In this document: positions 1 to 64,000 of the stretch, in pieces
Numbering within the stretch: position 1 is the stretch's first letter
Layout of the letters: each line of letters opens with the position of its first letter
Virus record (IMG/VR): IMGVR_UViG_3300042511_000879
Location: 62,001-126,000 of that record
DNA length: 64,000 nt
Strand: one strand, 5' to 3'
Position numbers and translations under genes: made by a program
The notes under the pieces: model-generated
Seen by the model: only the letters and a program-made list of their open reading frames with translations
The model's database searches: none
Told to the model about the DNA's origin: nothing

Positions 1-527
1 AGTTGAACATTTAAAGCAGCAGGAGGTCCGTCTGTATATAGAGGTGGTACATTACTAGAATGCGAATATATATTTCCAGCCCATCCTCCACCGTCATTAC
101 CGTGTGTTGGATATTTATGTCCATGCTCCGGCATTTCACCAGTAGTTAAAATATGTGTTTTTTCACCAAAAGTAACTGGTACGCCATTAGCATACATATT
201 CGGTTGAGCAATACTAGTACCATTATCGTCGGTAGCTGTAGTTCCCCAACCAACAGAAACTCTACCTGTTCGGTTTTTTGTTAAACCATTATATCCGTTA
301 CAAATCGCCCATCCTAATCTTTCATTAGTTCCTATTCCATTTGCATCGAAGTTATTCGAAATATATGCATCAGTGCAGTCAATTTCTTTTATGTCTCCGG
401 TTAGCCATTGGCTGTTTGCAAAAGCTAAAATAGCTTCTTCAGCATCTATATGCCTCTCTGCTGTTATATTACTTCCAGGAGCTAGCTTTTCGGAAATAAT
501 TTGTAATACTTCATTATATGTCGCCAT
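1..527 (-). CDS. Tail-collar domain fibre protein (partial, runs off the left edge)
   Basis: Not in the ORF track (no stop in window). Hand translation from ATG at 527: MATYNEVLQII...WLTGDIKEIDC...GWAICNG...RVSVGWG...GEKTHILTTGEMPEHGH, the typical phage tail-collar/microcystin-dependent pattern. Confidence 0.8.
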   Translation of the reverse strand, partial: MATYNEVLQIISEKLAPGSNITAERHIDAEEAILAFANSQWLTGDIKEIDCTDAYISNNFDANGIGTNERLGWAICNGYNGLTKNRTGRVSVGWGTTATDDNGTSIAQPNMYANGVPVTFGEKTHILTTGEMPEHGHKYPTHGNDGGGWAGNIYSHSSNVPPLYTDGPPAALNVQ

Positions 528-545
528 AATTTATTTTTATTTTTA

Positions 546-1934
546 TTAACCTGCATTATAATCTGATAATGCATAGTCAGTTTGATTATAGTCTGTTGTT
601 ATAAGTTGTCCTTCGCCTAATTGTGACCAATATAAATTACTTACTCCTAAATAAACAATTTGAGGTAGTTTTTTAATTTTAAATTGTATACCTGAATTAT
701 TTGATGAGATTTGTGGATCATTTGAATCATTTGAAAGATCAATATCATACAAAGCGCTACTCTCTCCGGATTCATCTGCATCCACAAAAATAAGAGCTCC
801 TCCAATTAATTGAATTTCATCATTAGTTACACTTTTATATCCTTGACTATTAGGATCCGCAGACTGTGGATTATTAATAATTTGATATGAATATGAATTA
901 AGATCAGGAACTTGCCATTTGTAAAAATCAGGATTATTAGGATCAGTAATAACACCATCTGTCCACCTTTGTCCATTACAAACATACCAACCTAGATAAT
1001 CTCCAATTCCAGCTCCCATTTTTATTTTTATAGGATTATTTAGATCTGAATTTGTATCGATGATTTGACTATAAACAAATCTAGACGGGTCACTAAATAT
1101 TGAAGGTAATATAGAAATAATAGTACCTATTTTAACACTACCTCCTAATTCTTCTGTCGTTTTAAAAGTTACATTACCAGCACTGTTAATTGCAGTTACT
1201 ATTTTATTTACATCTGCGCCTTGATTCCCAATACGTAATGCTGCATTAAAAGTAACCTGTTTTTCAAAAAAAGTATTTCCTAGAGTTGATCCACCAGATG
1301 TTGAAATATTAAATAAATCAACTGCAGTATTTCCAGTACTTTTAATAATATGAGATTTTGCTTTTAAATTTAACTGTGAATTTTGATTATCAATAAAACC
1401 TAGATATAATTTAGATAATCCATCAGAATTATCCATGGTAATATCAAACGCATTACCAAAAACACCTGAACTTTTAAATCTTAAATTAGAAGCAACATTG
1501 CTACTACGTCTATTAACAACCCATTGATATTTTGGTAAACCATTGGGTTGCTGCTGTGCTTCATATCCAGTATCTTCATCTGTGTAGCCGGCAGCAATAA
1601 CAGAAGCATATAATGGAGCAGGATCGATATTGTCAATAGGATGCTTTGAAAACATAGTTGCCATTACATTTCCACCATCTATTAAATTCTGAGAAACGAC
1701 TACCCAATATGAATCAGAACCTCCTACGTCCGGTCCTTTGGTTCCTTGACTTCCTCTACCACCCTGAACTCCTAATGCTCCTTTAAATCCTTGAGCACCA
1801 TCATTTCCATTTGATCCTATATAACCTTTAGGACCTCCACCATTTGCAATAAGCTGATCAAAATTATAGTTAATTTTGTCCAGCTTAATATTATCAGTAT
1901 CGAGTACTCTTATCTGTTTAAGGTTAATTGTCAT
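546..1934 (-). CDS. Collagen-repeat, tail-collar-containing fibre protein
   Basis: N-terminal DKINYNFDQL baseplate-attachment-like motif, G-X-Y run (GPKGYIGSNGNDGAQGFKGALGVQGGRGSQGTKGP), collar motif IGTIISI...GWYVCNG...VPDLN. Confidence 0.8.
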   Translation of the reverse strand: MTINLKQIRVLDTDNIKLDKINYNFDQLIANGGGPKGYIGSNGNDGAQGFKGALGVQGGRGSQGTKGPDVGGSDSYWVVVSQNLIDGGNVMATMFSKHPIDNIDPAPLYASVIAAGYTDEDTGYEAQQQPNGLPKYQWVVNRRSSNVASNLRFKSSGVFGNAFDITMDNSDGLSKLYLGFIDNQNSQLNLKAKSHIIKSTGNTAVDLFNISTSGGSTLGNTFFEKQVTFNAALRIGNQGADVNKIVTAINSAGNVTFKTTEELGGSVKIGTIISILPSIFSDPSRFVYSQIIDTNSDLNNPIKIKMGAGIGDYLGWYVCNGQRWTDGVITDPNNPDFYKWQVPDLNSYSYQIINNPQSADPNSQGYKSVTNDEIQLIGGALIFVDADESGESSALYDIDLSNDSNDPQISSNNSGIQFKIKKLPQIVYLGVSNLYWSQLGEGQLITTDYNQTDYALSDYNAG

Positions 1935-1962
1935 TTAGATTTATATATTATTTTAATTATAA

Positions 1963-4275
1963 CTAACATTCCAATACGTCTATTATTTGACCAGTTGCCG
2001 ACGCTCCTCCTACGTTTAATTTTCCATAATCAACAGGAGATTCACCAAAAAGAGGACCATTCAAATATACTTTAGTATATTTACCAATTGTATTTGGTCT
2101 GTTTTGGTCTTTTATATTAATTAACGGAGGTGTAGCAGTTAATTCTCCAGTAATTAGTGAATATTCACCTTCATCCCATCCAACTGTAACATATAACGCA
2201 GATCCATAAGCCATAACATGTTCAGCTAGCGTTGTTCCAGATGGAGGAGGTGTTAACTCAGTATTTGCAGCAACATATGTTATGTGAATCATCTGCGTTG
2301 CATCACAAACAGATGCCGGTTCTGGCACTAATGGAGTAGGAGTAAGTTGGATTGCGCTATTATAACCCGGGTCATATAGATTGCCATTGCTTGGTTGGTA
2401 TATTTCTACTCTACAAACATAATCTCTAGTAAATGAAAAACCAACAAATATACTTCCATTCCAATATCTTCTAACTCCGGATGTACCTTCACGGTACCAT
2501 CCTTTAGGTGCATTAGTTCCGACAGGATACTCCGGTTGATCGTCAGACCATTTTAAAGTAGTCGCATTAATAAACAATGGTGCATTATACTGAAGATATA
2601 AATCACCAACAAAATTGCTAGGTCCATTTAATTCTTCAACAAGTAGGCTAGTTATCAAATTATTAGTTGTTCCTCCGCCACTACATGTAGCTCCTCTTTG
2701 AGTAAAATCAGTTCCATTCCAAAATATTGGATATCCATCAATATTTTTATACCATCCGGATGACACATAATCTGTTGTTCCATTATTAAACAATTTATAT
2801 GTTGAAGGAATTGTAAACGTATTCCAATCTGTGTTTCCAGTCCAACTATAATACATATCAACTGGAAGAGAGCACGACATAAGAGCTCCAATAGTTCCTG
2901 GTTTCATTATTGGTTCTGTTAGCGTAATTGCATTTGTAGTAATAGGAGGCACATAAACTCCAGTATTCGACCATTTTAAATCATGATTTTCTAAGTAAAC
3001 TATATGAATCATTCTACTAGTTTCGTAGAGTCCAGAAGTACCCATAGTAATAGAACTAATTCCAGGAGATGTATTATTATTTAGAAATTCATTAGTATAT
3101 CCTACGGTATATATTCCAGCTGCACTTGGTACTGCTGAAATTCGCATATCATATCCTCCAATTAATATTGGAGCATCTTCTAGAATTGTAATTGGATTTT
3201 GAGCATCACCATTAGCACCTATAGTATAACTAAAGTTATTTAGATTTGGAGTTAAAAATTGATTAAAACCGCCAACTGTTTCCCATGTCTCTCCATTGCA
3301 AAGATACCATCCTTCATAATCAGTACCTGCCTTTCCTCTTCCATAAATATTATTTAATGGAGAACCGGCAGTTACGTTTATCGAATCATTTAACCAAAAG
3401 TGATCAGTGATAAATTCATTTGCTCTAATTGAAACTATAGAACCTATTGGAAATGTTCCAAAAACGTCTTTAACGCTTTTCCATTCAACATCACCATTAG
3501 TATTTGTCGATACAAGAACCCTATCTTCAGCAGCACCTGGTGTAAATCTAAATACATCTTGAGATGTTACTATTGTTCCAGCTGCACTGCCTAAATTAAA
3601 TGGCCCACCAATCCCACCATTATTGATAGTAATTTGGGAGTCAGTAATAACGATTGAATTATTTAATAAAGAATTAGTAATGCTACCTGTTTTGAGCACT
3701 ATAGTCTGTGCAACATATATAATCTTAAAATTTGAATCTGTTAAATCCGGAGTAATCTCAAAATTTGGATTACTACTATTAGATCCAAACTTAAAATTAT
3801 AACCATTAAAACCTCCGTTATCTTCGACTCTTAGATTAACCCAAGAACTATCTTTAGTTTTTATAACTTGAATCGGCGTGTCAATTGGATTAACTCCATC
3901 ATTATATTCGCTATCATTACCTAGAAATCCAATTCTTAAAGCAACTGGCGCTGATTGAATATCAGTAGCAGGGTTTTTTCTAGGAAATAAATATCCCGGT
4001 AAACCATTACCTTCTGGAAAATAATCCCAATCATTTAAACTCTCTGCTCCTTGAGGACCTTGGTAACCTTGAAGACCCTTATATCCAGTGTCTCCTTGAG
4101 CTCCCATATTTCCATCTCCACCATCTGCTCCGATAGTACCCTGAGGCCCTGGCATTCCTCCATTTGAAAGCTGATCAAAATTATAATTAATCTTATCGAT
4201 TTTATCTTTAGACCACCAGACTCCACTATTTGGATTAAGATCGGTTACAAAAAGTTCTTTTATATTAATAGCCAT
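1963..4275 (-). CDS. Collagen-repeat, tail-collar-containing fibre protein (paralog of 546..1934)
   Basis: Same DKINYNFDQL motif, G-X-Y run (GPQGTIGADGGDGNMGAQGDTGYKGLQGYQGPQG), collar motif PIGSIVSI...GWYLCNG...TPNLN, long beta-rich C-terminal extension. Confidence 0.8.
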   Translation of the reverse strand: MAINIKELFVTDLNPNSGVWWSKDKIDKINYNFDQLSNGGMPGPQGTIGADGGDGNMGAQGDTGYKGLQGYQGPQGAESLNDWDYFPEGNGLPGYLFPRKNPATDIQSAPVALRIGFLGNDSEYNDGVNPIDTPIQVIKTKDSSWVNLRVEDNGGFNGYNFKFGSNSSNPNFEITPDLTDSNFKIIYVAQTIVLKTGSITNSLLNNSIVITDSQITINNGGIGGPFNLGSAAGTIVTSQDVFRFTPGAAEDRVLVSTNTNGDVEWKSVKDVFGTFPIGSIVSIRANEFITDHFWLNDSINVTAGSPLNNIYGRGKAGTDYEGWYLCNGETWETVGGFNQFLTPNLNNFSYTIGANGDAQNPITILEDAPILIGGYDMRISAVPSAAGIYTVGYTNEFLNNNTSPGISSITMGTSGLYETSRMIHIVYLENHDLKWSNTGVYVPPITTNAITLTEPIMKPGTIGALMSCSLPVDMYYSWTGNTDWNTFTIPSTYKLFNNGTTDYVSSGWYKNIDGYPIFWNGTDFTQRGATCSGGGTTNNLITSLLVEELNGPSNFVGDLYLQYNAPLFINATTLKWSDDQPEYPVGTNAPKGWYREGTSGVRRYWNGSIFVGFSFTRDYVCRVEIYQPSNGNLYDPGYNSAIQLTPTPLVPEPASVCDATQMIHITYVAANTELTPPPSGTTLAEHVMAYGSALYVTVGWDEGEYSLITGELTATPPLINIKDQNRPNTIGKYTKVYLNGPLFGESPVDYGKLNVGGASATGQIIDVLEC

Positions 4276-4278
4276 TAA

Positions 4279-7200
4279 TTATGCTTGTATTTTAACATGT
4301 ATTTTAAAGTTATATGAATATCCATATTTTTTATTATATATTAGTCTAAAACTTAAACCGTCATTTTGATAACTTTGAATATTGAAATTAGTTAACTCTA
4401 CATAATTATCAGCAGTTAATTGTGATGTTTGAGTAACCGACACGAAACTCGTTTCTAATCCCTTACCTTCAATTCCATAAATTTTAATTGAATCAATAAT
4501 AAAACGAGGGGATATATTTGATTTTGAATAGATTTGCAAATCATCTTTTATCGAAGATTTATCTCCATATGAATTTGCAGCTTTAACGTATCTTCCGAAA
4601 TATCTTTCAATTCCATCTTCAGTTAATTCATTTAATATTGCAGTTGATAAATAAAAATCTGCAATTACTTGAGATTCATCTTCAATCCAATGTATGGATG
4701 CTGTATTAGATTGTACAAACCTAATTTTATCTAAAACTTCAATTGAAAGCTCTTGAACATTATCAAATTTAGTTATATCATAAGTATCTCTGACCTTCAT
4801 GATTGTTGATGCCATGAATGTTTTCTTTTCTACAGGACTTAATGTTCCATTTGTTGTTTCAGATTCTCCACCACTAAGGGCTCTTGTGAAATAATCTTTA
4901 GAATACTTAGATTTAAAAACATTAATCTCTTTTTTATCAATTGCAATCTCTCCAATCATCGGATATAATGGTAATTTATCAGTTGTTTGAGAAAGTTTTA
5001 ATATATTTTTCGAGTCTTGCTCATTAACTTTATGATAAAAATAGTTACTAATAAAACCATAGTTGTTTGTATTTTCTTTAAAAGAATCAAAAGAGATTCC
5101 TTTACCATTTAACTTGTTGTACGCAATTAAAACAGATTCTTTTAACGCAGTTGTTGGAACTAATGGATCCTCTTCTATTTTAAGTACTTTTTTATCTGAA
5201 TTAATATCTGAAAAAGTTATAATATCATTAAAAATAGGATTATAATCTCCATTCATTCTTCTCAAAATAGATACATATCCTCCATCTTTTCTATCTTCTA
5301 CGATATTACCAATTTGATTTGAAGATAGTCTAAACGCTTTTGGTCTTTCTGGATCTGAAGTTGGTTGTATAATAGAAGGTTTAACAACATCGACACCTGA
5401 TTCTACCGAAAGAACAAAATCATTTTTTGATAGAGTTCCATCTTCAGCAATTGTAACATAGTTTACTTGTCCAAATGAATTAAATCTTTTAGAATATTTA
5501 TAAGCACTAATTGAATCTAATAAATTTGCAAACTCATTTTTACCTCCTTGTGAATAATCAAAAGGTCCAGTTTCAGCTACCAAAGACATAAATTGTGGAT
5601 CTAATCGACCCTCTAGAGGATATGGAGCAATAGGCGGATCATTAGGATTTATTGGTTGCGTCGGATTCGGTACAAATTTATACGGGTGTCCACTTACTAA
5701 TATTGAAGTGTCATCAATAACATCGATAACTTTTACTGCGTATGTATCTCCTGTCACTGTGAAATATATCCATGAATATTCGCCAATAGAATTTCTCTTA
5801 ACAAACTCAGTAAACTTCGCAGTGCCATTATTTATTGATATAATCGATGCCTTAATAATAAAAGGAGTATCAGGGTCTGAATCTGGCTCTGGAGTTGATC
5901 CAATAAAATCAATACGAAATGGAATTCTAGTATCTATAATATCACCGCCTAATGTTAAATCGTTTATAGTGTATAGCAAGTATCTATTAATATCTTCTTC
6001 TGTTATGTCATTTTCAATAATCTTTAATTCTATGTTAACACAAATAAATTTAAACTTGTCATTTTTAACACAATTAAAAACAATTGAATTTGATGGAATA
6101 GTATCATCGCTACTGTATGACAGATATGCTCCAAACTTATAATCACTTATGTCAATTCCTTTCAAGAACTCAGTTGGAATTTCATTTGTAATTTCTTTTC
6201 TTTTTTGGAAAACATATCTAAGACCTCTAAAAACTGCCGATGAATTTTTTTCAAAATTACCTATATCAAATTTAGACCATAATCTTTTTGATTTATTATC
6301 AAACCACGACTGTGCAGAGTTGCTTGTATCAAAATAACCAGTCCAATTAAAATGTTTATCAAAATAATTAAACGTAGTACTTTTTAATTTATCAATGGTT
6401 AATCCTCCATCACCTGCAAAATCTAAATAATTATTTAAGTCTTTTCTAGAGCCTAAAATGCTAGTTGGAATTCTATTTAAGTGAAAATGTTCCATATTCA
6501 AGGATTCAATATTTCTTTTTGAATCCAATTCTATATTTGGCGATAAATTATCATCTCCAAACGCCTCGTTTACATTTAAAACATAAGGTAAATTTCTACC
6601 ATTTGATGAATTCTTAAGTTCATATTTACAAATAGTCGGAACAACTCTACTTAAAAGAGCAGTTTCCTTAAGACTATTTTCTTTAAGACGGTCATATTCA
6701 TTTAAGAGTTGAGTTTTTGCGACTGTTTCTGAAGTTTCCGCGGATAAAATATCTCTAAGACCTGAATAGAATAATGATGCAGTAGTTGTTGAAGACTCAT
6801 CAAAATCATAAACCAAATCTCCTAGGTCTGAGTTTCTTGTTGAGTAAAAATCAAAATCAAAATCTTTAAAATCATATGCAGCAAATTTACCATGAACCGT
6901 TTTATATTCATCATAAACCTCATATACTCTATCATTTGAAAGTTTTGTAGCTCTATCTAAAATAACTCTATAGTAATTTGTATCAAATGGGTCTTGGTTA
7001 ATCTCTATAATTCTAACAAATTTATCAGAATCTTTTTGTTTTAAGTATTCTCCAACTTGAACATTTCCAATTTCTGAAGATTTAACAAGAACTGATTGTC
7101 CTTCAGATGATCCAGCAATAGTTGTCCATATATTCCAAACATTTGGAATATTAGCGTTTAGTCCAATATCATCAAATTCACCATTATCAACATTAATAAA

Positions 7201-8781
7201 ATCAACTAAATTAGTATTGTATACTCCGAATGCGGTTTGTTTTCTTTTATTTCCAGCAACTATCTCTTCAATAATTATCGAAGTGCCAATAACTTTTGTT
7301 TTATAAGTTATAATTTCTCCATTGTTAATTGCAGAAGCTAAAGCAATTGCTATTTGTTGTAGACTTCCATCGCTTGAGAATCTATTTCCTACAGCTCTAG
7401 CGACTGGTAAGGTTGGATCTGCAATAACAATATAGTCTCCTAAATTGTATTGTGAAATTTGAATTTCAGTTTTATCTCCAATAAAAATTCTATCATTAGC
7501 ACTTGGAATATCTTTTATTGTAATCTTAATAAATCCTTTATAACTTGGCTCTTTAAGATCTGCCGTTATTTTCTTACCATTTTTTGCATATCCAATAAAA
7601 GATTTTTCATTACTATCATTTTGAGATATTAAAAATTTATAAGACCAAACTTCTGGTATAGATAGTCCAGGATTTCCAGCATTTATTAATTTACTTGATG
7701 CATTTTTGATATTATAAAAAGTACCTGATTTATCTTTAACATATTGTAAGGTTGGAATTTGAAATTGGTCACTTCCAGGAAACATATCAATATCAACCAA
7801 AGGAATTGGAGCTTGAGATATATCATAAAAAGTTTTATAACTATTGTATTCGGCATTTAATTGACTATTCGTAAGTCCAATAGAACCAAAACTACCTTCA
7901 TCAATATCATCGGCATAAATACCAAAGTATCTATAGATTTTATAGTTTTCTGCAGTATAATCATCGAACAAAAATTCTAAATTAATTATATTAGCAGAAA
8001 CAATACCATTCCTTTCAAATCCATTAGTTATGGTTTGATTGCTAAAAATCTCAGGATAATCAACTTGAACATAATCTCTGTCTAATTGTTCTGTTTTAAC
8101 TGTAAATCCACCGTTAACGATATCAATACCATTAAATGTTGATTGAGAACCTTCTTTAAAGTTTATAGTAAGCGCTGAGTTTGGAAATCTTTTATCGTTA
8201 ACATGAGTATTTAAGTACTCTCCAATTTTTGAAGATTTACCCAAATCAAACGTTTTAATTATTGTAGCATTTTTAAGAAGTTCTAAAATCCTAGAATTTT
8301 GTCCAGTAGTATTTTCAGTATAATCTGTGTTATAATCAACATCTTCAATTCTATAAATTACAAATTTAGAAGGTACTTGTTTTTCAAGCCAAATTGGAGC
8401 AAATATTTTATATTGCTCATCATATAATTTAGTAATATTTTGGATTGCGCCATATTGATACTGATCTTCATATTGAAATTCATAATCAGAAAATAGAGCA
8501 ATATCAGAAGATGCTCTAAGAGTTTCGTATCTTTGCGTTAGCGGAAGCTGTTTATAAAAATTAGCAATATCGATAGAATATATCCCGGAAGATTTAATCT
8601 CATATTTTTGAAATTCAATTTTAGAAAGTTCTTTGTTTGCTCTAAAAGAACTTAAAAACAAGTCGCCATTTGAGTTAACAAGCAACTTTGAATTACTCGT
8701 TAACTTTGGATTTGTTCTTAATAAAGCAAAAGATTTATTATCTATTGAATTGTTTACAGCATCAGTATTAATTATAGCCAT
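4279..8781 (-). CDS. Large virion structural protein (1500 aa)
   Basis: Long ORF, beta-rich composition, co-oriented within the tail/baseplate block; no family recognised. Confidence 0.55.
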   Translation of the reverse strand: MAIINTDAVNNSIDNKSFALLRTNPKLTSNSKLLVNSNGDLFLSSFRANKELSKIEFQKYEIKSSGIYSIDIANFYKQLPLTQRYETLRASSDIALFSDYEFQYEDQYQYGAIQNITKLYDEQYKIFAPIWLEKQVPSKFVIYRIEDVDYNTDYTENTTGQNSRILELLKNATIIKTFDLGKSSKIGEYLNTHVNDKRFPNSALTINFKEGSQSTFNGIDIVNGGFTVKTEQLDRDYVQVDYPEIFSNQTITNGFERNGIVSANIINLEFLFDDYTAENYKIYRYFGIYADDIDEGSFGSIGLTNSQLNAEYNSYKTFYDISQAPIPLVDIDMFPGSDQFQIPTLQYVKDKSGTFYNIKNASSKLINAGNPGLSIPEVWSYKFLISQNDSNEKSFIGYAKNGKKITADLKEPSYKGFIKITIKDIPSANDRIFIGDKTEIQISQYNLGDYIVIADPTLPVARAVGNRFSSDGSLQQIAIALASAINNGEIITYKTKVIGTSIIIEEIVAGNKRKQTAFGVYNTNLVDFINVDNGEFDDIGLNANIPNVWNIWTTIAGSSEGQSVLVKSSEIGNVQVGEYLKQKDSDKFVRIIEINQDPFDTNYYRVILDRATKLSNDRVYEVYDEYKTVHGKFAAYDFKDFDFDFYSTRNSDLGDLVYDFDESSTTTASLFYSGLRDILSAETSETVAKTQLLNEYDRLKENSLKETALLSRVVPTICKYELKNSSNGRNLPYVLNVNEAFGDDNLSPNIELDSKRNIESLNMEHFHLNRIPTSILGSRKDLNNYLDFAGDGGLTIDKLKSTTFNYFDKHFNWTGYFDTSNSAQSWFDNKSKRLWSKFDIGNFEKNSSAVFRGLRYVFQKRKEITNEIPTEFLKGIDISDYKFGAYLSYSSDDTIPSNSIVFNCVKNDKFKFICVNIELKIIENDITEEDINRYLLYTINDLTLGGDIIDTRIPFRIDFIGSTPEPDSDPDTPFIIKASIISINNGTAKFTEFVKRNSIGEYSWIYFTVTGDTYAVKVIDVIDDTSILVSGHPYKFVPNPTQPINPNDPPIAPYPLEGRLDPQFMSLVAETGPFDYSQGGKNEFANLLDSISAYKYSKRFNSFGQVNYVTIAEDGTLSKNDFVLSVESGVDVVKPSIIQPTSDPERPKAFRLSSNQIGNIVEDRKDGGYVSILRRMNGDYNPIFNDIITFSDINSDKKVLKIEEDPLVPTTALKESVLIAYNKLNGKGISFDSFKENTNNYGFISNYFYHKVNEQDSKNILKLSQTTDKLPLYPMIGEIAIDKKEINVFKSKYSKDYFTRALSGGESETTNGTLSPVEKKTFMASTIMKVRDTYDITKFDNVQELSIEVLDKIRFVQSNTASIHWIEDESQVIADFYLSTAILNELTEDGIERYFGRYVKAANSYGDKSSIKDDLQIYSKSNISPRFIIDSIKIYGIEGKGLETSFVSVTQTSQLTADNYVELTNFNIQSYQNDGLSFRLIYNKKYGYSYNFKIHVKIQA

Positions 8782-8860
8782 CTAGGACACCTCTTTTTAT
8801 TTATATTATATATCCCAGATTATGGAACAATATAAAGAGTATATGCCTTAGTAGAACTAA

Positions 8861-11800
8861 TTAATAATTATTAATATCTGGAAAGGAAAGATTTAAGAAG
8901 TCATCAGATAAATATCTACGTCTTCCTCTTCCCGGTTGATAATTATTTTGATATTTAGTTAACATAGTACTTGTTACATTGTTAATATTTCTACCTTCAG
9001 CCGCATATTTAGATGTTACTTCAATATCAAATTTAAAATCATTACTTCCAAAATCAATTATATCAATACCTATTTTTTTAGCATAACTTAAGTTTGTAAA
9101 AGTATTATCTAAAACTCCACCAACTCTACCAGTTCCAGTAGCCTTAGGTCCATAATAATCAGTCATACGGTACTGATAAACCAAATCAACTGACACAGCA
9201 TTTGCACTTCCACCTGGAATTAGCTTTTTACCACTTTTATTAGAAGCATCTACCACTAACGAATTAGTGTTTAGTGGAGAAATATAAAGGAATGAACCGC
9301 ATGATCGACCGCCTAATAAGTATTGGTCTTCTGGAGAGAATCCTGCTTTACCAGTTTGTCGTAGACCTGCAATATTGGTATTACTTATAGTATCAATTAT
9401 TCTAAGAGGTGTTTGTTTTTTACCATTTAGATCTGTTGCTCTTAGAGAAGCTGTTTTTGGCATTCCAACCGTTCCATTACTTGCAATATTTCCTAAAGAT
9501 GGAGAATTTGTACCACTCTGTAAAAGAGGGTGATCGACATGCAAATAAATACCATTTGTATATTGTAAATATGACATCGTGGTTGGAACTCCAATTGCAA
9601 TTTTTTCAGGAATTCCTGTTGATGCTGCATAGCTTCCAGACCAAACAAAATCATTTGGACTAGAAGATAATGGAGCAAATGGAGTTCCATTTATACCATT
9701 AAAGTTTTTAAATCCATTAGTTCCAGATGGAGGAACTGTAGGAAATGTATATGAAATTCCATATTCATATAAATCATATGCACTATTAGTACCTGAATCT
9801 ATTGCAGTATTAATATTACCGTCAACTCCTTCAGTGATTACATACAAATTATCATCATTTGCGATATTTCTAAATCTAGAGTAAATAAATTGCCCTTTTA
9901 ACTGAGAAGACTGATCAGGACCACTATTAAGATAGTCTTTGGTAAGATCAGTGATATTTTGATACATTACCGGAACTAAATCATATCGACCTTCTACTGT
10001 ATAATACGAGTTACTACCATATATTGGATCGATTGATGCAATTCCAGTTCCAAGTCCAAATTTTGTATTACTCGAAGAAACTGGAGCGGGAAGAGTAGTG
10101 TCTCCTACAATTCTAGATATTAACTCAAGATCAGTTGCTTTAGTATTTGATAATTCAATTTTAAAGTTTTTAGTAACAATTGCTCCTTTTCCATTAACCG
10201 CTGGAATTTCTTGGCTATAATAACCTGCAAACAACTGTACTGTTGAGTTATTTGTTACTGGTGTAACGTTTCCGTTTTCATCAATAATTCTTACAAGTAA
10301 TTCTCCAGTTGTTTTCTCAATAACCGCTCTTAAGCTCAGAACCTCATTTTGAAGAGCTAATAACTTTTCATAAACAGTAATCGGTGCTTGGGTGTCTGTT
10401 ATAAATCCAGAAGCTATTGTATTTGCACTATGGGCAAATGTTTGGCTGCCGACTGTAAAAGATTCTCCAACATGTTTGTATACACCTGCAGATTCTAAGT
10501 CTTGCTGAATTTGTACTTTTAATAAGTCAAGCTCATTAGCTTTAATAACATTTCCTAAATTGTCAGTATTAATTTCACCTTGTGGAAATTCTATTTTTTG
10601 AATTTCCGACCAGTCAGATTCTAAAGGATTCGCAGGGAATCCAGCTTCTGAAATTGATTTAATCATAAACTCAACGACTTCTCCAGGGTTAATTGAGATA
10701 TCGAAAGAGTTAAAGTTTACTGCATTAGCATCCTCTTCGCTCTCTAGAATCCAACCATATTTTCCATTAGCATCCATTGCTCTCTTTCTAACAGGTCCAC
10801 TAACTTCTACCCAATTTGAAAAAGCAGCTGTTTTTTCAGTTTGATTTGTAGCATCTACAAATTTTATTTGATCGATTGTTGAAGTTTTTCCTGAAGTAGA
10901 AACATATCTGTATCTAATTTTAAATTGTACAACTTCTTGCGATACTTGGTTTCCAATTGTTTTTGGTTCTGGTACCGCCCAAAATCCTCTAACTTTATAC
11001 TTTGGAGATGCTGTTTGTAAATCTGCAGATTCTGCTGAAGATTTAATTTCACTAACAGTTGATGAAAAAAGTTTTGATTCAGATTCTCTTTGAGAAATTA
11101 ATGAACTTAATTCATTTTTATGAGTATCACTTTCTGCTTGAGAAGCAAATTTCTTAGTATTAATTAAAGATTTTTTCTGTTTGATAGATTCATCAAGTTG
11201 TTTTAATGATTGCTCTGTAGATGATTTATCAGACTTTAATTGTTTAATTTTATCGGTTGTAGTATTGTCAGTTAAGTGTTTATTAATTTGAACAACTTTA
11301 AAGTTTTCAACATTAATAACAGGGGGTGTTGGAGTAATTCCAGACGCTGCAGGTGGAATATAATCTACCTTTAGCGATTTAAGGAATTGTCCAAAATCCG
11401 CAACTTCATTTTTATAATATTCAGCCAAGGTCATTTTATTACCGGCTTCATCATTCATTTCTAAACTATTAGAATAGAATCCAACTCCTGGTGAGAAATT
11501 CTCAGCAGGTATTTTTGAAATAGGATCGATTGGTTTAACAAAGATAACTTGTCTTTCATTAAATGCGACATTGATTTCGATATTCAAATCAGTATCAACT
11601 GCTTTATAAATTCCAAGCGAGTTAACTCCAAGCTTAATAGATTCAGAACCTTCGAGTAATAGTAACTCAACTTGTGTTGTTGAAGTATCTATAGAAAGAA
11701 TTTGGTATCTTGTTCTATAATTACCAGAGTTAACAATAAGAGAATCTCCAGTCTTTAGCGTTTCAGTATCTTTAAGGGTTTTAGTTGAATCAGTAAACGT

Positions 11801-12535
11801 TAATTTGTTAAGCGTAAATAATTTAACAGTTTTAGTTTGGGTTGTTCCATCAATAACAACATTCTTTTGAGCATTGTCTATTTTAATAACATCAAAAAAC
11901 CCAGTGTATTGGATCTTTCTAATAGGCATATCAATAACTTGAGAATCTAAATAGTACACAAAGTTATTATTGGTCAATTGCGTTTTAAAATCAGAGTAAA
12001 CAAGTTCACTTCCTCCTTTATAAAGTTCATCAAATGCAGTGATTGAAGCCAGATCATTTTCATTGAATATGAATCTTTCAACATATACCTTTTCAGTTTC
12101 TACTGGAATTTGTTTGCTTACATCTAAATTAATTGTAAGTAATGGATTTAAAAAGTTTTCAAAGAAATCATTTAACTTAGTTGAAAACTGGGTAGGAGAT
12201 GCAAGAGTTGTAATAGAAGGAGATGGTCCTTTTAATCTAGAAGTATGGATAGTTCTAAAAGAACCGTCTTTTAATCTAACATTTGCATTTGAACCTTCAA
12301 GCCCACTAATTGAACTCAAATTACTATTCAAACGATCAATTTCTCTTTTCAAGTACCCAAATGCAGGTATTTGAATAGTTTCCATTGTATTCGTTTTACT
12401 ATTGAAAAGGTCAATACTAACAGTTTCCTTATCAGTAGTTATAGCTTCATTAATTCTTTTAAATGTTTCTAGTGAGTTAGTGTTTAACTCAAGAAACTGT
12501 TCAAGTAATTGTGATATTGAATTGCTAGCGCTCAT
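8861..12535 (-). CDS. Large virion structural protein with central coiled coil (1224 aa)
   Basis: Long ORF; heptad-like segment KIKQLKSDKSSTEQSLKQLDESIKQKK; structural context. Confidence 0.55.
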   Translation of the reverse strand: MSASNSISQLLEQFLELNTNSLETFKRINEAITTDKETVSIDLFNSKTNTMETIQIPAFGYLKREIDRLNSNLSSISGLEGSNANVRLKDGSFRTIHTSRLKGPSPSITTLASPTQFSTKLNDFFENFLNPLLTINLDVSKQIPVETEKVYVERFIFNENDLASITAFDELYKGGSELVYSDFKTQLTNNNFVYYLDSQVIDMPIRKIQYTGFFDVIKIDNAQKNVVIDGTTQTKTVKLFTLNKLTFTDSTKTLKDTETLKTGDSLIVNSGNYRTRYQILSIDTSTTQVELLLLEGSESIKLGVNSLGIYKAVDTDLNIEINVAFNERQVIFVKPIDPISKIPAENFSPGVGFYSNSLEMNDEAGNKMTLAEYYKNEVADFGQFLKSLKVDYIPPAASGITPTPPVINVENFKVVQINKHLTDNTTTDKIKQLKSDKSSTEQSLKQLDESIKQKKSLINTKKFASQAESDTHKNELSSLISQRESESKLFSSTVSEIKSSAESADLQTASPKYKVRGFWAVPEPKTIGNQVSQEVVQFKIRYRYVSTSGKTSTIDQIKFVDATNQTEKTAAFSNWVEVSGPVRKRAMDANGKYGWILESEEDANAVNFNSFDISINPGEVVEFMIKSISEAGFPANPLESDWSEIQKIEFPQGEINTDNLGNVIKANELDLLKVQIQQDLESAGVYKHVGESFTVGSQTFAHSANTIASGFITDTQAPITVYEKLLALQNEVLSLRAVIEKTTGELLVRIIDENGNVTPVTNNSTVQLFAGYYSQEIPAVNGKGAIVTKNFKIELSNTKATDLELISRIVGDTTLPAPVSSSNTKFGLGTGIASIDPIYGSNSYYTVEGRYDLVPVMYQNITDLTKDYLNSGPDQSSQLKGQFIYSRFRNIANDDNLYVITEGVDGNINTAIDSGTNSAYDLYEYGISYTFPTVPPSGTNGFKNFNGINGTPFAPLSSSPNDFVWSGSYAASTGIPEKIAIGVPTTMSYLQYTNGIYLHVDHPLLQSGTNSPSLGNIASNGTVGMPKTASLRATDLNGKKQTPLRIIDTISNTNIAGLRQTGKAGFSPEDQYLLGGRSCGSFLYISPLNTNSLVVDASNKSGKKLIPGGSANAVSVDLVYQYRMTDYYGPKATGTGRVGGVLDNTFTNLSYAKKIGIDIIDFGSNDFKFDIEVTSKYAAEGRNINNVTSTMLTKYQNNYQPGRGRRRYLSDDFLNLSFPDINNY

Positions 12536-12536
12536 A

Positions 12537-14489
12537 TTATCTTATTATTTCAAGTTCAAATGTCTTGTTTATTTCATCTACACATATTAATTCAAAGTAA
12601 GGTTTTTGGCTTAAAATATTACTACTATCTATAGAAGCCTTTAAAACATAACTATTGTTTTTATCCGTGTATATATTTATTTTGTAATTTCCTAAAGTTG
12701 GAATTCCAATCGGTATTTGATTTTTAAAAGAAAACTTAATAGTTTGCCCATTTTTCCAAGTATTAATACTATCATCTAGGTATATATTCAAGTCTCCGGT
12801 CATTGTATTATTATCCGTATTAATTCTAATTAGATTCTCAAATGGTCGTATTCTTGTAATTAAACCAGTAGATGCAGCAAGATTTAAGTTAAATAAATTA
12901 CTTGGAGCAATTAAAGAACCAGATATTCCTGGGATAAATTCATAATTAAAAATAGAATTTAATGTATATCCATTATTGTCATTAACTATCTTAATCATAC
13001 TAGGGTTTGATTTGTCGATTTTTACCCCATCACCTGCTGCAAGTACATTAGTATTATATTGTATTTCGGTTGGAATAACTCCACTAATCATTTGATTCAA
13101 CCTAGTGTTTACCGAAGTAATCATATCTAAGATTGAAGTTGACGATGCATAATTTAAAGATGCATTTTCAATTGTAGTTTCAAGTGATGAGATTCTTTCA
13201 GAAAAATCAGTTGAAGTGCTATATGCCATTAAATTTTCTAGTTCAGCCACTCTTTGTGCAATTGCAGCATAAGAATTTCCAGCATCAACCAGTAATTTAG
13301 CAGCATTTTCAAGAGCAGTTGTCGTATCCAAGAAAATATCCATGGAAAACGTAGAATAGTCATTTATATTCATTTCAACTCCTACATTATCTAATGAAGA
13401 GTTAAATTTTACATTTAACTTAAGAGCAAACGCATTTCCATTTAAACCAGTAACATCGTTTGGTTTGTATTTAGAAAGTTCAGGTATGTACATGCCTGAA
13501 CTTGCTGGATCGTCTTTAAAGTTATCTAATATTAATATACCATAAAGATTTGTAGACTTATTAGAAATATTTGATTTTGAATATAGGTCATAATAAACTA
13601 ATATTGCATTAAATCTAAAGTCTCCTCCTCTTTTAGAAAATTCTTGAAAATTATTTAATTTAGGGTCATTTGCAATTTTAGAATATACTGTTGAATTCCA
13701 TTCAATACCATAATTGTATAAGTCAACCGGATCTATATTGATTTTGCCATTTGCATTATCAGCAAGAGCATCTAAATTTAAGAAAGCATCAGGATGTGTT
13801 TGTCCACCTCTTCCATTAATAACACCGGTTCCTAAACTAACATCATATGATGTTGCAGTTGTATTATAAGGAGTTGATTTGAATAATATTTCTGGAGTAT
13901 ATCCTACTGAAGATGGTACATTTACAAATATTTCATTGTACGTATTTCCTTGATAATTTTTATCATTTGAAACATCGATATTTCCAATATACTTTACAAC
14001 TCTAGAATAACTATTACCAGTATCTGTTGTATCTTCATTTTCTATAGCTCTAGAATACCCACTTACAACTTGCTGTGAATTCGCAGTTTTAACTTCGAAT
14101 GCACCTAAATGATGCAACCACTTAAATAATATCTTTTCAGCATCGGTAGAATAAATTGCACTATCAAAATCATCATCCGTTAGGATAAAATTCTCAAAAT
14201 TAAGTGCATAGTTTTGTAAAGTTTGCGCGAAATGAACATTTGCATCTGAAGATGTTACTGGAGTATTATACGGATCTCCGGAAGCTTGATATAAGTTTTC
14301 AAATTGAATAAAGTTTGCTCCGGTGACTCCAGGATCTGATACAACTGGGATATCTATCAATGCAAACTTAGAGTACTCAAAATTTATATCAGGATTATAA
14401 TAAGCCCTTGTTAAATCTCGAGCAGCACTTGAAAATGCATACATAGTACCTCCCTGTTCTTGGGGTATTCTTATTAATGGTGTTGCCAT
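12537..14489 (-). CDS. Virion structural protein (650 aa)
   Basis: Long ORF in the structural block with a short coiled coil (IAQRVAELENL...RISSLETTIEN). Confidence 0.5.
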   Translation of the reverse strand: MATPLIRIPQEQGGTMYAFSSAARDLTRAYYNPDINFEYSKFALIDIPVVSDPGVTGANFIQFENLYQASGDPYNTPVTSSDANVHFAQTLQNYALNFENFILTDDDFDSAIYSTDAEKILFKWLHHLGAFEVKTANSQQVVSGYSRAIENEDTTDTGNSYSRVVKYIGNIDVSNDKNYQGNTYNEIFVNVPSSVGYTPEILFKSTPYNTTATSYDVSLGTGVINGRGGQTHPDAFLNLDALADNANGKINIDPVDLYNYGIEWNSTVYSKIANDPKLNNFQEFSKRGGDFRFNAILVYYDLYSKSNISNKSTNLYGILILDNFKDDPASSGMYIPELSKYKPNDVTGLNGNAFALKLNVKFNSSLDNVGVEMNINDYSTFSMDIFLDTTTALENAAKLLVDAGNSYAAIAQRVAELENLMAYSTSTDFSERISSLETTIENASLNYASSTSILDMITSVNTRLNQMISGVIPTEIQYNTNVLAAGDGVKIDKSNPSMIKIVNDNNGYTLNSIFNYEFIPGISGSLIAPSNLFNLNLAASTGLITRIRPFENLIRINTDNNTMTGDLNIYLDDSINTWKNGQTIKFSFKNQIPIGIPTLGNYKINIYTDKNNSYVLKASIDSSNILSQKPYFELICVDEINKTFELEIIR

Positions 14490-14508
14490 TTAAGCGATTT
14501 TGTTTTTA

Positions 14509-15072
14509 TTAGTATGTTATAGTGCAACGAACAGCAGATACTATGTAGAAATTTCCACTTATATATCTTAAAGTAATTGAACCATTTTGTAATATCACAA
14601 CATTCTGAGAAGGTCCAACTATATTAGTCTTGTCAAGCGTAATACTTCCTCCCTCTGCAATTAAGGTAATTTCTTGACCTTCATCTGCTGCTGCTAAAAG
14701 AATAGTAGTACTAAGCACAATTGCATTTAATACATAAGTTGTTTTATCATATGCAAGGGCAAGAGGAAGAGATATTGCATTATCATAAACAGAATGGATC
14801 AAGGCATTTCCAAGAACAACCTCTTTTGTAAACGTAGCTGATACGTTTGATATAACTTCTGTATTATTTACTTTAAATGCTTCTATACCACTATTAGTAA
14901 TACTTAAACTACCGCCTGTAATTTGTCCTGTTAATGAAAGAGTTTGTGATGTTGTATTAAATAACGAAGCAATATTTGCCAATTCTCCATTAAGGGCAGC
15001 AAAATTATTATTTAATACGATTCTAGATGAAGAAACGCTGTCGGTTCCTAAGATTGTTGTTATACTTGCCAT
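14509..15072 (-). CDS. Small fibre/baseplate-associated protein
   Basis: N-terminal RIVLNNNFAALN resembles the INxNF attachment motif of the fibre proteins; beta-rich body. Confidence 0.5.
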   Translation of the reverse strand: MASITTILGTDSVSSSRIVLNNNFAALNGELANIASLFNTTSQTLSLTGQITGGSLSITNSGIEAFKVNNTEVISNVSATFTKEVVLGNALIHSVYDNAISLPLALAYDKTTYVLNAIVLSTTILLAAADEGQEITLIAEGGSITLDKTNIVGPSQNVVILQNGSITLRYISGNFYIVSAVRCTITY

Positions 15073-15073
15073 T

Positions 15074-18037
15074 TTAAATGATTTTTAATATATTTTTATT
15101 TATTGTGTTTTTATTTCCATTCACGTCGGTCAATTCCAATTCAACAGTATAATCACCTTTGTGTTTAAATAGATATGTCAGCCATGTATTACTATAATAT
15201 ATATCATTTACATTCTCGTTATTATTTTTAAGTGTCCATTTCTGGGCAACGATTCCTGGCATATTCGTAGTATCGTATGAGAATGTAACGTGATTTAATC
15301 TTTTAACTTCCATGTGAGTATCAATAACGCATAGGTCTTGATAATTAGGATTAAAACTTTCAAAATGAATTTCAGAATCTGGAAGTATTTCACCACCTAA
15401 CGGATTATTAAAGCCAACACTAAAATAGTCATGCGTTCTTGAAGGTTCTTCAGATACTACTAACATATAGTTACATACATCTTCGGTACCATTAACATCA
15501 ACATCAACTAATATTGGGTTGTAATTAAATTTAGTTAATATTGGATGCACTACTGGGTCTAATTGAGAAAGCTCATTTGCGATAGCATTCCACGCGGTTA
15601 AATTTGTATTTGATGTAGGATATGCTGCTTGGATTTCATATGAATCAGTAATTAATAGATTTGAATTAACATCATATTGAGTTATATAAAAATTGTAACC
15701 ATTTGTGTATCCGTTAGATTGCAATAAATCCATCTTAAATGATGAGTTTATGTCGGCTCCAACTCTCGTCATATTCCAATTAATCTCGTCTCCATCTTCC
15801 CATAGTTGGGTTCTTAATTCTCTCCATTGATATGGCCCTGGAGTTTCAGCAAACCCAGATGTAGTAGTCGGATCGACATATCTTCTTACTGTAGAAAATT
15901 CCGGACCATCTTCTTCGTCGTGAACATAGTTTGCTCGGTCTAGAGTTAAATAATATGTTGCGATAACACTATCAACATCGATTGTATTCTCCCTAGCCCA
16001 ATCCCAGTCACTACCTGCAACATTATAAGAGTACTTGTACTCATTCCAGTTTAATTGAGGTAACATTTTTTGGAATATTCCGTAAACTTCAACATTTTTG
16101 TTTTTAACTTCAAAGTAGTCAGGTTTTCTATAAGAGCTTCGAACATTATATAGGTCAAATATAGACAATTCAACGGAATAGGTTCCAGCGTATGGAAGTA
16201 CTATAGGAAACTGTTGATATTGAGGGTGCCAAATATTTTCTTCGATAGGACCATTAAATACAGTTTCATAGTAACCGACAGGTCCTCTGAAGGATTTTGA
16301 ATAACCTCTAGGTCCAAGTATTGTCCATTCTAATTCATAAATTCCCTGTCTCCACCAGTTATCCCATGTTAATAAGTTATATTGCTCATTTGCATATAAA
16401 TAATCATAATTAGTAAAGTTTATGGTTGGAGGTGTACCTACAGGTACGCCAGTAGGGCATGAATTTCCAAGACATGTTGTATTAGGTCTAACTCCAGTAG
16501 CATTTGTAGGATGCGGTGGAAAATCTTCGAAAAAATTATATCCAACAGCACCGCCTACGTAATCTTTACCTGAATCTAACCATGTAAATTCCGCAGAATC
16601 CCAACTTCCTATAAATGAGTCCGCATTTAAAATAATAGGACAACCTACTGGAATTCCAACAAGAGTATTAAAACTTGATAGTTCATCAATATAATATCCA
16701 TTATAGAAATTTATTATAGATTCCGAAATGATTTCTCTATCATCAATACCAATAGCACTAAAGTCTTGATTAATTCCTGTTAATTGCCAATCAACCTTTC
16801 TTAAGTCTTCAATATACAACTGTCTATCCTCAGGGTATCTACTAAAGTCAACCTTCTGTCCAGCGGTTTGGTCTTTAATAACATGCTGATTATTCCAAAC
16901 GTTTAAATTAAATTGTGCAAAGTAATCACCTTCTCCAGTAATATCTACGATTTTAGCTTGAAGAGGTAAATATGTCGCTTGCAGTTTATTCTTAAGTCCA
17001 TATAGTTTTATAAGTACTTCATCTGGGCTATAATCAACAGACTCAACTACAGTTGGAATATCCCACTCGTCGACATTACCATCAGCCTCATTTAATCGGT
17101 AGACAAGAGAAAATCTGCTAGTCTTTTTTAAATTTGAACTTGGTAATTGGTTTCCATTATTTTTATTTGCAAGAAATCCAACAGTATCTTGATTTGGAAG
17201 GGCAACTGCTTGCAGTTTTCCAAAGTTTTCTGCTTGTTCATTAATATTCAACCAATATTCTTTGATTGTTATTTTATTGTAACCGTAAAAATCGATAGCA
17301 TTTAAGAGAGCTTTATAAGTACCGACAAATGGTTGTATTTGAGATGCTTGTAATAGGAGTTCTTTTCTTTTTTGATTCATTAAAATCCAGTCTGGAGACA
17401 TCTCCAAAATGTTTGAATCTTTAAGTATGATATACTCTTCCTCGGATAGGGACATTCCCATATTTGATAAAAGAACCGATAATCTTTCGTCTTCAGATTC
17501 CGTCTCTCCATAGATTCTTATGCTTGCAATTAATACTTCTGGATCGCCATCTGCTATTTCATAAATATCAAGGATTCTTGTATGGTAATTATCTTCCTCA
17601 CTCATAAGAGCAATGTTACACTTAACGGGAATCATTGGAATATTACTACTAATAATTTTAAAACCATCAGAGTTTGTTCCTACTGCAGTATTTGCGTTTA
17701 ATATAGTATGAGTTTGAATATCATCTTTTTGAATTTCAAGAACTCCATTATTATTTTTAGCACTGTACATAAATATGTCCTCGCTAAATTCATAACCGCT
17801 AAAAAATTTGAATTTAAAAGTACTGGTAGTATTTCCAGTTCCGATTGGAGTAATAAACTTATCGCCTCCTAATTCACCTTGAACCTGCTCTAATATGTAT
17901 ATTGTTAGGGTTTCATATAGTCCAGTAGACACTTTCGGTAAATAACAAACTCCCTCCCATATATTCGTATCTGAATTATATAGGAGGTTTAGGTCATTTG
18001 ATTCACTATCAAAAAATCTTAAATTTTGATTTGCCAT
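15074..18037 (-). CDS. Baseplate wedge-type protein with C-terminal PKD/Ig-like domain
   Basis: GTYKALLNAIDFYG motif typical of wedge (gp7/gpI-like) proteins; C-terminal YLFKHKGDYTVELELTDVNGN is PKD-like; follows the gp6-like gene. Confidence 0.6.
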   Translation of the reverse strand: MANQNLRFFDSESNDLNLLYNSDTNIWEGVCYLPKVSTGLYETLTIYILEQVQGELGGDKFITPIGTGNTTSTFKFKFFSGYEFSEDIFMYSAKNNNGVLEIQKDDIQTHTILNANTAVGTNSDGFKIISSNIPMIPVKCNIALMSEEDNYHTRILDIYEIADGDPEVLIASIRIYGETESEDERLSVLLSNMGMSLSEEEYIILKDSNILEMSPDWILMNQKRKELLLQASQIQPFVGTYKALLNAIDFYGYNKITIKEYWLNINEQAENFGKLQAVALPNQDTVGFLANKNNGNQLPSSNLKKTSRFSLVYRLNEADGNVDEWDIPTVVESVDYSPDEVLIKLYGLKNKLQATYLPLQAKIVDITGEGDYFAQFNLNVWNNQHVIKDQTAGQKVDFSRYPEDRQLYIEDLRKVDWQLTGINQDFSAIGIDDREIISESIINFYNGYYIDELSSFNTLVGIPVGCPIILNADSFIGSWDSAEFTWLDSGKDYVGGAVGYNFFEDFPPHPTNATGVRPNTTCLGNSCPTGVPVGTPPTINFTNYDYLYANEQYNLLTWDNWWRQGIYELEWTILGPRGYSKSFRGPVGYYETVFNGPIEENIWHPQYQQFPIVLPYAGTYSVELSIFDLYNVRSSYRKPDYFEVKNKNVEVYGIFQKMLPQLNWNEYKYSYNVAGSDWDWARENTIDVDSVIATYYLTLDRANYVHDEEDGPEFSTVRRYVDPTTTSGFAETPGPYQWRELRTQLWEDGDEINWNMTRVGADINSSFKMDLLQSNGYTNGYNFYITQYDVNSNLLITDSYEIQAAYPTSNTNLTAWNAIANELSQLDPVVHPILTKFNYNPILVDVDVNGTEDVCNYMLVVSEEPSRTHDYFSVGFNNPLGGEILPDSEIHFESFNPNYQDLCVIDTHMEVKRLNHVTFSYDTTNMPGIVAQKWTLKNNNENVNDIYYSNTWLTYLFKHKGDYTVELELTDVNGNKNTINKNILKII

Positions 18038-18039
18038 TC

Positions 18040-18309
18040 TTATTTAACTTTTTTATCGTCTTTTCTAATTGTGTATGATTTATATGCCTTTAAATACGTT
18101 ACAGAATCAACCCAATCAGCGACAACATGTTGCATCATCACTATAAAATCATACATTGTATTATTTCGTTGTATGTATTTTGATAACGAATTACTTAATA
18201 TATTTGTTCGATAATCATTACCTTCATGTAATCTTTTGTCCATTGCTGAAAGTCGAGTATCATAACTTTTTACTTTACGAACTTTAAATAAATTACTTAA
18301 AATACCCAT
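18040..18309 (-). CDS. Hypothetical protein in baseplate operon
   Basis: Fills the gap between flanking genes; start overlaps the upstream stop (18309). Confidence 0.55.
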   Translation of the reverse strand: MGILSNLFKVRKVKSYDTRLSAMDKRLHEGNDYRTNILSNSLSKYIQRNNTMYDFIVMMQHVVADWVDSVTYLKAYKSYTIRKDDKKVK

Positions 18310-20129
18310 TACAATGCTTTTCTATTTTGAGCTTGAATTCTACTGAAAACAGTGTTTGGAACTGCAGGTTCATCAAAATAAACCGATAGTGCTGCCATCT
18401 CTCCAACTTTAGCATCATCTAAAACTGGTGCACCATCTCGATCTACCCATCCTCCTCTGAATAGAGCAACTTCTTCTTTCTCTAAAAGAATATCTCCAAA
18501 AGAGTCTAAATTAATTACATTTTCTGGAAGTGCGGCATTTGGTTCAAAGTTAACCAATGTTGTTTTTACATTTCTTTTAAAGAAAACGTATTTTTGTTTT
18601 CCATTTCCAATATCCTCAAGAGTTGTAGTTGATGGAGTTACCGTAACCGTGTCACTTACATAATATCCTAGTCTTCTAGCTGTCTCCTCCTTTTCAGAAA
18701 CAAATCTAACATTCACTGAGTCGATTCCTTCAATTCCTTCTAATAGGGCAATAATGTCCGATTTTGGTAAACGGTCTCTTCGCGTGATACTAATTAAGTA
18801 TTGAGATATTTTAGTTCTTATTTCTCCAAATAGGTTAATCTTATTAAATCCTTCAAAATATCTTACCTTAACATCCATTCTAAAATATTGAACTTTAGGT
18901 TCTACAATTTTAACTTCAGTAGTTACCATTTGTCTACCTGAATTTTCTAAAGTTCTAAGAATTCCATTCTTTTCCTCTTCTGAGAAAAAGAACTCCTCTT
19001 TATGCAGATTAAAATAGTCATTATTTTTAGTTAACTTTCTTTTTGTATCTGGCAACATGAATAGGTAAATCACATTGTCGTCATCAATATATCCGTCATC
19101 CGTAGTATTGTAAGCATCTAGGTATGAGAACATACCATATTTCGATAGAAATGACTCATAATTGTCTGGAGTTGCCAATACAAATGAGTGACTTTGTAAA
19201 GGTGCAATTAATTTTGTAAGTTCTATACTTTCAGGGTCAGAGCCCATTGTAGGTGAAACTGTAAATGAAGACTCTAATAATTTATTTAAGTCACACGAAT
19301 TTCCAAGAGAATCAAACCCTTCAGTTTGAAATTTAAAATTAAGGTCTTTAGAACCTGTTAAATTACCTTTGATACCGTCTGAGACAATATATTCAACATC
19401 AATAGAAGAGCCTAGAGGTGGAATCATTCCAAATGAACCATTACCAAAATAAATATCTAGACCTCCAGTGATTCCTGTTTTAACAAGATACCCCTTAGTG
19501 CCGACTTGCATGTCATATAGTGAATCATATTTACTCCACAATTCGCTATTAACGCTAATTCGAACAGAGTCATTGTCTGTGTTCTTTTTGATAATTACAT
19601 TAAACGATTGTAGTTTTTCACCGGAACCTGTTAGAGTTTGTTTTTCAATTTTACCCTGGATAACCGGTATGTATATATAATCAGGACTACTTTTTTGAAT
19701 TATAAACTGATCATTGTTTGTTCTTAAGATATATTCCAGACCGTTTTTACTTGCCTTAATTACTGAATTTGCAGGAATATTTAAAGTATCTCCTTCAATA
19801 TCATTAAATGCGCTAGTATTTAATCTTATTTTTAATTCACCTAAGGCAGATGAACCTCTAAATGCATCATGTCCTGCAAGTCTTGCAAGTCCATATATAG
19901 ATTCTGGGTCTTGAGCGGTTAATATGTTTTGTTCAACAGTAGCATCTTCAATATAAAAGAATACTAAATTAGTAATTTCGGCTAGTACTTCAAGTATTTG
20001 AGAATATGGCGAAGCTGTTGTAAATAAATCGCTTGATCGCCCATATACTCTCGAAATATATGTTCGAGTATCGGCAATCATTTCAGTAGCCTTAATTCTG
20101 GCCTTTGATAAAAATTTTAATTCAGTCAT
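18309..20129 (-). CDS. Baseplate wedge subunit, T4 gp6-like (baseplate J family)
   Basis: LARLAGHDA, IQGKIEKQT, IYFGNGSFGMIPP, VEYIVSDGIKGN and LATPDNYE motifs match gp6/BplJ-type wedge proteins. Confidence 0.8.
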   Translation of the reverse strand: MTELKFLSKARIKATEMIADTRTYISRVYGRSSDLFTTASPYSQILEVLAEITNLVFFYIEDATVEQNILTAQDPESIYGLARLAGHDAFRGSSALGELKIRLNTSAFNDIEGDTLNIPANSVIKASKNGLEYILRTNNDQFIIQKSSPDYIYIPVIQGKIEKQTLTGSGEKLQSFNVIIKKNTDNDSVRISVNSELWSKYDSLYDMQVGTKGYLVKTGITGGLDIYFGNGSFGMIPPLGSSIDVEYIVSDGIKGNLTGSKDLNFKFQTEGFDSLGNSCDLNKLLESSFTVSPTMGSDPESIELTKLIAPLQSHSFVLATPDNYESFLSKYGMFSYLDAYNTTDDGYIDDDNVIYLFMLPDTKRKLTKNNDYFNLHKEEFFFSEEEKNGILRTLENSGRQMVTTEVKIVEPKVQYFRMDVKVRYFEGFNKINLFGEIRTKISQYLISITRRDRLPKSDIIALLEGIEGIDSVNVRFVSEKEETARRLGYYVSDTVTVTPSTTTLEDIGNGKQKYVFFKRNVKTTLVNFEPNAALPENVINLDSFGDILLEKEEVALFRGGWVDRDGAPVLDDAKVGEMAALSVYFDEPAVPNTVFSRIQAQNRKAL

Positions 20130-20142
20130 CTCATTTATTTTT

Positions 20143-20496
20143 TTATATAGCGATTGTTATTCCAAACCTATAGTCAATAGATATATCTATAAAAACCATA
20201 TTTTTTTCGGTTAATTCGGCAAATTCAACAGTAACATGAACTGGTATTTTTGCAGCTAGTGGAATATATCGCGAAATAGCACTTTGAACTACCCCTTGTA
20301 ACATTGTATCATTATACATAAAAGAATATACATAATCTTCAAGATTAAGGCCAAATTCAGGGTCTCCCATCACATCGCCTTTTTCGGTAAATACCAATGT
20401 TTCGATTTGAGATATTATTAATGCAATATCTTCGTCGATCTGTAATTGGTCTTCGTCGTAATTAGGGTCTTCTAGTGATTTTATGTACAATTCCAT
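20143..20496 (-). CDS. Baseplate wedge subunit, gp25-like (start revised to MELYIK at 20496)
   Basis: LVFTEKGDVMGDPEFGLNLEDYVY is the gp25/GPW signature. The track start (20562) overlaps the neck gene; the ATG at 20496 has a late-type AATATATA motif at 20502-20509. Confidence 0.8.
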   Translation of the reverse strand: MELYIKSLEDPNYDEDQLQIDEDIALIISQIETLVFTEKGDVMGDPEFGLNLEDYVYSFMYNDTMLQGVVQSAISRYIPLAAKIPVHVTVEFAELTEKNMVFIDISIDYRFGITIAI

Positions 20497-20512
20497 AATA
20501 GTATATATTTGT

Positions 20513-21343
20513 TTAAGAATGGAACATCCAGTCGGTACCTTCGTCGCTTTTAATTTCTTCAATTAGTGAAGATAGTTCATCTTCACCGAGCCCTTTAATT
20601 AGGTCAGGATTAATTTGAATATTTCCAGGAAGAGAGAATCCAAATATTCCAAGTTTTTGTCCTAGCGAAATTTTAATCTTTGCAGAACAATATCTAAAAA
20701 ATGCCTCATCTCCAAATAAAGCACATTCTGGAATTGTTTGATAAACTTTTAGAATTGTATCTTTTTTAGGAGTTTCTCCTGTGAATTTTAATTCATGCGT
20801 AAGTTGACTATAATGAAAACTATAAGGATTGTTAAAAATCTGTCGTGCTAAATCAAAAAACGATTCGTTGATTACGTAGTATTGTAAATTTTCTGCAGCC
20901 TGTCCCGTTTTAGAACCTCCATAAATTCCACCCATTAACATTCTTTCAATTGCAAAATCTCCTTGCGTAAAGTTAATATCCATACTTCCACCCCAAGAAC
21001 TTCCTCTTTCCATGATTGCAAATACTGAAAATACTTCACCACCACCCGATGTAAGGTCCATTCCTGGAAGAGTAAAACTTCTAGTTAATTTAAAATGAGG
21101 GGATTGAAACATCGCCGCTGGAATTACCAAGAAGTTTTCTTGAACTGAATACTCGTAATTTTTATAAAACCATTTCTTTGCTCTTTTAACTATATTCTGA
21201 ACCTCTGTTTTTGGAAGATTCATTGGAATCATACATGAACCTGTTATGTCAGCCGCAAGTTCATCTACAAATTTATTAAAACAGTCCGTATCCCATGTCG
21301 GATCTAGTAGACTTGAATTTCCAATCGCTGTTATATTACTCAT
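20513..21343 (-). CDS. Neck (head-tail adaptor) protein, T4 gp13-like
   Basis: C-terminal YCSAKIKISLGQKLGIFGFSLPGNIQIN resembles the gp13 motif YATAxxKxxWGQxLxKFxxQLPGGVTLN. Confidence 0.7.
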   Translation of the reverse strand: MSNITAIGNSSLLDPTWDTDCFNKFVDELAADITGSCMIPMNLPKTEVQNIVKRAKKWFYKNYEYSVQENFLVIPAAMFQSPHFKLTRSFTLPGMDLTSGGGEVFSVFAIMERGSSWGGSMDINFTQGDFAIERMLMGGIYGGSKTGQAAENLQYYVINESFFDLARQIFNNPYSFHYSQLTHELKFTGETPKKDTILKVYQTIPECALFGDEAFFRYCSAKIKISLGQKLGIFGFSLPGNIQINPDLIKGLGEDELSSLIEEIKSDEGTDWMFHS

Positions 21344-21358
21344 CTTTTTATTTTATTT

Positions 21359-22651
21359 TTATATTGCTCTAGATTTAACGATTTCAACATCATTAAATTT
21401 AGCTAGTTTTTTATCGAATGAACCTTCTCTAAAGATTCCTCCATTCATTGTTCCTTTAAAGGTTCCTTTTCCATAAACATAACAATCATTTGCAGTGCAC
21501 GTACCATGTACATATGAACCATCTAATTTAGAACTATTAAGCTGTGTTGATTGGTAGAAATTACAATAATGAATATCAGAACCATTAACGTCGCATCCAT
21601 ACATATCACATTCAGTAAATTCTCCTCGTAAAAAACAACTTACAAACTCATATCCTCTAAGGTCAACACAATATTCTAGACGACCTCCATTAACTTGAAT
21701 TTTACCAGCATCGGTGTCATAATTAATATGTCCTTTGCTAAGGTCTCCATGTGTAAATAATTTCATAACTCTTTCTTTAACAGAAGGCCAGTATAGGTCA
21801 ACTACCTTAGGATCGTCATTCATGTCGACGGTGAACTTAACATTTTTCCAATTATCTTTAATTGTCTTCCAGTCCTTTCTAGCATCGATTATTCTTTGGT
21901 TATCTGCAACTATTTTTTTTAATTCAATTGCATTTAACTCTGTGAAGTCTGGGTTTTCGGTTGATTTCCATAATTGAAGTAAAAAACGGTCGACTAAATA
22001 AAGAATCGTAGTTGTTTTCTTTTCCCAGTCCTCTCCTCCAATATAACGAAATTCAAGATAATTTTTATGTCTTTTGTCAAAATTTATTCCGTAGTATTTT
22101 GTATCTGGGTAGATAAAATTCTGTTGATTGATATGCTTTCCATCAAAGAAGTATGTGTCCTCTTTTGGTAGGACAAATTTGATAGATTTTGCGTATGCTG
22201 AGTTTTCTCTTTTAGGAAAGAATTTGAATACTTGTTCTTCATTAAAATCCAAAATGAATTTAAGAACGTTCATTTTAGAGATACGATACTTGTTTTCAAT
22301 TTTTGATTTATCAAATGAAAGATTTAAGTGAATCGAAGACCTATCATTTGTATATCCATTCTCTTGAATCCATTGACAAACATTAATTATCATTAGACGA
22401 GCTGCAGTATATGGAAGGGCTCCAGTAACTAACTCAAGAAGTTTAGCTCCACCCGACATGTCAGGTTCTATTTTAAATTCATCGCGAGTTACTTCAAAAT
22501 CGCTATGTGCTTTATCCTCGACGTGAATCTTTTTGCCAAGCAGTTTTTCAAGTTTTTTTGCAGTATCTTCAGCACTAAAATTTGAGTAGAACTCAAACTC
22601 TACGCCTACTAGAGCATTTTGCAAAATTTTAGATTCATTTAGATTATTCAT
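21359..22651 (-). CDS. Putative amidoligase (COOH-NH2 ligase family) with C-terminal beta-helix-like repeats
   Basis: GVEFEF, IEPDMS...LELVTG, SIHLNLSF, KYYGINF and LEFRYIGG motifs; C-terminal pentapeptide-like Cys/Gly/Asp repeats. Confidence 0.75.
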   Translation of the reverse strand: MNNLNESKILQNALVGVEFEFYSNFSAEDTAKKLEKLLGKKIHVEDKAHSDFEVTRDEFKIEPDMSGGAKLLELVTGALPYTAARLMIINVCQWIQENGYTNDRSSIHLNLSFDKSKIENKYRISKMNVLKFILDFNEEQVFKFFPKRENSAYAKSIKFVLPKEDTYFFDGKHINQQNFIYPDTKYYGINFDKRHKNYLEFRYIGGEDWEKKTTTILYLVDRFLLQLWKSTENPDFTELNAIELKKIVADNQRIIDARKDWKTIKDNWKNVKFTVDMNDDPKVVDLYWPSVKERVMKLFTHGDLSKGHINYDTDAGKIQVNGGRLEYCVDLRGYEFVSCFLRGEFTECDMYGCDVNGSDIHYCNFYQSTQLNSSKLDGSYVHGTCTANDCYVYGKGTFKGTMNGGIFREGSFDKKLAKFNDVEIVKSRAI

Positions 22652-22703
22652 TCAATTTGGATATATTAACTTAAGTTAAAGTATATATCCAAGTAAAAAA
22701 TAA

Positions 22704-23492
22704 CTATACCATAGAATCTCTTTTCGCTATAAGTTTTTGAAGTGATTTGTTAACACTTACTAACCATGTTTGTATTGAAGTAACATTAATTCGTTTCCAA
22801 CTATCGATTTGAGCTTGGATGCTTCTTTCTTGTTCTTGATAGTAGTATGCTTCGTCATTATTATAATTTTTAGCAGCATCTCTCTTTACAATTTCTTTCC
22901 AAGTCGGCCATACATAATCACTTTTTGCCTTAATCTCATCATCTGTTAATTTAGAGTTAACTTCAAGTTTTTCTTGTTCTGTTTTAATACGTTGCTTGTA
23001 ACTATTTATTTCTTTATTAATTTGTTCAAGCTTAGACATTTTCTTAATTTTGTCTGCATATTCTTTAGCAATTTCGGTAGCTCCAGTTTTTGGAATGCTG
23101 GTCTTAACAATATATCTATAGTGAAGTCTCTGAATGTTATGTCCTCCTGCATAAATCGCTTCAGTTTGGAAACTATAAGTGTTTTCTCCTCTTTGGATTT
23201 GAGCATCAATTTGAATATTTCCTTTAACGCTCTTACGCACGTTCATTGATAATAGTGAATCGGTTGGTAAGGTATACATTTCAATAGATTTAACCATATC
23301 GTATGTTAAATTGATTCTAGCATACTCTCTGTCGTATTTAGTGAACTCCTGTTTAAAGGTCTCAACAAACCATTTTTCTGTTGCAGCTAGCATTTCAACA
23401 ATTGTAGGTTCTAACGAATCTAAAATAACATTAACAATATTATCTTGATTTGACTCATTTAAGAATTGTCCGTATGTTTTAAATTTGTTCAT
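22704..23492 (-). CDS. Hypothetical protein with capsid-targeting-like leader
   Basis: N-terminus MNKFKTYGQFLNE|S resembles the T4 CTS MKTYQEFIAE. Confidence 0.6.
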   Translation of the reverse strand: MNKFKTYGQFLNESNQDNIVNVILDSLEPTIVEMLAATEKWFVETFKQEFTKYDREYARINLTYDMVKSIEMYTLPTDSLLSMNVRKSVKGNIQIDAQIQRGENTYSFQTEAIYAGGHNIQRLHYRYIVKTSIPKTGATEIAKEYADKIKKMSKLEQINKEINSYKQRIKTEQEKLEVNSKLTDDEIKAKSDYVWPTWKEIVKRDAAKNYNNDEAYYYQEQERSIQAQIDSWKRINVTSIQTWLVSVNKSLQKLIAKRDSMV

Positions 23493-23517
23493 GTTTTATA
23501 TATCTGTTTTAATTATA

Positions 23518-23590
23518 ATGTAAATATAAACAAAAAAACCCAGATCCGAAAATCTGGGTTGTTAATTTTATGTTAAAGTTATTAACAATT
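23518..23590 (-). promoter_or_regulatory. Class-1 promoter with embedded terminator hairpin (copy A)
   Basis: Minus strand TTTC(23551-23548)-N19-TATATTTA(23528-23521). TTTC lies in the loop of the AACCCAGAT/ATCTGGGTT hairpin (23537-23560), which is followed by a T run. Upstream TTGTTAATAAC/TTAACA boxes. Confidence 0.75.
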
Positions 23591-24803
23591 ATAGTTTCAA
23601 GAAAACCTTTCTAGTAGCTACGTCCATTCTTGTTATTTGAACGGTAATATTATCGTTCTTTGTAAGTGAATCAACCTTAACATTATCAGGAAGTTCGGAT
23701 ACGTGAAGTAATCCAACAATTCCATCTCCAACATCTACGAACACTCCATAATCTTTAACAGATTTTATTGTCCCTTTAACTTCAACTGGAAAACTTTTAT
23801 ACTTAGTAGCAACATCAGTCCATGGGTCAACAATTTCAACATGCTCTAATTGAGTCAACGTTATTTTATCGTTATTGATTATCTCTTTAATCTTAAATTC
23901 AATAACATCGCCTGGATTAATTTCTCTAGCCTTATGTTTTCTTGCCATTTCTGTGTTTAAATCATTTGCATGAATCATTCCAGTTAAACAATTATCAAAT
24001 TCAACAAATACTCCGTATTTTGTAGAACCTGTTACGTTACCTTCTTTGGTTTCTCCAGGGGTATTTCTAAGGTCTTCAATAGCATTTGGAATAAGCGCTT
24101 GAAGATATTTTCTATGGGATACTATTACTGTTCCTTTTTCCGGAGAGAAACTCATCGGTACTACGTACATTTGTGTGTTAATTACAGAACCAAAGTCTGC
24201 AAGTTTATTAATACCAGCTAGGGATCCTGGCATAAAGCAATCAACTCCTTGAACATTAACAAAGTAACCTCCACCTGGAATCATACTTGTTACAGTTCCC
24301 ATATATGCAGTATTTCCAGTTTCAGCAGATGCTAAAATTTCTCTTAATGTAGCAGCTTTGATACCAGCTTCAACAGAACCTAATACAAATCCTCTAGTAC
24401 TTTTACTTTTTTCTGCTGTAATTTCAACAGATATTTCAGTTCCAGGAATTAATTTTGCTCTTGAGATTGTAGATTCTTTTGACAATTGAACATACACCAT
24501 TTCACGATATCCAATATCGATAGATGCCCATTCCATGTCTACTGCATAAACTTTACCAGTATGCGTTTCTCCAGCATGTATTACATGTGTTTGATTATTT
24601 TCACTCCAGTGACTTTCCATTAAATTAAGAAGTTCTTGAGCATATGGTTCTCTAGAATAAACCTTAACACCATCTGGCGCTTTTACATGCTGGTTTATTT
24701 TTCTAAGAGTAGATGGGCAATCTGCAGAATATGCTTCCCAATCGAAGTTAGAGATATCGTTTGATAAATTCTCTGTTTGTTTAGTTAAAACGTCTTGTGA
24801 CAT
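23589..24803 (-). CDS. rpsA: Phage-encoded ribosomal protein bS1 homolog (four S1 domains)
   Basis: Bacteroidota-like N-terminal FDWEAY; S1 repeats YMGTVTSMIPGGGYFVNV, EGNVTGSTKYGVFVEF and KGTIKSVKDYGVFVDVGDGIVGLLHVSEL. Confidence 0.9.
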   Translation of the reverse strand: MSQDVLTKQTENLSNDISNFDWEAYSADCPSTLRKINQHVKAPDGVKVYSREPYAQELLNLMESHWSENNQTHVIHAGETHTGKVYAVDMEWASIDIGYREMVYVQLSKESTISRAKLIPGTEISVEITAEKSKSTRGFVLGSVEAGIKAATLREILASAETGNTAYMGTVTSMIPGGGYFVNVQGVDCFMPGSLAGINKLADFGSVINTQMYVVPMSFSPEKGTVIVSHRKYLQALIPNAIEDLRNTPGETKEGNVTGSTKYGVFVEFDNCLTGMIHANDLNTEMARKHKAREINPGDVIEFKIKEIINNDKITLTQLEHVEIVDPWTDVATKYKSFPVEVKGTIKSVKDYGVFVDVGDGIVGLLHVSELPDNVKVDSLTKNDNITVQITRMDVATRKVFLKL

Positions 24804-24846
24804 TGTTTTTATTTTTAAAAGGTTAATAAATTATATATTTGTTTTT

Positions 24847-27012
24847 TTAGAATGCTAGCGGTGAAAATCCTATCATAGGTGCAGTACTTGTACCTACTGG
24901 TATTTTTCCATTGTATATGAATTTTAGGTCTAAAAGATGTTTTGAGCATGCAACTGCAACCGCAGTTGCAACTGCTTTAGTAGCTGTTTTTAATGTTGGT
25001 TCAATTTTAAATCTTTTACCAGTATTCCATGCTCTTCTTAAGTCTGCTCCTAGTTTTGCCTCATCTCCGTAATATATTGGAATGTAACTTCCAGGTTGGG
25101 GTATTAAACAAGGTAATATTGGAGGTGACGTTGCAAATGGTTGAGCTGCTGTAGATTTCCAATAATCAAGTATACATTTTGACATTACGCAATATGCATC
25201 ATCCGCACCGCATGCATTTCCAGCTTTTTTGTTATCTTCTGCTATTTGATTAATATGACGGATTTTTAGGTTTCTATATCTAACCTTTTCAATATCATAT
25301 TTAGCTAGTTTTGCCTTTAAACGAATTGGTTCGGTTTTCATAGACCATTGTTTAAACGTTTCATTTTTTGTACTTGATGCGGTCGCTGCAACTATTGGGT
25401 TTTTGGCTGGAGCTCCTGCTTGATCGTTGTCAATCCCTTTAACATAAGTAAATATGCAAATAAAAGTTGAAGTTATCCATTTTGGAATACTATTAGGCCT
25501 ATCATCGTACTCTTCTTGGAATAATCTATCATTAGTTGCTACTTCTTTTTTAATCTTATTCTTAATCTTTATTACACGAAGAGATTGCACAGTTAACTCT
25601 CTATTTAATGTATCTATTTTTTTATCATCTTTTTTGAACTTTGCAATTGCTAATTCATTTTGGTATAACCTAATTTTTGCCATTATATAATCAATTGAAT
25701 CAACTTCTTTAATTTCATTGATATTTTTTTTAACAATATCGATGTTAATTAACTGTAATTCTACTGTAAGTTTCTGATTCAACCTTTCAATTTTATCAGA
25801 TACTGAAGTAGCACTTCCATTATAATTATTAAAATTTTTATATGCTAATTCAATTTTTTCTAGCGAAATTTCTGATTGAAGTAATTCAACATATGCATAT
25901 CTTTTTTCAATTGATTTGAGATTAATTTTTGTATTTAATTTATCATACTTTTCTTTCGCTTTTCTAATAGATTCACGAGCTGAATCATATTGATTTCGAT
26001 AATTATATCTAGTAACATTCGTTGAGTTATCGGCGTTTGTTTGAGGCAATCCATTAATTCCAGTATTAGTTTTTATAGATTCAGCTTCTTTGTCAAAAAA
26101 TTCTAAAACCTTCTTACTTACTTTTTTGGCGAAATCTCCATGATATGGAAGTCTTTCAACCCAATCTAAATATTCTTCTGTTCCATCATTTTCATGTATT
26201 ACTTTATTTGTAAGTTCATCAACTTGTTGAGCCTCTGTCATAGGTTTTACAAGTTGAAAAACAATAGGTGGATCCACTTTAATTTCAACTGCCTTTGTAT
26301 CTTCTTTTATTTCTATTGAAGCGCTTCTATCTATATTTTTAATTTCTGCCTTTTTAGATGCATCCATTGCACTAATAAAAACATACTCATATTTACCAGG
26401 ATCTGTAGGAGCCAAAAACTTTACAATTCCTGCGCTATCAGATGTCAATGCAGGTTGTATTAATCCATTTAATGAATATGTAAATTCATATGGAGAAGTT
26501 CCATCCCCGCCAACAACTGACATTGTTACATATCGAAGTTCTGGTTGATTGTCTACATTTTCAGAAGTTATATCAATATCTCCAAAAAGATTAGTTAATG
26601 GAACTATTGGTTTTGGAATTATACACGTAGTAGGAAACAATGGGTAAAATTCAAAAGGGTCTATTGTTTCCTTATTCTTAAGGGTCCACTCTTCAAATTC
26701 ACAATCTGGATTCATGCTTAAATCTACTCCAGGAAGTTTTTCAAACATATCTTCATATAATGAGTTTCCAAATTTATCTTCTAATTGAGGTTCAAGAGAT
26801 TTGAATAGCATATTGAATGCTTTTTTAAATCCTTCTTCAAGTATTGGTTTTTGTCCAGATTTATGGATATTTCCAAATGGAGTTTGTGAGGTTTTAACAG
26901 CATTAAAATATTCATTAGCAACAAACATACCGAAATCGTCTGGACCTTTAGAAGTTCTACTGGCCAGTTTTTTGGAAACGTTATTAATAAATATTGGCCA
27001 CTGTGCAGGCAT
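24847..27012 (-). CDS. Hypothetical spike-adjacent protein with Ig-like and coiled-coil insert
   Basis: 721-aa ORF immediately downstream of the gp5-like gene; long helical coiled coil in the middle. Confidence 0.5.
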   Translation of the reverse strand: MPAQWPIFINNVSKKLASRTSKGPDDFGMFVANEYFNAVKTSQTPFGNIHKSGQKPILEEGFKKAFNMLFKSLEPQLEDKFGNSLYEDMFEKLPGVDLSMNPDCEFEEWTLKNKETIDPFEFYPLFPTTCIIPKPIVPLTNLFGDIDITSENVDNQPELRYVTMSVVGGDGTSPYEFTYSLNGLIQPALTSDSAGIVKFLAPTDPGKYEYVFISAMDASKKAEIKNIDRSASIEIKEDTKAVEIKVDPPIVFQLVKPMTEAQQVDELTNKVIHENDGTEEYLDWVERLPYHGDFAKKVSKKVLEFFDKEAESIKTNTGINGLPQTNADNSTNVTRYNYRNQYDSARESIRKAKEKYDKLNTKINLKSIEKRYAYVELLQSEISLEKIELAYKNFNNYNGSATSVSDKIERLNQKLTVELQLINIDIVKKNINEIKEVDSIDYIMAKIRLYQNELAIAKFKKDDKKIDTLNRELTVQSLRVIKIKNKIKKEVATNDRLFQEEYDDRPNSIPKWITSTFICIFTYVKGIDNDQAGAPAKNPIVAATASSTKNETFKQWSMKTEPIRLKAKLAKYDIEKVRYRNLKIRHINQIAEDNKKAGNACGADDAYCVMSKCILDYWKSTAAQPFATSPPILPCLIPQPGSYIPIYYGDEAKLGADLRRAWNTGKRFKIEPTLKTATKAVATAVAVACSKHLLDLKFIYNGKIPVGTSTAPMIGFSPLAF

Positions 27013-27043
27013 ATTGTGTTAATTTATAGGATATTTATCCCAA

Positions 27044-27763
27044 TTATTTATTCTTTTGCTGATATGTTATATGCGAACTTTTAAGACTTGAAATTGTCGA
27101 AGGAGTCGGTGGTGAAGGAGGTCCTGAAGGTCCTGTTGGAGTTGGATGGATATGTGCTTTATAATCATCCAATAGTTTATTTAACCATTTTTCTAAAGAG
27201 ACTCCACGAACTGTAGGTTCATCTTCATTTTCACTTCCCTCTCCAGTATTACTTAAGAATACATTTCCAGAGTCTAGGAATATCTTGTCTTTAGTTGAAA
27301 TTTTAATAAATCCCTTCTCATCAATTTGAATTAATGGACGTTCTTTAGCTCCAGTTCCTCTGGTAATTACCAATCCATCTTCAGGAGAATGATAGATTCT
27401 TATATTTCTTACTTCATCATATATTAATGAAACAACATCATGTGCGGCTCCCGACTTATCAAGAACATCTGCTTTAAGAGCTTTACTTTGATTGACTTGA
27501 AACCAATATTCAGGGTGATAGATATTACCATTATCAAAACGAACAGCAACTATAGTTCCAATATTTGGAGTATTATGAGAACCAACTAAATCTCTATTCA
27601 TTGGTGTTGCCCATGGAATAGCATCATTGGGAAGTTTATCAAACTTCCCATATACTTTAACTCTGCATCTTCCCCAATTCTTAGGATCCGCATTATCTAC
27701 AACCTCACCTATCCAATGGGTCTCCCTAATGTTATCCTTTTCTAATTCAGTATCTGTTGCCAT
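27044..27763 (-). CDS. Baseplate spike, gp5/gpV-like (OB fold plus beta-strand spike, no lysozyme domain)
   Basis: WIGEVVDNADPKNWGRCRVKVYG is the gp5 OB signature; C-terminal HIHP metal-binding tip motif. Confidence 0.85.
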   Translation of the reverse strand: MATDTELEKDNIRETHWIGEVVDNADPKNWGRCRVKVYGKFDKLPNDAIPWATPMNRDLVGSHNTPNIGTIVAVRFDNGNIYHPEYWFQVNQSKALKADVLDKSGAAHDVVSLIYDEVRNIRIYHSPEDGLVITRGTGAKERPLIQIDEKGFIKISTKDKIFLDSGNVFLSNTGEGSENEDEPTVRGVSLEKWLNKLLDDYKAHIHPTPTGPSGPPSPPTPSTISSLKSSHITYQQKNK

Positions 27764-28968
27764 TATTTATTATAAATGTTACCTAAGTTATTAATCGCCG
27801 CTTTATTAAGTCCTTGTCCTATTGTAGAACCTGGTAAGATTCCATACACATTAGCTTGAATGGCAGCTCCTATATTTCTTCCCGCAATTACATCATTTGC
27901 GGCACTTGTGACTGCTTGGTCTGCTCTTCTTATAACATTCGAAAATACATTTTCGAATTTAGGAATTCTGTTAAGCGTCTCATCCTTTAACCTTTGTAGA
28001 GCTTCTGCTTTCTTTTTTTCTGCAAGAGCTTTTAAGTCTCGTGCGGCACTTTCCTTTACTTTATCAACTTTACCTTTAAGTTTATCTTTAGCAAATTCAA
28101 TAGGAGTTTTTGATGAGGATGAAAACATTTCTTGGTCAGGCGCGGGAGACAATTGAGCCTCTGCGTAACTTTGTTTAATGATTCCGTTTAACACTCTTGC
28201 TTCAACCTTTTCGATTTTTTCATATTTTATCGTAAGAGCTTCTTTTGCCATTTCAGGGTTTTTACTAAGATCTGCAAAAACAGTAGTTCCTGATGCTAAA
28301 TCAAACTCACAGTATTTTGCACCTATTAAAAAGTAGGGACGACCTTCTGGTCCAGAAATACCTGCATTTTTATTTTCGGTATCAATTTTTGGTTTCATAT
28401 TATCTGGAAATCCGGCAATAGCACTTTTATCTAGTTTTTTGGGAATCCCATTTACCTTTACATCTTCTACAATTGCAATCGATCGTACTTCAGTAACATA
28501 TATCCACATTCTAAACTTTCTTAAGTTAGCAGGGATTATGTAACTCCACTTTCTCTCGTCAAATATTGCTCTTCTATATAAGTGCATTAAACCAGAAATT
28601 GTAAGATTTAAAGATTCTAATGTTTCAATTTCAAATTTTGCATCATCACCTCCAATGTATGCATTTTGAGGATTATATTGTTGCAGTCTTTCTAGTCCCT
28701 TAAATGATTGCCAAAACCATGGCAATTCTTTATTAATAGTTTCTAGTGTTTTTATAAAATTTTGTAAGTCATTGAGTCTTTCTGCATAAAAAGAGTCTTG
28801 CGCTGCCAATGGTTTTAAAAAATTAACAGCCCCACCTGCAAGAAGTGGAGAGCTTTCTATATCATAAAAATCGAATAATAAAGCAAAAGAAAGATACGTC
28901 GGATCTTGGTAAGGGTATTTCCTGTAGGAACCTTTTCTAAAATCCATTGGTGTTTTAAAATCTGACAT
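27763..28968 (-). CDS. Tail-tube-fold baseplate protein (gp54/gp48-like), tentative
   Basis: Position between hub and spike; LETLESLNLTISGLMHLYRRAIFD...LRKFRMWIYVTEVR resembles tube-initiator proteins. Confidence 0.45.
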   Translation of the reverse strand: MSDFKTPMDFRKGSYRKYPYQDPTYLSFALLFDFYDIESSPLLAGGAVNFLKPLAAQDSFYAERLNDLQNFIKTLETINKELPWFWQSFKGLERLQQYNPQNAYIGGDDAKFEIETLESLNLTISGLMHLYRRAIFDERKWSYIIPANLRKFRMWIYVTEVRSIAIVEDVKVNGIPKKLDKSAIAGFPDNMKPKIDTENKNAGISGPEGRPYFLIGAKYCEFDLASGTTVFADLSKNPEMAKEALTIKYEKIEKVEARVLNGIIKQSYAEAQLSPAPDQEMFSSSSKTPIEFAKDKLKGKVDKVKESAARDLKALAEKKKAEALQRLKDETLNRIPKFENVFSNVIRRADQAVTSAANDVIAGRNIGAAIQANVYGILPGSTIGQGLNKAAINNLGNIYNK

Positions 28969-28989
28969 GTATTATATATTATTTTTATT

Positions 28990-31155
28990 TTAACCTTTCA
29001 TTAATTCAGCTTCATTCGCTGCTTCTGTATCCTTTAAAACATCTTCAAGTTTTTCACCTTCCACTTTACCATTTTTAGGAGGACTTGAATTCTTTTTCTG
29101 AGCATCAGAGCTTAATGTATATGAACCTACAAATGTTCCATAATCAGGTCCGTATTTAACATCCCATATATAAACTTTCTTACTTTCAGAAGAGGTAATT
29201 CCACTTTGATTAATAATATCTCCAGTTTTCCATGGATTCCATTTAAACTTAACATCTTTTTCAACCTTCTGCTCCTTATATGTTAATGTCACTTTTATAG
29301 TATACGCACCTTCTTTATCTTTAAACGTTGCTTTAGGGACTTCAAATATAGCATTGTATTTGTCCCCTGGATCTCCTTGGTCTTCTAATGTAACGTTAGC
29401 ATCATATTCTTTTTCAAGAGGTCCTACAAATTTAACCTTAATTTTAGGAGTTTCTGTAACTAGCGTTTTATCATCAGCAGTCCACTTGAATCTTGGTTTA
29501 AATTCATACCAAGAACCTAACCTATCCGCGTATTTAAAGTAACTTAAGTCCAAATCTAATACTGGTTCTTTTGGTGGTTCTGGTGGTGGTGGCGGTTCAA
29601 CAGGTTCTGGAGTAGGTGGTGGTACAGGAGGAGTAGGCGCAGGTGTAGCAGGTGTTGGTGCCGCGGCAACAGTCTCTGGATTAATATTATTAATTCTACT
29701 TGGCCATTCTCTTCTTAGCAATTTTAATTTTTGTTTAACAGAAGGATCCCCTGTCTTAAAGGTATATTCAATACCTCCAACAACATAATATGACGATAAA
29801 AATTCGTCTAGTACATATTTACCAGGTTCTACTGTTGATGCATCCGGATCTACTGTAGTATCGAACCCTTTTTCTTTTTTAGCATCTTTAATAACTTTAT
29901 CTGCTCCTAATTTGTCCTGTTGATTTGTATAAATAGCAACCGGTATTTTTTGGTATAAATGGATCGCAGGATTAAAAGATGCCAATGAAACTTCCAATGA
30001 CATTTTTTTAACCTCATCTAAGTTTTGAGCATTGCTTATTGCAGAATACTCGTAATTTAGATGAGTATGTGATGTTTCTGGATCTGCGTTTTTTCTACCA
30101 GTATATTTTGTCTTTGTTTCACCTTTATAACGATCTTCATCTCTTCGACCCTTCATAGGTTCCTCAATATCCGACATTTTCTTGCTTGCAAGAGGTTCAA
30201 TTTCATGACTTACTAGTCCCTCATCTGAATCATCTTCAAAATATTGAAGAGTTCTTTTGTAACCATTTTTTTTGGTTTTACTTCCAGCACTATTTGCTAG
30301 AGACTGTGCCTCAATAAATAGGTTGGTACCTGCATCTCTTTTATGATTGGTTAATATAAGTGGTTTTTTAGTTTGATTTGCTGAATCATCTGATCCATTT
30401 CCAGGCATATCATTAAGTTCTCTATCATAAGAAGCAATAATGTCGTCAATAGATTCTTCTGATTCTAATAAAGTATTTAAGTTAACATAATTAACATAGT
30501 AGTATTGATCGATACAATACGTCTGGAAACTATCCTCATCAATGTACGAGTGTTTTACCAAATCTTCCAATGTATCAAATCTACTATTATAAGGTAAAAC
30601 CAGGGTACATGAATCATCAGCAGAATCAATATTGGTTGCAACTCCAAGCTTTAAATCATTAGCAATTGCTTCAAGATGGTCTAGAGAAGTACCTTTCCCA
30701 TAAGATTTGCATTCATCAGCATATAAACCGGGAACTTTAATCCTTCCTGAAAAATTATATTTTCCTCCTTTGACATTTGAGTTTTGTCTAGGTTGGTCAG
30801 CACTTGTAATATCGAAATCGATTCTAATATCTTTATACGATGTTTTGTCAAGGGTACCCATTCTAAAGTTAATAACATCACCATCTCTAGGGAATGTGTC
30901 AATTGTAAATAGACCTTGAGTATCTGCAAGAGTAAGGTCTATTGTTGGGAGAGACCCATTACAATCTAATACCATTTTCAAAACGTCTCGGTCACTAAAA
31001 ACATATCCATTGATAGAAACCATTAGTATATAACCTTTACTAGTGTTAGCTTTAGTTGCATCACCTTCACCTTCACCGAACGATTCAAAAGTAACCTTGT
31101 CTAACTTAATAGTAGGCTCTGTTATTGTAAGAATATGATTATTAATTGATGCCAT
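28990..31155 (-). CDS. Baseplate hub, gp27-like, with Pro-rich linker and C-terminal extension
   Basis: Hub-like body (LPTIDLTLAD, SFNPAIHLYQKIPV, YYVVGGIEY...QKLKLLRREW), then PTPATPAPTPPVPPPTPEPVEPPPPPEPP and about 180 further beta-rich residues. Confidence 0.6.
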   Translation of the reverse strand: MASINNHILTITEPTIKLDKVTFESFGEGEGDATKANTSKGYILMVSINGYVFSDRDVLKMVLDCNGSLPTIDLTLADTQGLFTIDTFPRDGDVINFRMGTLDKTSYKDIRIDFDITSADQPRQNSNVKGGKYNFSGRIKVPGLYADECKSYGKGTSLDHLEAIANDLKLGVATNIDSADDSCTLVLPYNSRFDTLEDLVKHSYIDEDSFQTYCIDQYYYVNYVNLNTLLESEESIDDIIASYDRELNDMPGNGSDDSANQTKKPLILTNHKRDAGTNLFIEAQSLANSAGSKTKKNGYKRTLQYFEDDSDEGLVSHEIEPLASKKMSDIEEPMKGRRDEDRYKGETKTKYTGRKNADPETSHTHLNYEYSAISNAQNLDEVKKMSLEVSLASFNPAIHLYQKIPVAIYTNQQDKLGADKVIKDAKKEKGFDTTVDPDASTVEPGKYVLDEFLSSYYVVGGIEYTFKTGDPSVKQKLKLLRREWPSRINNINPETVAAAPTPATPAPTPPVPPPTPEPVEPPPPPEPPKEPVLDLDLSYFKYADRLGSWYEFKPRFKWTADDKTLVTETPKIKVKFVGPLEKEYDANVTLEDQGDPGDKYNAIFEVPKATFKDKEGAYTIKVTLTYKEQKVEKDVKFKWNPWKTGDIINQSGITSSESKKVYIWDVKYGPDYGTFVGSYTLSSDAQKKNSSPPKNGKVEGEKLEDVLKDTEAANEAELMKG

Positions 31156-31646
31156 TAAATTACTATTTTACCGTTACCGATTTTAATATTAGTATCTCCT
31201 TCTTTTAAGATATTTGGAGGTAAAATTTGTTTTGCTCCATTTGGTTTTTGTGCTGCTTTTCTTTGTAAATATTCAAGTCGTTTAGCATCTTTAATTGGAA
31301 GTCTTTTAGTATCGACAAACTGGTCTCTAATTGAAGGTTCATTTGTTGTATTTAAAATTTTAATTTCTTTGACAACTTTAAGAGCTTCTCTATGGTTTGG
31401 AATATTAAGAACATCTCCTAATTTTATAGAAAATGGATTTGAAATGCCATTCCATTTTAATATGTAATCACAGTAGTTTGCATTTCTATAATATAGTAAT
31501 GAAATTAAATCAATTCTACCAACCTGATCCTCAGTAACAGTATGTTCATTTATTGTTTCATTGTTTTCAATAAATACAAGAGTAGGCTTGGTAAATTTAT
31601 ATCTACCATCTACTAATTTCTTTTTATTTAGTGTATCAAACTGCAT
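31155..31646 (-). CDS. Baseplate wedge protein, gp53/LysM-like
   Basis: GRIDLISLLYYRNANYCDYILKWNGISNPFSIKLGDVLNIP is the gp53/LysM pattern. Confidence 0.8.
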   Translation of the reverse strand: MQFDTLNKKKLVDGRYKFTKPTLVFIENNETINEHTVTEDQVGRIDLISLLYYRNANYCDYILKWNGISNPFSIKLGDVLNIPNHREALKVVKEIKILNTTNEPSIRDQFVDTKRLPIKDAKRLEYLQRKAAQKPNGAKQILPPNILKEGDTNIKIGNGKIVI

Positions 31647-33493
31647 TATCCGTTACTTAATTTTCTAAAGTTATTTACAAAGGTATCTTTACCTGCTCCT
31701 TTTCTATCCTTGTTTCCATATTCATTAACATCAACTGTTTTGTTAATATCTGCAACATCATCAGGTTGAACATAGAATCGTCCCCTTCCTGAGTTAAACA
31801 TTGATTCAATTTCTGCTTTATCTCTTGGTCGGCCTGGTTTTAACTTAATAACTGCAGTCATGTGTTCTGGAAAATCTTGAATTCCCATACCACCTTCAAA
31901 TGTTATCTCACAGTCAGTCATACATAGGTTACCAATTACCATTATTGGATTAAGCGGATTCCCTACAGTTAAGTGCCAGTTTCCAGTAGGATCCCCTGTA
32001 AGTAATGAAGCTGCTGCCTGTCCTCCCTGTGGAGTATTAAACATATCCATCGCCATACCTCCAATAAGATTATTTAAAAACTTATTATCTTTAAGAGCTC
32101 CTAATGCACCTCCAATATCTCCGCTCATTAACGCTCCTGCAGCACCTGCCATTCCGGTTCCTGCTCCTTTGAACATTTTACCCATATCATCAACAATACT
32201 TCCTGCAAATCCAAGATAATCTCCTTCTCGAAGTTTACTTAAATTACCTAAAGGTTTTGCAACTGACCCATCTCCAATGTATCTAACAGAGCCTCCCCAA
32301 AAAGGAGCATTATTATATGTTAACGCTAGAATATTTGCAAGTTGGTCTAACATCATGATTTTAGGATTTGCTCCTTCAAATGCTCTAAGTTCATATTCAA
32401 ACTTAATAGTAAATTCTTGTTCAAATTTAAGACCCTGTTCTCTAACTAATACGTTCTTAATAACATTCATTGGACCGAAAACATGGTTAGGATATGTAGC
32501 ACTGAATGAATCAAATCCAGCATTTTGTTTATTTGCGTTTGCAGCAACTGCGTCTCTACCTGCTCCTCCATTTGCCATGGCAGAAAGAATTTTATTCCCT
32601 TCAACAATACTACCAAATTTTGCAGAAGCAGCTCCTTGCTGTGAATTTAATGTTTGCACTGTTGATTCTGCATCTTTCCATCCGTATCCATTTGTGAATT
32701 TTAATATATCTCCCATGTTATTTCCAGGAGTTTCGCCAAGCCAAGTTACTGCACGGGCAATATCCGGTTGTTGTATGCTTTCCATAGTTTTTCCATCTTG
32801 GGCAAGAGCCTGTGGAGTTACAATATCATCAGCAGCTGGATATGAGAATCTACGAAGTGTAATAAGCATATTGTTAGGGATTTTACCATAATATTTTGCC
32901 AATGCAAAATCTGAGTATTGGTATCTATATGCATAATTATCAGTAAGAGCCGAAGTTCTTTCTATAATCTGAGTTACTGTTGGATTTTTAAGGTCATTAA
33001 TATTTATTTTTTGATAAACAGTATTTCCATCAATGTTAGATATAAATCCGTTTTTAGAAGAATCTAATGGATTTCCTCTATAATTAATTAGCGAATACTT
33101 ATTAAAAGCAGAATATGGTCTTGCACCAACTGTTATCTTTTTACCTTCATTTCCAGGTTGAGTTGACTTATATACTTCAGAATCTACAATATCACTATAG
33201 TATTTGGACTTTCCGGTTTCGGCACCTAATATTGTAAAGGGTTGATCAGATGAAGCAGCTCTTTTTTGCGTTTGATCCTCTGTTTTTGGATCTTTTGCAA
33301 CAGGTTTTCCGCTGCCCTTTGAACCCGAATGTACACCATCTGGATTTGAACCTTCAATATTTGCAGCATCTAATCCAGCTACATTTTTAACAGCACTAAT
33401 AAATCCTTTTCCTATCGAGGATTCTTTAGTAGTTTTAAATGCAGATCCAGCCTTTTCCGTTACTTTATCAAACCAGCCTTTTTCTCCAGCCAT
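31646..33493 (-). CDS. Baseplate/tail-tube-associated structural protein (gp48-like), tentative
   Basis: First gene of the baseplate operon; FEQEFTIKFEYEL and WHLTVGNPLNPIMVIGNLCMTDCEITF resemble tube-fold proteins. Confidence 0.45.
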   Translation of the reverse strand: MAGEKGWFDKVTEKAGSAFKTTKESSIGKGFISAVKNVAGLDAANIEGSNPDGVHSGSKGSGKPVAKDPKTEDQTQKRAASSDQPFTILGAETGKSKYYSDIVDSEVYKSTQPGNEGKKITVGARPYSAFNKYSLINYRGNPLDSSKNGFISNIDGNTVYQKININDLKNPTVTQIIERTSALTDNYAYRYQYSDFALAKYYGKIPNNMLITLRRFSYPAADDIVTPQALAQDGKTMESIQQPDIARAVTWLGETPGNNMGDILKFTNGYGWKDAESTVQTLNSQQGAASAKFGSIVEGNKILSAMANGGAGRDAVAANANKQNAGFDSFSATYPNHVFGPMNVIKNVLVREQGLKFEQEFTIKFEYELRAFEGANPKIMMLDQLANILALTYNNAPFWGGSVRYIGDGSVAKPLGNLSKLREGDYLGFAGSIVDDMGKMFKGAGTGMAGAAGALMSGDIGGALGALKDNKFLNNLIGGMAMDMFNTPQGGQAAASLLTGDPTGNWHLTVGNPLNPIMVIGNLCMTDCEITFEGGMGIQDFPEHMTAVIKLKPGRPRDKAEIESMFNSGRGRFYVQPDDVADINKTVDVNEYGNKDRKGAGKDTFVNNFRKLSNG

Positions 33494-33536
33494 TCCTATT
33501 AAATATATTTGTTTAGGTATATATCATCGAAACTGG

Positions 33537-34124
33537 CTATTCTAAATTATCATAGTCAATAGATAGAGGTCTATACAATAATTTATCAAAGTAATCTTTT
33601 TGAGTTCCTGCTCTTTTGTCTAAGAACTTTTTAATATGAGCTTCAAATACTCCTCGACTTTCATAATAATATGTGCCCTTTGAATATGCTGACCTTGTAG
33701 TAAGTTCATAAAGGTCTCTAATAGATTTTTCAACTAAGAAGTCTTGGATATTGTTCTGTAACTCATTAAGTTCATCGTATGTTCTAACGCACATTACCGA
33801 GTCAACAACAATCAAAAAAGTTTCCCATTTTGAATCAATATAGTTCTGAAGTTCTTTTACGTTTGGTATGTTTGTTCTAGAAATTCTGAAAATAGTATTC
33901 CCTCCCTCAAATGAGCGATCAAATTTCATATCAAACATATATCTTTTAAGAAAGTCTATGTCATCATAAAATTTAACAATTCTGATCTGGTATCTAGGCA
34001 TTTTATCGTTAAACTCAATATCGTGGATTATTGCTTTAACAGGAAAAACAATATTGCTATATCTATTATTAGTTATTAGTACATTGATATATTCACCTTT
34101 TGAAAAAAGTTTATGTCTAATCAT
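33537..34124 (-). CDS. Hypothetical protein
   Basis: ORF track; tightly packed minus-strand operon. Confidence 0.6.
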   Translation of the reverse strand: MIRHKLFSKGEYINVLITNNRYSNIVFPVKAIIHDIEFNDKMPRYQIRIVKFYDDIDFLKRYMFDMKFDRSFEGGNTIFRISRTNIPNVKELQNYIDSKWETFLIVVDSVMCVRTYDELNELQNNIQDFLVEKSIRDLYELTTRSAYSKGTYYYESRGVFEAHIKKFLDKRAGTQKDYFDKLLYRPLSIDYDNLE

Positions 34125-34524
34125 TTGGAATTAATTTAACACTGTCAAATTGAGAGAGTATCGTCTCGTCAATCTTTTTATATTTATCGATAATTATTAA
34201 AGAGATTAAGAGTTCTCTTTCAGTATTAGTTTGAATTAATTTTTTGAAGTTACTTACAATGTCAGAATCGAGGCTTCTAAATACATAAATTACGCGATCT
34301 ACGTCCTTTGTGTCAGAGCGTAAGCATCGCGTAATTTCATTTATTATAGTTAATCCAATTATTGAGTCATTCGGGTCCCCACAATATGGGTCAGCTTTAA
34401 TAAGTTTATTTTTAATACTAAAAAAGTCGATTATTTTAGTCGATTCTTTTATTGTACCTTTAATAAACTTGTTAAAATCTCTTCGTGACGGACACCAAAC
34501 GCAATCAATTTGTAAGTTATTCAT
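34117..34524 (-). CDS. Hypothetical protein
   Basis: ORF track; overlaps both neighbours by a few bases. Confidence 0.6.
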   Translation of the reverse strand: MNNLQIDCVWCPSRRDFNKFIKGTIKESTKIIDFFSIKNKLIKADPYCGDPNDSIIGLTIINEITRCLRSDTKDVDRVIYVFRSLDSDIVSNFKKLIQTNTERELLISLIIIDKYKKIDETILSQFDSVKLIPND

Positions 34525-34840
34525 TAACTGTTAGCTTTCCACCCGATAATCTTTTAAGATCGGATTTGATAGCTTCTATTTTTTCATTTTTATCTTTATC
34601 ATTTGGAATATAATCATTTCCCCATGACTCGATAATTTTGATTTGGTTTTTACTTTTGGAATTACCAAAAGAAAGACCTATGTCGATGCAAAGGTCTTCA
34701 ATGAATTTAATTTTGGAAATTTGGTCAGAAAAATCATATACTACTGTTGATTCATAACTTTCTCCTCCAGCATTAATATTATCATCTACTACCGTTTTAA
34801 TAACACCGTTATCTGCTAGTGTTATCTTAACTGTTTGCAT
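34517..34840 (-). CDS. Hypothetical protein
   Basis: ORF track; operon packing. Confidence 0.6.
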   Translation of the reverse strand: MQTVKITLADNGVIKTVVDDNINAGGESYESTVVYDFSDQISKIKFIEDLCIDIGLSFGNSKSKNQIKIIESWGNDYIPNDKDKNEKIEAIKSDLKRLSGGKLTVNE

Positions 34841-35219
34841 TAAATCTCTCTATTAGTGAATCTTTAGCGTCCTTCATTAATTTTCTAGCAGCTTTTTTAT
34901 CTTCTCTAAGAGTTTGTTTATTTTTAACAGCTAGTGTAAAAAATGCCTCGCTTAACATTTCAATTTCTGCGTCATTATATCCTATCTGTTTCCAAGTCTC
35001 TTTTAAACTTTCAGCTTTTTGAGCTAATTGTTCTTCTAATTGGTCCATGATTCTTTTTTCATGGGCTTCTTGTGCTGCTTTAGAACTTGCACGCAGACTT
35101 TCTCTTAGTTGAATACCTTCAGCAGAAAGTGGACTTAACATGTTTTTGATTTTTAAATAACCCATTGCGCTCAATTGAGCTCTTCTTTGTCTTCTAGAGA
35201 CAGTTGCTGTTTTAGCCAT
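34827..35219 (-). CDS. Hypothetical basic helical protein
   Basis: ORF track; SRRQRRAQL N-terminus; operon packing. Confidence 0.6.
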   Translation of the reverse strand: MAKTATVSRRQRRAQLSAMGYLKIKNMLSPLSAEGIQLRESLRASSKAAQEAHEKRIMDQLEEQLAQKAESLKETWKQIGYNDAEIEMLSEAFFTLAVKNKQTLREDKKAARKLMKDAKDSLIERFNANS

Positions 35220-35808
35220 TATAGTAATTGTTTATAAAAATTGATACTTCTTCAGTTAAATATTCTTGTAGTTTATTTATCTCAATTTGAGACACTGCTA
35301 CTTTTGCAATAGTTTTGATTAGTTCTTCTCTGTCCTCGTCTGCATTATCTATTAACATATCAAATACCTTTTTATTTGGTATATTTAGATTAATTTTAGC
35401 TTCGAAAGGCTCAACATTTTTTTTGGAAAGTTTGTTAATCAATTGTTCTAATGGAGATTCCTTAGGTGCAATATATGCTGCTTTAGGTTCTTCATTTTTT
35501 ATTACATTAATTCCTTTTGCTATACTAGATAATTGATCAGCTCCCGGAAATGGAATTTCACCATTTATAATCTCTTCTAAAAATTCAGGTAAAACTTCAT
35601 TGTATATCTGAGATCCGTCTGTAAAATATGTAAATTCAGAATCTCTTTCTTTTACTTCAACTATTTTACCGAAGTTATCTCCGGCTTTCCATTGGTATTT
35701 TTTTACATCTTCTTTCACTAGTTCCATTTTTAATGTATTTTTATAATTATATTGTTTTTTGAAAAAATGTTTCTTAGTCCAATTCAAAAAAGACTGAATC
35801 ACTTTCAT
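35212..35808 (-). CDS. Hypothetical protein (true start may be MELVKE at 35727)
   Basis: ORF track; the annotated start overlaps the upstream ORF by 35 nt. Confidence 0.6.
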   Translation of the reverse strand: MKVIQSFLNWTKKHFFKKQYNYKNTLKMELVKEDVKKYQWKAGDNFGKIVEVKERDSEFTYFTDGSQIYNEVLPEFLEEIINGEIPFPGADQLSSIAKGINVIKNEEPKAAYIAPKESPLEQLINKLSKKNVEPFEAKINLNIPNKKVFDMLIDNADEDREELIKTIAKVAVSQIEINKLQEYLTEEVSIFINNYYNG

Positions 35809-35974
35809 TTCGATATTTATTTTTAAATTTATCTATGTAATCTACAGACTTTGAACTTCCTATTAATACATCTGCGTTTCTAACGTATTTTCTAAAAAAA
35901 GAAATACTTCCTTTACATTTAAGAAATTCTTTAAGAGCCTTTTTTTCAGGCACAAATATTTTATTAATACTCAT
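35774..35974 (-). CDS. Small hypothetical protein
   Basis: ORF track; sits between dCMP deaminase and the next gene. Confidence 0.45.
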   Translation of the reverse strand: MSINKIFVPEKKALKEFLKCKGSISFFRKYVRNADVLIGSSKSVDYIDKFKNKYRNESDSVFFELD

Positions 35975-36479
35975 TCCACGCTATTACTTGTTCAACTTCA
36001 ATTTCTGCTTTTTTAAGTAGTTCAACACCGCTCATATCTCTATAATCTTCAGTGTAGTATACTTTTTTGATTCCGGCTTGTATGATTAATTTTGCACAAT
36101 CAAAGCATGGACACGTTGTAGTATATAAATCGGCTCCTTCGCAACTCATTGTAGATTTTGCAACTTTCATAATTGCATTAGATTCTGCGTGTAAGACTTC
36201 TCGTTTGGTAACATGTCGATGAGCACAACATGAATTATCATTTGAAAGGGTCCATCCATTATCTTCTAAAAGTTCAGCGTTGTCAGGATTATCCCAATAA
36301 GTTGTTTCCACCATCTCGCATTCATTTTCGAACCCGTGGGGAGTACCATTGTAGCCAAATGAAATTACTTGTTTGTCTTTAACAATAACACATCCTACCT
36401 TTCTACGTTCAGCATAACTAAGTTTTGCGAACTGATATGCAACTTGCATATAAATTATCTCTGTCGGAATTTTGGGCAT
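35964..36479 (-). CDS. dCMP deaminase
   Basis: RRKVGCVIV, GYNGTP, HAESNAI and PCFDCAK zinc-binding deaminase motifs. Confidence 0.93.
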   Translation of the reverse strand: MPKIPTEIIYMQVAYQFAKLSYAERRKVGCVIVKDKQVISFGYNGTPHGFENECEMVETTYWDNPDNAELLEDNGWTLSNDNSCCAHRHVTKREVLHAESNAIMKVAKSTMSCEGADLYTTTCPCFDCAKLIIQAGIKKVYYTEDYRDMSGVELLKKAEIEVEQVIAWNEY

Positions 36480-36481
36480 AA

Positions 36482-36519
36482 AAAAAGTCTATATATGTTA
36501 TATTATATATAGACTTTTT
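36482..36519. repeat. 15-bp perfect inverted repeat overlapping a class-2 promoter
   Basis: AAAAAGTCTATATAT (36482-36496) and ATATATAGACTTTTT (36505-36519) with an 8-nt loop, 2 nt from the dCMP deaminase start. Confidence 0.85.
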
Positions 36520-36529
36520 ATTTAGTTTA
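36502..36529 (-). promoter_or_regulatory. Class-2 promoter KAAAC-N17-TATAAW (representative of 8 copies)
   Basis: Exact 17-nt spacing at 36502-36528, 38711-38737, 40852-40878, 44698-44724, 46789-46815, 50898-50924 and 53162-53188 (all minus) and at 56453-56479 (plus), each just upstream of a start codon. Confidence 0.75.
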
Positions 36530-36548
36530 CCGGTTGGACCGGATTTCT

Positions 36549-37031
36549 TTATTTTATATCTTCAGCGTCAGTAGCAACAGTAGCTTCTTTACTTTCATTA
36601 ATTTTCTTACTGAAAGCCTCGCTCATTTTATTTAAACATGCTTCGTATGCTTCAGATTCCATGTCTTTTTTCATTTCTTTTACACAATTAGATGCCATAC
36701 TAGCAACAAGTGATGCATTTTCAGCCATATATGTTTCTACAGTATGCTCATCATGCGCATCTTCTTCCCATGTTTTAGCTTCTGCAATAACTGCTTCATA
36801 ACACTCTTTTAATAATTCAGAAACAGGTTTTGTCTCTTCTTTAATTTCTTCAGCCTCATCTCCGATGTTTGCTTCGCCAGCTTCGTCTAGTCCTTGAACC
36901 TCTTCTGCTTCCTCTTCTGTTTCTTCTTCAGATTTAACATCAGGAGTTCCTTTAGCAACAACGTCTGCTTCTATTTCTTCGGCTCTGTCCATTTCTGAGA
37001 CAAATTCTTCGAATTTTTTAATACTTGCCAT
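36549..37031 (-). CDS. Acidic prohead-core-like protein with capsid-targeting-like leader
   Basis: MASIKKFEEFVSE|M leader, very Glu-rich, internal IAE/INE sites resembling T4 gp21 cleavage sites. Confidence 0.55.
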   Translation of the reverse strand: MASIKKFEEFVSEMDRAEEIEADVVAKGTPDVKSEEETEEEAEEVQGLDEAGEANIGDEAEEIKEETKPVSELLKECYEAVIAEAKTWEEDAHDEHTVETYMAENASLVASMASNCVKEMKKDMESEAYEACLNKMSEAFSKKINESKEATVATDAEDIK

Positions 37032-37057
37032 AATATATTTGTATTTTTATTTAATAA

Positions 37058-37459
37058 TTAATTTTGTGTTGGAGAATTAGAACTATTTGATTTTAAAGTT
37101 TTTATTAATGTAGCAATTGCTGCATCTTGTCTTTTCCATGCTGTAGTTTTTTCAACTTCTTCTCCTACTCTTGGTCTATCCGGATTGTTAGGGTCAAGTC
37201 CAACTTTTTGAAATCTACCTTTAGAGGATACACCAATCATAGAACTAGTGTCATTATCTTCTCCTTCTCTCCAATAAATTTGTACCGCATAATCAAATGT
37301 AATTCCGTCTGACCCATTTTTTTCAATAGTAGTTTCGCTAGTAACTTCTGCCCATGGGCATTTTTTAGCAACAGTATCGATTACATACTTTCTAAATTCT
37401 TCAGAAGTTTGAACTTGTTTTTCGTTTACAAATTGTTCAAATAGTTTAATATGTTTCAT
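37058..37459 (-). CDS. Hypothetical protein with capsid-targeting-like leader
   Basis: MKHIKLFEQFVNE|K leader; GATATATA motif at 37483-37490. Confidence 0.6.
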   Translation of the reverse strand: MKHIKLFEQFVNEKQVQTSEEFRKYVIDTVAKKCPWAEVTSETTIEKNGSDGITFDYAVQIYWREGEDNDTSSMIGVSSKGRFQKVGLDPNNPDRPRVGEEVEKTTAWKRQDAAIATLIKTLKSNSSNSPTQN

Positions 37460-37481
37460 TGTTTAGATTTTTATTTAGATT

Positions 37482-37799
37482 TTATATATCTTTATTTTTT
37501 AAATAACTGAAACTGTCTGATAAAAAGTAGTCTCGGAGTTTTAGATAGTGTATCAATATAAAGAATATTGAACCTCCTGGCATTACAACTATTGTTGCTA
37601 GACCTAATGTCTTAACCAGATTTATTAATTGTTTTGCAAACTTTTTACCCTCTTCGTCAGTTAAAGGTCTACGTTCTATAACGCATGTTGTTAAAAGTTT
37701 AGACATTGATTTTGTTTCAACGCCCTCTTTTTTAAGAGCCTCTAAAAATAGGTTAACATCCTTTTTTATCTTTTCTAACTCAATTGTTTTATTTTTCAC
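37482..37799 (-). CDS. Hypothetical protein with hydrophobic C-terminal segment
   Basis: ORF track; LGLATIVVMPGGSIFFILI is reminiscent of LETM1-like/membrane helices. Confidence 0.5.
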   Translation of the reverse strand: MKNKTIELEKIKKDVNLFLEALKKEGVETKSMSKLLTTCVIERRPLTDEEGKKFAKQLINLVKTLGLATIVVMPGGSIFFILIHYLKLRDYFLSDSFSYLKNKDI

Positions 37800-38706
37800 A
37801 GAGTATAAATTCTTTTTGGTATTTTTGAAGAGCCAATTCTTTTGCTTTGGCCTCTATTTCTATATCTATTTCCATTCCATAGGTATCAATAAATTCATAT
37901 AGATAATCGGCGTGTGCTCGTATAATAACACTAGGGTCTTCGTGTAGTTTTTTGGCACTTGAATAGTGACACAATTGGCGAATACCTTTAGGCCACGTAC
38001 GAGCTGCTAAAAGAAGAGCATCTTGTTCGGACATCGGGTCTTCATAGCATCTATGGTGATGGTAGTCGAATGTGATTGGAGTACCAATTGCTTCGTAAAT
38101 TCGGTAAAGGTCATTTACAGAGTATTGTGCAGGTTTATCGTCGTTTTCGAGGATTAAACGGGACTGTGCAGAAGGTGATAACAATTTAAAGTTTTCGATG
38201 AACCTTAGGATTGCTGATTCTTTGTCACCATACGAACCTCCAACATGAATATTCATCGAATAATATGGATTTGCCGGAAGACCCATCATATCTAATATAA
38301 ATGCATGTTGATTAAGTTCTTTGATAGAATTATCGACAGTTTTTTGATTTGGACTAGGCAATACACAAAACTGACCAGGATGGAATCCAATTCGCTGACC
38401 GTATTTTTGTACAAGAGAACCCGCGCCTTTTAGTAAATTTGAAATTGTTGGCCAATTTGGCAAATCAGTAAGCTCATATTCGGACATCCATGGGAACATA
38501 CTAGACGACATACGGTACAAAGTAACGCCGTTTTTATGATTCCATTTAATGATTTCTATCATGTCGCGGATATTTGCCTCTGCAAGTTCTCCAGCGTATT
38601 TGATACCTTTTGCGTCAAAGGTTTTTTTAATCATTGAACGCCCGATTTTAATACCACTCTTGTCAAGAGTCAAATTTATGCAACAATATCCGTAGTTAGC
38701 TCCCAT
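37789..38706 (-). CDS. uvsE: UV damage endonuclease UvsE/UVDE
   Basis: GYCCIN, YRMSSSMFP, HPGQFCVL, NIHVGG, LENDDK, DYHHH, HADY and EAKAKELAL motifs. Confidence 0.92.
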   Translation of the reverse strand: MGANYGYCCINLTLDKSGIKIGRSMIKKTFDAKGIKYAGELAEANIRDMIEIIKWNHKNGVTLYRMSSSMFPWMSEYELTDLPNWPTISNLLKGAGSLVQKYGQRIGFHPGQFCVLPSPNQKTVDNSIKELNQHAFILDMMGLPANPYYSMNIHVGGSYGDKESAILRFIENFKLLSPSAQSRLILENDDKPAQYSVNDLYRIYEAIGTPITFDYHHHRCYEDPMSEQDALLLAARTWPKGIRQLCHYSSAKKLHEDPSVIIRAHADYLYEFIDTYGMEIDIEIEAKAKELALQKYQKEFILCEK

Positions 38707-38735
38707 GTATATTATATTAAGTTAATTTCAAAAGT

Positions 38736-39263
38736 TTATAGAGATACAAATATTGCCTCATCCTCATTAGGAGCCGATTCTAATCCAATACCATATCGAT
38801 ACATTAGAGTATCATATCTTCTCCAGTTTTTAACAAAAGCTAGTCCCATTGTATGCGCAGAAGGTTCAATATTTAAAAATCCACAATAATCAGGATGAGA
38901 TTTGTTAAATTGATAATCTTCCGCAATTGTTTTGATAAATTGTTCCATGTCATCTAACGGTTCCTCATCGAAATAGGGCATCCCAACGTTATACATTAAT
39001 TGACAGTAGAATTTAAGAGCCTTTACATTAATATTGTCTGCATTTGCAAATGCTCTTTGCAAATCATTATCTACCACAGCTTGGACAAAACCACCACCGA
39101 CATATCCAATTTGCCATTTGGTACATAGGATTGATGTTCCTATTTGAATGATATGATTTGCATCACCATCCGCTAATTCTTTTAGTCCGGCATGCAAACC
39201 ATTTACTGCAAGATAATTTACAACGAGTTCTTTTACAACTTCTATTTTTTTGAAAGTGTCCAT
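38736..39263 (-). CDS. Hypothetical protein
   Basis: ORF track; GGGFVQAVVDNDLQRAFANAD segment. Confidence 0.6.
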   Translation of the reverse strand: MDTFKKIEVVKELVVNYLAVNGLHAGLKELADGDANHIIQIGTSILCTKWQIGYVGGGFVQAVVDNDLQRAFANADNINVKALKFYCQLMYNVGMPYFDEEPLDDMEQFIKTIAEDYQFNKSHPDYCGFLNIEPSAHTMGLAFVKNWRRYDTLMYRYGIGLESAPNEDEAIFVSL

Positions 39264-39264
39264 C

Positions 39265-39525
39265 TTAATAATTTGTTTGAGGTTCGTATTTAGGGTAACG
39301 GTTACAGATATCGAAGATTCGCATAACTTTTGAAGCTAATTCGGTAGGTAATTGAAGGGCTTCAATTTGAATTTCAGCATATAAATACCCATCAAATAAA
39401 CCGTACATCATGTTTTCTAAGTTTCTAGAGTAATCATTGTCTCCAATTTCTCTAATGATTTTCATAATTTCGGTTCTAGTTTCTGCAACCATGTTTTCTT
39501 GTCTATCAAATCTTGTGTAACTCAT
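39265..39525 (-). CDS. Hypothetical protein under a class-1 promoter
   Basis: ORF track; promoter at 39553-39583. Confidence 0.65.
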   Translation of the reverse strand: MSYTRFDRQENMVAETRTEIMKIIREIGDNDYSRNLENMMYGLFDGYLYAEIQIEALQLPTELASKVMRIFDICNRYPKYEPQTNY

Positions 39526-39541
39526 AATATTTCTTTGTTTT

Positions 39542-39583
39542 AATTAGATATGTAAATATAATCAATATTGTTGAAAGGGGAAA
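39542..39583 (-). promoter_or_regulatory. Class-1 promoter
   Basis: TTTC(39583-39580)-N19-TATATTTA(39560-39553)CATATCTAATT, with TTAACA direct repeats upstream. Confidence 0.8.
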
Positions 39584-39604
39584 ATCCGAAGTGTTAATTT
39601 TTTG

Positions 39605-39778
39605 TTAAAAATAAACTTCTGCAGTTTGTTCATAATGCTGGATTTCATTTAAACATTCATCGTAATTAGTAAACGTTAAATCAAAAGGTTCTCTACCATC
39701 GTAGTCTACTACTGTGATTGTAACTTCTCCATTACTTTTCATTTGTCTGTGTAAATCGATTTCTCTGTAAGTTGTCAT
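39605..39778 (-). CDS. 57-aa hypothetical protein (below the ORF-track cut-off)
   Basis: Hand translation MTTYREIDLHRQMKSNGEVTITVVDYDGREPFDLTFTNYDECLNEIQHYEQTAEVYF*; has its own class-1 promoter. Confidence 0.7.
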   Translation of the reverse strand: MTTYREIDLHRQMKSNGEVTITVVDYDGREPFDLTFTNYDECLNEIQHYEQTAEVYF

Positions 39779-39792
39779 TTTTTCTTTGTTTT

Positions 39793-39860
39793 AATTAGAT
39801 ATGTAAATATAATCAAAAAAACCCAGATTCGAAAATCTGGGTTGTTAAAGTTTTGTTAAA
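39793..39860 (-). promoter_or_regulatory. Class-1 promoter with embedded terminator hairpin (copy B)
   Basis: TTTC(39834-39831)-N19-TATATTTA(39811-39804); hairpin AACCCAGAT/ATCTGGGTT at 39820-39843 differs by 1 nt from copy A. Confidence 0.8.
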
Positions 39861-40205
39861 TTATTTCCAGAATAGCTGGACACATATTATAATAAATGAA
39901 AGTATTAAACAAGTTATTGTCTTTGCATTTAGAGATTCATCCATCATAAAATATGTTAGGATAGAGAACGAAATCATACCCATTGCAAATCCAATAAATC
40001 TTCCTGGCCAAAGTTGACCATCGTAATATTCTGCAATCATTCTAGTTGCTTCTATAAAAACATATGATATTGTAGAACCTCCTATTACAGCAACTAGCAA
40101 TGGGTTTCTTTTAAACCACGGCCACATGAACTGACCATTTGTTTGGAACCATATAAACGATTGTCCAAATAGAAACAAAAGAATTCCATATATTAATGCT
40201 CTCAA
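39861..40205 (-). CDS. Small multi-pass membrane protein (SMR/EamA-like)
   Basis: 114 aa with about four hydrophobic helices. Confidence 0.55.
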   Translation of the reverse strand: MRALIYGILLFLFGQSFIWFQTNGQFMWPWFKRNPLLVAVIGGSTISYVFIEATRMIAEYYDGQLWPGRFIGFAMGMISFSILTYFMMDESLNAKTITCLILSFIIICVQLFWK

Positions 40206-40834
40206 AATAAGGTTCCTGTTTCGGTCAGTAGGTGAGAAATAAAACTCATTCGATGTTGCTTACTCGGACCTAATGATTTAATTGCATCAATATGTGCTTT
40301 AGTACCATATCCTTTGTTTGAATTCCAACCATATCCAGGAATCTCAATATCCAAATCTTTCATAACAGCATCTCTTTCAGTTTTAGCTAGAATACTTGCA
40401 GCCGCTATTGAAATATATTTATTGTCTCCTCCGATTATAGTTTCAAAAGGAATTCCTTCAAATCCATGGAACTGGTCTCCATCAACTAATATAAAGTCAA
40501 ATTGGGCATTTTTTTGAACTCCTTCTAAGCATCGTTGCATTCCAATTAAAGTTGCTTTTAAGATATTAGTTGATTCAATATCTTCCGGAGATATATGTAC
40601 AATGCAATATGCAATTGCATTTTCCTCAACAATTCTACGAGCCTCTTTTCGTTGTTGTTCATTTAATAATTTTGAATCTTTGATTAAGGGGTTTTCAAAG
40701 CCAAATGGCATTATGCATGCGGCAACCGTAACAGGTCCACTTAGTGAACCTCGGCCAGCCTCATCAATGCCAATTTCTATAATTGATTCATCTCCAGAAT
40801 AGGAGTGTTTAAGTAGTATTTGTCTGGTTTCCAT
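40202..40834 (-). CDS. rnhB: Ribonuclease HII
   Basis: GIDEAGRGSLSGPV, DSKLL, LVDG, IAAASILAK, NKGYGT and HRMSF motifs. Confidence 0.95.
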   Translation of the reverse strand: METRQILLKHSYSGDESIIEIGIDEAGRGSLSGPVTVAACIMPFGFENPLIKDSKLLNEQQRKEARRIVEENAIAYCIVHISPEDIESTNILKATLIGMQRCLEGVQKNAQFDFILVDGDQFHGFEGIPFETIIGGDNKYISIAAASILAKTERDAVMKDLDIEIPGYGWNSNKGYGTKAHIDAIKSLGPSKQHRMSFISHLLTETGTLF

Positions 40835-40879
40835 CTATATGTTTTATACTTATTATATAGATGGATTCCAGATAGTTTC

Positions 40880-41632
40880 TTATTTCTCAGGGTTTTCAAC
40901 TCTCCATTTGTCGTAACGATCTACCACGTCTTGAAGTATTTTAGCTCTTACAATATCTTTATTCTCAAAAACATGGACTCCAGTTCCTTTAATTCCGCTC
41001 ATCAACTTCATAAATCCTGGAAGACCAGCACTAACCTTTGGTATATCATATTGACTAATATCACCAGTAACTAGAACCTTAGAATTTTTACCCATACGGG
41101 TTGTGAATAACATTAATTGTTTAAATGATGCATTTTGAGCCTCATCTAGAATCATAAATGAATCATCAAAGGTATCTCCTCGCATAAAGGCAAGTGGTTT
41201 AAATTCAATAGCACCTGAAGCGATCAGCCCTTCGGTTAATTCATCACCTACTATTTTTTTAAAATTTGAAATATATGATTGCATGTACGGATCAACTTTG
41301 TCTGCAATATCTCCAGGTAGGAATCCAAGTTTTTCTCCTGATTCTTGAATTGGTTTACATAGGATAATTTTTGAAACTCCTTTTGTTGCTAGCAACCATA
41401 GGGAAGTATAGCATGCAGTAAATGTTTTTGAGGTACCTGCTGGACCTGAACAGAACGTTATTTCATTTTTTTTGATTTTTTCAAAATAATCATATTGAGA
41501 TGGTTTTAATTGTACTCCTACTAAATCTAATTCTTTTACTACTGTTTTTTTAGGACGTCCAATTGGAGCTTTTGTAGTCGTAGGTTTTGCCTTAGTTGTT
41601 TTTGATTTACTTTCCACTGTTCTTTTTTGCAT
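40880..41632 (-). CDS. phoH: PhoH-like ATPase
   Basis: GPAGTSKT, LGFLPGD, PLAFMRG, ILDEAQN and GDISQYD motifs. Confidence 0.93.
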   Translation of the reverse strand: MQKRTVESKSKTTKAKPTTTKAPIGRPKKTVVKELDLVGVQLKPSQYDYFEKIKKNEITFCSGPAGTSKTFTACYTSLWLLATKGVSKIILCKPIQESGEKLGFLPGDIADKVDPYMQSYISNFKKIVGDELTEGLIASGAIEFKPLAFMRGDTFDDSFMILDEAQNASFKQLMLFTTRMGKNSKVLVTGDISQYDIPKVSAGLPGFMKLMSGIKGTGVHVFENKDIVRAKILQDVVDRYDKWRVENPEK

Positions 41633-41649
41633 ACAATTTTTGTATATAT

Positions 41650-41907
41650 TTAATCACCAGTCATCATGACAAGTTCTTTTAATTTCTTGAGTGATTCACA
41701 TTTTTCATATTCCTCTAACTCAACAAAATATTCTATTAGGACATCTACGAATTTACTTCGCTGTCCAATTCCATGTGGAATATCTATCGTGTGACTTCCG
41801 TCGTTATAAACAATAAATCTATTAATGGTTTTTGTAAAATTTCTAGTAAGTATGTAATAGCTGGACCTCATCAGAGAATCTCTTTCCTCCCCTGTTATAT
41901 CTCCCAT
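41650..41907 (-). CDS. Small protein with C-terminal UVR-like motif (1 of 4)
   Basis: YFVELEEYEKCESLKKL. Confidence 0.65.
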   Translation of the reverse strand: MGDITGEERDSLMRSSYYILTRNFTKTINRFIVYNDGSHTIDIPHGIGQRSKFVDVLIEYFVELEEYEKCESLKKLKELVMMTGD

Positions 41908-41996
41908 CTTTCAGTGGTGTTTTTAAAAGTGGCTATAGCCACATATAGTATATATTTTAACCAGTAGAATTAAAGATATCCGGGCTAAAAAGGTTA

Positions 41997-42260
41997 CTAT
42001 ATTATATTGCTTGATAACATTTCAATTATCTTTTTAAGTTCTTTACATTTTTCATAATCTTCATTATCTTTAAAAAACTTAAGAACCGTTTGCACTCCTT
42101 CTATTTTCTCTTCAATAGTTCCATCGTGCTTTAAGGCACCCATTTTACCATTAACAATAGAAGAGTACATTGCCTCCATCATATCTTCTTTAGAGGCTTC
42201 GTGTAGTCTTTTTATAAATTTTCTTGATTCCTCCGGGCTTTCTTCTTCAATACTGCTCAT
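41997..42260 (-). CDS. Small protein with C-terminal UVR-like motif (2 of 4)
   Basis: FFKDNEDYEKCKELKKI; overlaps the end of dnaJ. Confidence 0.65.
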   Translation of the reverse strand: MSSIEEESPEESRKFIKRLHEASKEDMMEAMYSSIVNGKMGALKHDGTIEEKIEGVQTVLKFFKDNEDYEKCKELKKIIEMLSSNII

Positions 42261-43080
42261 TTGGATTTTTTATCTTTTTAAGTAATTCTATTTCAGTTTC
42301 AGTTAAAGTTATAGGAAGAGTTCTAAGTTTCACCATAAGATTTCCGAATCCTTCTGCGTTATATATTGGCATTCCTTGTCCAACAACTCGTAGAAGTTGT
42401 GAATCATGAGAACCTTGAGGAACTTTGATTTTAATAGAATTTAGTTTGGTGTGGATTTCAAATTCTCCTCCGAGTAGAAGGTCAATCCAGTTTAGGGTTA
42501 ATTCAACATAGATATCACTGCCATTAACAATAAGTTCAGGGTCTGGTAAAACATTGACAGTTAATATGATATCGCCAGGAGGCGCAGATGAATTTACAGG
42601 GTGATTTGCTCCTTTACCTGGGACTTTAAGTTTTGTTCCAGTTTGGATTCCTCGAGGTATATTGATATTAAATCCACCAGTACCGACATCAATATATTTT
42701 CTGACACCTTCATATGATTCCTCAACTGTTATATTTAATGTAACTCTAACATCATATCCTCTTGCTTGACCGCCAAAGGATTGATTAAACATGTCGGTAA
42801 AATCACCTCCAAAACCATGGAAAGCGTGTTGCCATGCAGATGTGGTGTCCTGGTTTCTTTGGAAATTTCCAAATGGATTATGTCCTCTAGATGGATTATC
42901 ATACTGTTCTTTTTTGACAGGGTCAGAAAGAGTTTCGTATGCTTCAGATATTTTTTTGAATTGCGAGTCGTCTCCTCCTGTTTTGTCAGGATGGTGTTCT
43001 TTTACAAGCTTTCTATAAGATTTTTTAATCTCTTCTGGAGTAGCACCCTTTGAAACGTTAAGAGTTTCGTAATAATTCAT
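42247..43080 (-). CDS. dnaJ: DnaJ-family co-chaperone lacking the zinc finger (CbpA-like)
   Basis: J domain YYETLNV...HHPDK...AYETLSD, G/F-rich linker, C-terminal substrate-binding repeats, no CxxCxGxG. Confidence 0.92.
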   Translation of the reverse strand: MNYYETLNVSKGATPEEIKKSYRKLVKEHHPDKTGGDDSQFKKISEAYETLSDPVKKEQYDNPSRGHNPFGNFQRNQDTTSAWQHAFHGFGGDFTDMFNQSFGGQARGYDVRVTLNITVEESYEGVRKYIDVGTGGFNINIPRGIQTGTKLKVPGKGANHPVNSSAPPGDIILTVNVLPDPELIVNGSDIYVELTLNWIDLLLGGEFEIHTKLNSIKIKVPQGSHDSQLLRVVGQGMPIYNAEGFGNLMVKLRTLPITLTETEIELLKKIKNPNEQY

Positions 43081-43086
43081 TAGAGT

Positions 43087-43296
43087 CTATTTTTTGGAAT
43101 TTCTAACTCTAACTGTTTGTTTCATTACTGGAATTGGTGCAGATTTAACTTGTTTAATGCTATCTGCTTTTTTCTCGGCAACTAGAGCTGCTTGACCTTT
43201 TTTATAAGTTGCAATTTCTCTTAGTTGTTTGTTTTCCATACAGATTGCAATTCTTTCTAGACTATCTGCAATCTTTTTTAAATATTCTTCGTTCAT
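43087..43296 (-). CDS. Hypothetical protein
   Basis: ORF track; AATATATA motif at 43320-43327. Confidence 0.6.
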   Translation of the reverse strand: MNEEYLKKIADSLERIAICMENKQLREIATYKKGQAALVAEKKADSIKQVKSAPIPVMKQTVRVRNSKK

Positions 43297-43334
43297 ATCG
43301 ATATACTTTATTAGTACATTATATATTAAAGAAA

Positions 43335-43354
43335 AAAGGTCCTATAGGACCTTT
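43335..43354 (-). terminator. Intrinsic terminator
   Basis: Perfect palindrome AAAGGTCCTATAGGACCTTT followed on the minus strand by T6, over the stop of 43342..43635. Confidence 0.75.
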
Positions 43355-43635
43355 GCTTTCTTAAGTATCTTATTTATTTGGGCGCATTTTTCGTACTCTT
43401 CAAGCTCTTCAAAAAGCTCTAACATATCTCCTAGAATTTTAACAATAGGTTTAATATCAAGTTCTTGTTTTTCCATTAATTTAAAATCAACTCCTTTAGA
43501 AATTATTTCAGCATAATTTTCATTTGCAAGCTTGATTTTTAAATCATACATTACGTTATTCATTTCGGCTTCTTTTTTAATAGTGTCGATTTCGTCTTCT
43601 TGTTCTTCAAATAAATTGTTAAAGTCTTCGTCCAT
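43342..43635 (-). CDS. Small protein with C-terminal UVR-like motif (3 of 4)
   Basis: LFEELEEYEKCAQINKIL; has a class-1 promoter. Confidence 0.65.
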   Translation of the reverse strand: MDEDFNNLFEEQEDEIDTIKKEAEMNNVMYDLKIKLANENYAEIISKGVDFKLMEKQELDIKPIVKILGDMLELFEELEEYEKCAQINKILKKAKVL

Positions 43636-43650
43636 AATTATAAGGTTTTA

Positions 43651-43719
43651 ATTTGATATGTAAATATAATACAAATTCCTGACACAGAAAAACTTTTTAT
43701 CAAAAAGTTATTAACAATT
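43651..43719 (-). promoter_or_regulatory. Class-1 promoter (N18 variant)
   Basis: TTTC(43690-43687)-N18-TATATTTA(43668-43661)CATATC; upstream AATTGTTAATAAC box at 43707-43719. Confidence 0.7.
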
Positions 43720-44450
43720 TAAAATGGTACCTCATCTACCATATCCATTCCTGATATTTTAAGCATCACATTCATAGTGGCTTTAACATCTCCTTCACAA
43801 TATGTTTTTATTCTTTCAATACTACCATTCCAATACTCTTCAGTTGTACTACTTGCTTCCATTATAGTTTTAGGAGATGGAATATTAAGAGTGTTACAAA
43901 TTAAATCTAGTGATGCACTATTCCAACCTGCAAATTTCCAAATTTCATAAGTATCTACTAGACAGTTTTCCCAAGGTTTTTTCTTTTGTAAATGAAATTG
44001 ATGAGGTATTGCTACTCCGTTTACAATGGATCTTTTTATTAGATATGGAAAATCAAAGTTTTTAATATTATGTCCAGTAAATTGAACTGAAGGACTTTGA
44101 TTAAAAACAGCTTGAGCTGTACCCATAAACTCTTTAAGAATTTCTATTTCGCTACCTTTATAGAAAGAACGAATTTTTGAGGTTGTAATACCATCTTGGA
44201 ATTTAATTTGTCCCATAGAAATTACAATAACTTTGCTAAATTCTGGACTAAGCGCCGACATATGAGTATACATTTCCGCATCAGTAAGTTTTGCCAAATG
44301 AGATTCAGTATTTCTATGCTGTTCTGCTTTTTTTGCCCAATGCTTTATTCCGCCTGGTCTTTTAATACAGAATTCTTCGTAATTCGGATATTCTGAAGAT
44401 GTTTCAATGTCAATAAATAACATTGACTTTAGTTCGGTAGTATTATACAT
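43719..44450 (-). CDS. 3'-5' exonuclease, PolB-exonuclease-like (DEDD)
   Basis: LFIDIET, GHNIKNFDFPYL, KPWE...VDTYEIW and YCEGDV motifs; family common in Bacteroidota. Confidence 0.88.
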   Translation of the reverse strand: MYNTTELKSMLFIDIETSSEYPNYEEFCIKRPGGIKHWAKKAEQHRNTESHLAKLTDAEMYTHMSALSPEFSKVIVISMGQIKFQDGITTSKIRSFYKGSEIEILKEFMGTAQAVFNQSPSVQFTGHNIKNFDFPYLIKRSIVNGVAIPHQFHLQKKKPWENCLVDTYEIWKFAGWNSASLDLICNTLNIPSPKTIMEASSTTEEYWNGSIERIKTYCEGDVKATMNVMLKISGMDMVDEVPF

Positions 44451-44691
44451 TCTTTGAGTCGTTTAAATCTTTAAAAATCTTATAAATTGATATTGGGTAT
44501 ACACATTTTTTTACACTTCTATCTGACTTTTCATTCATCCAATAATATGGGACTCCATGTAATTTAGTCAGTGAATCAATTAAAGAAACTAATTGACCAT
44601 ACATAAGAATCCCTGCAAATTTAAAATAGTAATTCTCACCAATCTTTGGTTTAACTACGTAAATTTTAGGTTCTTTTTTATCTTTTGCCAT
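44443..44691 (-). CDS. Hypothetical protein
   Basis: ORF track; class-2 promoter at 44698-44724. Confidence 0.6.
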   Translation of the reverse strand: MAKDKKEPKIYVVKPKIGENYYFKFAGILMYGQLVSLIDSLTKLHGVPYYWMNEKSDRSVKKCVYPISIYKIFKDLNDSKNV

Positions 44692-44722
44692 ATACTAATT
44701 ATACACAAAAAAATAAAAAAGT

Positions 44723-44941
44723 TTAAAGATGTGTAGTGTCAACGTGGTCATGTGACTGTCGAAGTATCATATATCGATCATATGATATACTCATTTCGAT
44801 CCATCCTCCAGTAATAGATTTGGGTACTTCGTGATGGTCAATTATATAGTTTGGTGGGGTAGTAACTCTTTCTAATAAAAAGTCCATCATCAAATCTGAT
44901 TCTCTATTATGAACCCATATTTTTACAAATGTATTATTCAT
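44723..44941 (-). CDS. Hypothetical protein
   Basis: ORF track; overlaps the glycosyltransferase stop. Confidence 0.55.
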   Translation of the reverse strand: MNNTFVKIWVHNRESDLMMDFLLERVTTPPNYIIDHHEVPKSITGGWIEMSISYDRYMILRQSHDHVDTTHL

Positions 44942-46784
44942 GTTCGTTATATATTATATTTGCCGCCATCTCTTCTTGATTAAATCTTGACACTGTATTT
45001 AACGGTGCACCTGGATTTTCGTCATACGCCCAATCTTTTAATCCTAACTCTTCAAACCTGTTTTTGATTTGCTCGTTATAATAATAACCTATTGTACGTA
45101 CTCGTCTTTGAATATCTGCTCTTGATAGATTATGAGTATTCTGTCCATTTGCATTATTATATAAGAATTGAATATACCCTAATTTTGGTATTTTGCAAGT
45201 TATTGCTTTTAAGAAAGTTCTTACAACCAACTCATAATCATCGGCTATTACAAGACTTCTATTATGTCCTCCTATTTCAAAATAAGTAGATCGTCTCCAT
45301 GCTCTTACGTGATTTGGTACACCAACTATATGTCTAATTGTTTTAGGATTAATATTCTGTTGATTAGAAACATTTAGTGTCTTTCCAGCATACTCTTCTT
45401 TTCTATATGATCCGTATCCAAGCGCAAATCCTTCGCTATATGTTAAAGAATTCCAGTTTTCATCAACTTCAACAGTGTCATTAAAAAAGAATCCGGCTTC
45501 TGGATGTTTTTTAGCTGCTTTATAAAGGTCTTCAGTACACCATGGAACTAATAAATCGTCATGGTCTAATTCAGCTAAAATAAAACCTTTAGCCATTGAG
45601 CAACATCTCCATTTAACCTCACCAATATTTCCACCGCTTTTTTCTCTAAAATCATAAAGGCGTACTCTTGGGTCTTTTGCTGCAATAGATTCTGCTATTT
45701 TTAATGTTTTACCACCATCAGTAGAGTCATTTACTAGTACCCATTCCCAATTGTTGTATGTTTGGTCTAGCAGCGATTGATATGTATTAAATAGTTTTTC
45801 ACCAGTATTATATATTGGGGTAAAATATGATATCATTGAACTATCTTCTAATCCATCTGGGTTCAACAGACTTTCCATTAAACACTGATACGCGATTTGT
45901 CCAGCATCTCTAGTGGAAACTTCTTTGTCAAGATTTAACCATTTTCGTCTAAATTGAAGTGGCATGCTTGCCATTTCTGGAAAGTTTTCCCAAGATTCTC
46001 CTCTAGTTATAATAACGTCTGGTTTAAATGAGGCTAGGGATATTGTGATGTCTTTGTCATTTTTTAAATACTTAATCTCCAAACTATCATCTTCATAGTC
46101 AAGTATTTTAAGTGATTTTAATTCAGGCTCATCATGCCCAATATACAATACTTTAGGAACTTTTGCAGTTGATTTTTTCTGTAAGTAATTGTAGTGTGAT
46201 AGTACTCTTCCCGTAAATGTAAACCATTCAGGATGTTCGGCATGAACGGAACTTATAAAGATTCCATCAGCTTGATAATCAGGCAAATATGAATATTCAT
46301 ATTCATTATAAACATCAATACTAACAATATATTGAGCTAAATCAACTCCCTGCACTTTCATAAATTTAGGATATGCTTTTCTATATGTTAAGTTTGTAAA
46401 ATCTCTTCCGGCAACATGTTGTGAAACTACATGGATTTTTTTGTCTGGATTCTTTAAAGAAGATTGCAAAACATATTCATAGAAACCTTCATGCATGATA
46501 TTATCATCATCTAAAAAATAAACCCAACCATCTGATAATTTTGAAATTATGGCAGAACATTGAGGATATAACATTCCTATAGCATCTCCTTTTTCAAAAT
46601 GGTATGTTGTTAGATCGTCTTTTAAATCACATAGTAATTCTGCATCAATATCTTTAAGATTTGTAGTGTCAAATACTATGTGCCAATTTATTTCGCATCC
46701 ATTTGGTATATTGTTAAAGACAGATTCTTTAACAGTCTTTAAATTCTGTAGGCGCGTTGCTCGAGTTATTATACTAATTTTCAT
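44934..46784 (-). CDS. Tandem GT-A (GT2-like) glycosyltransferase, two catalytic domains
   Basis: Domain 1: ISIITRATR...WVYFLDDDN. Domain 2: ISYFTPIYN...WEWVLVNDSTDG...AELDHDD...ADDYEL. Confidence 0.88.
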   Translation of the reverse strand: MKISIITRATRLQNLKTVKESVFNNIPNGCEINWHIVFDTTNLKDIDAELLCDLKDDLTTYHFEKGDAIGMLYPQCSAIISKLSDGWVYFLDDDNIMHEGFYEYVLQSSLKNPDKKIHVVSQHVAGRDFTNLTYRKAYPKFMKVQGVDLAQYIVSIDVYNEYEYSYLPDYQADGIFISSVHAEHPEWFTFTGRVLSHYNYLQKKSTAKVPKVLYIGHDEPELKSLKILDYEDDSLEIKYLKNDKDITISLASFKPDVIITRGESWENFPEMASMPLQFRRKWLNLDKEVSTRDAGQIAYQCLMESLLNPDGLEDSSMISYFTPIYNTGEKLFNTYQSLLDQTYNNWEWVLVNDSTDGGKTLKIAESIAAKDPRVRLYDFREKSGGNIGEVKWRCCSMAKGFILAELDHDDLLVPWCTEDLYKAAKKHPEAGFFFNDTVEVDENWNSLTYSEGFALGYGSYRKEEYAGKTLNVSNQQNINPKTIRHIVGVPNHVRAWRRSTYFEIGGHNRSLVIADDYELVVRTFLKAITCKIPKLGYIQFLYNNANGQNTHNLSRADIQRRVRTIGYYYNEQIKNRFEELGLKDWAYDENPGAPLNTVSRFNQEEMAANIIYNEHE

Positions 46785-46834
46785 ATTATTTATATAATAA
46801 AAATGAAATTAGTTTATATTTTTTTGGGATTTAT

Positions 46835-47536
46835 CTAGATACCATGCTTGATTCGGTTAAAAAGCATGCTCTTCATAATTGGTAACATACAATCAGCGTA
46901 AGGAGGTGGTGTTGTTTTAAATTTTGCATCAAATCTAAAAAATCTATAAGAAGTACTTTCTAATTCTGTTCTTTTAATAAACTCAGAAATCTCTTTGATT
47001 GAATTTTCTAACTCTTCAACTTTCTTTAAATTAAACTCGCTCCAATTTATTTTAAAAGATGAAGGTTCTATATAAGAATAGACGTGAATTTTTTGATTTA
47101 CAATATCGATATAAAAAATGTACCCTTTGGTATTGAGATGCTTTTTCTCTGGAATCTCAGTAATTGTGCACTGTGATTCTACAATTCTCCATTTATCTCT
47201 AATAGTTCGATATAAATCTTCTAGTTTTTCTATTGCAACATCGCAAATATCATACATTGAATTGATACCATTAGTTTCTTCTGGATAATCATACTTTAAA
47301 GACATAGTATCAACATCAATTCCAGTAATTATTCTGGTTTTGCTTTCAATTTCGTCTCTTCCGTATTTAATATTATATAGTCTTTCGAGTTCTGTCTCTA
47401 CTTCTAAAATAGCAGAATACAAGTTATTAGCAGAAATCATTTTTTTAATTTTATCGATTCCGGCTAGTAGCTTGTAATATTTTAACTCATAGTCATGAGG
47501 TGGCTCTATTAGCCAATTTGTTTCAAAGACGTTCAT
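46835..47536 (-). CDS. Hypothetical protein
   Basis: ORF track; NWLIEPPHDYELKYYKLLA N-terminus. Confidence 0.65.
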   Translation of the reverse strand: MNVFETNWLIEPPHDYELKYYKLLAGIDKIKKMISANNLYSAILEVETELERLYNIKYGRDEIESKTRIITGIDVDTMSLKYDYPEETNGINSMYDICDVAIEKLEDLYRTIRDKWRIVESQCTITEIPEKKHLNTKGYIFYIDIVNQKIHVYSYIEPSSFKINWSEFNLKKVEELENSIKEISEFIKRTELESTSYRFFRFDAKFKTTPPPYADCMLPIMKSMLFNRIKHGI

Positions 47537-47597
47537 ACCTATATCTATCTTAAGTATAATAAATTATATAGGTATTTTTGTTTTATATTACTATAAT

Positions 47598-47909
47598 CTA
47601 GGACTTAGTTCTTTTAGTAATGGTGCTTTGAACTCTGTTTGGAGTTTTTCTAGGATTAACGGTAGTTAGTCCCCATTGTAGAATAAACCAACTTGCCTCT
47701 TTTTCAGCGGCTGCTTTTGAAATTTTAAGCACTTCTCGTATTCTTTCAACAGAATATTTAATAAATGTCTCTTCTTTCTCTGGAGTAGTTTTATAATCCA
47801 TGTACCATGACGGGTTTGTTTTAACATCTTCGTATGTTACTCCATGGTCCTTAAGCTGATGGTTAATCAATTCAACAAAAAGCTCTCTTTGTTTTTCTCG
47901 GTTTGTCAT
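47598..47909 (-). CDS. Hypothetical protein
   Basis: ORF track; operon packing. Confidence 0.6.
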   Translation of the reverse strand: MTNREKQRELFVELINHQLKDHGVTYEDVKTNPSWYMDYKTTPEKEETFIKYSVERIREVLKISKAAAEKEASWFILQWGLTTVNPRKTPNRVQSTITKRTKS

Positions 47910-48103
47910 AATGAAATTAATGAAATAAATGTATTTTTATCGTTTAGTCTTACAAAATCAGAATATGATATATCCACTAGGAATGAATCTTTAAAGTATG
48001 TCGGAGATATTGTAATTGGATACGTTTCTGCATCTAATTTTCCTTTAATTATTTTATCCAAATATTCAAGCTCGCCAGAATGTACGTAAAAATAGATTTT
48101 CAT
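47906..48103 (-). CDS. Hypothetical protein
   Basis: ORF track; abuts the clpP stop. Confidence 0.55.
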   Translation of the reverse strand: MKIYFYVHSGELEYLDKIIKGKLDAETYPITISPTYFKDSFLVDISYSDFVRLNDKNTFISLISL

Positions 48104-48790
48104 TTATTTTCTAGATTTTGATTTAACTGGATTAATAATCTCGTCGATTATACCGTACTTAAGTGCCTCTTCTGCGCTTAACCATAAATCTCGGGTAGCA
48201 TCAGACATAACCTGCTCTGGTTTCTTGTCACAATATGAACCTAACAAATTAAATAGTTCTTTGTTGACTTTTTGCCATTCTGCCCAGTCTATTTCGGCAT
48301 CTTGGATATTCCCACTGAATCCTCCTGAGGATTGGTGTAACATAGTAGTCGAGTGTCTTAGTGAACTTCTCTTGCCTTTAGTTCCAGCTCCTAATAGTAC
48401 TGAACCCATCGAAGCTGCCATTCCTGTATTTACTGTTTTGATATCAGATTTAATCCATTCCATAACGTCAATCATAGAAAGCCCTGATTTTACAGAACCT
48501 CCTGGACTATCAATATGCATTGTTATATCTCGGTCATCTGTGCTATCTAAAAACATTAATTGAGCTTGTACAATAGTTGACATATTGTCATTAACAGGCC
48601 CTGCAACCCACAATAATCGATCGATCATCAACCTTGAAAATATATCCATTTGAGTAGCTCTTAATTGTCTCTCTTCTAGAATATAAGGTGTCATTGATGA
48701 TTCAATTTGATTTTTATAGTAGTGCATGTTCATTGAACTTATGCCCTTGTCTAGCATTGCGTATCTTTCGAATTCTTTTCCGTGATTCAT
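48104..48790 (-). CDS. clpP: ATP-dependent Clp protease proteolytic subunit
   Basis: TPYILEER, DIFSRL, IDSPGGSV, GMAASMGSVLL (catalytic Ser) and MLHQ (catalytic His); Bacteroidota-type N-terminal extension. Confidence 0.96.
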   Translation of the reverse strand: MNHGKEFERYAMLDKGISSMNMHYYKNQIESSMTPYILEERQLRATQMDIFSRLMIDRLLWVAGPVNDNMSTIVQAQLMFLDSTDDRDITMHIDSPGGSVKSGLSMIDVMEWIKSDIKTVNTGMAASMGSVLLGAGTKGKRSSLRHSTTMLHQSSGGFSGNIQDAEIDWAEWQKVNKELFNLLGSYCDKKPEQVMSDATRDLWLSAEEALKYGIIDEIINPVKSKSRK

Positions 48791-49092
48791 TATAGTTTCT
48801 TTAATAGTTTTTTAATTTGAGTACATCTTTCGTATTTTTCATGGAATGTATAGAAGTCCAGGCTTTTTAATATTGATTGCTTATAAGAACTTTTAGGAAG
48901 ATCTGCATACTGTATATCTCCATTTTCATGGACAAAATAACATAATAATGTTTCTCTATCTTCTTTGTTAATATTTGCTTCGATAAAATCTACAATTCTG
49001 TCGTGAAATTCGCAATCGTTTGTAATTGAATTAAACCCATCTCCATCTATGTAGAATTCAGGGATATCTGTTCCTTTCATGCACTCAATCAT
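48790..49092 (-). CDS. Small protein with C-terminal UVR-like motif (4 of 4)
   Basis: FYTFHEKYERCTQIKKLL; its stop overlaps the clpP start at 48790. Confidence 0.65.
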   Translation of the reverse strand: MIECMKGTDIPEFYIDGDGFNSITNDCEFHDRIVDFIEANINKEDRETLLCYFVHENGDIQYADLPKSSYKQSILKSLDFYTFHEKYERCTQIKKLLKKL

Positions 49093-49943
49093 ATCTCTTT
49101 TATATTAAGATACCCTGATAATAAATTATAATATGTTTCTTTGGTCAACACATTATCTATCGTGGTATTTATATTATTTATCATCGAAATTCCTGAAGGG
49201 GTTAAACTCATAACTCCATTTTCAATATTAAAAATAGGTTCTAATAATTCCATTAAGTATTGTTTCTCGTGAAGAGGCTCGTGAACGATCCTTTCGGCTA
49301 ATTCAAAATGTCTTTCGTAAAAGTGGATGTTATCAGCGTAATGATGGTATACTCCAAGTTCTAATTCTGGGTAAGTTGACTTTAACCAAAGGTAAACATG
49401 TTGTTGGACGAATGCAAAGAATGGAGCATCAAATGTAAGTCCATAAAAAATATCATTAGATCGCATTTGAACTTTCATATCTAGCTTATTGTGTCTGATT
49501 GAAAAGTTTAGGTACATAGTACATACAAAATCTTTATTACCTTCAAACTGGTATTTTGGCTGATTTAAGAAAGCAATTGCTTGTCTAGTGTTCTTGTCTG
49601 CTTTAAGAGAATCGACTACCCATTGTAATTGTTCTCCGAAAAGAAGAGAACCGTAATTTGAATTAATTTCGTTTGTTCCAGGATTTGTTATGTTTTTCCA
49701 GAATCCAGAAAATTTATTAATGTAGTCAATATTGGTATCTTTATTAAGGTACCATGCTAATTCGCCGGCAAAATACTTCCAATTAAACTCTCTACTATTA
49801 AAATTAGCAAATGGTTCTTTTGGATTAATTGGATATCCGGCATAAAGTAATTCGGTAACTTCAAGGTCTCTTGGTTTAGAGACCTCTCCGTGTATTTTTA
49901 TATCTGAAATTATGTGTTTAAATTGGTGTGAGAATGTTTTCAT
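49089..49943 (-). CDS. Thymidylate-synthase-family enzyme, dCMP hydroxymethylase (T4 gp42)-like
   Basis: EINSNYG, DFVCT (catalytic Cys), MRSNDIFYGLTFD (Asp at the pyrimidine-specificity position) and HFYERHF, paralleling gp42 EINSNYG/DFMCT/RSNDVVFGFRND/YSRHF. Confidence 0.8.
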   Translation of the reverse strand: MKTFSHQFKHIISDIKIHGEVSKPRDLEVTELLYAGYPINPKEPFANFNSREFNWKYFAGELAWYLNKDTNIDYINKFSGFWKNITNPGTNEINSNYGSLLFGEQLQWVVDSLKADKNTRQAIAFLNQPKYQFEGNKDFVCTMYLNFSIRHNKLDMKVQMRSNDIFYGLTFDAPFFAFVQQHVYLWLKSTYPELELGVYHHYADNIHFYERHFELAERIVHEPLHEKQYLMELLEPIFNIENGVMSLTPSGISMINNINTTIDNVLTKETYYNLLSGYLNIKEI

Positions 49944-49956
49944 GTTTATAATTTTA

Positions 49957-50880
49957 TTATATTACGTCAAAAAAGAACATGTGAAAGAATCTTGCGTTCT
50001 CAATAGCATCGCCAAAATATTTACTTGGCGCATGAATTTGTTTAGAATCGAATAGAACTAAACGGTTGTATACATTACCAACCTCATCGATTTTATCAAA
50101 ATTAGTTGAATCATAAAAATTTGCTTGAGCATTCTTGCCTTTAAATGTATCTTCAAACACAGAATAGTCTTCAAAATTATCAAATCTTTTTTTACCAGTA
50201 TTTTTACCAGAATAGAAAGATGTACCTGTTTCGAATGGAGCATCTTTAGTTAAGAATACCATTCCTGCATACATCTGACTGTCAACATGAAATACGGGTA
50301 GATCGCTTGCTACACAATATTGGAATACTCCATTTGCATAACTTTCATAATTCCAGTTTATAATTTCGCGGCCAATTATCTTTTCTAATTTCTCTTTAGT
50401 GCCATCTAGAATAAACCTAGTTTGACTTCTTTTACCTTTGTGATAATCAGAGGGGTTGTATTCTAGATTATTCATTGCAAAATCTCTAATAAAGTCAGGA
50501 TCTGCATAAAAATTATCAACTACAATTAGACTTTTATTTTCATTATAGAATCCAGAATAATAAGCAATAAAATTATCAATGCTTCCTGGATTATAAATAA
50601 GTTCTCCAAATTTAACTTGAATCTTTGCGCCTTTAGAGATATTAAAAACTAATCCAACACTATCATCTTCTAAAGGATAATATTTAGAAACATCTGGACG
50701 ACTAATAACTGTTAATGGTATTTCAATATCATCGACTATCAATGAACTAACTGGTTTAAAGGAATCACCGTCTTTTACTAGAATCCAACCAGTTGCATTA
50801 TAGTTATTATCGGATACTTTGGTAATTGAATCAAAAAACCAAAAAACGTTTGGATCTTTTGTAAAAGTGTTATAAATCAT
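49957..50880 (-). CDS. 2OG-Fe(II) oxygenase-like protein with an extra N-terminal beta domain
   Basis: LIVVDNFYADPD start of the catalytic domain, HVD...H (QIHAP)...R iron/2OG motif, NRLVLFDS. Confidence 0.75.
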   Translation of the reverse strand: MIYNTFTKDPNVFWFFDSITKVSDNNYNATGWILVKDGDSFKPVSSLIVDDIEIPLTVISRPDVSKYYPLEDDSVGLVFNISKGAKIQVKFGELIYNPGSIDNFIAYYSGFYNENKSLIVVDNFYADPDFIRDFAMNNLEYNPSDYHKGKRSQTRFILDGTKEKLEKIIGREIINWNYESYANGVFQYCVASDLPVFHVDSQMYAGMVFLTKDAPFETGTSFYSGKNTGKKRFDNFEDYSVFEDTFKGKNAQANFYDSTNFDKIDEVGNVYNRLVLFDSKQIHAPSKYFGDAIENARFFHMFFFDVI

Positions 50881-50906
50881 ATGTTTGTTTTTTGTTTATT
50901 ATACAA

Positions 50907-52880
50907 TTATTTAAAAGAAAGTTTCTCATCTCCTTTTTTATATGAAATCGTGTACGTTTTATTTCCTTTAACAATTTCTTTAGCTAAAATACCATCTGCT
51001 AATAAGTCTTCAACATACGTTTGAATTGCTCTTTTAAGAGGTCTAGCTCCATATTGAGCATCATACCCACGTTCTGCTAAAAATACTATCGCCGTTTTTG
51101 CAACTTTAATAATATATTCTTGTTCAACCATTCTTTCAATTACTTTTTGAATTTCGATTTCTGCAATTTTAGCAACATCTTCTTGTTTTAATCCATCAAA
51201 CAATACTATTTCATCCAATCTATTTAAGAATTCCGGAGCAAATTTGTTTTTAAGCTCTTTTCTGATAACAGTTTCCATTTCCATTTTGTGGGTGGCCGTA
51301 GAACTTGAACTTGAGAATCCGATTCCAGCCCCAAATTCTGCAACTCTTTTTGCTCCAACATTACTTGTCATAATAATGATAGTATTCGTAAAGTCAATAG
51401 TTCTACCAAGAGTATCTGTTAAACGACCCTCATCTAAAACCTGTAACAAGATATTGAAAATATCTGGGTGGGCCTTTTCAACTTCATCAAATAATACTAC
51501 TGAATATGGTTTACGTCGGACTTGTTCTGTTAACTGTCCACCATCCTCATGTCCTTCATATCCCGGAGGAGAACCAATAAGTCTACTTACGTTAAACTTT
51601 TCTTGGTATTCTGACATGTCGATTCTGATTAAAGAATCCTCGCTTCCGAAATAATATTCAGAAAGGGCTTTAACAGTTTCAGTTTTACCAACTCCAGTAG
51701 GTCCAATAAACATAAATGAACCGATAGGTTTTTTAGATGAACTTACTCCAGTTCGGCTTCTTTTAATAACTCTACATAGACCTTCAACCGCAGTATCTTG
51801 CCCGATAATCATCGCTTTTAATTCATTTTCCATATCAATAACAATTCTGCTCTCGTCATCGGTCATTCTTGTTACCGGAATTCCAGTAGATTCAGAAATT
51901 ACTTCAGCAATATCTTCATAAGTTACTGCCTTCTTATTTAGTCTAAGCGTCTCCTCCCATTCTTTGGTTCTTTTTGTTATCTCTTCTCGCTTACTAATTT
52001 CAAGGTCTCTTAAATTTCCGGCTTTTTCATAATTAGTAGCATCTGCTGCTTTTAACTTTGCGGCTTTTAATTTATCAGCTTCAATTTCAAGTTCTTTAAT
52101 AATTTCTGGAATTTTTACCTCTTTTAAATGTACTTTTGCTCCAGCCTCGTCCATAACATCAATTGCTTTGTCCGGTAATTCTCTTTGAGTAATATATCGG
52201 TCAGATAATACTACACAGGCTTTAATAGCGTCAGGAGTATATGATACTGAATGGAAGTCTTCGTAATTTGGTTTAATTCTGTCTAGAATTTCGATTGCAT
52301 CTTCAAGGGATGGTGGGTCTATAAAGATTTCTTGGAATCTTCTGGTAAGAGCTCCATCGGTTTCAATATTTTCACGATACTCATCGATTGTCGTAGCACC
52401 AATACATTGTACTTGTCCTCTTGCCAATGCCGGTTTTAAGATATTACTAGCATCTAATGAACCACTTACACCACCAGCGCCTACAATTGTGTGAATCTCA
52501 TCAATAAAGACAATAACATCTGGGTTCTCTTTAAGTTCATCAACAATGTTTTTCATTCGTTCCTCAAATTCTCCACGGTATTTTGTACCTGCAACTACGT
52601 TTGCAATATTAAGAGCAATTATACGTTTATTAAGAAGAGTCATTGCAACTTTCTTTTCAACAATACGTTGCGCAATTGCTTCAACTAGTGCAGTTTTACC
52701 AACCCCAGGATCCCCTAAAATAATTGGATTGTTTTTCTTTCTACGAGAAAGGATTTGACATATTCTATGGACCTCTTTTTCTCTTCCGATGATAGGGTCA
52801 AGTTTCCCATCTGCCGCTAGTTTAGTTAAGTCCTCTCCGAATTGGTCAATGAATGGAGTATTTGTTTTCTTACTGGTCAT
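50907..52880 (-). CDS. clpC: ClpC-type Hsp100 ATPase lacking the Clp N-terminal repeat domain
   Basis: Two AAA+ modules (GDPGVGKT and GPTGVGKT), UVR middle domain (NYEKAGNLRD), IGF loop (GAGIGFS); sequence begins directly at the D1 pre-helix. Confidence 0.92.
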   Translation of the reverse strand: MTSKKTNTPFIDQFGEDLTKLAADGKLDPIIGREKEVHRICQILSRRKKNNPIILGDPGVGKTALVEAIAQRIVEKKVAMTLLNKRIIALNIANVVAGTKYRGEFEERMKNIVDELKENPDVIVFIDEIHTIVGAGGVSGSLDASNILKPALARGQVQCIGATTIDEYRENIETDGALTRRFQEIFIDPPSLEDAIEILDRIKPNYEDFHSVSYTPDAIKACVVLSDRYITQRELPDKAIDVMDEAGAKVHLKEVKIPEIIKELEIEADKLKAAKLKAADATNYEKAGNLRDLEISKREEITKRTKEWEETLRLNKKAVTYEDIAEVISESTGIPVTRMTDDESRIVIDMENELKAMIIGQDTAVEGLCRVIKRSRTGVSSSKKPIGSFMFIGPTGVGKTETVKALSEYYFGSEDSLIRIDMSEYQEKFNVSRLIGSPPGYEGHEDGGQLTEQVRRKPYSVVLFDEVEKAHPDIFNILLQVLDEGRLTDTLGRTIDFTNTIIIMTSNVGAKRVAEFGAGIGFSSSSSTATHKMEMETVIRKELKNKFAPEFLNRLDEIVLFDGLKQEDVAKIAEIEIQKVIERMVEQEYIIKVAKTAIVFLAERGYDAQYGARPLKRAIQTYVEDLLADGILAKEIVKGNKTYTISYKKGDEKLSFK

Positions 52881-52931
52881 ATTGTGTATATTAATTTATT
52901 ATGGTAGTATTATAATATGTGCGGATCCCTG

Positions 52932-53144
52932 TTATGAATGGGTACCTTTTAAATTGTTAACCGAACGTTGAACACATTCAGGACATAGAGATGCAGTGGC
53001 TTCGGCTCCTACAACAGTCCAGTTCTCGCATGGTCCATCTTCAGGCCCATATTCTGCCCATTTACTCTTTTCCGGTTCTGAATTCTGACAAATCATCGAT
53101 ACGACCTTACGGCCTTTAACTTCAGTTTCTTTAGTTTTCCACAT
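52932..53144 (-). CDS. Small putative zinc-binding protein
   Basis: C...C...CPEC pattern; class-2 promoter at 53162-53188. Confidence 0.6.
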   Translation of the reverse strand: MWKTKETEVKGRKVVSMICQNSEPEKSKWAEYGPEDGPCENWTVVGAEATASLCPECVQRSVNNLKGTHS

Positions 53145-53189
53145 AGTATATTTATTTTAGATTTATATTGAGTTATTCCAATTTGTTTC

Positions 53190-54590
53190 AGGGTAAACTT
53201 AAAGAACCTTTGAGTTAAGTGAAAAATTTTTATTCTGTAATTCAGACCGGGTGCACCCTCCTATTGCGTGGGAAAATTTGGGTTTCAATCATCAAAAAAA
53301 TGAAATAATCTACCAGAACGATTGAACCGTTGAGGCCGTTTGAAATACATAAAGTCACATTGAGGGACTATTGGGCGGCCCTCCCCTAGCCCTATTAATA
53401 CCTATTGGCACATCGGTCGTCACAGTATACTGAGCACTCTATTGGAGGTATCAGAATGGGTGTGTCCTTCCTGTAGATACTCTATATAATAACGGATGTA
53501 CACTATAGGGGTTTTTAAATATCGTATACTATTAGATAGAATAGTTCTCTTTTTAATTAGAATCCCTACAGCACGCCCCCACCCCGCCCCTTTGGGACTC
53601 TATGGGATAGAGGTCAATTTTATTTTTTTCTATAGGATTTTTTTGAGAGCTTAGAGACTTGGAGTACCTCAGAGAGGTGAGAGAGCGGTGAGTCACCCTA
53701 CCTTTCACCTTTGAGACTTGGATACTTCTTATATCCTCATAGGACCTATTAGTTTCAACGGGTTACTCTTTATTTCACAGTACACTTCGTGCCTGACACA
53801 GTACCCTCAGGTCAATCTGAGCCAACCATCGGTAATTGGTAACGGTCTTATTGGTTAATTATAGGTTCTTTATGTTTCTAGTAACGGTGATATCCATTCT
53901 ATCGGTCTCAATTGGTCTTTGGTCACCTTCCGGACCTGGGTAATTTTTTGGGTAGGGCAACATTGAAGTACTCTGAGGGTGGGATGGACCATTGGCTACC
54001 ATCGGAGGACCATCAGAGGACCATTGACGCTGGGAGGGTCTCTCAACATTGAGGTATTGATATTCCCGGACGGGGATAATTCGTCCACTTCTATGAAACA
54101 CATTTATCAAAGGTCTATATTAGTTAGGAAGTCTAGAGCTTTGATCCTACAGTCCTTTGAGAACCTCTAGACCTGGCTTTTATAAGGATCCACCCTGGGT
54201 GCTGACCGCTCCGTAGACCTGCCCAACCGGTATTGAGGGTCAATGCACACGTGCCCTAGAGTCCAGTGGTGACTGGAAGAGTCCTGCTCTACCCTAGTTA
54301 CCCTGTGTCTGTAGTGAACTATTAGTATTATTGTCATTCTTGTGCAGAGCACACCTGCATTGTGCAGGCATTGACCTGCATTGCCTATTGCAACAGTTGA
54401 TCAGTGCACTACAGGTAGATAGGTCTATTGCCCTTACAACAATATTGAGCCTATTGAGCATATTGAACCTTTGAGGACATTGAGTAATCATTGAATTGCA
54501 TTGATTATTGCTACAGGGCATTGAGCCGGGCATTGCTACAGGACATTGATCCTGGACATTGCGCCGGGCATTGATCTGGGGACATTGATC
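53190..54590. other. Non-coding, GC-richer, repeat- and hairpin-rich island (left)
   Basis: About 1.4 kb without a credible gene in an otherwise fully packed genome; many (C/T)ATTG and GGACCAT motifs, hairpins and C runs. Confidence 0.7.
54350..54590 (+). repeat. Degenerate short-period (C/T)ATTG array
   Basis: About 19 ATTG copies between 54359 and 54587, mostly spaced 9-14 nt; the later copies read GG(A/G)CATTG. Confidence 0.85.
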
Positions 54591-54593
54591 CTC

Positions 54594-55298
54594 CTATTTG
54601 AATCTGGGAGTATTGATCCTGGGAGAGTTGAAACGGAGATTAGGCGCGGAGATACTCTTCTGTTTATAAGCTGGGCCTAGGTCCCTTTCTGGTGCCTTAT
54701 AAGGGGACATTGTATTTGTCTTGTCAAAACTTGTTATAGGGAATGGGGCTGGTTCCGATACCTTATTATTAGATGGGTCATATTGTTTTTGGCTAGTACG
54801 TTTTATAGGTGCACTATCTGGTTGTTTATTAACATTTGCGTTAGGGTCTCCATTATCGTGCCCGAAGTCACTATCTATAGAACCTCTATCTCCACCTGTA
54901 TTGTTTGCTATCATATTACCCATTTGTGCATCTATAAGAGATTCTTTAAACCCCTTAGAACGAGGTTGAGGTGTTTGAGCTATATCGGTTTCCTTAGTTG
55001 GTGTTTGGGCCTGATCGCTTGACGATAGTGTTTGTTTATCGTATTGGACATTTTGATTGGCTGGATTATTTTGCTTTCGGGCAGTATCTGAGGTTGCCTT
55101 ATTACCCTGTTGGGTTTGAGCATTAACATCACTTCCAGCCTTATTTATACCCGTTGCATCTATAGGAGATATTGAACTGTCTCCTGGGGATGGATTTAAA
55201 CTACTAGGAACTGATGAGGTATCTGTCTTATTAGAGGTTTGAGTCTTAGCAGCATTTACCCTATCGCTTATACTAATTTGAGTTAGACCTATCTTCAT
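54594..55298 (-). CDS. Low-complexity, probably disordered S/T/Q/P/D-rich protein
   Basis: 705-nt open frame with few hydrophobic residues. Confidence 0.6.
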   Translation of the reverse strand: MKIGLTQISISDRVNAAKTQTSNKTDTSSVPSSLNPSPGDSSISPIDATGINKAGSDVNAQTQQGNKATSDTARKQNNPANQNVQYDKQTLSSSDQAQTPTKETDIAQTPQPRSKGFKESLIDAQMGNMIANNTGGDRGSIDSDFGHDNGDPNANVNKQPDSAPIKRTSQKQYDPSNNKVSEPAPFPITSFDKTNTMSPYKAPERDLGPAYKQKSISAPNLRFNSPRINTPRFK

Positions 55299-55413
55299 AT
55301 AGTTTTTCTAGTTCCATTTGGAGCTTTCTGATTTTTAGGAAGTTATTTGGATCCGTCATTTTAGTTTCCAATATCTCCTTGTTAAGTTGAGCAATACGTA
55401 ATCTGTTTTCCAT
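55273..55413 (-). CDS. 46-aa hypothetical protein (below the ORF-track cut-off)
   Basis: Hand translation MENRLRIAQLNKEILETKMTDPNNFLKIRKLQMELEKLYEDRSNSN*; AATATATA motif at 55439-55446. Confidence 0.5.
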   Translation of the reverse strand: MENRLRIAQLNKEILETKMTDPNNFLKIRKLQMELEKLYEDRSNSN

Positions 55414-55444
55414 GATGATATGTGTTTAGGTTATACTCTATATA

Positions 55445-55876
55445 TTATGCTTCCATTGGAACTTGGTAAGGAACGTATGCTCTATCAGCCCAAGTTTTAG
55501 CTCCTACTGCGCTATATTGTGCTTGGTTATAAAGGTTTGTATTTCTATATAGTTGATTAATCGTACCTACTGTTAGGTTACCCATTATTAACTCATCCAT
55601 TAAGACTATTTTGTTCCCTTTACGGGCGAATAATGTTAGGTAATAATCTCCACCATCTGGGCAGAATTCAACTGTTTGTAAGGCACTTTTATTATAACCT
55701 GTGATGATTGATTCTGGGTAGGTCATGAAATATTCGTTTTCATAGTCTTTAGCATCTACTATGGTCATCCAACCCGCTTTACATTTTGTTATGAAACGGA
55801 ATTTACCTTTTGTGTTTGGAAAGGCTCCTAATACGTTTACTGTTCGTACGTCTGTTGTGTTTACTAAATTTGTCAT
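55445..55876 (-). CDS. Hypothetical protein under a class-1 promoter
   Basis: ORF track; promoter at 55901-55931. Confidence 0.7.
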   Translation of the reverse strand: MTNLVNTTDVRTVNVLGAFPNTKGKFRFITKCKAGWMTIVDAKDYENEYFMTYPESIITGYNKSALQTVEFCPDGGDYYLTLFARKGNKIVLMDELIMGNLTVGTINQLYRNTNLYNQAQYSAVGAKTWADRAYVPYQVPMEA

Positions 55877-55887
55877 AATGGTGTGTT

Positions 55888-56032
55888 TTAATTAGATATG
55901 TAAATATAATCATTATTTGTGATTCCGGAAACTGTTTGCGCAAGTATTTTCAGAAAGTTATTAACAATTGTTGTTCATAAGTTTTTTGAGAAACTGTTTC
56001 GGGATTCATATAAATTGATTATATTTACATAT
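55888..56032. promoter_or_regulatory. Divergent pair of class-1 promoters
   Basis: Minus: TTTC(55931-55928)-N19-TATATTTA(55908-55901). Plus: TTTC(55997-56000)-N19-TATATTTA(56020-56027). Confidence 0.85.
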
Positions 56033-56039
56033 GAAAAAT

Positions 56040-56165
56040 AGCAAAATGACATAACGGGTTCGTATAGCACAAAGAATCGAGAGATTCGACACGGGCGGTC
56101 CTTTAAACCAGGGGAGGAAGAGTAGACTCCAGCTCGTCTTCTATTTAGAGGTCTGAAACGCCACT
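56040..56165 (+). ncRNA. Candidate small structured RNA
   Basis: Lies directly downstream of a class-1 promoter, has no usable ORF (ATG...TAA after 7 codons), is GC-richer, and contains a GAATC-GAGA-GATTC GNRA hairpin plus nested stems. Confidence 0.45.
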
Positions 56166-56167
56166 AG

Positions 56168-56245
56168 AAACTTTAACAAAAAATTAACATAAAATAGTTT
56201 CGGTTCTTGAAACTATTGATTATATTTACATATCTAATTAAAACA
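56168..56245 (+). promoter_or_regulatory. Class-1 promoter
   Basis: TTAACA repeats, TTTC(56198-56201)-N19-TATATTTA(56221-56228)CATATCTAATT. Confidence 0.85.
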
Positions 56246-56252
56246 AAGAACT

Positions 56253-56447
56253 ATGAAAATCACCATCAACATCCTTCCAGCCTTAGGTTCCCTAATCGCG
56301 TTCGGGCTTACGTATTCCTTATTAACTGGAACTCTTCAAAAATTCATACCATTCCATGGTACCCTTAATGAAATGACAACTACAATATGTCTATTTTGGA
56401 TAGGTACTCTTTTATTGTTCTGCTCATTCGAAAAATTTAACAAATAA
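56253..56447 (+). CDS. Small membrane protein (two hydrophobic helices)
   Basis: ORF track; follows a class-1 promoter. Confidence 0.6.
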   Translation: MKITINILPALGSLIAFGLTYSLLTGTLQKFIPFHGTLNEMTTTICLFWIGTLLLFCSFEKFNK

Positions 56448-56496
56448 TACTGAAACAAAACCAATTTTTAATATATAAATCTAAAATCTTATAACT

Positions 56497-57633
56497 ATGG
56501 CAATTGCAACTCTTTCTAACACCTTAATTGAACAACGTAAAGTAGCTACATTGGAGGCTCAAAACCTTCGTAAAGTAGTACCATTCCGCGATATCAATTT
56601 AATAGATGGTGAATCTATCGAATATAATGGTCAAAAAATTAACCTTACACCTACTGCATTCAAAAATCTTTTAGGTCTATTAGGTATGAGTAACCAATTT
56701 GCTCAGAAATTCGAATCTCTCTTTACTAAAGAGGCTAAATCTCAGTTTATCAACACTATGAAAAATGCAATGGCATCTAATAGTGGTAAACTTTCTGAAG
56801 TAACCCTTGTACTTAACCCTATTAGTAAATCGGTAGTGGCTATCACCAAGAAAGATCAATTTGGTATATCTAACCAACAATTCATGGGAGTTGCTGAGAA
56901 TATCATAGATAACCACGGTATGAACGTAACAAACTGGTCAGTAGACCCAGGAACTGGTATTGTAACTATTAATGCATTTAATCCTAAAGCGAATTTCGCA
57001 GTTCAAGGTTTATCTGATGAGGTATTTACTGGAGGTGTTACTTTCAAAAATTCACCTAAAGATGGTTTCCAAGTTCTTCCTTATGTTAATCGTCAGTTTT
57101 GTACTAATGGTTTAACTACTGCGTTTGCTGAGGAGTCTTATACTCTTCAATCTTTGGACCAAGGTTCTATGGAAAAGTTCTTTGAAAATATGAACGAATT
57201 ACGTAAGAATAACTTTGCTCCTACTGGTTTTGCTGACCGTGTAAGAATGGCTCATAACACTCCTGCTTCCCTAAGCGAATTACAGTTTGCACATAACCTT
57301 ATTGAACCATATGCTGGAGAACGTTCTAACACTTGGATTCCTTATGCTGAAAACATGAATGCATTCTATAATGCTGGTTTTGATAACATATCTGGTCAAC
57401 AGATGAAACATGCTAAATCAAATACTTCTGTATGGGATGTTATCAATGGTGTTACTCACTTTGCAACCCATGGTGCTGGTATTATCGATACAGACATGCA
57501 AGACTATAATGCATCTGAATTAATGGTAAAATCTGGTAACCTATTCGGTAAAAAAGCTTTTGACCACGAAAATACTATGCCAGACCTTTTTAGAGGTAGA
57601 GACTTAGTACGTAGTGGTTCATTATTAAACTAA
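56497..57633 (+). CDS. DUF932-like phage/plasmid protein
   Basis: FKNSPKDG...RQFCTNGL and TSVWDVINGVTHFATH match the DUF932 NSxDG...RxxCxNG and WxxxNxxT motifs. Confidence 0.65.
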   Translation: MAIATLSNTLIEQRKVATLEAQNLRKVVPFRDINLIDGESIEYNGQKINLTPTAFKNLLGLLGMSNQFAQKFESLFTKEAKSQFINTMKNAMASNSGKLSEVTLVLNPISKSVVAITKKDQFGISNQQFMGVAENIIDNHGMNVTNWSVDPGTGIVTINAFNPKANFAVQGLSDEVFTGGVTFKNSPKDGFQVLPYVNRQFCTNGLTTAFAEESYTLQSLDQGSMEKFFENMNELRKNNFAPTGFADRVRMAHNTPASLSELQFAHNLIEPYAGERSNTWIPYAENMNAFYNAGFDNISGQQMKHAKSNTSVWDVINGVTHFATHGAGIIDTDMQDYNASELMVKSGNLFGKKAFDHENTMPDLFRGRDLVRSGSLLN

Positions 57634-57660
57634 TATTTGGTAGTCTGCATATCGGAATTA

Positions 57661-57691
57661 AAGGGACCATTCTCACATAGGTCCCTTTTTT
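57661..57691 (+). terminator. Intrinsic terminator
   Basis: AAGGGACC...GGTCCCTT stem followed by a T run, after the DUF932-like gene. Confidence 0.8.
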
Positions 57692-57699
57692 ATGTGAAA

Positions 57700-57780
57700 T
57701 TGTTAATAACTTTTTGAAAATAATTTGAAAAACTGTTTCCAGTGTCGTGGATATTGATTATATTTACATATCTAATTTTA
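57700..57780 (+). promoter_or_regulatory. Class-1 promoter
   Basis: AATTGTTAATAAC box, TTTC(57736-57739)-N19-TATATTTA(57759-57766). Confidence 0.85.
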
Positions 57781-57793
57781 ACAAAGAAACACC

Positions 57794-58267
57794 ATGATGA
57801 CTCAAGCACAAATCACCGAACAAAACGAAATCGAATCTAAATTGGCTCATAACTACGAGTTGACTCACAGAGAGAATATGATTTTACTATATTCTGATTT
57901 TCATAAGGATGCCTACGGTTTCCGTCCTCGTACTATTAATGTATATGCCTTAACCACTGAGGAACTGGAGGCTGATTTTGACCGTTTCGAAGCGACATGT
58001 AAGATTAATAGACACGAAGAGGAAATGGCCGAAATGGAGGCTGATATCGCGTTCCGTGCCCTTATAACTAATACAATCGCTATAGGTGCAAACGATGAGG
58101 TTACTGCATTACGTTGGATCGCTGAAGGTGCTGTAGAAGATTATGGTTATGACTATGAGCATTTCCTTTGGAACCAAGGTATAGCATACTCTGCCTACGG
58201 TAAGGAGTTGGCTAAGAGATTTGCTCCTATCTGGGGTAAAGCTCTTCAAACCCAGAAAGTTGCATAA
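57794..58267 (+). CDS. Hypothetical phage protein
   Basis: YSDFHKDAYGFRPR motif; has its own class-1 promoter. Confidence 0.7.
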   Translation: MMTQAQITEQNEIESKLAHNYELTHRENMILLYSDFHKDAYGFRPRTINVYALTTEELEADFDRFEATCKINRHEEEMAEMEADIAFRALITNTIAIGANDEVTALRWIAEGAVEDYGYDYEHFLWNQGIAYSAYGKELAKRFAPIWGKALQTQKVA

Positions 58268-58269
58268 AC

Positions 58270-58340
58270 TTTAACAAACTTTTAACATTTAAAAGTTTCC
58301 GGTTTCCACAATATTGATTATATTTACATATCTAATTAAA
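58270..58340 (+). promoter_or_regulatory. Class-1 promoter
   Basis: TTAACA repeats, TTTC(58296-58299)-N19-TATATTTA(58319-58326). Confidence 0.85.
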
Positions 58341-58350
58341 ACACCACATT

Positions 58351-59460
58351 ATGAACAGACAATCTTACTTAATCCGCACACAACCTAACGAATTCATCGT
58401 TTTAGTAAACACGAAAAACCCAATTGACACCCTCTTAATCGAGCCTGGTCATTCAAAATATACTTGGGTCCAAAACCAAGACGCTAACCGTATTATCAAC
58501 ATCACCGAAACTGGTAGATGGACAAGTAATAAGGACTATAATAACGATTACGGAACCTCAACATCTAAACAACCTCAATCGGTTAACCCTTGTGCCCCTG
58601 TTGAGGTTACACTTACCAAATTAGACGACTTAAATATCGATGATTCCCTATTTACCAGCCTTCCAACTGGAACTATCTTTGACCAGTTTTGTTCAACTGA
58701 AGGTGGATTCTTACCTGGAACTAATATAATGGCTGCTGGAGCTCCTGGTGTCGGTAAAACAACAGTGCTATTAGAACTTCTATCTAAGCTATCTGCTCAA
58801 GGTAAACGGGTCTTATTTATATCTGCCGAAATGAACCAGATAGATATGGCACGTTACCTTAAAAGATTCCCACACTGGGGACAATTACCTATCCTTTTCC
58901 TATCTGACTACACTGAGTCTTGTCCAAAAGGAGTAATTGAAGGTGTACTTAACCAAGGATGGGACGTTGTCTTAACCGATTCATATACCGAAGTTAACGA
59001 TACCATCAAGGAGGAATGTAACATGACCAGAGGTAAAACCGAAAAATGGTTCCTAGACCTAATGACTCAGCATAATAAAGGTGGTAACAAGACGAAAACA
59101 TATACAACCTTCGTAACTATCCTGCAATTATCTAAAGGTGGTAATTTCGTTGGTTCTAATAAACTGAAACACATGACAACTGCGATGATGATGTTGGACT
59201 GGGACGGAAACGAAAACTCAGGTAGAAGGTTCATGGAGTTCTCTAAAAACAGAACAGGTCAAGTCGGTAAAAAACTATATTTCGAATTATCAGATGGTGT
59301 TTCCTTCGACGAAGGCCGATATACAAGAGACCTATTTAACGACGAGGTCCTAGCTGAGGAAAGAAAAGCCCTAACAGGAGAAAGTAATGCCTTCGACAAA
59401 CTATTCGGTTTCGACAAGGATGCCGTACCTGAGGAATTAAAAACCCTGGTAGAACTATAA
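58351..59460 (+). CDS. RadA/Sms-like RecA-fold ATPase without Zn finger or Lon-like domain
   Basis: GGFLPG...GAPGVGKTT, VLFISAEM, LTDS, GSNKLKHMTTAMM and KNRTG (compare RadA KNRFG). Confidence 0.75.
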   Translation: MNRQSYLIRTQPNEFIVLVNTKNPIDTLLIEPGHSKYTWVQNQDANRIINITETGRWTSNKDYNNDYGTSTSKQPQSVNPCAPVEVTLTKLDDLNIDDSLFTSLPTGTIFDQFCSTEGGFLPGTNIMAAGAPGVGKTTVLLELLSKLSAQGKRVLFISAEMNQIDMARYLKRFPHWGQLPILFLSDYTESCPKGVIEGVLNQGWDVVLTDSYTEVNDTIKEECNMTRGKTEKWFLDLMTQHNKGGNKTKTYTTFVTILQLSKGGNFVGSNKLKHMTTAMMMLDWDGNENSGRRFMEFSKNRTGQVGKKLYFELSDGVSFDEGRYTRDLFNDEVLAEERKALTGESNAFDKLFGFDKDAVPEELKTLVEL

Positions 59461-60120
59461 CAAATATACGGCTGGCAGCCGAAACTGCCTTAATTAGATA
59501 GAGATTTCCGGGAGTGTGGTGTTCCCGGAATTCTTGTATTCCGAGGCTGGCAGTTTCAAAATACCCGCTGGGGCAAGGGACGATTACCAATGGCCGGGCA
59601 AGGCAGAATTGTTTCACCCGCTGCGGCACTAGGAACTGGTAGAAATCTGGTGCTGGGCATGGTTTCGGTTGGTTTTTGTGGTGCCCAGGAGTGTGGAGAG
59701 GGTCCGGAGTGTCTCGGAGGGTGACCCAACTCGACGAGAGGTTTAAGGCCCAATGAGGAACATTGAGGAACATGAAGGGGCCCTTAGAGGAACATTGAGG
59801 TGACATTGCGAGCTTGGAGTGCCTGCTATATATCATTTTAATAAAAAAGGTAGAACTGGGGTACCTGGTTGGCTGGAGATTGAAAGGGGTTAGGGAGGGT
59901 TGGTAGGACCATAAGGGGCTTAGAATCTGGACAGGTATGGGGGTCAGGAGGGGTAGAAGGGTTCTTTATAGGGGGTTTATATCCTTATACTGTTATTCTT
60001 ATATCTGTATATCTATATAGAGGTTTAGATGTCTTAGATGTTTTTGTTTTAGGTTTATTAGATTTATTTCTTTTTTATTGTGGGGGAGGGGTGGATTCCG
60101 GACGTGCCGGACCTAAATAA
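59461..60120. other. Non-coding, GC-richer, hairpin-rich island (right) with G runs and an AT-rich tract
   Basis: Multiple perfect stems in 59469-59730, GAGGAACATTGAGG repeats, G runs at 59886-59975 and 60082-60094, and a T-rich tract at 59976-60080. Confidence 0.7.
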
Positions 60121-60144
60121 AAAAGAGGACCTTTAGGGTCCTCT
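60118..60144 (-). terminator. Intrinsic terminator
   Basis: AGAGGACC/GGTCCTCT stem (60124-60144) followed by a T run on the minus strand, after 60151..60396. Confidence 0.8.
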
Positions 60145-60150
60145 GTGTGG

Positions 60151-60396
60151 TTATTTTTGTATGTCTATAATATCGTATTTGTGGAAACCCTTTTCTATGT
60201 TCCGGATGGCAGCATCGATATCAGTATACTTGCCTTTCCACTGGGTTTCAAAATTACCTTTTACTGTAATTCCTTTAAATCCGTCTGGCGATGCACCTTG
60301 GATTGTTGTAGTGTCAAATGGTTTATCATAGATAATTTCAATTTGGTATTTACTGGATTCATTTAAGAACGCTTCAAAGGGTTTGATATGTTTCAT
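60151..60396 (-). CDS. Small protein with capsid-targeting-like leader
   Basis: MKHIKPFEAFLNE|S. Confidence 0.65.
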   Translation of the reverse strand: MKHIKPFEAFLNESSKYQIEIIYDKPFDTTTIQGASPDGFKGITVKGNFETQWKGKYTDIDAAIRNIEKGFHKYDIIDIQK

Positions 60397-60800
60397 AATT
60401 TTAAGTAGTTTACTTTGAGTTTGGTTTCTCCTAGGGCCCAGGCCTTAGTGAGTCTGTGGTGGCCGTCGTAGATTACAGGTCCTTCTGGGTATTCGATAAC
60501 ATTTATTGTTTTGACTTTACCCTCTCTAAGTATCATCTCTGTAACCTTACTAGATTGTATATTCCTTTGAGTGATATGTATATCCTTTGGGTTAATGGTT
60601 TTAGGTTTGGCCTTGTCCTCGTTCTCCTCCCATGTTTGGACTATTTCGCTCCAGGGACGGTTACTGATTTGGAAGATACCATCTATTCGTTTTGCATCAT
60701 CGAATATAGAACCCTTTGGAAGTCCTTCTACCTTTTCGATAGCGGCTTCCTGTTTTTTGGATTCATTTAGGAATTGTTCGAATAGTTTTACAAGTTTCAT
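60393..60800 (-). CDS. ParB/Srx-fold protein with capsid-targeting-like leader
   Basis: MKLVKLFEQFLNE|S leader; INPKDIHITQ...VIYDGHHRLTKAWALG is a ParB-N signature. Confidence 0.75.
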   Translation of the reverse strand: MKLVKLFEQFLNESKKQEAAIEKVEGLPKGSIFDDAKRIDGIFQISNRPWSEIVQTWEENEDKAKPKTINPKDIHITQRNIQSSKVTEMILREGKVKTINVIEYPEGPVIYDGHHRLTKAWALGETKLKVNYLKL

Positions 60801-60803
60801 AGA

Positions 60804-61388
60804 TTAATAGTATGATGGTTCTCCTCTTGTTGCGAATAATGCGGTGATGTATGGTTTACCATCATTAGTGATAATTGCATATCCTCTATCATGTAACCAA
60901 GTTCTAAATTCATTGGCAGTTGAGTTAAAATAGGATTTTGAACTATTCCCAATCTTAAGATCGATAATCGGTTCTCCATCTTCTAGTTTTCCTGCCTTTC
61001 CGCCTTTAAGTGGAATATGGATTAAGGGTCTATTAGGTGTTGTATTACTCTTTTCTGGAGTTAATTTAACGTCCCAATCAAATGATTTTTGTAGGTCCTT
61101 CATTAGGGCACTGAATACTTTTTGTTTTTCAATGTCTTTAATATCAACTACATCATATCCTGCAGCACGGATTCCGTCTTCAAATTCAGCTCTCATTTCT
61201 GGAGTAAAATCAAGTACCTCTAGGTCTTGGTTCCATGCCCATCTAGAGATGAATTTATCAACATCTTGATTTATTGTTACGTATGGCAATCTATCTGTTT
61301 TATCAGTGGTTGCCTTCTTAATCATTCCTTTGATACTATAACTTTTAGCCTCGTTTACGAATTGTTCGAATAGTTTTATTTTTTTCAT
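60804..61388 (-). CDS. Hypothetical protein with capsid-targeting-like leader
   Basis: MKKIKLFEQFVNE|A. Confidence 0.65.
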   Translation of the reverse strand: MKKIKLFEQFVNEAKSYSIKGMIKKATTDKTDRLPYVTINQDVDKFISRWAWNQDLEVLDFTPEMRAEFEDGIRAAGYDVVDIKDIEKQKVFSALMKDLQKSFDWDVKLTPEKSNTTPNRPLIHIPLKGGKAGKLEDGEPIIDLKIGNSSKSYFNSTANEFRTWLHDRGYAIITNDGKPYITALFATRGEPSYY

Positions 61389-61469
61389 GATGTGGTTTTA
61401 TTTTCTTTTATTTATTTGATTTTTAGGTAGAGTTCTATGATTGAACTGTGTGTTAGGTATATTTGCAAA

Positions 61470-61509
61470 TGACGAGAATCAAGTGTCATATTGTGCTTGA
61501 TTCTCGTCA
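61470..61509. repeat. 14-bp perfect inverted repeat (possible terminator or processing stem)
   Basis: TGACGAGAATCAAG (61470-61483) / CTTGATTCTCGTCA (61496-61509). Confidence 0.85.
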
Positions 61510-61571
61510 CTATTTCTTTTATGTATCTTTGAGGTACATATCCAGTGTCAACATACGCTTTCCATTCCTTA

Positions 61572-62747
61572 TTAGTCATCTAAATTATGGTCTATTGTAG
61601 GGTCTTTGATGGTTCTCTCTACAAAATATAGAGATGATGTTGATACCTGTGCTGGTACAAAATCTGTTGTGATATTTATTGTATTTTTACGGAAGACGAT
61701 GTAAACTAGTCCAGCATGGATTTGGTTTACAGCCTTCTGCATGTCTACTTCTAAGTCTTTTGGATTTCGGACATATTTTAATCGCTTTAATTCTGATAAA
61801 ACGTAGGTTGCTGTTTGGTCAGTTTTTGCTACGTGAAATGTAATGGTATCTCCTGTTATTAGAGCAGGGTCTAATAAGTCGATACTCAATTCGATTGGCT
61901 TTGAATTTGGTCCTCTTAGAATAACATTAGTATATCCTTGTAGACTATTTTCAACTTTAGCGGCTTGTTCGTAGAATGCATTAATGTTTTTGAAATCGGT
62001 TTTATTACATTCACCTGACATAATGGTTCCTTTTCTTCCCATTAGGTAATTTGCTGCTGCCGTCATTTCAGCAGAGAAGTATTTGCTTATATCAAATTTA
62101 GGTTTTCCAGCAGAATATCCTGTTAGTTTATCGATTCTTGATAGCGTATCACTAATCTCTCTCCAAAATTCAAAGTTACTAACTTTTGATTTTACACCAG
62201 CTCTAATCGCTGAATTTCCATTACTATAATCTTTAACTTCAAAAGCATCTTTGTTGTTAATAATAACATCATAGCTCTCTCCACCACCTTGAATTACTGC
62301 ACCTTTAATTAACCATGCAATAAGGGCTTCTCCTTTTCCAAGTCCTGTTGGCTTTTGGTCGAATAATTTACCAAGTACTGAATTTCTGTTTGAATACATC
62401 GAAACGGTTAAGTCCTTTGGTGCAATTGCTGAATATAAATATTTTGCTAGCTCTACTGACTCTTTTGGATTCAGTGATGCAAAATAATTTAGAATGAAAG
62501 TTGTTGGAATTCCATTTGGATAGTTTTTTGCAAACTCTTTATAATCTACAATTTTTCCTTGTGAGTTAATTGCATTAATTAGAGCCATATTTCCATGAAG
62601 AGAACCTGGATTATCTACCTCTCCTTGCATACTATCTGCATTAACCTTTTCATTTAATGTTAAATCAAAAGAATTCACTATTGCAGAATCTATTGATGTG
62701 TTTAATGCCGCTTCAAAACGGGCTTTAAAATCTCCTACTGTACTCAT
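61572..62747 (-). CDS. Hypothetical protein with a possible PD-(D/E)xK nuclease domain
   Basis: GLGKGEALIAWL...SYDV...AFEVK resembles the D...(E)xK catalytic pattern. Confidence 0.45.
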   Translation of the reverse strand: MSTVGDFKARFEAALNTSIDSAIVNSFDLTLNEKVNADSMQGEVDNPGSLHGNMALINAINSQGKIVDYKEFAKNYPNGIPTTFILNYFASLNPKESVELAKYLYSAIAPKDLTVSMYSNRNSVLGKLFDQKPTGLGKGEALIAWLIKGAVIQGGGESYDVIINNKDAFEVKDYSNGNSAIRAGVKSKVSNFEFWREISDTLSRIDKLTGYSAGKPKFDISKYFSAEMTAAANYLMGRKGTIMSGECNKTDFKNINAFYEQAAKVENSLQGYTNVILRGPNSKPIELSIDLLDPALITGDTITFHVAKTDQTATYVLSELKRLKYVRNPKDLEVDMQKAVNQIHAGLVYIVFRKNTINITTDFVPAQVSTSSLYFVERTIKDPTIDHNLDD

Positions 62748-62753
62748 AATTTT

Positions 62754-63305
62754 CTAGTGTTTAGCAAGATGTGTCTTGATCGTTGTACCAAGTTCACTCT
62801 CTAGTTGTTTTATTAGTTTTATATTGTTTCTATCGTCGTCGAAGAACGTGATATCCGTGTAACCCTGGTCAATAAACCAGCGCATTGCATCCTGTTTTCT
62901 TTGTTGTATGTTTCCGGTAAGTCCGTGAACTGGGTCATTAACTGCCCAAATTAGTTTTTTATCGATATGGAATCCTAAGTGAAAGCGGAACCATTCATAT
63001 ATCATCGATTGATTATCTCTAGCAGTAATAACTCCAATCGCAACTCCATTCTTGTAGTTTGTTGTAAGTACCTTAAAGTATTTATCGATTAATCGCCCAG
63101 CTTTCATAATCTCTAAGGATCTGAATTGGTCAAAGTTAACCAAGTGGTTTTGACCCTTCTCGTAAGAGTTAAACTCTTCTGGAGTCAGTTCAAAGGATTT
63201 TCCGGTCTTGGTATCAGTGACTACGATTTTAGCGGGTGTAATTGCTATTGTATCATCAATATCAAAAATAAGGATTTTATCAGTAGTATACTTTTCGTTT
63301 AACAT
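62754..63305 (-). CDS. HAD-superfamily phosphatase
   Basis: ILIFDIDDT (motif I), VITAR (motif II) and FFDDD (motif IV). Confidence 0.8.
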   Translation of the reverse strand: MLNEKYTTDKILIFDIDDTIAITPAKIVVTDTKTGKSFELTPEEFNSYEKGQNHLVNFDQFRSLEIMKAGRLIDKYFKVLTTNYKNGVAIGVITARDNQSMIYEWFRFHLGFHIDKKLIWAVNDPVHGLTGNIQQRKQDAMRWFIDQGYTDITFFDDDRNNIKLIKQLESELGTTIKTHLAKH

Positions 63306-63350
63306 GACATTTGATATTATTTAGTATTATATATCAAATTTTAGTAATGT

Positions 63351-63581
63351 TTAAGCTTGCAAATCGATATTTGGCTCTTCTAAAAAGTCTTCATTGATAT
63401 TTTCAGCGTATTCATTGATATTTTCAATGTATACTATATTAAAAAAAGATAATCTTTGTTTTAATTCATTTAGTGAATTAAAATACTCTAGATGCGGCTG
63501 ACCTGTTTCTACTACCTGGCCTTCTAAAAGTTCTCCATAATGAAAAACATCGGTTTCGTTGTGCGCTAAAAAATATCTCAT
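63351..63581 (-). CDS. Hypothetical protein
   Basis: ORF track; overlaps the upstream stop. Confidence 0.55.
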   Translation of the reverse strand: MRYFLAHNETDVFHYGELLEGQVVETGQPHLEYFNSLNELKQRLSFFNIVYIENINEYAENINEDFLEEPNIDLQA

Positions 63582-64000
63582 ATTTGTCCTCCATCTATTA
63601 TTGTCCAGTTATTTGGAGCTGATGTTAATATTGCTCTTTCTGGAGCTGCAGCTGCACTATATTTAGTTGTTCCAAAGCTAATTACTTTATTTGCAAGAAC
63701 TGGTCTAGATGACCAGCCTTCAAGTAAATTATCGTAGTCTGTAGTTGATAATCCTATTCCATCTGCGAAGGTTTCGTTTAATATAGTAGAAGAATTAAAT
63801 GAGGTTACCAATGAAACATTCCAAGAATTAAGATTTTGATTAAAACTAGCAGCGTTATAAAACATAGCAGTCATATCTGTAACTTTAGCAGTATTCCAAT
63901 TTCCAATGTTTTGGTTAAACTGGCTTACAGCGTTTCCTGTCTTATTAAAAAACATATATGACATATTAGTAGCCTCCAAAGTGTCCCATGCATTATATGT
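63578..64000 (-). CDS. DUF285/BspA-like repeat protein (partial, enters from the right edge)
   Basis: WDTLEATNMSYMF, FNQNIGNWNTAKVTDMTAMF and FNQNLNSWNVSLV repeats. The frame is open to the window edge, so the track start at 63979 is not the real start. Confidence 0.85.
   Translation of the reverse strand, partial: TYNAWDTLEATNMSYMFFNKTGNAVSQFNQNIGNWNTAKVTDMTAMFYNAASFNQNLNSWNVSLVTSFNSSTILNETFADGIGLSTTDYDNLLEGWSSRPVLANKVISFGTTKYSAAAAPERAILTSAPNNWTIIDGGQI

Follow-up and report, generated by a model that had tools for sequence, protein, structure and literature searches.

Both the cargo-loading peptides of encapsulins and the C-terminal coat-binding helices of tailed-phage scaffolds are short modular peptides that direct unrelated cargo into an HK97-fold shell. 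In most cases the encapsulin peptides sit at the C-terminus; they bind to the shell itself and stay on the cargo. In the giant phages phiKZ, 201phi2-1 and SPN3US, a short x-x-E cleavage motif reportedly follows long and dissimilar propeptides, with no shared 13-residue tag. In the T4 record, the internal proteins IPII and IPIII begin with MKTYQEFIAE↓A (here and below, the arrow marks the end of the leader or a junction), and IPI begins with MKTFKEFTSTTT. Mutagenesis of the T4 capsid-targeting sequence (CTS) has assigned residues 4 and 7 to targeting and residues 8 and 10 to processing (PMC9026906).

The DNA analyzed here is a 64-kb window (bases 62001–126000) of the genome of an uncultured freshwater T4-like phage, which is represented by one viral contig of 236,071 bp. 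Searches were extended to the whole genome and to related contigs.

Results and Discussion

The tag has the 13-residue consensus M-K-x-[IV]-K-L-[FY]-E-x-[FY]-[ILV]-x-E and is found on ca 30 ORFs (10% of the genes), a set that consists of the strict core matches together with looser variants. Its most conserved positions, F7-x-x-F10-[ILV]11-x-E13, have the same spacing as Y4-x-x-F7-I8-x-E10 in T4. An initial annotation of the window had suggested scanning the full genome for the motif. In the six-frame translation of the whole genome, the nine-residue core [KQN]x[FY][EG][EQDA][FY][ILV]xE is matched 23 times, 21–22 of these being at ORF N-termini, while in residue-shuffled proteomes the same core averages 0.04 matches and never exceeds 2. 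The tagged genes occupy variable cassettes outside the head module, with tandem clusters at 24–25, 38–47, 122–123, 147–151 and 205–207 kb of the genome. Two upstream ORFs (genome 42885–44756 and 217695–218204) also have tag-like remnants at their C-termini, which suggests recombination at the tags; this is probably a consequence of the tag rather than its function.

Some of the variants resemble the T4 leaders closely, namely MKKVKLFEQYIAE↓A, MKIIKTFEEFTSS and MKTFKEFTIDE. In others, such as MKTIKLFEEFKEA and MKKVKLFEEYQMS, the Glu at position 13 is absent, and these might be either targeted but uncut, or untargeted.

The six tagged N-termini quoted in the initial annotation are all present in the window, on the minus strand, the coordinates given for them being the low, stop-codon ends of the ORFs. 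The first one, at 22704..23492 (minus strand, 262 aa), has a divergent leader, MNKFKTYGQFLNE↓S, coded by 23454–23492, with a PSSM score of 12.0, to be compared with 22–34 for canonical tags. The late-promoter-like motif ATATATAA is located upstream of it, and no Pfam, PHROG or Atlas match was obtained. The ORF at 36549..37031 (minus strand, 160 aa; leader MASIKKFEEFVSE↓M, coded by 36993–37031; PSSM 24.5) has an acidic body with a pI of 4.1, for which the Pfam and PHROG searches returned no match. Next to it, at 37058..37459 (minus strand, 133 aa), the canonical leader MKHIKLFEQFVNE↓K, coded by 37421–37459, has the top PSSM score of 34.3; GATATATAA is found ca 30 nt upstream, and the ORF has no family match in Pfam or PHROG. 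The remaining three ORFs make up a tagged cassette on the minus strand. Its final gene, at 60151..60396 (81 aa), has the leader MKHIKPFEAFLNE↓S (coded by 60358–60396; PSSM 22.6), and the one at 60393..60800 (135 aa), with only weak PHROG matches, has the leader MKLVKLFEQFLNE↓S (coded by 60762–60800; PSSM 33.5). The third, at 60804..61388 (194 aa; leader MKKIKLFEQFVNE↓A, coded by 61350–61388), has 31 homologues of 67–96% identity, all of them tagged, in which M1, L6, E8, F10, N12 and E13 are invariant. Its AF2 model has a mean pLDDT of 68.6, with residues 1–14 below 50, and the body gave no fold match among AFDB clusters or in the PDB.

The "shorter LNE variants" that had been added to the family at 21359 (MNNLNE), 61572 (LNE, residues 30–32) and 62754 (MLNE) have to be dropped. 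They are at chance level, since the number of [LIVF]NE occurrences, after subtraction of the true tags, equals the ca 15 chance hits expected within residues 1–30 of the 304 ORFs at the proteome-wide rate of 0.16 per 100 residues.

As to the proteins behind the leaders, Pfam and PHROG searches gave no recognisable family for most of the bodies. The enzyme-type or domain identities found are an Acb1-like 2H phosphodiesterase, an ATP-grasp enzyme and an Lcl_C-domain protein, and only the first of these is anti-defence-like. Many bodies are acidic or neutral, unlike the basic T4 internal proteins. Internal [LIV]xE sites are not depleted in the tagged bodies (1.39 vs 1.51 per 100 residues). We count both observations against the capsid-targeting reading.

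Head Protease and Scaffold

The initial annotation had made its proposal depend on a gp21-like prohead protease being encoded in the genome. A 640-aa ORF was found in which a T4 gp21-type (S77) protease is fused to the scaffold. It matches PF03420 at 46 bits, above the curated threshold, and the PHROG family "head maturation protease" (phrog_207, E = 1.5e-40). Alignment to the T4 gp21 structure 5JBL places the catalytic His in ELDHP and the catalytic Ser in ISSRAAG, and SSRAAG is invariant in 14 clade sequences. The N-terminus reads MTNNLLILE9, compared to MNEPQLLIE9 in T4 gp21. A second S77 paralogue, of 132 aa, lacks both catalytic residues.

At the junction between protease and scaffold, R-V-N-E↓(A/S) is invariant in 14/14 clade members, and the fusion contains 33 [LIV]xE sites, at a rate three times that of the genome as a whole. 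The pattern [FY]xx[FY][ILV]xE occurs 41 times in the whole proteome, of which 27 are N-terminal tags and 5 are in the scaffold. Composition-preserving shuffles of the scaffold yield a mean of 0.077 copies, and 4 copies were never reached in 20,000 trials; 13 relatives have 3–6 copies each. The core of the tag is thus a repeat unit of the phage's own scaffold.

We have also considered the LINE motif at the N-terminus of the major capsid protein (MCP) as a homologue of the T4 gp23 cut site. The two are not homologous, and the MCP therefore gives no clean evidence on the specificity of the protease.

Head Module and Related Genomes

Two tagged genes belong to the head module. The small gene between portal and protease, that is, in the gp67/68 position, is tagged in all 13 relatives in which it was read, and the gene after the MCP, coding for a charged, coiled-coil-like protein of 369 aa, bears a tag variant. 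The (G)ATATATAA motif found before structural genes also precedes several tagged genes or operon heads, being directly upstream in only 8 of ca 28 tagged genes, a low share that we count against the capsid-targeting reading.

More than 118 matching stretches are present in IMG/VR. The related contigs have 3–19 strict tags each, nearly all on a single strand per contig (with one exception), while a reversed-pattern control gives 0–1 match. All contigs of at least 130 kb (12/12) encode the protease fusion. Among 216 tag instances of the clade, F/Y at positions 7 and 10 is fixed by the search pattern and is hence found in all, [ILVM] occupies position 11 and Glu position 13. Of the positions that the pattern leaves free, K2 and L6 are each conserved to 96% and Asn at P2 to 75%; at P1', A, K, S and G predominate. 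A search of a phage collection with the MCP turned up no cultured relative, the best match being an uncultured phage with 52% identity.

Leader Exchange on an Acb1-like Enzyme

The tagged body at genome 204974–205516 reaches 31.3 bits for PF23474 (Acb1), the cut-off being 27. It has a 2H fold and two HxT motifs, H61-x-T63 and H136-x-T138, that do not vary among 67 sequences, and Foldseek gives a probability of 1.00 to 9Q2Y and 7T26/7T27, the top matches being phage phosphodiesterases and Acb1. With the anti-CBASS phosphodiesterase Acb1 (T4 gp57B; phage FBB1 Acb1, PDB 7T26/7T27) it thus shares the HxT motifs, the fold and the Pfam assignment, whereas the identity to the Acb1 structures is only 21–22% and the TM-scores are 0.42–0.58. 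We refer to the product as a putative Acb1-like 2H phosphodiesterase. In the AF2 model, the tag (residues 1–15) has pLDDT <50 and the body >90. We know of no report of Acb1 being packaged in a virion.

The KLFEQFxNE-type leader of this phage is carried by 53 of 120 homologues of the enzyme. Other homologues begin with MIKLLDLLKEE, ..EFKRMQKLAGIITEE, ..KDYxxWLFES or ..KIKxxMGLNEN, and in a single homologue the leader is lacking. The majority of the alternative leaders end in φ-x-E right before the conserved body. Leaders are thus exchanged between lineages on one conserved enzyme body, and in this sense the leader is modular. In a sister lineage, many ORFs that are unrelated to each other carry the leader EFKRMQKLAGI, which matches (FKRMQKLAGI) the C-terminal end of an acidic protein encoded between the gp21 and gp23 homologues, that is, in the position of the gp22 scaffold.

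Alternative Explanations

The location of the tag exactly at gene starts, together with the remnants at the two upstream C-termini, could point to a nucleic-acid element, either an RNA site for translation initiation or regulation or a translated border of a recombination cassette. However, third codon positions within the 39-nt tag have a pairwise identity of 0.62, markedly below the 0.80 of positions 1+2, and where two tags share a residue its codons differ in 33% of the pairs. A ribosome or regulator would bind in the 30 nt upstream, but the identity there is 0.37; downstream it is 0.31, with the conservation ending sharply after Glu13. The peptide motif also recurs internally in the scaffold. 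We regard this explanation as very improbable. Because the codons vary, neither flank is conserved and the bodies are not related to one another, selection on the tag acts at the peptide level. That the bodies are unrelated, as the initial annotation had it, is borne out by BLASTP, which detects no similarity except for one pair at E = 0.002. This pair and the tandem clusters would fit a single fast-evolving paralogous family with the leader as its only alignable remnant. The bodies, however, span 64 to 913 aa and belong to different Pfam families and folds (2H phosphodiesterase, ATP-grasp, Lcl_C) or to none, the 2H phosphodiesterase body is known with five other leaders or without one, and the conservation stops exactly at Glu13, so that a common origin of these proteins is extremely hard to credit.

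If the leader is a peptide address, its destination could be something other than the capsid: the ClpB-like AAA+ protein and DnaJ encoded by the phage are candidate chaperone partners, and the leader might also serve as a handle for oligomerisation or as a signal for degradation or regulation. This would leave unexplained that the motif is the repeat unit of the scaffold, that the tag ends in the junction site R-V-N-E↓A/S of the head protease, that it is present on the gene between portal and protease, and that it matches the mutationally defined CTS positions of T4. The identity of the sister-lineage leader with a scaffold C-terminus also speaks against such a destination, which we consider quite improbable. 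Another option is that the leader does direct proteins to the prohead core, but that most of the tagged proteins are not effectors directed at the host. They would instead be accessory components of the core or scaffold, or fillers that condense DNA, and would be degraded or retained in the head. The best-conserved tagged genes are indeed those of the head module, the 369-aa protein is charged and coiled-coil-like, most bodies belong to no enzyme family, and T4 gp67 and gp68 are annotated as proteins of the core that end up as peptides after processing. On the other hand, the Acb1-like 2H phosphodiesterase, the ATP-grasp enzyme and the Lcl_C-domain protein have no obvious structural role, and tagged genes are found in variable cassettes beyond the head module, like the T-even IP loci (PMC3012670). 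We consider this option unlikely.

Proposed Mechanism

The initial annotation had proposed a modular T4 CTS-like head-loading leader with gp21-like cleavage after (I/L)xE. This proposal gains computational support from the protease, the CTS positions, the scaffold repeat, the head-module tags and the leader swaps. Its further suggestion, that the leader delivers a panel of injected effectors, gains no such support, only one tagged body being anti-defence-like. We find it likely that the 13-residue leader is a CTS-type capsid-targeting propeptide of the T4 kind, and that the cargo is loaded, trimmed and ejected with the DNA. Scaffold binding, cleavage, presence in the virion and ejection of the tagged proteins are steps that we infer from the sequences. 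The leader would fold as a short amphipathic helix, in which the aromatics at positions 7 and 10 would mimic the [FY]xx[FY] repeat of the scaffold, namely the C-terminal part of the 640-aa fusion. Since the leader is proposed to imitate this repeat, the tagged proteins would co-assemble with the scaffold core within the prohead. The gp21-type S77 serine protease would then cleave after the Glu of [ILV]-x-E, and the same kind of site would separate the protease from the scaffold and take the scaffold apart. The mature cargo would be released inside the head and exit with the DNA upon infection.

One can speculate, although this is somewhat doubtful, that T4-like phages of aquatic bacteria in general use leaders that copy a motif of their own scaffold, as a cargo-loading code that can be read from the sequence. 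The leader would then be specific to the lineage: KLFEQFxNE in the present phage, and EFKRMQKLAGI, LLDLLKE, KDYxxWLFE and others in further lineages. If this is true, whole packaged proteomes could be predicted from sequence alone, and the packaged set would include counter-defence enzymes, such as Acb1-like phosphodiesterases, delivered before phage gene expression.

Comparison with Known Systems

The system shares with the T4 CTS an N-terminal leader of 10–13 residues on otherwise unrelated proteins (PMC3012670, PMC9026906), aromatics at i and i+3 ahead of [ILV]-x-E, the presence of an S77 protease of the gp21 type in the genome, and the location of the genes in variable cassettes, as for the T-even IP loci (PMC3012670). 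Near-identity with the leaders of T4 is seen in some cases (..YIAE↓A and KTF(E/K)EFTS(S/T)). There are also clear differences. The leader is three residues longer than in T4, with a fixed M-K-x-[IV]-K-L prefix and a preference for Asn at P2. Protease and scaffold form a single fusion protein, the repeat unit of the scaffold is the core of the leader, and the cargo includes enzymes and acidic proteins rather than just small basic proteins. The host is probably a member of the Bacteroidota, the nearest relatives are the huge phages LR756500 and Lak, and the function of the tag is here a predicted one. In a comparison aimed at telling common descent with the T4 leader from convergence, the strict DNA pattern occurs 0 times in T4, 0–1 times in Lak-A1 and 4–5 times in LR756500, the peptide being too short for a homology statistic. 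Finally, ca 30 genes are tagged here, compared to 3–4 in T4; this number of cargo species would be far above the load of T4, which we have counted against the capsid-targeting reading.

In phiKZ, 201phi2-1 and SPN3US, many head-internal and ejection proteins are likewise loaded, there into a large capsid, and trimmed after Glu by a gp21-related protease (PMC5694885, PMC7411985, PMC10052503). The protease is there of the gp175/gp245 type and acts on inner-body and ejection proteins, and the present phage, whose MCP matches Pfam Gp23, is outside that lineage. The sister-lineage leader, being the C-terminal peptide of a scaffold, recalls the encapsulin peptides and the scaffold helices, but the leader described here is N-terminal and, unlike the encapsulin peptides, ends in a protease site. 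Overall, we regard the system as a greatly expanded new variant of the T4 capsid-targeting-sequence system.

Leader sequences and tagged proteins

The six N-termini quoted in the initial annotation are all found, on the minus strand, at window positions 22704-23492 (262 aa), 36549-37031 (160 aa), 37058-37459 (133 aa), 60151-60396 (81 aa), 60393-60800 (135 aa) and 60804-61388 (194 aa). They carry a 13-residue leader, M-K-x-[IV]-K-L-[FY]-E-x-[FY]-[ILV]-x-E, which had been read as a head-loading tag similar to the T4 capsid targeting sequence (CTS). A genome-wide motif scan gives 23 copies of the 9-residue core [KQN]x[FY][EG][EQDA][FY][ILV]xE in six frames, 21-22 of them at ORF starts, compared to 0.04 in shuffled proteomes. 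With the variants MKKVKLFEQYIAE, MKHVKLFEKFVET, MKHMQLFNEFLGE, MNFDQFLNE and MKTFKEFTIDE included, ca 30 of the 304 ORFs are tagged, mostly in cassettes at genome 24-25, 35-47, 98-99, 122-123, 141-151 and 205-207 kb. The shorter LNE variants at window 21359, 61572 and 62754, also proposed as tags, are within chance expectation and were dropped.

The consensus of 216 instances from the clade is M-K-[HK]-[IV]-K-L-F-E-[QE]-F-[IVL]-N-E, then A, K, S or G, and conservation is absent past the residue after Glu13. Inside the leader DNA, the identity is 80% at codon positions 1 and 2 vs 62% at position 3, one third of the identical leader residues have different codons, and the 30-nt flanks are at background identity (0.37 and 0.31). 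Judged from these substitution patterns, selection on the leader acts at the peptide level.

The bodies following the leader are indeed unrelated: BLASTP gives no relationship, the lengths range from 64 to 913 aa, and the Pfam families differ or are absent. For the six window cargo proteins, Pfam and PHROGs give no family apart from weak matches for the 135-aa protein, and an ESM Atlas feature search with the 262-aa and 194-aa proteins gives no usable match. Since most bodies have no recognisable family, many are acidic, and the 194-aa protein (model of moderate quality, pLDDT 68.6) has no convincing fold match in the AFDB clusters or the PDB, we treat the earlier designation of the cargo as effectors as a hypothesis, for which the Acb1-like enzyme discussed below is the best example. 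A depletion of internal [LIV]xE in the tagged bodies was looked for and not found.

Some tag copies lie elsewhere in the protein. A 258-aa protein (L005:13762-14538, a stretch of this genome, minus strand; genome 37762-38538) has an internal copy, ..KKFKSFEQFINE|SVQ, at residues ~170-184 after an acidic linker, and cleavage there would free a fragment of ~75 residues. Outside the window, the ORFs at genome 42885-44756 and 217695-218204 finish in the tag-like ..IMTFEQFINK.. and ..IKMFEEFKNI; both sit in tagged-gene cassettes, each adjoining a tagged gene, and these C-termini look like scars of tag-to-tag recombination. As to enzymes, the ORF at window 21359-22651 (minus strand) encodes an amidoligase (PF12224), and at genome 206018-206962 there is a tagged ATP-grasp enzyme, which PHROGs link weakly to ribosomal protein S6 glutamyl transferase; both are possible peptide- or protein-modifying enzymes.

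Head protease and cut sites

The T4-type head module spans genome 2.6-9.5 kb, outside the window, and consists of the portal (7875-9464), a 116-aa protein (7503-7853), a 640-aa protease-scaffold fusion (5510-7432), the major capsid protein (3819-5351; Pfam Gp23, E = 1.9e-42) and a 369-aa charged protein (2606-3715). The gp21-like prohead protease on which the tag reading depends is thus present. The 640-aa ORF matches Peptidase_S77 and, across 467 residues, the PHROG 'head maturation protease', and in its alignment to T4 gp21 (5JBL) both catalytic residues are retained, His in ELDHP and Ser in ISSRAAG. The protease domain is closed by R-V-N-E then A/S, without variation in all 14 of the clade members compared, and this junction is the same [ILV]-N-E|A/S as at the end of the leader. 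At the N-terminus, MTNNLLILE9 parallels MNEPQLLIE9 of T4 gp21, a site that fits the gp21 logo (PMC9026906). The fusion contains 33 [LIV]xE sites, a density three times that of the genome as a whole.

For the major capsid protein, the BLASTP alignment of residues 7-50 with T4 residues 6-64 shows a T4-like propeptide, and the candidate cut sites, I-N-E7 and L-Y-E44, are both invariant. An equivalence of the N-terminal MANLINE|AEI with FLTE65|AEIGG, where T4 gp23 is cut, was also considered and dropped because residues 7-50 align inside the T4 propeptide. A complex prediction for the protease domain (residues 1-161) with the 81-aa tagged protein has a score of 0.00 and a partner pLDDT of ~31, which counts neither way.

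A 132-aa paralogue of the S77 domain, 35% identical, is encoded outside the window at genome 156286-156684 (minus strand; L010:4286-4684, another stretch of this genome). It has Tyr in place of the catalytic His (GELGYPES) and RPR in place of SSR. Two near-identical contigs encode it as well, the uncultured phage LR756500 has a weak below-cut-off match, and the paralogue may be an inactive pseudoprotease serving as a core component or regulator.

Relation to the scaffold

We now turn to the scaffold part of the fusion. There are 41 copies of the four-position core [FY]xx[FY][ILV]xE in the proteome: 27 are N-terminal tags, 9 are scattered and 5 are in the scaffold part (NKYSKYLSE, KNYTNYLAE, IKYTEYLRE, TEYAEYVAE and TFFKFISE). 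Shuffles of the fusion contain 0.077 copies on average, and 4 copies were never reached in 20,000 trials. In each of 13 relatives, 3-6 copies are present; the tag therefore copies the scaffold repeat unit. The link is visible only with the four-position core as defined by T4 genetics; a 10-position tag PSSM did not rank the scaffold repeats highly. According to this picture, the cargo would enter the prohead core by imitating the scaffold, and would be freed by the same cuts that dismantle it.

The genes around the protease also carry leaders. The gene between portal and protease, in the position of T4 gp67/gp68, is tagged in every relative where it was read (for example MKRVKLFEEFIKE, MKIIKTFEDFITE and MKTYIKTFEQFIFE). 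For the gene following the major capsid protein, the leader is the variant ..FENWYTSILEE here and the canonical tag in more distant relatives.

A second tie of such leaders to the scaffold comes from a sister lineage. In 61 IMG/VR stretches (L186-L246), many unrelated ORFs begin with a leader ..EFKRMQKLAGI.. followed by [IL]xE. The very last residues of an acidic protein of 330-471 aa repeat the leader core, FKRMQKLAGI; this protein lies between the homologues of gp21 and gp23, in the gp22 scaffold position (L194:1332-2747, plus strand; L240:9768-11183; L207:10530-11765). The cargo leaders of this lineage copy the C-terminus of the scaffold.

Distribution in the clade and the Acb1-like enzyme

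A degenerate DNA pattern for the tag matches >118 IMG/VR stretches, in which 274 tagged ORFs (median 148 aa) are found. The matching contigs are fragments of ~230-300 kb genomes, and the protease fusion is present in 12 of 12 contigs of at least 130 kb. Each contig has 3-19 strict tags, compared to 0-1 for a reversed-pattern control, nearly all on one strand, with one exception.

One tagged body, at genome 204974-205516, is an Acb1-like 2H phosphodiesterase, above the Pfam threshold and with two invariant HxT motifs. It is modelled with confidence as a 2H fold, with phage phosphodiesterases and Acb1 as the nearest structures, and the leader is detached in the model (pLDDT <50). Among 120 homologues, 53 have this leader; others have MIKLLDLLKEE, ..EFKRMQKLAGIITEE, ..KDYxxWLFES or ..KIKxxMGLNEN, or none, and most of these leaders end in φ-x-E directly before the conserved body.

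Genomic setting and expression

The contig, an IMG/VR viral sequence of 236,071 bp of which the window is bases 62001-126000, has a GC content of 0.34, a CheckV completeness of 77% and ~95% of its genes on the minus strand. Two near-identical 234-kb contigs (G012 and G016) have the same genes with rotated coordinates, which suggests that the genome is circularly permuted or terminally redundant and may be nearly complete despite the CheckV value. Among GenBank phages, the major capsid protein is nearest to that of LR756500 (462 kb; 52% identity), with the Prevotella Lak megaphages at 38%, and 6.3 kb of the window gave no megablast match to GenBank phages. Because the reads come from lake and freshwater metagenomes and the ClpB-like gene is nearest to Bacteroidota genes (Chitinophagales, Saprospiraceae; 55-58% identity), we infer a freshwater Bacteroidota host. 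Seven lake-water runs cover the phage in full.

Other minus-strand genes of the window encode this ClpB-like double AAA+ chaperone (50907-52880), a full DnaJ (42247-43080), a protein with two S1 RNA-binding domains (23589-24803) and a UvdE UV endonuclease (37789-38706). Rfam and tRNA scans found no RNA genes in the window. At 52900-59900 there is an island of higher GC (0.39 vs 0.32) to which the plus-strand genes of the window are confined (56497-59460), among them a KaiC/RecA-like ATPase, and ~1.4 kb (53150-54590) with neither a convincing ORF nor an Rfam or tRNA match. The island may have been inserted as a mobile element.

Protease, portal, baseplate and fibre genes are preceded, at a distance of ~30 nt, by the motif (G)ATATATAA, which is strand-biased genome-wide (63 copies on the coding strand vs 21 on the opposite one). 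Eight tagged genes or cassette heads have it upstream as well, in the window at 37461-37495 and 23494-23510, and it is probably this clade's analogue of the late promoter, which in T4 is TATAAATA.

Comparison with the T4 system

In T4, IPII and IPIII start with MKTYQEFIAE|A and IPI with MKTFKEFTSTTT; the 116-aa head-module protein starts with MKIIKTFEEFTSS, almost the IPI leader. For packaging, the 10 N-terminal residues of IPIII are enough; within the CTS, residues 4 and 7 carry the targeting and residues 8 and 10 the processing (PMC9026906). The resulting pattern, Y-x-x-F-I-x-E, is exactly the leader core F7-x-x-F10-[ILV]11-x-E13. Taken together, protease, CTS match, scaffold repeat and synteny support the core of the initial annotation, namely a capsid-loading signal, with packaging, cleavage and ejection as predicted steps; its short LNE variants were wrong.

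The principle is already known from T4, with its CTS, and from the T-even phages, whose internal proteins are polymorphic (PMC3012670, PMC9026906). What is new is the scale (~10% of the genes are tagged throughout an uncultured clade), together with, at the level of sequence, the demonstrable identity of leader core and scaffold repeat, the lineage-specific swapping of leaders on one enzyme, and a candidate pre-packaged Acb1-like enzyme. Literature searches with leader motifs (KLFEEF, LFEEFLNE, MQKLAG) found no relevant paper, and LFEQF only an unrelated one on vaccine design.

If the leader works as proposed, the sequence itself would tell which proteins the capsids carry throughout this clade of uncultured freshwater phages with genomes of 230-300 kb: ~30 per genome and, clade-wide, hundreds of different bodies, most without known fold. 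The Acb1-like cyclic-nucleotide phosphodiesterase may then arrive pre-made with the DNA, in which case counter-defence against CBASS-type immunity would be timed differently from what is expected. A further candidate use of the leader is as a modular tag that brings foreign proteins into large capsids.

Acb1 of T4 itself, gp57B (minus strand, 13953-14411 of the T4 record, L129), starts with MMEFKDFSTG and adjoins ipI (minus strand, 13592-13879), the gene starting with MKTFKEFTSTTT. Seen beside the tagged Acb1-like enzymes of aquatic phages, this N-terminus might be a vestigial CTS. To our knowledge, how the 10-residue CTS finds the prohead core of T4 is still not understood in molecular detail. 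The tag core corresponds to the scaffold repeat here and to the scaffold C-terminus in the sister lineage, and both point to cargo mimicking the scaffold, which offers a testable mechanism for the T4 CTS as well.

What the first reader, a model, noticed from the sequence alone, without database searches (positions are those of the whole stretch)
23589..24803. Phage-encoded, four-domain ribosomal protein bS1
Seen: four S1 repeats and a Bacteroidota-like FDWEAY N-terminus, placed in the structural region. Known: canonical bS1 has six domains, binds the 30S subunit through its N-terminal part and recruits A/U-rich leaders; S1 genes have been reported in some huge phages. Inference: a truncated bS1 that could replace host bS1 and bias translation toward the A-rich, SD-less phage late mRNAs.
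Basis: partly seen in the sequence, partly recalled or inferred. Interest (0 to 1): 0.6.

Follow-up and report, generated by a model that had tools for sequence, protein, structure and literature searches.

The report
Phage-encoded four-domain ribosomal protein S1
A freshwater jumbo phage that most likely infects Bacteroidia (Flavobacterium-type) bacteria carries a strongly conserved, shortened copy of ribosomal protein S1 that keeps the host-type anchor for docking on the small ribosomal subunit. Phage S1 genes were already known, but this one offers a concrete way to test whether they really sit on ribosomes.

Summary
Window 23589..24803 (-) encodes a 404-aa protein with four OB/S1 domains, collinear with D1-D4 of bacterial bS1 (E 3e-42 to E. 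coli bS1; hhalign 99.8% to Bacteroidia bS1). It lies in a conserved baseplate gene block of a ~233-236 kb freshwater phage with 29 tRNAs.

The FDWEAY segment aligns on the F(D/N)W helix of Bacteroidia bS1. In the 2026 F. johnsoniae 30S structure that helix anchors bS1 to uS8/uS2. The motif occurs in 115/118 family members and 22/26 Bacteroidia, but in 0/25 other Bacteroidota classes sampled.

A complex prediction with F. johnsoniae uS2 passed (ipSAE 0.72; best control 0.01). A like complex is solved, so this shows likeness only.

The phage genome is SD-less with A peaks at -3/-6/-11/-13, as in Bacteroidia. This weakens the "bias toward phage mRNAs" idea, because host mRNAs look the same.

The family is large (>1000 proteins, 505 IMG/VR contigs), always four-domain, and under strong purifying selection (dN/dS 0.05-0.09). 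It forms one viral clade with Lak megaphage S1.

Phage rpS1 was reported by Al-Shayeb 2020, so this is a new, well-characterised member of a known kind. Ribosome binding is likely; mRNA selectivity is unproven.

The parts
23589..24803 (-). CDS of the phage bS1-like protein (404 aa plus stop), protein P0001
   Evidence: ORF list and translation. bS1 matches. dN/dS 0.05-0.09 against close relatives.
24600..24755 (-). N-terminal ribosome-anchor module, residues 17-68. It consists of helix 22-27 (FDWEAY), a long loop with a phage-specific ~17-residue insertion (invariant C29, P30, N37; near-invariant G45, V48, S50, E52), and helix 55-68 that starts with invariant Y54-A55.
   Evidence: hhalign places FDW on the Bacteroidia F(D/N)W and shows the loop insertion. 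AF2 secondary structure. F. johnsoniae bS1 residues 4-40 form a helix-loop-helix bound to uS2/uS8 (PMC13000457). Predicted uS2 contacts at residues 34, 42, 45-50, 52, 54-55, 58-62 and 65. Conservation values.
24729..24746 (-). FDWEAY motif (residues 20-25). F20 and W22 are invariant in the family, and W22 is invariant also across the 16 Bacteroidia bS1 in alignment A3.
   Evidence: Motif counts: 115/118 family members, 22/26 Bacteroidia, 0/25 other Bacteroidota classes, 0/6 outgroups.
24360..24578 (-). Domain 1 (residues ~76-148), the D1-type OB fold (ribosome/uS2-binding type)
   Evidence: Domain HMM best-hits D1 of cellular bS1, though weakly. Predicted uS2 contacts at 86-104 and 132-139. 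Foldseek D1-D2 match to 9guq_B, TM 0.71.
24096..24320 (-). Domain 2 (residues ~162-236), the D2-type OB fold. It is the most conserved domain in the family (0.81) and has a CFMPGSLAG block that corresponds to AFLPGSQID of Bacteroidia D2.
   Evidence: Domain HMM best-hits D2 in 53 of 56 cellular bS1. hhalign. Conservation.
23844..24062 (-). Domain 3 (residues ~248-320), a canonical RNA-binding S1 domain of the D3-D5 type
   Evidence: Pfam S1 stretch. Domain HMM scores against cellular bS1 rank D5 > D4 > D3.
23592..23798 (-). Domain 4 (residues ~336-404), a canonical RNA-binding S1 domain. The protein ends right after it (…TRKVFLKL) in all family members.
   Evidence: Pfam S1 best stretch 342-402. 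Domain HMM scores rank D4 > D5 > D3. Family alignment.
24831..24838 (-). ATATATAA element 28-35 nt upstream of the ATG, inside the 43-nt intergenic spacer. It is a variant of the GATATATA / TATATAAT words enriched upstream of genes in this phage, and is a candidate phage promoter element (inferred).
   Evidence: k-mer enrichment in 109 upstream regions: GATATATA in 20 regions vs 1.7 expected, TATATAAT in 21 vs 2.1. No sigma-70-type promoter excess.
23530..23560 (-). Intrinsic-terminator-like hairpin (10-bp stem, 4-nt loop, then a T run) starting 29 nt after the S1 stop codon
   Evidence: Terminator scan: 6 sites found in this region vs 0.7 expected in shuffles. Sequence read.

Best explanation
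The gene encodes a viral bS1: an N-terminal Bacteroidia-type anchor, the two ribosome-binding OB domains (D1, D2), and two canonical RNA-binding S1 domains.

Proposed mechanism:
1. The gene is transcribed with or next to the baseplate genes, probably late. This step is inferred.
2. The protein docks on host (Bacteroidia, probably Flavobacteriales) 30S subunits at the normal bS1 site. The YAQ helix, D1 and a phage-specific loop segment bind uS2, and the FDW helix binds uS8. Sequence homology shows the shared parts. The binding itself is predicted, not measured.
3. Its two RNA-binding domains capture the A-rich, SD-less leaders and feed them to the mRNA channel, as host bS1 does.
4. The net effect is to keep or raise the fraction of S1-replete ribosomes while large amounts of phage protein are made and host bS1 is limiting or no longer made.

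Any preference for phage over host mRNAs, for example through the loss of D5, D6 and the conserved host C-terminal tail, is possible but unproven.
For: Homology and architecture:
- Collinear matches to bS1.
- d2 maps cleanly to D2 and d1 to D1.

N-terminal anchor:
- The FDW motif is specific to class Bacteroidia and aligned in register.
- In F. johnsoniae 30S this helix (FLANFNWHNF, residues 11-20) contacts uS8, and residues 4-40 bind uS2/uS8 (PMC13000457).

Predicted binding:
- Complex with RS2_FLAJ1: ipSAE 0.72 vs best control 0.01. That mark was reached by 58 of 80 solved complexes and 2 of 110 mismatched pairs. The three runs agree in at least 82% of contacts, and partner pLDDT is at least 73.
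- Predicted interface residues are more conserved than the rest of residues 17-150 (0.70 vs 0.59, permutation p = 0.009).

Functional plausibility:
- E. coli rpsA lacking D5-D6 is viable, and D1-D3 retain 30S binding, mRNA binding and melting (PMC3858243).
- The phage genome is SD-less (12/247 starts with an SD core vs 28-36/247 in controls) with A peaks at -3, -6, -11 and -13.
- The phage carries 29 tRNAs, which shows investment in translation.

Conservation and expression:
- dN/dS is 0.05-0.09.
- More than 1000 homologues and 505 IMG/VR contigs share the same architecture and synteny.
- An RNA-library contig covers the whole gene of a ~91% identical relative.
Against: - There is no experimental ribosome association.
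- The complex pass may reflect memory of solved E. coli S1-uS2 structures, and the F. johnsoniae uS2 used is only a proxy for the unknown host.
- The protein scores far below every curated bS1 equivalog cut-off (143 vs 524 bits; 116 vs 720 for the Bacteroidia model).
- D1 is very divergent (about 7 bits to cellular D1).
- In the D1-D4 tree the phage proteins form a long-branched clade outside cellular bS1.
- The RNA-library contig could be DNA carry-over.
- Late timing is inferred only from gene position and a motif.
- Host and phage leaders share the same features, so a selective advantage for phage mRNAs is not evident.
Confidence: 0.6

Rival explanations
1. Off-ribosome RNA chaperone or mRNA-protection factor. 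The protein binds A/U-rich phage transcripts free in the cytoplasm. There it would shield them from host RNases, melt structure, or act as cofactor of a phage or host RNA enzyme, as host S1 does for T4 RegB or Qbeta replicase. It would not occupy the bS1 site.
For: Domains 3 and 4 are canonical RNA-binding S1 domains. S1 has documented extraribosomal roles with phages (summarised in PMC13157829). Al-Shayeb 2020 explicitly leaves open a role 'on or off the ribosome'. D1 is highly divergent from cellular D1.
Against: This does not explain why the Bacteroidia-specific ribosome-anchor helix and the YAQ helix are invariant. It does not explain why d2, a ribosome-side domain, is the most conserved. 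It does not explain why the predicted uS2 interface is preferentially conserved and scores 0.72 vs 0.01 for the best control.
Confidence: 0.18
2. Competitive blocker. The protein binds the bS1 site more tightly than host bS1, helped by the phage-specific loop insertion. It acts mainly to shut off or re-programme host translation, producing phage-specialised ribosomes that discriminate between mRNAs.
For: The phage-specific, near-invariant insertion (G45-S50) makes the lowest-error predicted contacts with uS2 residues 32-36. The protein lacks D5, D6 and the conserved Bacteroidia C-terminal TLGD…L…LK motif. Al-Shayeb 2020 proposed competitive substitution for phage ribosomal proteins.
Against: No affinity data exist. 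No sequence feature that distinguishes phage from host leaders was found (host signals in PMC13000457). D1-D4 of E. coli S1 supports general translation (PMC3858243).
Confidence: 0.15
3. Virion-associated or assembly-associated protein. Its fixed position inside the baseplate gene block would reflect a structural or packaged (injected) role.
For: The gene is invariably placed between the baseplate hub block and the amidoligase/adaptor/wedge block in 80 of 80 loci.
Against: There is no similarity to any structural protein and no PHROG match. Every part of the protein is accounted for by bS1 homology. Phage structural modules often harbour late-expressed accessory genes.
Confidence: 0.04
4. Cellular contamination or a decaying passenger gene with no function.
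For: Some 'phage' rpsA records are indeed bacterial contamination. For example, Acinetobacter phage MD-2021a carries rpsA between cmk and himD.
Against: The gene sits mid-contig in a phage structural block with conserved synteny. It has an intact frame in all relatives and dN/dS of 0.05-0.09. It is present in about 19 independent lake or freshwater studies.
Confidence: 0.01

Closest known systems
Bacteroidia ribosomal protein bS1 (e.g. Flavobacterium johnsoniae bS1, 591 aa, PDB 9zcd; Arpin et al. 2026, PMC13000457)
   Same: Same N-terminal F(D/N)W aromatic helix, then a loop, a YS element and a second helix, followed by D1-D4 in the same order (hhalign 99.8%, E 8e-29). Both operate in an SD-less translation system with upstream adenines.
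   Different: The phage protein has only four domains. D5, D6 and the conserved C-terminal tail are absent. It has a ~17-residue conserved insertion in the anchor loop. Identity is only 21-25%. It scores 116 bits against the Bacteroidia equivalog model, whose cut-off is 720. It lies outside the Bacteroidia clade in the D1-D4 tree.
Putative rpS1 of huge phages (Al-Shayeb et al. 2020, PMC7162821), including Lak megaphages of Prevotella
   Same: Encoded by phages over 200 kb whose genes lack Shine-Dalgarno sequences. The proposed role is in translation initiation. Lak S1 shares FDW plus the N·NIKT··KVYS·E·YAQ·LY module, and all form one starred clade.
   Different: That paper could not confirm 'true' rpS1. 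Here the ribosome-anchor homology and a uS2 complex prediction are added. Lak S1 is shorter (369 aa) and only 28-29% identical. This family is freshwater/marine and 394-442 aa long.
E. coli rpsA lacking domains 5-6 (Duval et al. 2013, PMC3858243)
   Same: D1-D4 architecture. The engineered form is viable and keeps 30S binding, mRNA docking and melting.
   Different: That is an engineered truncation of a gammaproteobacterial protein that works with SD-containing mRNAs. It gives slower growth and cold sensitivity. It has no Bacteroidia-type anchor.
bS1 of Microcystis jumbo phage PhiMa05 (PMC13157829)
   Same: A jumbo-phage-encoded bS1 homologue proposed to replace the host protein.
   Different: PhiMa05 bS1 groups with Vampirovibrio bS1 and is part of a six-ribosomal-protein set. 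It was not among the tblastn hits to the present protein. The present phage has bS1 alone, with no bS21 found.

Membership tests
Bacterial ribosomal protein bS1 (rpsA) | Tandem OB/S1 domains beginning with the divergent ribosome-binding D1 and D2, followed by canonical RNA-binding S1 domains, collinear with reference bS1 | tested here: met
   phmmer to E. coli bS1: query 78-399 on chain 21-341, E 2.9e-42. hhalign to 23 Bacteroidia bS1: 99.8%. d2 maps to D2 in 53/56. Foldseek top hits are ribosome-bound bS1.
Bacterial ribosomal protein bS1 (rpsA) | Score above the curated NCBIfam equivalog cut-off | tested here: not met
   Best is NF004952 at 143.4 bits vs cut-off 524. TIGR00717 gives 131.6 vs 577. 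The Bacteroidia model NF004953 gives 115.9 vs 720. Genuine Bacteroidia bS1 score 788-958 bits.
Bacterial ribosomal protein bS1 (rpsA) | Six S1 domains (Bacteroidota/Pseudomonadota type) | tested here: not met
   Four domains, and the protein ends right after the fourth in all family members.
Bacterial ribosomal protein bS1 (rpsA) | N-terminal segment that binds uS2 (and uS8 in Bacteroidia) | tested here: met
   At sequence level, FDW and the following helix align in register with Bacteroidia bS1. The predicted complex with RS2_FLAJ1 gives ipSAE 0.72 vs best control 0.01. This is prediction only; a like complex is solved, so it shows likeness.
Bacterial ribosomal protein bS1 (rpsA) | Physical presence on 30S subunits | not testable with these tools
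   Needs biochemistry or cryo-EM.
Bacterial ribosomal protein bS1 (rpsA) | Phylogenetic placement among cellular bS1 (specifically Bacteroidia) | tested here: inconclusive
   The phage S1 form a separate starred clade on a stem of 2.1 changes per column, outside the cellular clade. The AU test does not reject phage+Bacteroidia as one group (p = 0.263).
Phage-encoded rpS1-like proteins of huge phages (Al-Shayeb 2020) | Multi-S1-domain protein encoded within a bona fide phage genome over 200 kb | tested here: met
   236-kb virus record. Baseplate neighbours. Synteny in 80 viral loci.
Phage-encoded rpS1-like proteins of huge phages (Al-Shayeb 2020) | Phage genome lacking canonical Shine-Dalgarno sites | tested here: met
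   12/247 starts have an SD core vs 28-36/247 in control windows. G is 5-10% at -20..-1.
Non-ribosomal single S1-domain proteins (CvfD/GSP13/Ygs, PNPase, RNase R, NusA, Tex) | One S1 domain alone or fused to a catalytic or other module | tested here: not met
   These models match only single domains, at 30-60 bits. No other module is present. The whole length is explained by bS1.

The most novel reading that the evidence does not exclude
The phage-specific, near-invariant insertion in the anchor loop (C29-P30…N37…G45-S50) is shared with Lak megaphage S1. It may give the viral protein a tighter or additional grip on uS2 or the platform. The protein would then displace host bS1 and create phage-specialised ribosomes in Bacteroidia, with altered mRNA choice because D5, D6 and the host C-terminal tail are missing. 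That would be a viral ribosome-remodelling strategy shared by huge phages of gut and aquatic Bacteroidota.
Probability: 0.18. Interest if true: 0.75.

Novelty: new member of a known kind. Interest (0 to 1): 0.45.

Why it matters
Whether virus-encoded ribosomal proteins really join host ribosomes, and what they change there, is still largely untested for bS1. Al-Shayeb 2020 stated that 'true' rpS1 could not be confirmed.

This family is abundant, conserved and carries a recognisable Bacteroidia-specific anchor. The host counterpart of that anchor was resolved on the F. johnsoniae 30S subunit in 2026, and a purified F. johnsoniae initiation system exists.

The question can therefore be tested directly: binding, competition with host bS1, and the effect on SD-less initiation. 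The anchor motif is also a usable host-class marker (Bacteroidia) for uncultured huge phages.

Tried and rejected
- PHROGs gave no match for the protein.
- The genome-contig scan returned only three loci, all apparently phage contigs binned into MAGs. It gave no cellular sister group. The 'Flavobacteriaceae' MAG label is only a weak host hint.
- The outgroup sample from the phylum of G002 was poor: 4 of 17 genomes had an S1.
- Rows left out of the tree:
  - L004, because my extraction of its ORF failed.
  - L006, L019, L022, L024, L025 and L034, because of a wrong ORF pick, a duplicate or an aberrant N-terminus.
  - L058, L060, L065, L067, L068, L074 and L075, because of very long tails, truncated starts or masked letters.
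- The tree did not resolve a donor lineage.
- Assigning d3 and d4 to specific paralogues failed. d3 scores D5 > D4 > D3 and d4 scores D4 > D5 > D3, so 'D1-D4' is a collinear label only.
- No bS21 was found in the genome.
- The sigma-70 promoter scan found fewer sites than shuffles (4 vs 8.1), so no host-type promoter is claimed.
- The metatranscriptome evidence is contigs only and cannot give strand, ends or level.
- The costly representative-protein search was not used, because the word search and family scans settled the identity.
The uS8 contact of the FDW helix was not tested.
Full report
**1. The observation**

Window 23589..24803 on the minus strand is an intact ATG-initiated ORF of 404 codons.
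- Pfam finds S1 domains (93.9 bits, E 7.6e-27).
- Eleven NCBIfam bS1 equivalog models match collinearly over residues ~17/54-402. All are far below their cut-offs: the best is 143 bits against a cut-off of 524.
- phmmer against PDB sequences aligns residues 78-399 with residues 21-341 of E. coli bS1, which is domains D1-D4 (E 2.9e-42).
- An AlphaFold2 model built on a 76-row alignment has mean pLDDT 77.9 and pTM 0.52. It shows four beta-barrel domains preceded by a short helix (22-27), a long loop and a second helix (55-68).
- Foldseek's best PDB matches are ribosome-bound bS1 chains: 9gut_B at E 2e-25, and the D1-D2 pair of 9guq_B at TM 0.71.

So the four repeats, the FDWEAY N-terminus (residues 20-25) and the coordinates are all correct.

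**2. It is phage DNA, in a structural module**

The window is bases 62001-126000 of a 236,071-bp IMG/VR virus record.
- The record has 34% GC, and almost all genes are on one strand.
- It carries 29 tRNA genes.
- Head and tail of the record are diverged copies (92-95% identity over ~2 kb). This suggests a wrap-around assembly of a ~233-kb circularly permuted genome.

The neighbours of the S1 gene are a baseplate wedge subunit, a head-tail adaptor-like protein, a Phage_base_V baseplate hub and a putative amidoligase.

A scan of IMG/VR found 505 contigs that encode relatives. In all 80 loci fetched (53-100% S1 identity) the gene lies on the same strand, between the hub block and the amidoligase/adaptor/wedge block.

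The stretch occurs in lake-water or freshwater metagenomes from about 19 studies.

**3. A large, uniform viral family under selection**

The word-index search gave 1010 proteins at E <= 1e-5.
- The best 120 share 52-94% identity. All but five short, partly covering entries (301-383 aa) are 393-442 aa long, and they lie on contigs up to 223 kb.
- All 12 aligned representatives end immediately after the fourth domain (…TRKVFLKL). The four-domain form is therefore native, not a truncation artefact.
- Against eight close relatives dN/dS is 0.05-0.09.
- Domain 2 is the most conserved part.

**4. Domain identities**

I built HMMs of each phage domain and searched them against 56 cellular Bacteroidota bS1.
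- d1 maps to D1, but weakly (~7 bits).
- d2 maps to D2 cleanly (53 of 56, ~24 bits).
- d3 and d4 are canonical RNA-binding domains. They score about equally with D3, D4 and D5: for d3 the order is D5 > D4 > D3, and for d4 it is D4 > D5 > D3.

The protein is thus the ribosome-binding half of bS1 plus two RNA-binding domains. 'D1-D4' is only a collinear label.

**5. The N-terminal anchor**

Sampling 30 genomes of the class of a Flavobacteriaceae MAG showed that NF004953 is the Bacteroidia bS1 model: 30 of 31 genomes passed its cut-off.

The Bacteroidia bS1 proteins carry F(D/N)W about 40 residues before D1. Motif counts are as follows:

| Group | With motif |
|---|---|
| Phage family | 115 of 118 |
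| Bacteroidia | 22 of 26 (some of the rest have I/V-D-W) |
| Other Bacteroidota classes sampled | 0 of 25 |
| Outgroups | 0 of 6 |
| Lak-B2, Lak-C1 and one MAG-binned phage contig | present |

Profile-profile alignment of the phage family with 23 Bacteroidia bS1 gives 99.8% probability and E 8.4e-29. It is collinear from residue 12 to 402. It puts FDW on F(D/N)W and the following YS element on YS, with a ~17-residue phage-specific insertion between them.

The function of this segment in the host protein is now known. In the F. johnsoniae 30S cryo-EM structure, bS1 residues 4-40 form a helix-loop-helix stably associated with uS2 and uS8. The aromatic helix FLANFNWHNF (residues 11-20) contacts uS8 (PMC13000457; PDB 9zcd is that protein).

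The phage family's invariant F20, W22, Y54 and A55, and the near-invariant loop residues, therefore sit in the ribosome-docking element.

**6. Predicted binding to uS2**

- The score was 0.72 (ipSAE, median of three runs), and the best of three controls was 0.01.
- That mark was reached by 58 of 80 solved complexes and 2 of 110 mismatched pairs.
- The runs agree in at least 82% of contacts, and partner pLDDT is at least 73.
- The counts hold only roughly because my own alignment was used.
- E. coli S1-uS2 complexes are solved, so the pass shows likeness, not proof that this copy binds.

The confident interface uses helix 54-65, D1 residues 86-104 and 132-139, and the segment G45-S50 of the phage-specific insertion. 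Within the family these residues are more conserved than the rest of residues 17-150 (0.70 vs 0.59, permutation p = 0.009). The FDW helix is not in the uS2 interface, consistent with a uS8 contact that I could not test.

**7. Translation signals of the phage**

For 247 ORFs, positions -20 to -1 contain 5-10% G and 50-65% A. There are A peaks at -3 (0.62), -6 (0.57), -11 (0.65) and -13 (0.64).

An SD core occurs upstream of 12 of 247 genes, against 28 and 36 of 247 in control windows.

This is the Bacteroidia pattern, with adenines at -3, -6, -12 and -13 (PMC13000457). It supports a Bacteroidia host together with three other observations:
- the anchor motif;
- the clade shared with Prevotella Lak phages;
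- a 51%-identical homologue on a contig binned with a Flavobacteriaceae MAG.

It also means that phage and host mRNAs look alike to bS1.

**8. Phylogeny**

I built a careful IQ-TREE tree of the D1-D4 columns (72 rows, 325 columns).
- Bacteroidia bS1 come out as one group (100/100).
- All phage S1 form one starred clade on a stem of 2.1 changes per column. This clade includes the present family, Lak-B2/C1, LR756500, LR756501 and a MAG-binned contig. It lies outside the cellular six-domain clade.
- Long branches are involved.
- Forcing phage plus Bacteroidia together costs 9.0 log-likelihood units and is not rejected (AU p = 0.263).

The tree therefore neither shows nor excludes a Bacteroidia donor. 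The N-terminal motif, which was not in the tree columns, is the stronger signal. It could reflect descent or adaptation to Bacteroidia ribosomes.

The Lak proteins share not only FDW but also the phage-specific insertion module. The viral form is therefore old or has moved among phages of Bacteroidota.

**9. Expression signals**

The 43-nt spacer upstream of the gene holds an ATATATAA element at -35 to -28. Related words are strongly enriched upstream of this phage's genes: GATATATA in 20 regions vs 1.7 expected, and TATATAAT in 21 vs 2.1.

A 10-bp hairpin with a T run follows the stop codon by 29 nt.

A 2,056-nt contig from a metatranscriptomic library, about 91% identical, spans the whole gene and the end of the upstream gene. 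Neighbouring structural genes are also represented. This is compatible with transcription alongside the structural block. However, contigs cannot show strand or level, and DNA carry-over is possible.

**10. Mechanism and rivals**

The best-supported reading (confidence about 0.6) is a ribosome-bound viral bS1 that sustains or boosts initiation on SD-less, A-rich leaders. It is made plausible by three published results:
- E. coli S1 without D5-D6 is viable, and D1-D3 carry 30S binding, mRNA docking and melting (PMC3858243).
- F. johnsoniae bS1 is substoichiometric on purified ribosomes (PMC7797042).
- F. johnsoniae bS1 stimulates SD-less initiation (PMC13000457).

The rivals are:

| Rival | Confidence | Main objection |
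|---|---|---|
| Off-ribosome RNA chaperone or protector | ~0.18 | Does not explain the conserved anchor |
| Competitive blocker or specialiser of ribosomes | ~0.15 | A variant of the main model; needs affinity and selectivity data |
| Virion-associated role suggested by the fixed baseplate position | ~0.04 | No structural similarity; whole length is bS1 homology |
| Contamination or decay | ~0.01 | Refuted by synteny and selection |

**11. Comparison with what is known, and novelty**

Phage rpS1 and its association with SD-less huge-phage genomes were reported by Al-Shayeb et al. 2020. They noted that true rpS1 could not be confirmed. Earlier viromes had hinted at bS1 (PMC6375957), and PhiMa05 carries a different bS1.

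A 2025 paper on freshwater 'moraphages' predicts Flavobacteriia hosts, reports kinship to Lak phages and lists ClpA as a core gene. It does not mention ribosomal proteins. The present window does encode a ClpA/B-like ATPase, but I could not test membership of that lineage.

The finding is therefore a new, well-defined member of a known kind. What is added here:
- the link to the structurally defined Bacteroidia anchor;
- the phage-specific insertion shared with Lak;
- the size, uniformity and synteny of the family;
- the point that host and phage leaders are alike.

The protein fails two formal bS1 membership criteria (equivalog cut-offs and six domains). I file it as a bS1-derived viral protein that most likely works like bS1, not as an equivalog.

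Noticed in passing
window 21359..22651 (-): The 430-aa protein next to the S1 gene matches Amidoligase_2 (PF12224, E 2.8e-7) and has a Cys/Gly-rich repetitive C-terminus. It is conserved (69-100% identity) beside S1 in all 80 related loci. That is an unusual enzyme to find inside a baseplate gene block.
   Followed up: partly
window 22704..23492 (-): This 262-aa protein has no family match and is present in only 36 of 80 related loci. It marks a variable slot just downstream of the S1 terminator. Its upstream region carries both enriched motifs (TTATATTTACAT and GATATATA).
   Followed up: partly
G000 C1:164460-203571 (outside the window): There are 29 tRNA genes, most in one cluster at 199-204 kb. 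ARAGORN calls one with a four-base anticodon (ttga) at 201806-201895.
   Followed up: no
G000 C1:1-2097 and 233191-236071: Head and tail of the virus record match at 92-95% identity with an ~800-bp difference. This suggests a strain-variant wrap-around of a circularly permuted ~233-kb genome. The record is probably nearer complete than CheckV's 77%. Two records with identical S1 are 234,066 and 234,467 bp long.
   Followed up: partly
window 50907..52880 (-): A ClpA/ClpB-like double AAA+ ATPase (AAA_2 at E 5.6e-72, plus ClpB_D2-small). ClpA is listed as a core gene of the freshwater 'moraphage' lineage (PMC12619734), so this phage may belong to or be near that lineage.
   Followed up: no
window ~56500..59460 (+): A small island of plus-strand genes with higher GC (0.40-0.42) in an otherwise minus-strand genome. 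It includes a KaiC/DnaB-like P-loop ATPase at 58351..59460.
   Followed up: no
whole G000, upstream regions; e.g. window 23493..23588 and 24804..24846: Two words are 8-9-fold enriched in non-coding upstream regions: GATATATA (20 regions vs 1.7 expected) and TTATATTTACAT-type words (24-25 vs 2.4). They are candidate phage promoter classes. Sigma-70-type sites are not enriched.
   Followed up: partly
alignment A2 (Bacteroidia bS1, loci L046-L073): Bacteroidia bS1 proteins share a conserved C-terminal peptide (T·LGD···L··LK··M) after D6. I am aware of no assigned function for it. The phage S1 lacks it.
   Followed up: no
L160 (CAKLQH020000011.1, 'Acinetobacter phage MD-2021a'): The annotated rpsA of this 'phage' record lies between cmk and himD, the bacterial chromosomal arrangement. 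This phage-database S1 is almost certainly bacterial contamination.
   Followed up: partly
window 44934..46784 (-) and 49957..50880 (-): A 616-aa protein with a family-2 glycosyltransferase domain and a DUF6445 protein lie among the late genes. They may be involved in virion or host-surface modification.
   Followed up: no

What the first reader, a model, noticed from the sequence alone, without database searches (positions are those of the whole stretch)
36502..56479. Class-2 bipartite promoter KAAAC-N17-TATAAW marks the metabolic genes
Seen: eight copies with exact N17 spacing, before dCMP deaminase, uvsE, rnhB, 44691, the glycosyltransferase, the 2OG oxygenase, 53144 and the DUF932-like gene; a near match (TAAC-N16-TATAAT) precedes clpC. 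None was noticed before structural genes. Known: sigma70-type -35/-10 geometry, but the -35 is not TTGACA and does not fit the Bacteroidota consensus. Inference: middle promoters read by a phage sigma factor or activator, completing a three-tier programme readable from sequence alone.
Basis: partly seen in the sequence, partly recalled or inferred. Interest (0 to 1): 0.6.

Follow-up and report, generated by a model that had tools for sequence, protein, structure and literature searches.

The report
Phage sigma-factor promoters before replication genes
A strictly spaced two-box DNA signal (GAAAC or TAAAC, 17 bases, TATAAT or TATAAA) sits in front of the DNA-replication and nucleotide-metabolism genes of a 236-kb marine jumbo phage and its many uncultured relatives; it is most likely the middle-stage promoter read by a sigma factor the phage itself encodes, an ordinary kind of phage gene switch in a group where it had not been described.

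Summary
KAAAC-N17-TATAAW occurs 11 times in the window against 0.99 expected. Genome-wide there are 28 sense-strand copies at N17 against 0-5 at any other spacing from N12 to N23. Two more sense copies lie at 35746 and 63326, and one antisense hit at 11997 is probably chance.

The sites sit 4-25 nt upstream of ATGs. The genes behind them encode dCMP deaminase, UvdE, RNase HII, a clamp loader, helicase, primase, gp32 and similar functions. No sense-strand site precedes the tail-fibre and large-protein genes of window 1-35 kb or the gp23-like capsid gene.

The phage encodes a 204-aa ECF-type sigma factor. Its -35 recognition helix resembles that of B. subtilis SigW, whose -35 element is TGAAAC. 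That sigma gene always sits behind a different, Bacteroidota-sigmaA-like promoter. A gp55-like late sigma gene sits behind the KAAAC-N17/18-TATAAW motif in relatives.

This wiring reads as a cascade: host sigma, then phage ECF sigma, then late sigma. The N17 peak persists in relatives down to 33% sigma identity.

The timing, the start sites and which sigma reads the motif are inferred, not measured. This is a new member of a known kind, the phage sigma cascade. Interest is moderate.

The parts
35746..35773 (-). Class-2 promoter (GAAAC-N17-TATAAT). The ATG is at 35727 and opens a 171-codon ORF ending at 35212.
36502..36529 (-). Class-2 promoter (TAAAC-N17-TATAAT) before the dCMP deaminase gene 35964-36479. 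The ATG is 22 nt after the hexamer.
38711..38738 (-). Class-2 promoter before the UvdE UV-endonuclease gene 37789-38706. The ATG is 4 nt after the hexamer, so a leaderless mRNA is predicted. Both boxes are conserved upstream of UvdE orthologues at 64-100% identity, while the flanks and spacer vary.
40852..40879 (-). Class-2 promoter before the RNase HII gene 40202-40834. The ATG is 17 nt after the hexamer.
44698..44725 (-). Class-2 promoter before the 82-aa ORF 44443-44691 (no family hit). The ATG is 6 nt after the hexamer.
46789..46816 (-). Class-2 promoter before the 616-aa GT2 glycosyltransferase gene 44934-46784. The ATG is 4 nt after the hexamer, so a leaderless mRNA is predicted.
50898..50925 (-). 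Class-2 promoter before the 307-aa DUF6445 protein gene 49957-50880. The ATG is 17 nt after the hexamer.
53162..53189 (-). Class-2 promoter before the 70-aa ORF 52932-53144. The ATG is 17 nt after the hexamer.
56452..56479 (+). Class-2 promoter on the + strand before the 378-aa ORF 56497-57633 (only an unnamed PHROG hit). The ATG is 17 nt after the hexamer.
63326..63353 (-). Class-2 promoter (TAAAC-N17-TATAAT) before the 183-aa polynucleotide-kinase-like gene 62754-63305. Its -10 region also forms a class-3 box, GATATATAA, at 63327-63335.
11997..12024 (+). Pattern match that is probably chance. It is antisense inside the 1224-aa ORF 8861-12535 and is not counted as a promoter.
39551..39560 (-). 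Context: the -7-like box TATATTTACA of a class-1 (putative early, host-sigmaA-like) promoter cassette. Other window copies are at 23519-23528, 39802-39811, 43659-43668 and 55899-55908.
8806..8814 (-). Context: a class-3 box GATATATAA (putative late, gp55-like-sigma type) before the 1500-aa ORF 4279-8781. Other window copies are at 14559-14567, 23496-23504 and 37482-37490.

Best explanation
KAAAC-N17-TATAAW is a genuine, orientation-specific promoter class of a T4-like jumbo phage with a probable Bacteroidota host, and of a large family of uncultured relatives. The fuller consensus is not-C, K, AAAC, WWW, N13, R, TATAAW, N3, Y, A.

The most likely reader is host core RNA polymerase carrying the phage's own 204-aa ECF-type sigma factor. 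That gene lies at genome 210720-211334, - strand, outside the window. Its sigma-4 helix would bind the -35 box GAAAC/TAAAC and its sigma-2 domain the TATAAW box.

The inferred order of events has three steps:
1. Host sigmaA reads the long class-1 cassettes, whose -7 box is TATATTTACA / TATATTTG. One of these drives the ECF sigma gene.
2. The ECF sigma switches on class-2 promoters. These drive the replication, repair and nucleotide-metabolism genes, many small ORFs, and the gp55-like late sigma gene.
3. The gp55-like sigma reads GATATATAA (class 3) before the capsid and tail genes.

Transcription probably starts at the conserved A five bases after the hexamer. On that reading about a quarter to a third of class-2 transcripts are leaderless and the rest have leaders of 12-21 nt.

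**Shown:** the motif, its spacing specificity, its position, its conservation, the gene identities, the sigma family assignments and the promoter-gene wiring.
**Inferred:** which sigma reads which class, the timing and the start site.
For: **Spacing and position**
- Spacing specificity is 28 against 0-5, with sharp loss of the peak on any single substitution. This fits the known need of ECF sigmas for near-consensus promoters (PMC7776599).
- 24 of the 28 sense sites lie wholly or partly outside called genes, although only 5.7% of the genome is noncoding. 24 of the 28 end 1-25 nt before a called start.

**Conservation in relatives**
- Loci around the sigma orthologues give N17 counts of 26, 63, 136 and 5 in four identity bands.
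- Loci around UvdE orthologues give 338 at N17 against 22 or fewer at other spacings.
- A complete 256-kb relative gives 18 at N17. LR756500, a 462-kb phage whose sigma is 33% identical, gives 33 at N17 and 19 at N18.
- Upstream of UvdE the two boxes persist while the upstream gene, the flanks and the spacer change.

**The sigma factor**
- Pfam r2 + r4_2. TIGR02937 scores 59.5, above its cut-off. The best solved relative is SigW, at 1.3e-10.
- The recognition helix is TIKNRIRRG, against SigW TVKTRIHRG. It keeps T168, K170, R172 and R175. R175 and K170 make base contacts to G-35 and C-31; T168 and R172 contact backbone phosphates (PMC6713349, SigW -35 = TGAAACnTTT).
- The helix is kept in LR756500, where the motif is present. 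It is altered in Lak-A1, where no N17 peak is seen.

**Wiring**
- The sigma gene lies behind class 1 and never behind class 2 in 62 distinct relatives.
- The gp55-like gene (phrog_234, 1.3e-8; homologues annotated as late sigma) lies behind GAAAC-N18-TATAAA here, and behind exact N17/N18 sites in 36 of 51 distinct relatives.

**Genes behind class 2**: gp44-like clamp loader, SbcC-like protein, DnaB-like helicase, primase, gp32, dCMP deaminase, UvdE, RNase HII and a PNK-like protein.

**Start-site inference from 409-411 distinct family sites**
- A at offset 4 in 76% of sites, and a pyrimidine at offset 3 in 68%.
- The ATG distance is bimodal: 4-6 nt in 104 sites, none at 7-9 nt, and a second peak at 16-18 nt.

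**No MotA or AsiA** was found in the genome.
Against: - There are no 5'-end or time-course data. The only RNA runs found were assembled contigs of relatives in a marine metatranscriptome, which cannot show starts.
- ECF sigmas usually use a CGT-type -10 box, including in flavobacteria (PMC9723704). A TATAAT-like -10 is atypical for the family.
- The -10 hexamer overlaps the core of the class-3 box. The gp55-like sigma, or one sigma for both classes, therefore cannot be excluded by sequence.
- The control phages PTm1 and MaF61, which lack the peak, still carry divergent sigma-like genes. The presence/absence contrast rests on few genomes.
- LR756500 has four ECF-like sigmas.
- The host is not identified. 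'Bacteroidota' rests on relatives, on the lack of Shine-Dalgarno sequences (18 of 326 genes) and on the class-1 box.
Confidence: 0.65

Rival explanations
1. Sigma appropriation. Host sigmaA still reads the -10 box, and a phage DNA-binding activator binds GAAAC in place of sigma region 4, as MotA and AsiA do in T4.
For: The phage has a T4-like replication module and a gp55-like late sigma. T4 middle promoters are likewise a -10 box plus a non-host box near -30 (PMC2988021). The inferred position of the hexamer, -10 to -5, coincides with the flavobacterial sigmaA -7 box position (PMC9723704).
Against: The hexamer lacks the TTTG half that dominates the Bacteroidota sigmaA box. No MotA or AsiA homologue was found in the contig. 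A complete two-domain ECF sigma with a SigW-like -35 helix is present and conserved together with the motif.
Confidence: 0.1
2. The gp55-like small sigma, or a single phage sigma, reads both class 2 and class 3. GAAAC would be only an auxiliary upstream element, and the two motifs would not be separate temporal tiers.
For: TATAAW overlaps the class-3 core ATATATAA. Two sites, at window 63326 and genome 203834, carry both forms. gp32 has both a class-2 and a class-3 promoter.
Against: The gp55-like gene itself depends on a class-2 promoter across the family, which would be circular. At 123 aa, the gp55-like protein has no sigma-4 domain to read a -35 box. GAAAC is invariant and strictly spaced rather than auxiliary. 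The two classes precede different gene sets.
Confidence: 0.12
3. A host ECF sigma, for example an envelope-stress sigma induced by infection, reads the motif, and the phage sigma has another role.
For: GAAAC is a generic ECF -35 element (PMC6713349, PMC5758882). Bacteroidota carry many ECF sigmas.
Against: The flavobacterial ECF-type motif found by TSS mapping has a CGT -10 box, not TATAAT (PMC9723704). The motif tracks the phage sigma orthologue across relatives, including a 24%-GC megaphage that probably has a different host. The nearest sigma homologues in bacterial genome bins are at most 36% identical.
Confidence: 0.06
4. The motif is a compositional or chance by-product of AT-rich intergenic DNA.
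For: Intergenic regions are rich in TATAA.
Against: The spacing profile uses the same words in the same DNA as its own control and still shows a single spike at N17, on one strand only. The spike recurs in over 400 distinct sites in diverged relatives.
Confidence: 0.02

Closest known systems
Bacillus phage SPO1 sigma cascade (host sigmaA, then gp28 for middle genes, then gp33/gp34 for late genes)
   Same: A lytic phage without its own RNA polymerase uses host sigma for early genes. An early-encoded phage sigma then reads a bipartite middle promoter, and middle genes encode the late specificity factor (PMC13401047 for the outline; the details are from my own knowledge).
   Different: The middle sigma here is of the ECF (group 4) type and has a different consensus. 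The late factor is gp55-like (T4 type), not gp33/34. The probable host is Bacteroidota. Nothing has been tested experimentally.
Phage phiEco32 gp36, a phage-encoded distant sigma that reads middle and late promoters
   Same: A small phage sigma with sigma2-like and sigma4-like domains replaces host sigma70 on host core and reads phage-specific promoters (PMC12276001).
   Different: phiEco32 promoters are defined mainly by AATGTA centred at -11.5, and one sigma serves both the middle and late classes with the co-factor gp79. Here a strict -35/-10 pair with N17 spacing marks one class and a separate gp55-like factor is available for late genes. No gp79-like factor was looked for.
Phage T4 middle (MotA/AsiA) and late (gp55/gp33/gp45) transcription
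   Same: The same functional gene set (clamp loader, gp32, helicase, primase, dCMP deaminase, UV endonuclease, RNase H, PNK) sits behind the middle-type promoter. A gp55-like sigma and a -10-only late box (GATATATAA here, TATAAATA in T4) are present (PMC2988021, PMC2988020).
   Different: No MotA or AsiA was found. A free-standing ECF sigma appears to take the place of sigma appropriation.
B. subtilis SigW / ECF01-type promoters (TGAAACnTTT-N16-CGTA)
   Same: The -35 box, including the W-tract after GAAAC, matches. The DNA-contacting residues T, K, R, R of the recognition helix are shared. Promoter stringency is high (PMC6713349, PMC5758882, PMC7776599).
   Different: The -10 box is TATAAW, not CGTA, and the spacer is 17 rather than 16. 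The sigma is not autoregulated: no class-2 site lies upstream of its gene in 62 relatives. No anti-sigma is evident. It serves a viral timing role rather than a stress response.

Membership tests
Bacterial-type bipartite (-35/-10) promoter | Two conserved boxes at a fixed spacing, specific to one strand | tested here: met
   N17 gives 28 sense sites against 0-5 at other spacings and 0-2 on the antisense strand. Single-base variants are not enriched.
Bacterial-type bipartite (-35/-10) promoter | Location just upstream of genes, in the sense orientation, mostly intergenic | tested here: met
   24 of the 28 sense sites lie wholly or partly outside called genes, and 24 of 28 end 1-25 nt before a called start; all ten sense sites in the window are followed by an ORF of 70-616 codons.
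Bacterial-type bipartite (-35/-10) promoter | Transcription starts a few bases downstream of the -10 box | not testable with these tools
   Only assembled contigs of RNA runs were available. Indirect support: a conserved Y-A at offsets 3/4, and a sharp peak of ATGs at offset 4 with a gap at 7-9.
ECF (group 4) sigma factor (the 204-aa phage protein) | Sigma-2 and sigma-4 domains only, about 200 aa, scoring above the family threshold | tested here: met
   Sigma70_r2 scores 32.2 bits and Sigma70_r4_2 35.3 bits, both above cut-off, with no region 3 or region 1 hit. TIGR02937 scores 59.5 bits against a cut-off of 42.9. PDB hits are SigW, RpoE, SigH and SigE.
ECF (group 4) sigma factor (the 204-aa phage protein) | Cognate promoter with an AAC-containing -35 box | tested here: met
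   The -35 box is K-AAAC, followed by W3, which matches the SigW TGAAACnTTT and sigmaE GGAACTT consensus (PMC6713349). That this sigma is the one reading it is inferred.
ECF (group 4) sigma factor (the 204-aa phage protein) | CGT-type -10 box, autoregulation and a cognate anti-sigma (common but not universal ECF traits) | tested here: not met
   The -10 box is TATAAW. No class-2 motif lies upstream of the sigma gene in 62 relatives. An anti-sigma was not searched for specifically.
Specific NCBIfam ECF subfamilies (Sig70_bacteroi1, SigW equivalog) | Score above the subfamily cut-off | tested here: not met
   TIGR02985 scores 78.6 against a cut-off of 126.4. The SigW models score 74.1 against 209 and 65.5 against 243. 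The protein is therefore ECF superfamily only. The nearest genome-bin homologues are at most 36% identical.
T4 gp55-type late sigma (the 123-aa protein at genome 10597-10968) | Sequence similarity to gp55-family proteins, with a region-2-only architecture | tested here: met
   phrog_234 'late sigma transcription factor', 1.3e-8. A weak region-2 match only. Homologues in Xanthomonas jumbo phages are annotated as late sigma. The function itself is not tested.
T4 MotA/AsiA middle-promoter system | Presence of MotA and AsiA | tested here: not met
   There are no matches to PF09114 or PF09010 at E <= 1 in the 236-kb contig.
Bacteroidota sigmaA promoter (-33 TTTG / -7 TAnnTTTG) | A TAnnTTTG box at -12 to -5 | tested here: not met
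   Class 2 has TATAAW with no TTTG half. Class 1 of the same genome does carry TATATTTA(C), or TATATTTG in relatives (PMC9723704).

The most novel reading that the evidence does not exclude
A large, globally distributed family of marine and freshwater jumbo phages and megaphages with probable Bacteroidota hosts shares a transcription programme that can be deduced fully from sequence. An ECF-type sigma has been re-tooled to read a TATAAT-like -10 box, unlike cellular ECF sigmas. It replaces T4-style sigma appropriation for middle genes, produces a large fraction of leaderless mRNAs, and switches on the gp55-type late sigma. If true, this would give a portable, orthogonal sigma/promoter pair for Bacteroidota and a sequence-only way to assign temporal classes to thousands of uncultured phage genes.
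Probability: 0.5. Interest if true: 0.6.

Novelty: new member of a known kind. Interest (0 to 1): 0.5.

Why it matters
Promoters of phages that infect Bacteroidota are almost unknown, and host promoters in that phylum are atypical. This makes gene regulation in these abundant marine phages hard to read.

A strict, conserved sigma/promoter pair would matter in four ways:
- It lets temporal class be assigned from sequence to hundreds of uncharacterised genes in more than 100 related metagenomic contigs.
- It predicts a concrete, testable cascade: host sigma, then ECF sigma, then gp55-like sigma.
- It offers a candidate orthogonal expression switch for flavobacteria.
- It gives an example of an ECF-family sigma paired with a TATAAT-type -10 box and with frequent leaderless transcripts.

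The principle itself, phage sigma cascades, is textbook, so this extends known biology rather than changing it.

Tried and rejected
- **Near-identical phage records.** Megablast of 10 kb of the window against 50,697 phage records found nothing.
- **RNA evidence.** One marine metatranscriptome held 7% of the sampled words. Laying them showed diverged pieces of relatives, at about 85-95% likeness, and no usable start information. This is no evidence for or against start sites.
- **Relaxing the motif by one mismatch at N16-N18.** The extra hits show no preference for N17 (48 against 48 and 51), so they are mostly noise and were not added to the regulon. The exception is TATAA[CG] at N17, with 5 hits, which also appears upstream of the gp55-like gene in relatives.
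- **Sigma-less control phages.** PTm1 and MaF61 lack the N17 peak, but each still carries a divergent sigma-like ORF below the family cut-off. They serve only as 'different sigma' controls, not 'no sigma' controls.
- **Lak-A1.** 400 kb of its 542 kb was examined. There is no N17 peak and at most a slight excess at N18, so the result is inconclusive.
- **Rfam.** A scan of the whole window found no known RNA family.
- **Specificity code.** The paper on rewiring ECF specificity (PMC7776599) did not yield a residue-to-base code in the text I could search.
- **Searches and folds not used.** The large protein searches and structure prediction were not run, because the family scans already placed the sigma.

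Full report
**What the window is.** The window is bases 62001-126000 of a 236,071-bp IMG/VR virus contig. The contig has 34% G+C, and about 90% of its ORFs lie on the - strand. Its tail, 233,192-236,071, is a 92-95% identical copy of its head, 1-2,097. The contig therefore wraps around a roughly 233-kb genome. Protein searches link it to uncultured huge phages (LR756500 and others), to the Prevotella Lak phages, and more weakly to Tenacibaculum phage PTm1 and Flavobacterium phage MaF61. Only 18 of 326 ORFs have a Shine-Dalgarno-like core, as expected for a Bacteroidota host (PMC6847099). The genome has a gp23-type capsid gene, and genes for gp32, a gp44-like clamp loader, primase and a DnaB-like helicase. 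It is a distant T4-like jumbo phage.

**Checking the observation.** KAAAC-N17-TATAAW matches 11 times in the window against 0.99 expected. The stronger control is the spacing profile, which uses the same words in the same DNA. On the sense strand of the whole genome the counts for N12 to N23 are 4, 5, 1, 4, 3, 28, 4, 1, 0, 2, 2, 2. The antisense strand gives 0-2 at every spacing. Replacing any one base of either box removes the N17 peak. 24 of the 28 sense sites lie wholly or partly outside called genes, although only 5.7% of the genome is noncoding, and 24 of 28 end 1-25 nt before a called start codon. Two more sense copies lie at 35746 and 63326. The + strand hit at 11997 is antisense inside a large ORF and is probably chance. 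The three bases after KAAAC are A or T. A purine precedes TATAAW in 90% of 409 family sites. A pyrimidine-A pair sits at offsets 3 and 4 after the hexamer, with A in 76% of sites.

**What the sites precede.** In the window they precede dCMP deaminase, UvdE, RNase HII, a GT2 glycosyltransferase, a DUF6445 protein, a PNK-like protein and four ORFs with no named family. Elsewhere in the genome they precede a gp44-like clamp-loader subunit, an SbcC/Rad50-like ATPase, a DnaB-like helicase, primase, gp32, myo-inositol-1-phosphate synthase, a DUF2828/DUF7788 protein and several small ORFs. This is essentially the prereplicative gene set of T4 (PMC2988021). No sense site occurs in window 1-35,700, which holds tail-fibre-like and very large proteins, or before the gp23-like capsid gene.

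**Two other promoter-like classes.** Word enrichment in upstream regions and inspection show two further classes.
- **Class 1** is a roughly 75-nt cassette with about 32 sense copies. It often contains a terminator-like hairpin. It has a TTTTACCG/TTTCCGG box about 20 nt upstream of TATATTTACA, followed by TAATTAAAACAAA and the ATG. In relatives the box reads TATATTTG, TATATTAGC and similar. It is therefore a variant of the Bacteroidota sigmaA box TAnnTTTG, which lies at -12 to -5 in Flavobacterium (PMC9723704).
- **Class 3** is GATATATAA, with 27 sense copies against 1 antisense copy. It has no upstream partner. It lies before large structural genes and 110 nt before the capsid gene. It recalls the T4 late box TATAAATA (PMC2988020).

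**The candidate readers.** The genome has two sigma-like genes.
- **The 204-aa protein** (genome 210720-211334, - strand) has Sigma70_r2 and Sigma70_r4_2 domains and no region 3. It passes the curated ECF superfamily model, TIGR02937, at 59.5 bits against a cut-off of 42.9, but passes no subfamily model. Its best solved relative is B. subtilis SigW.
  - In the HMMER alignment the recognition helix is TIKNRIRRG, against SigW TVKTRIHRG. In the SigW sigma-4/DNA crystal structure, R175, T171 and K170 read G-35, A-34 and the G opposite C-31 of T-G-A-A-A-C-x-T-T-T. T168 and R172 hold the backbone (PMC6713349).
  - The phage protein keeps T, K, R and R. It has N in place of T171 and R in place of H174.
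  - The class-2 -35 box (G/T)AAAC followed by an A/T tract is thus what this helix would be expected to bind. That is an inference by homology.
- **The 123-aa protein** (genome 10597-10968) matches PHROG 234, 'late sigma transcription factor', at 1.3e-8. Its homologues in Xanthomonas jumbo phages are annotated as late sigma.
- No MotA or AsiA homologue is present.

**Wiring.** The ECF sigma gene is preceded by a class-1 cassette here. In all 62 distinct relatives examined, 36 match the strict pattern and the other 26 have variant -7 boxes visible in the alignment. None has a class-2 motif. The gp55-like gene is preceded here by GAAAC-N18-TATAAA. Of 51 distinct relatives at 74-100% protein identity, 31 have an exact N17 site and 5 an exact N18 site. 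Most of the remaining 15 have GAAAC-N17-TATAAG or TATAAC, even though the spacer has been replaced, often by a terminator hairpin whose loop holds the GAAAC. This gives a direction: class 1, then the ECF sigma, then class 2, then the gp55-like sigma, then class 3. If class 1 needed the phage sigma, or class 2 needed the gp55-like protein, the circuit could not start.

**Conservation and co-occurrence.**
- Around sigma orthologues at 96-100%, 76-81%, 56-67% and 38-39% identity, the N17 counts are 26, 63, 136 and 5. Little is seen at other spacings apart from a secondary N18 signal.
- Around UvdE orthologues, N17 gives 338 against 22 or fewer elsewhere. Both boxes stay in place upstream of UvdE while the upstream gene and the spacer differ. 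In a few lineages a class-1 cassette has replaced them.
- A complete 256-kb relative shows 18 at N17. The 462-kb, 24%-GC phage LR756500 shows 33 at N17 and 19 at N18, with sites such as GAAACATTTT...TTTGCATATAAT before ATGs. Its orthologous sigma keeps the helix QTVKNRIARG.
- Lak-A1, whose helix is STVKNYLYKG, shows no N17 peak.
- PTm1 and MaF61 show none either, but each has a divergent sigma-like ORF below cut-off. These contrasts are suggestive rather than strong.
- The nearest homologues in bacterial genome bins are at most 36% identical, and the top nine are in Bacteroidota bins.

**Start site and leaders (inferred).** In 411 distinct family sites the distance from the hexamer to the ATG of an ORF of at least 50 codons is bimodal. 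The counts are 68 at 4 nt, 12 at 5 nt and 24 at 6 nt. There are none at 7-9 nt and few at 10-15 nt. A peak follows at 16-18 nt (27, 35, 39) and tails off to 25 nt. Together with the Y-A pair at offsets 3 and 4, this places the start at the A five bases after the hexamer. That is the usual pyrimidine-purine signature, and leaderless promoters favour A (PMC7776599). On this reading the UvdE and glycosyltransferase mRNAs in the window are leaderless, and most others have leaders of 12-21 nt. It also puts TATAAW at -10 to -5, the same place as the flavobacterial -7 box.

**What could not be shown.** No raw-read RNA data exist for this phage. The one marine metatranscriptome with related contigs gives no ends. 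Promoter activity, timing and the assignment of sigmas are therefore inferences. The atypical TATAAT-like -10 box for an ECF sigma, and the overlap of that hexamer with the class-3 core, are the main reasons to keep the rivals open.

**Comparison with known systems.** The logic is that of SPO1 (host sigma, then gp28, then gp33/34) and phiEco32 (gp36; PMC12276001), combined with a T4-type late factor. Iyer and colleagues noted that T4-like 'group 2' jumbo phages encode both minimal and fuller sigma factors (PMC7824862). I found no paper that gives their promoters in phages of Bacteroidota, but the library is incomplete.

**Verdict.** This is a new member of a known kind, of moderate interest.

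Noticed in passing
window 23519-23528, 39551-39560, 39802-39811, 43659-43668, 55899-55908 (the -7-like boxes; each cassette extends about 50 nt upstream): A roughly 75-nt cassette is repeated about 32 times in the genome. It reads AATTTTAACAC, then often a hairpin plus T-run, then TTTTACCG, then TTGATTATATTTACAT, then TAATTAAAACAAA and the ATG. It looks like a terminator fused to a strong early promoter of the Bacteroidota sigmaA type. It precedes small ORFs and the phage ECF sigma gene.
   Followed up: partly
window 8806-8814, 14559-14567, 23496-23504, 37482-37490, 63327-63335: GATATATAA boxes occur 27 times on the sense strand against once on the antisense strand genome-wide. They have no -35 partner and lie before structural genes and the gp23-like capsid gene. 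They resemble T4 late promoters and fit the gp55-like sigma encoded at genome 10597-10968.
   Followed up: partly
genome 233192-236071 against 1-2097 (outside the window): The contig tail repeats the contig head at 92-95% identity, with an indel of about 800 nt. This is a wrap-around of a circularly permuted or terminally redundant genome assembled from two strains. It duplicates one class-2 site.
   Followed up: yes
window about 53200-60000: This stretch has higher G+C (0.39-0.42 against 0.32) and holds the only + strand gene block of the window. It carries iteron-like repeats: CATTGATCC/CATTGAGCC at 54442-54592 and TGAGGAACAT x4.5 at 59754-59800. It could be an origin, a protein-binding array or an acquired island.
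   Followed up: no
window 38706 and 46784 (ATGs of UvdE and of the glycosyltransferase): The start codons lie exactly 4 nt after the -10 hexamer. Across the phage family this distance is the single commonest one (68 of 349 sites with an ORF). That implies leaderless mRNAs at a rate well above the 5.5% reported for Flavobacterium psychrophilum (PMC9723704).
   Followed up: partly
genome 54920-54971 (outside the window), upstream of the gp32-like gene: A class-2 promoter and a class-3 box lie side by side before the ssDNA-binding protein gene. This suggests expression in both the middle and late phases.
   Followed up: no
L277-L333 (relatives), upstream of the gp55-like gene: In many relatives the GAAAC box lies in the loop of a terminator-like hairpin (AAGCCCATTTG-GAAAC-AAATGGGCTTTTTT). 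The end of the upstream transcript and the -35 box of the next promoter therefore share the same bases.
   Followed up: no
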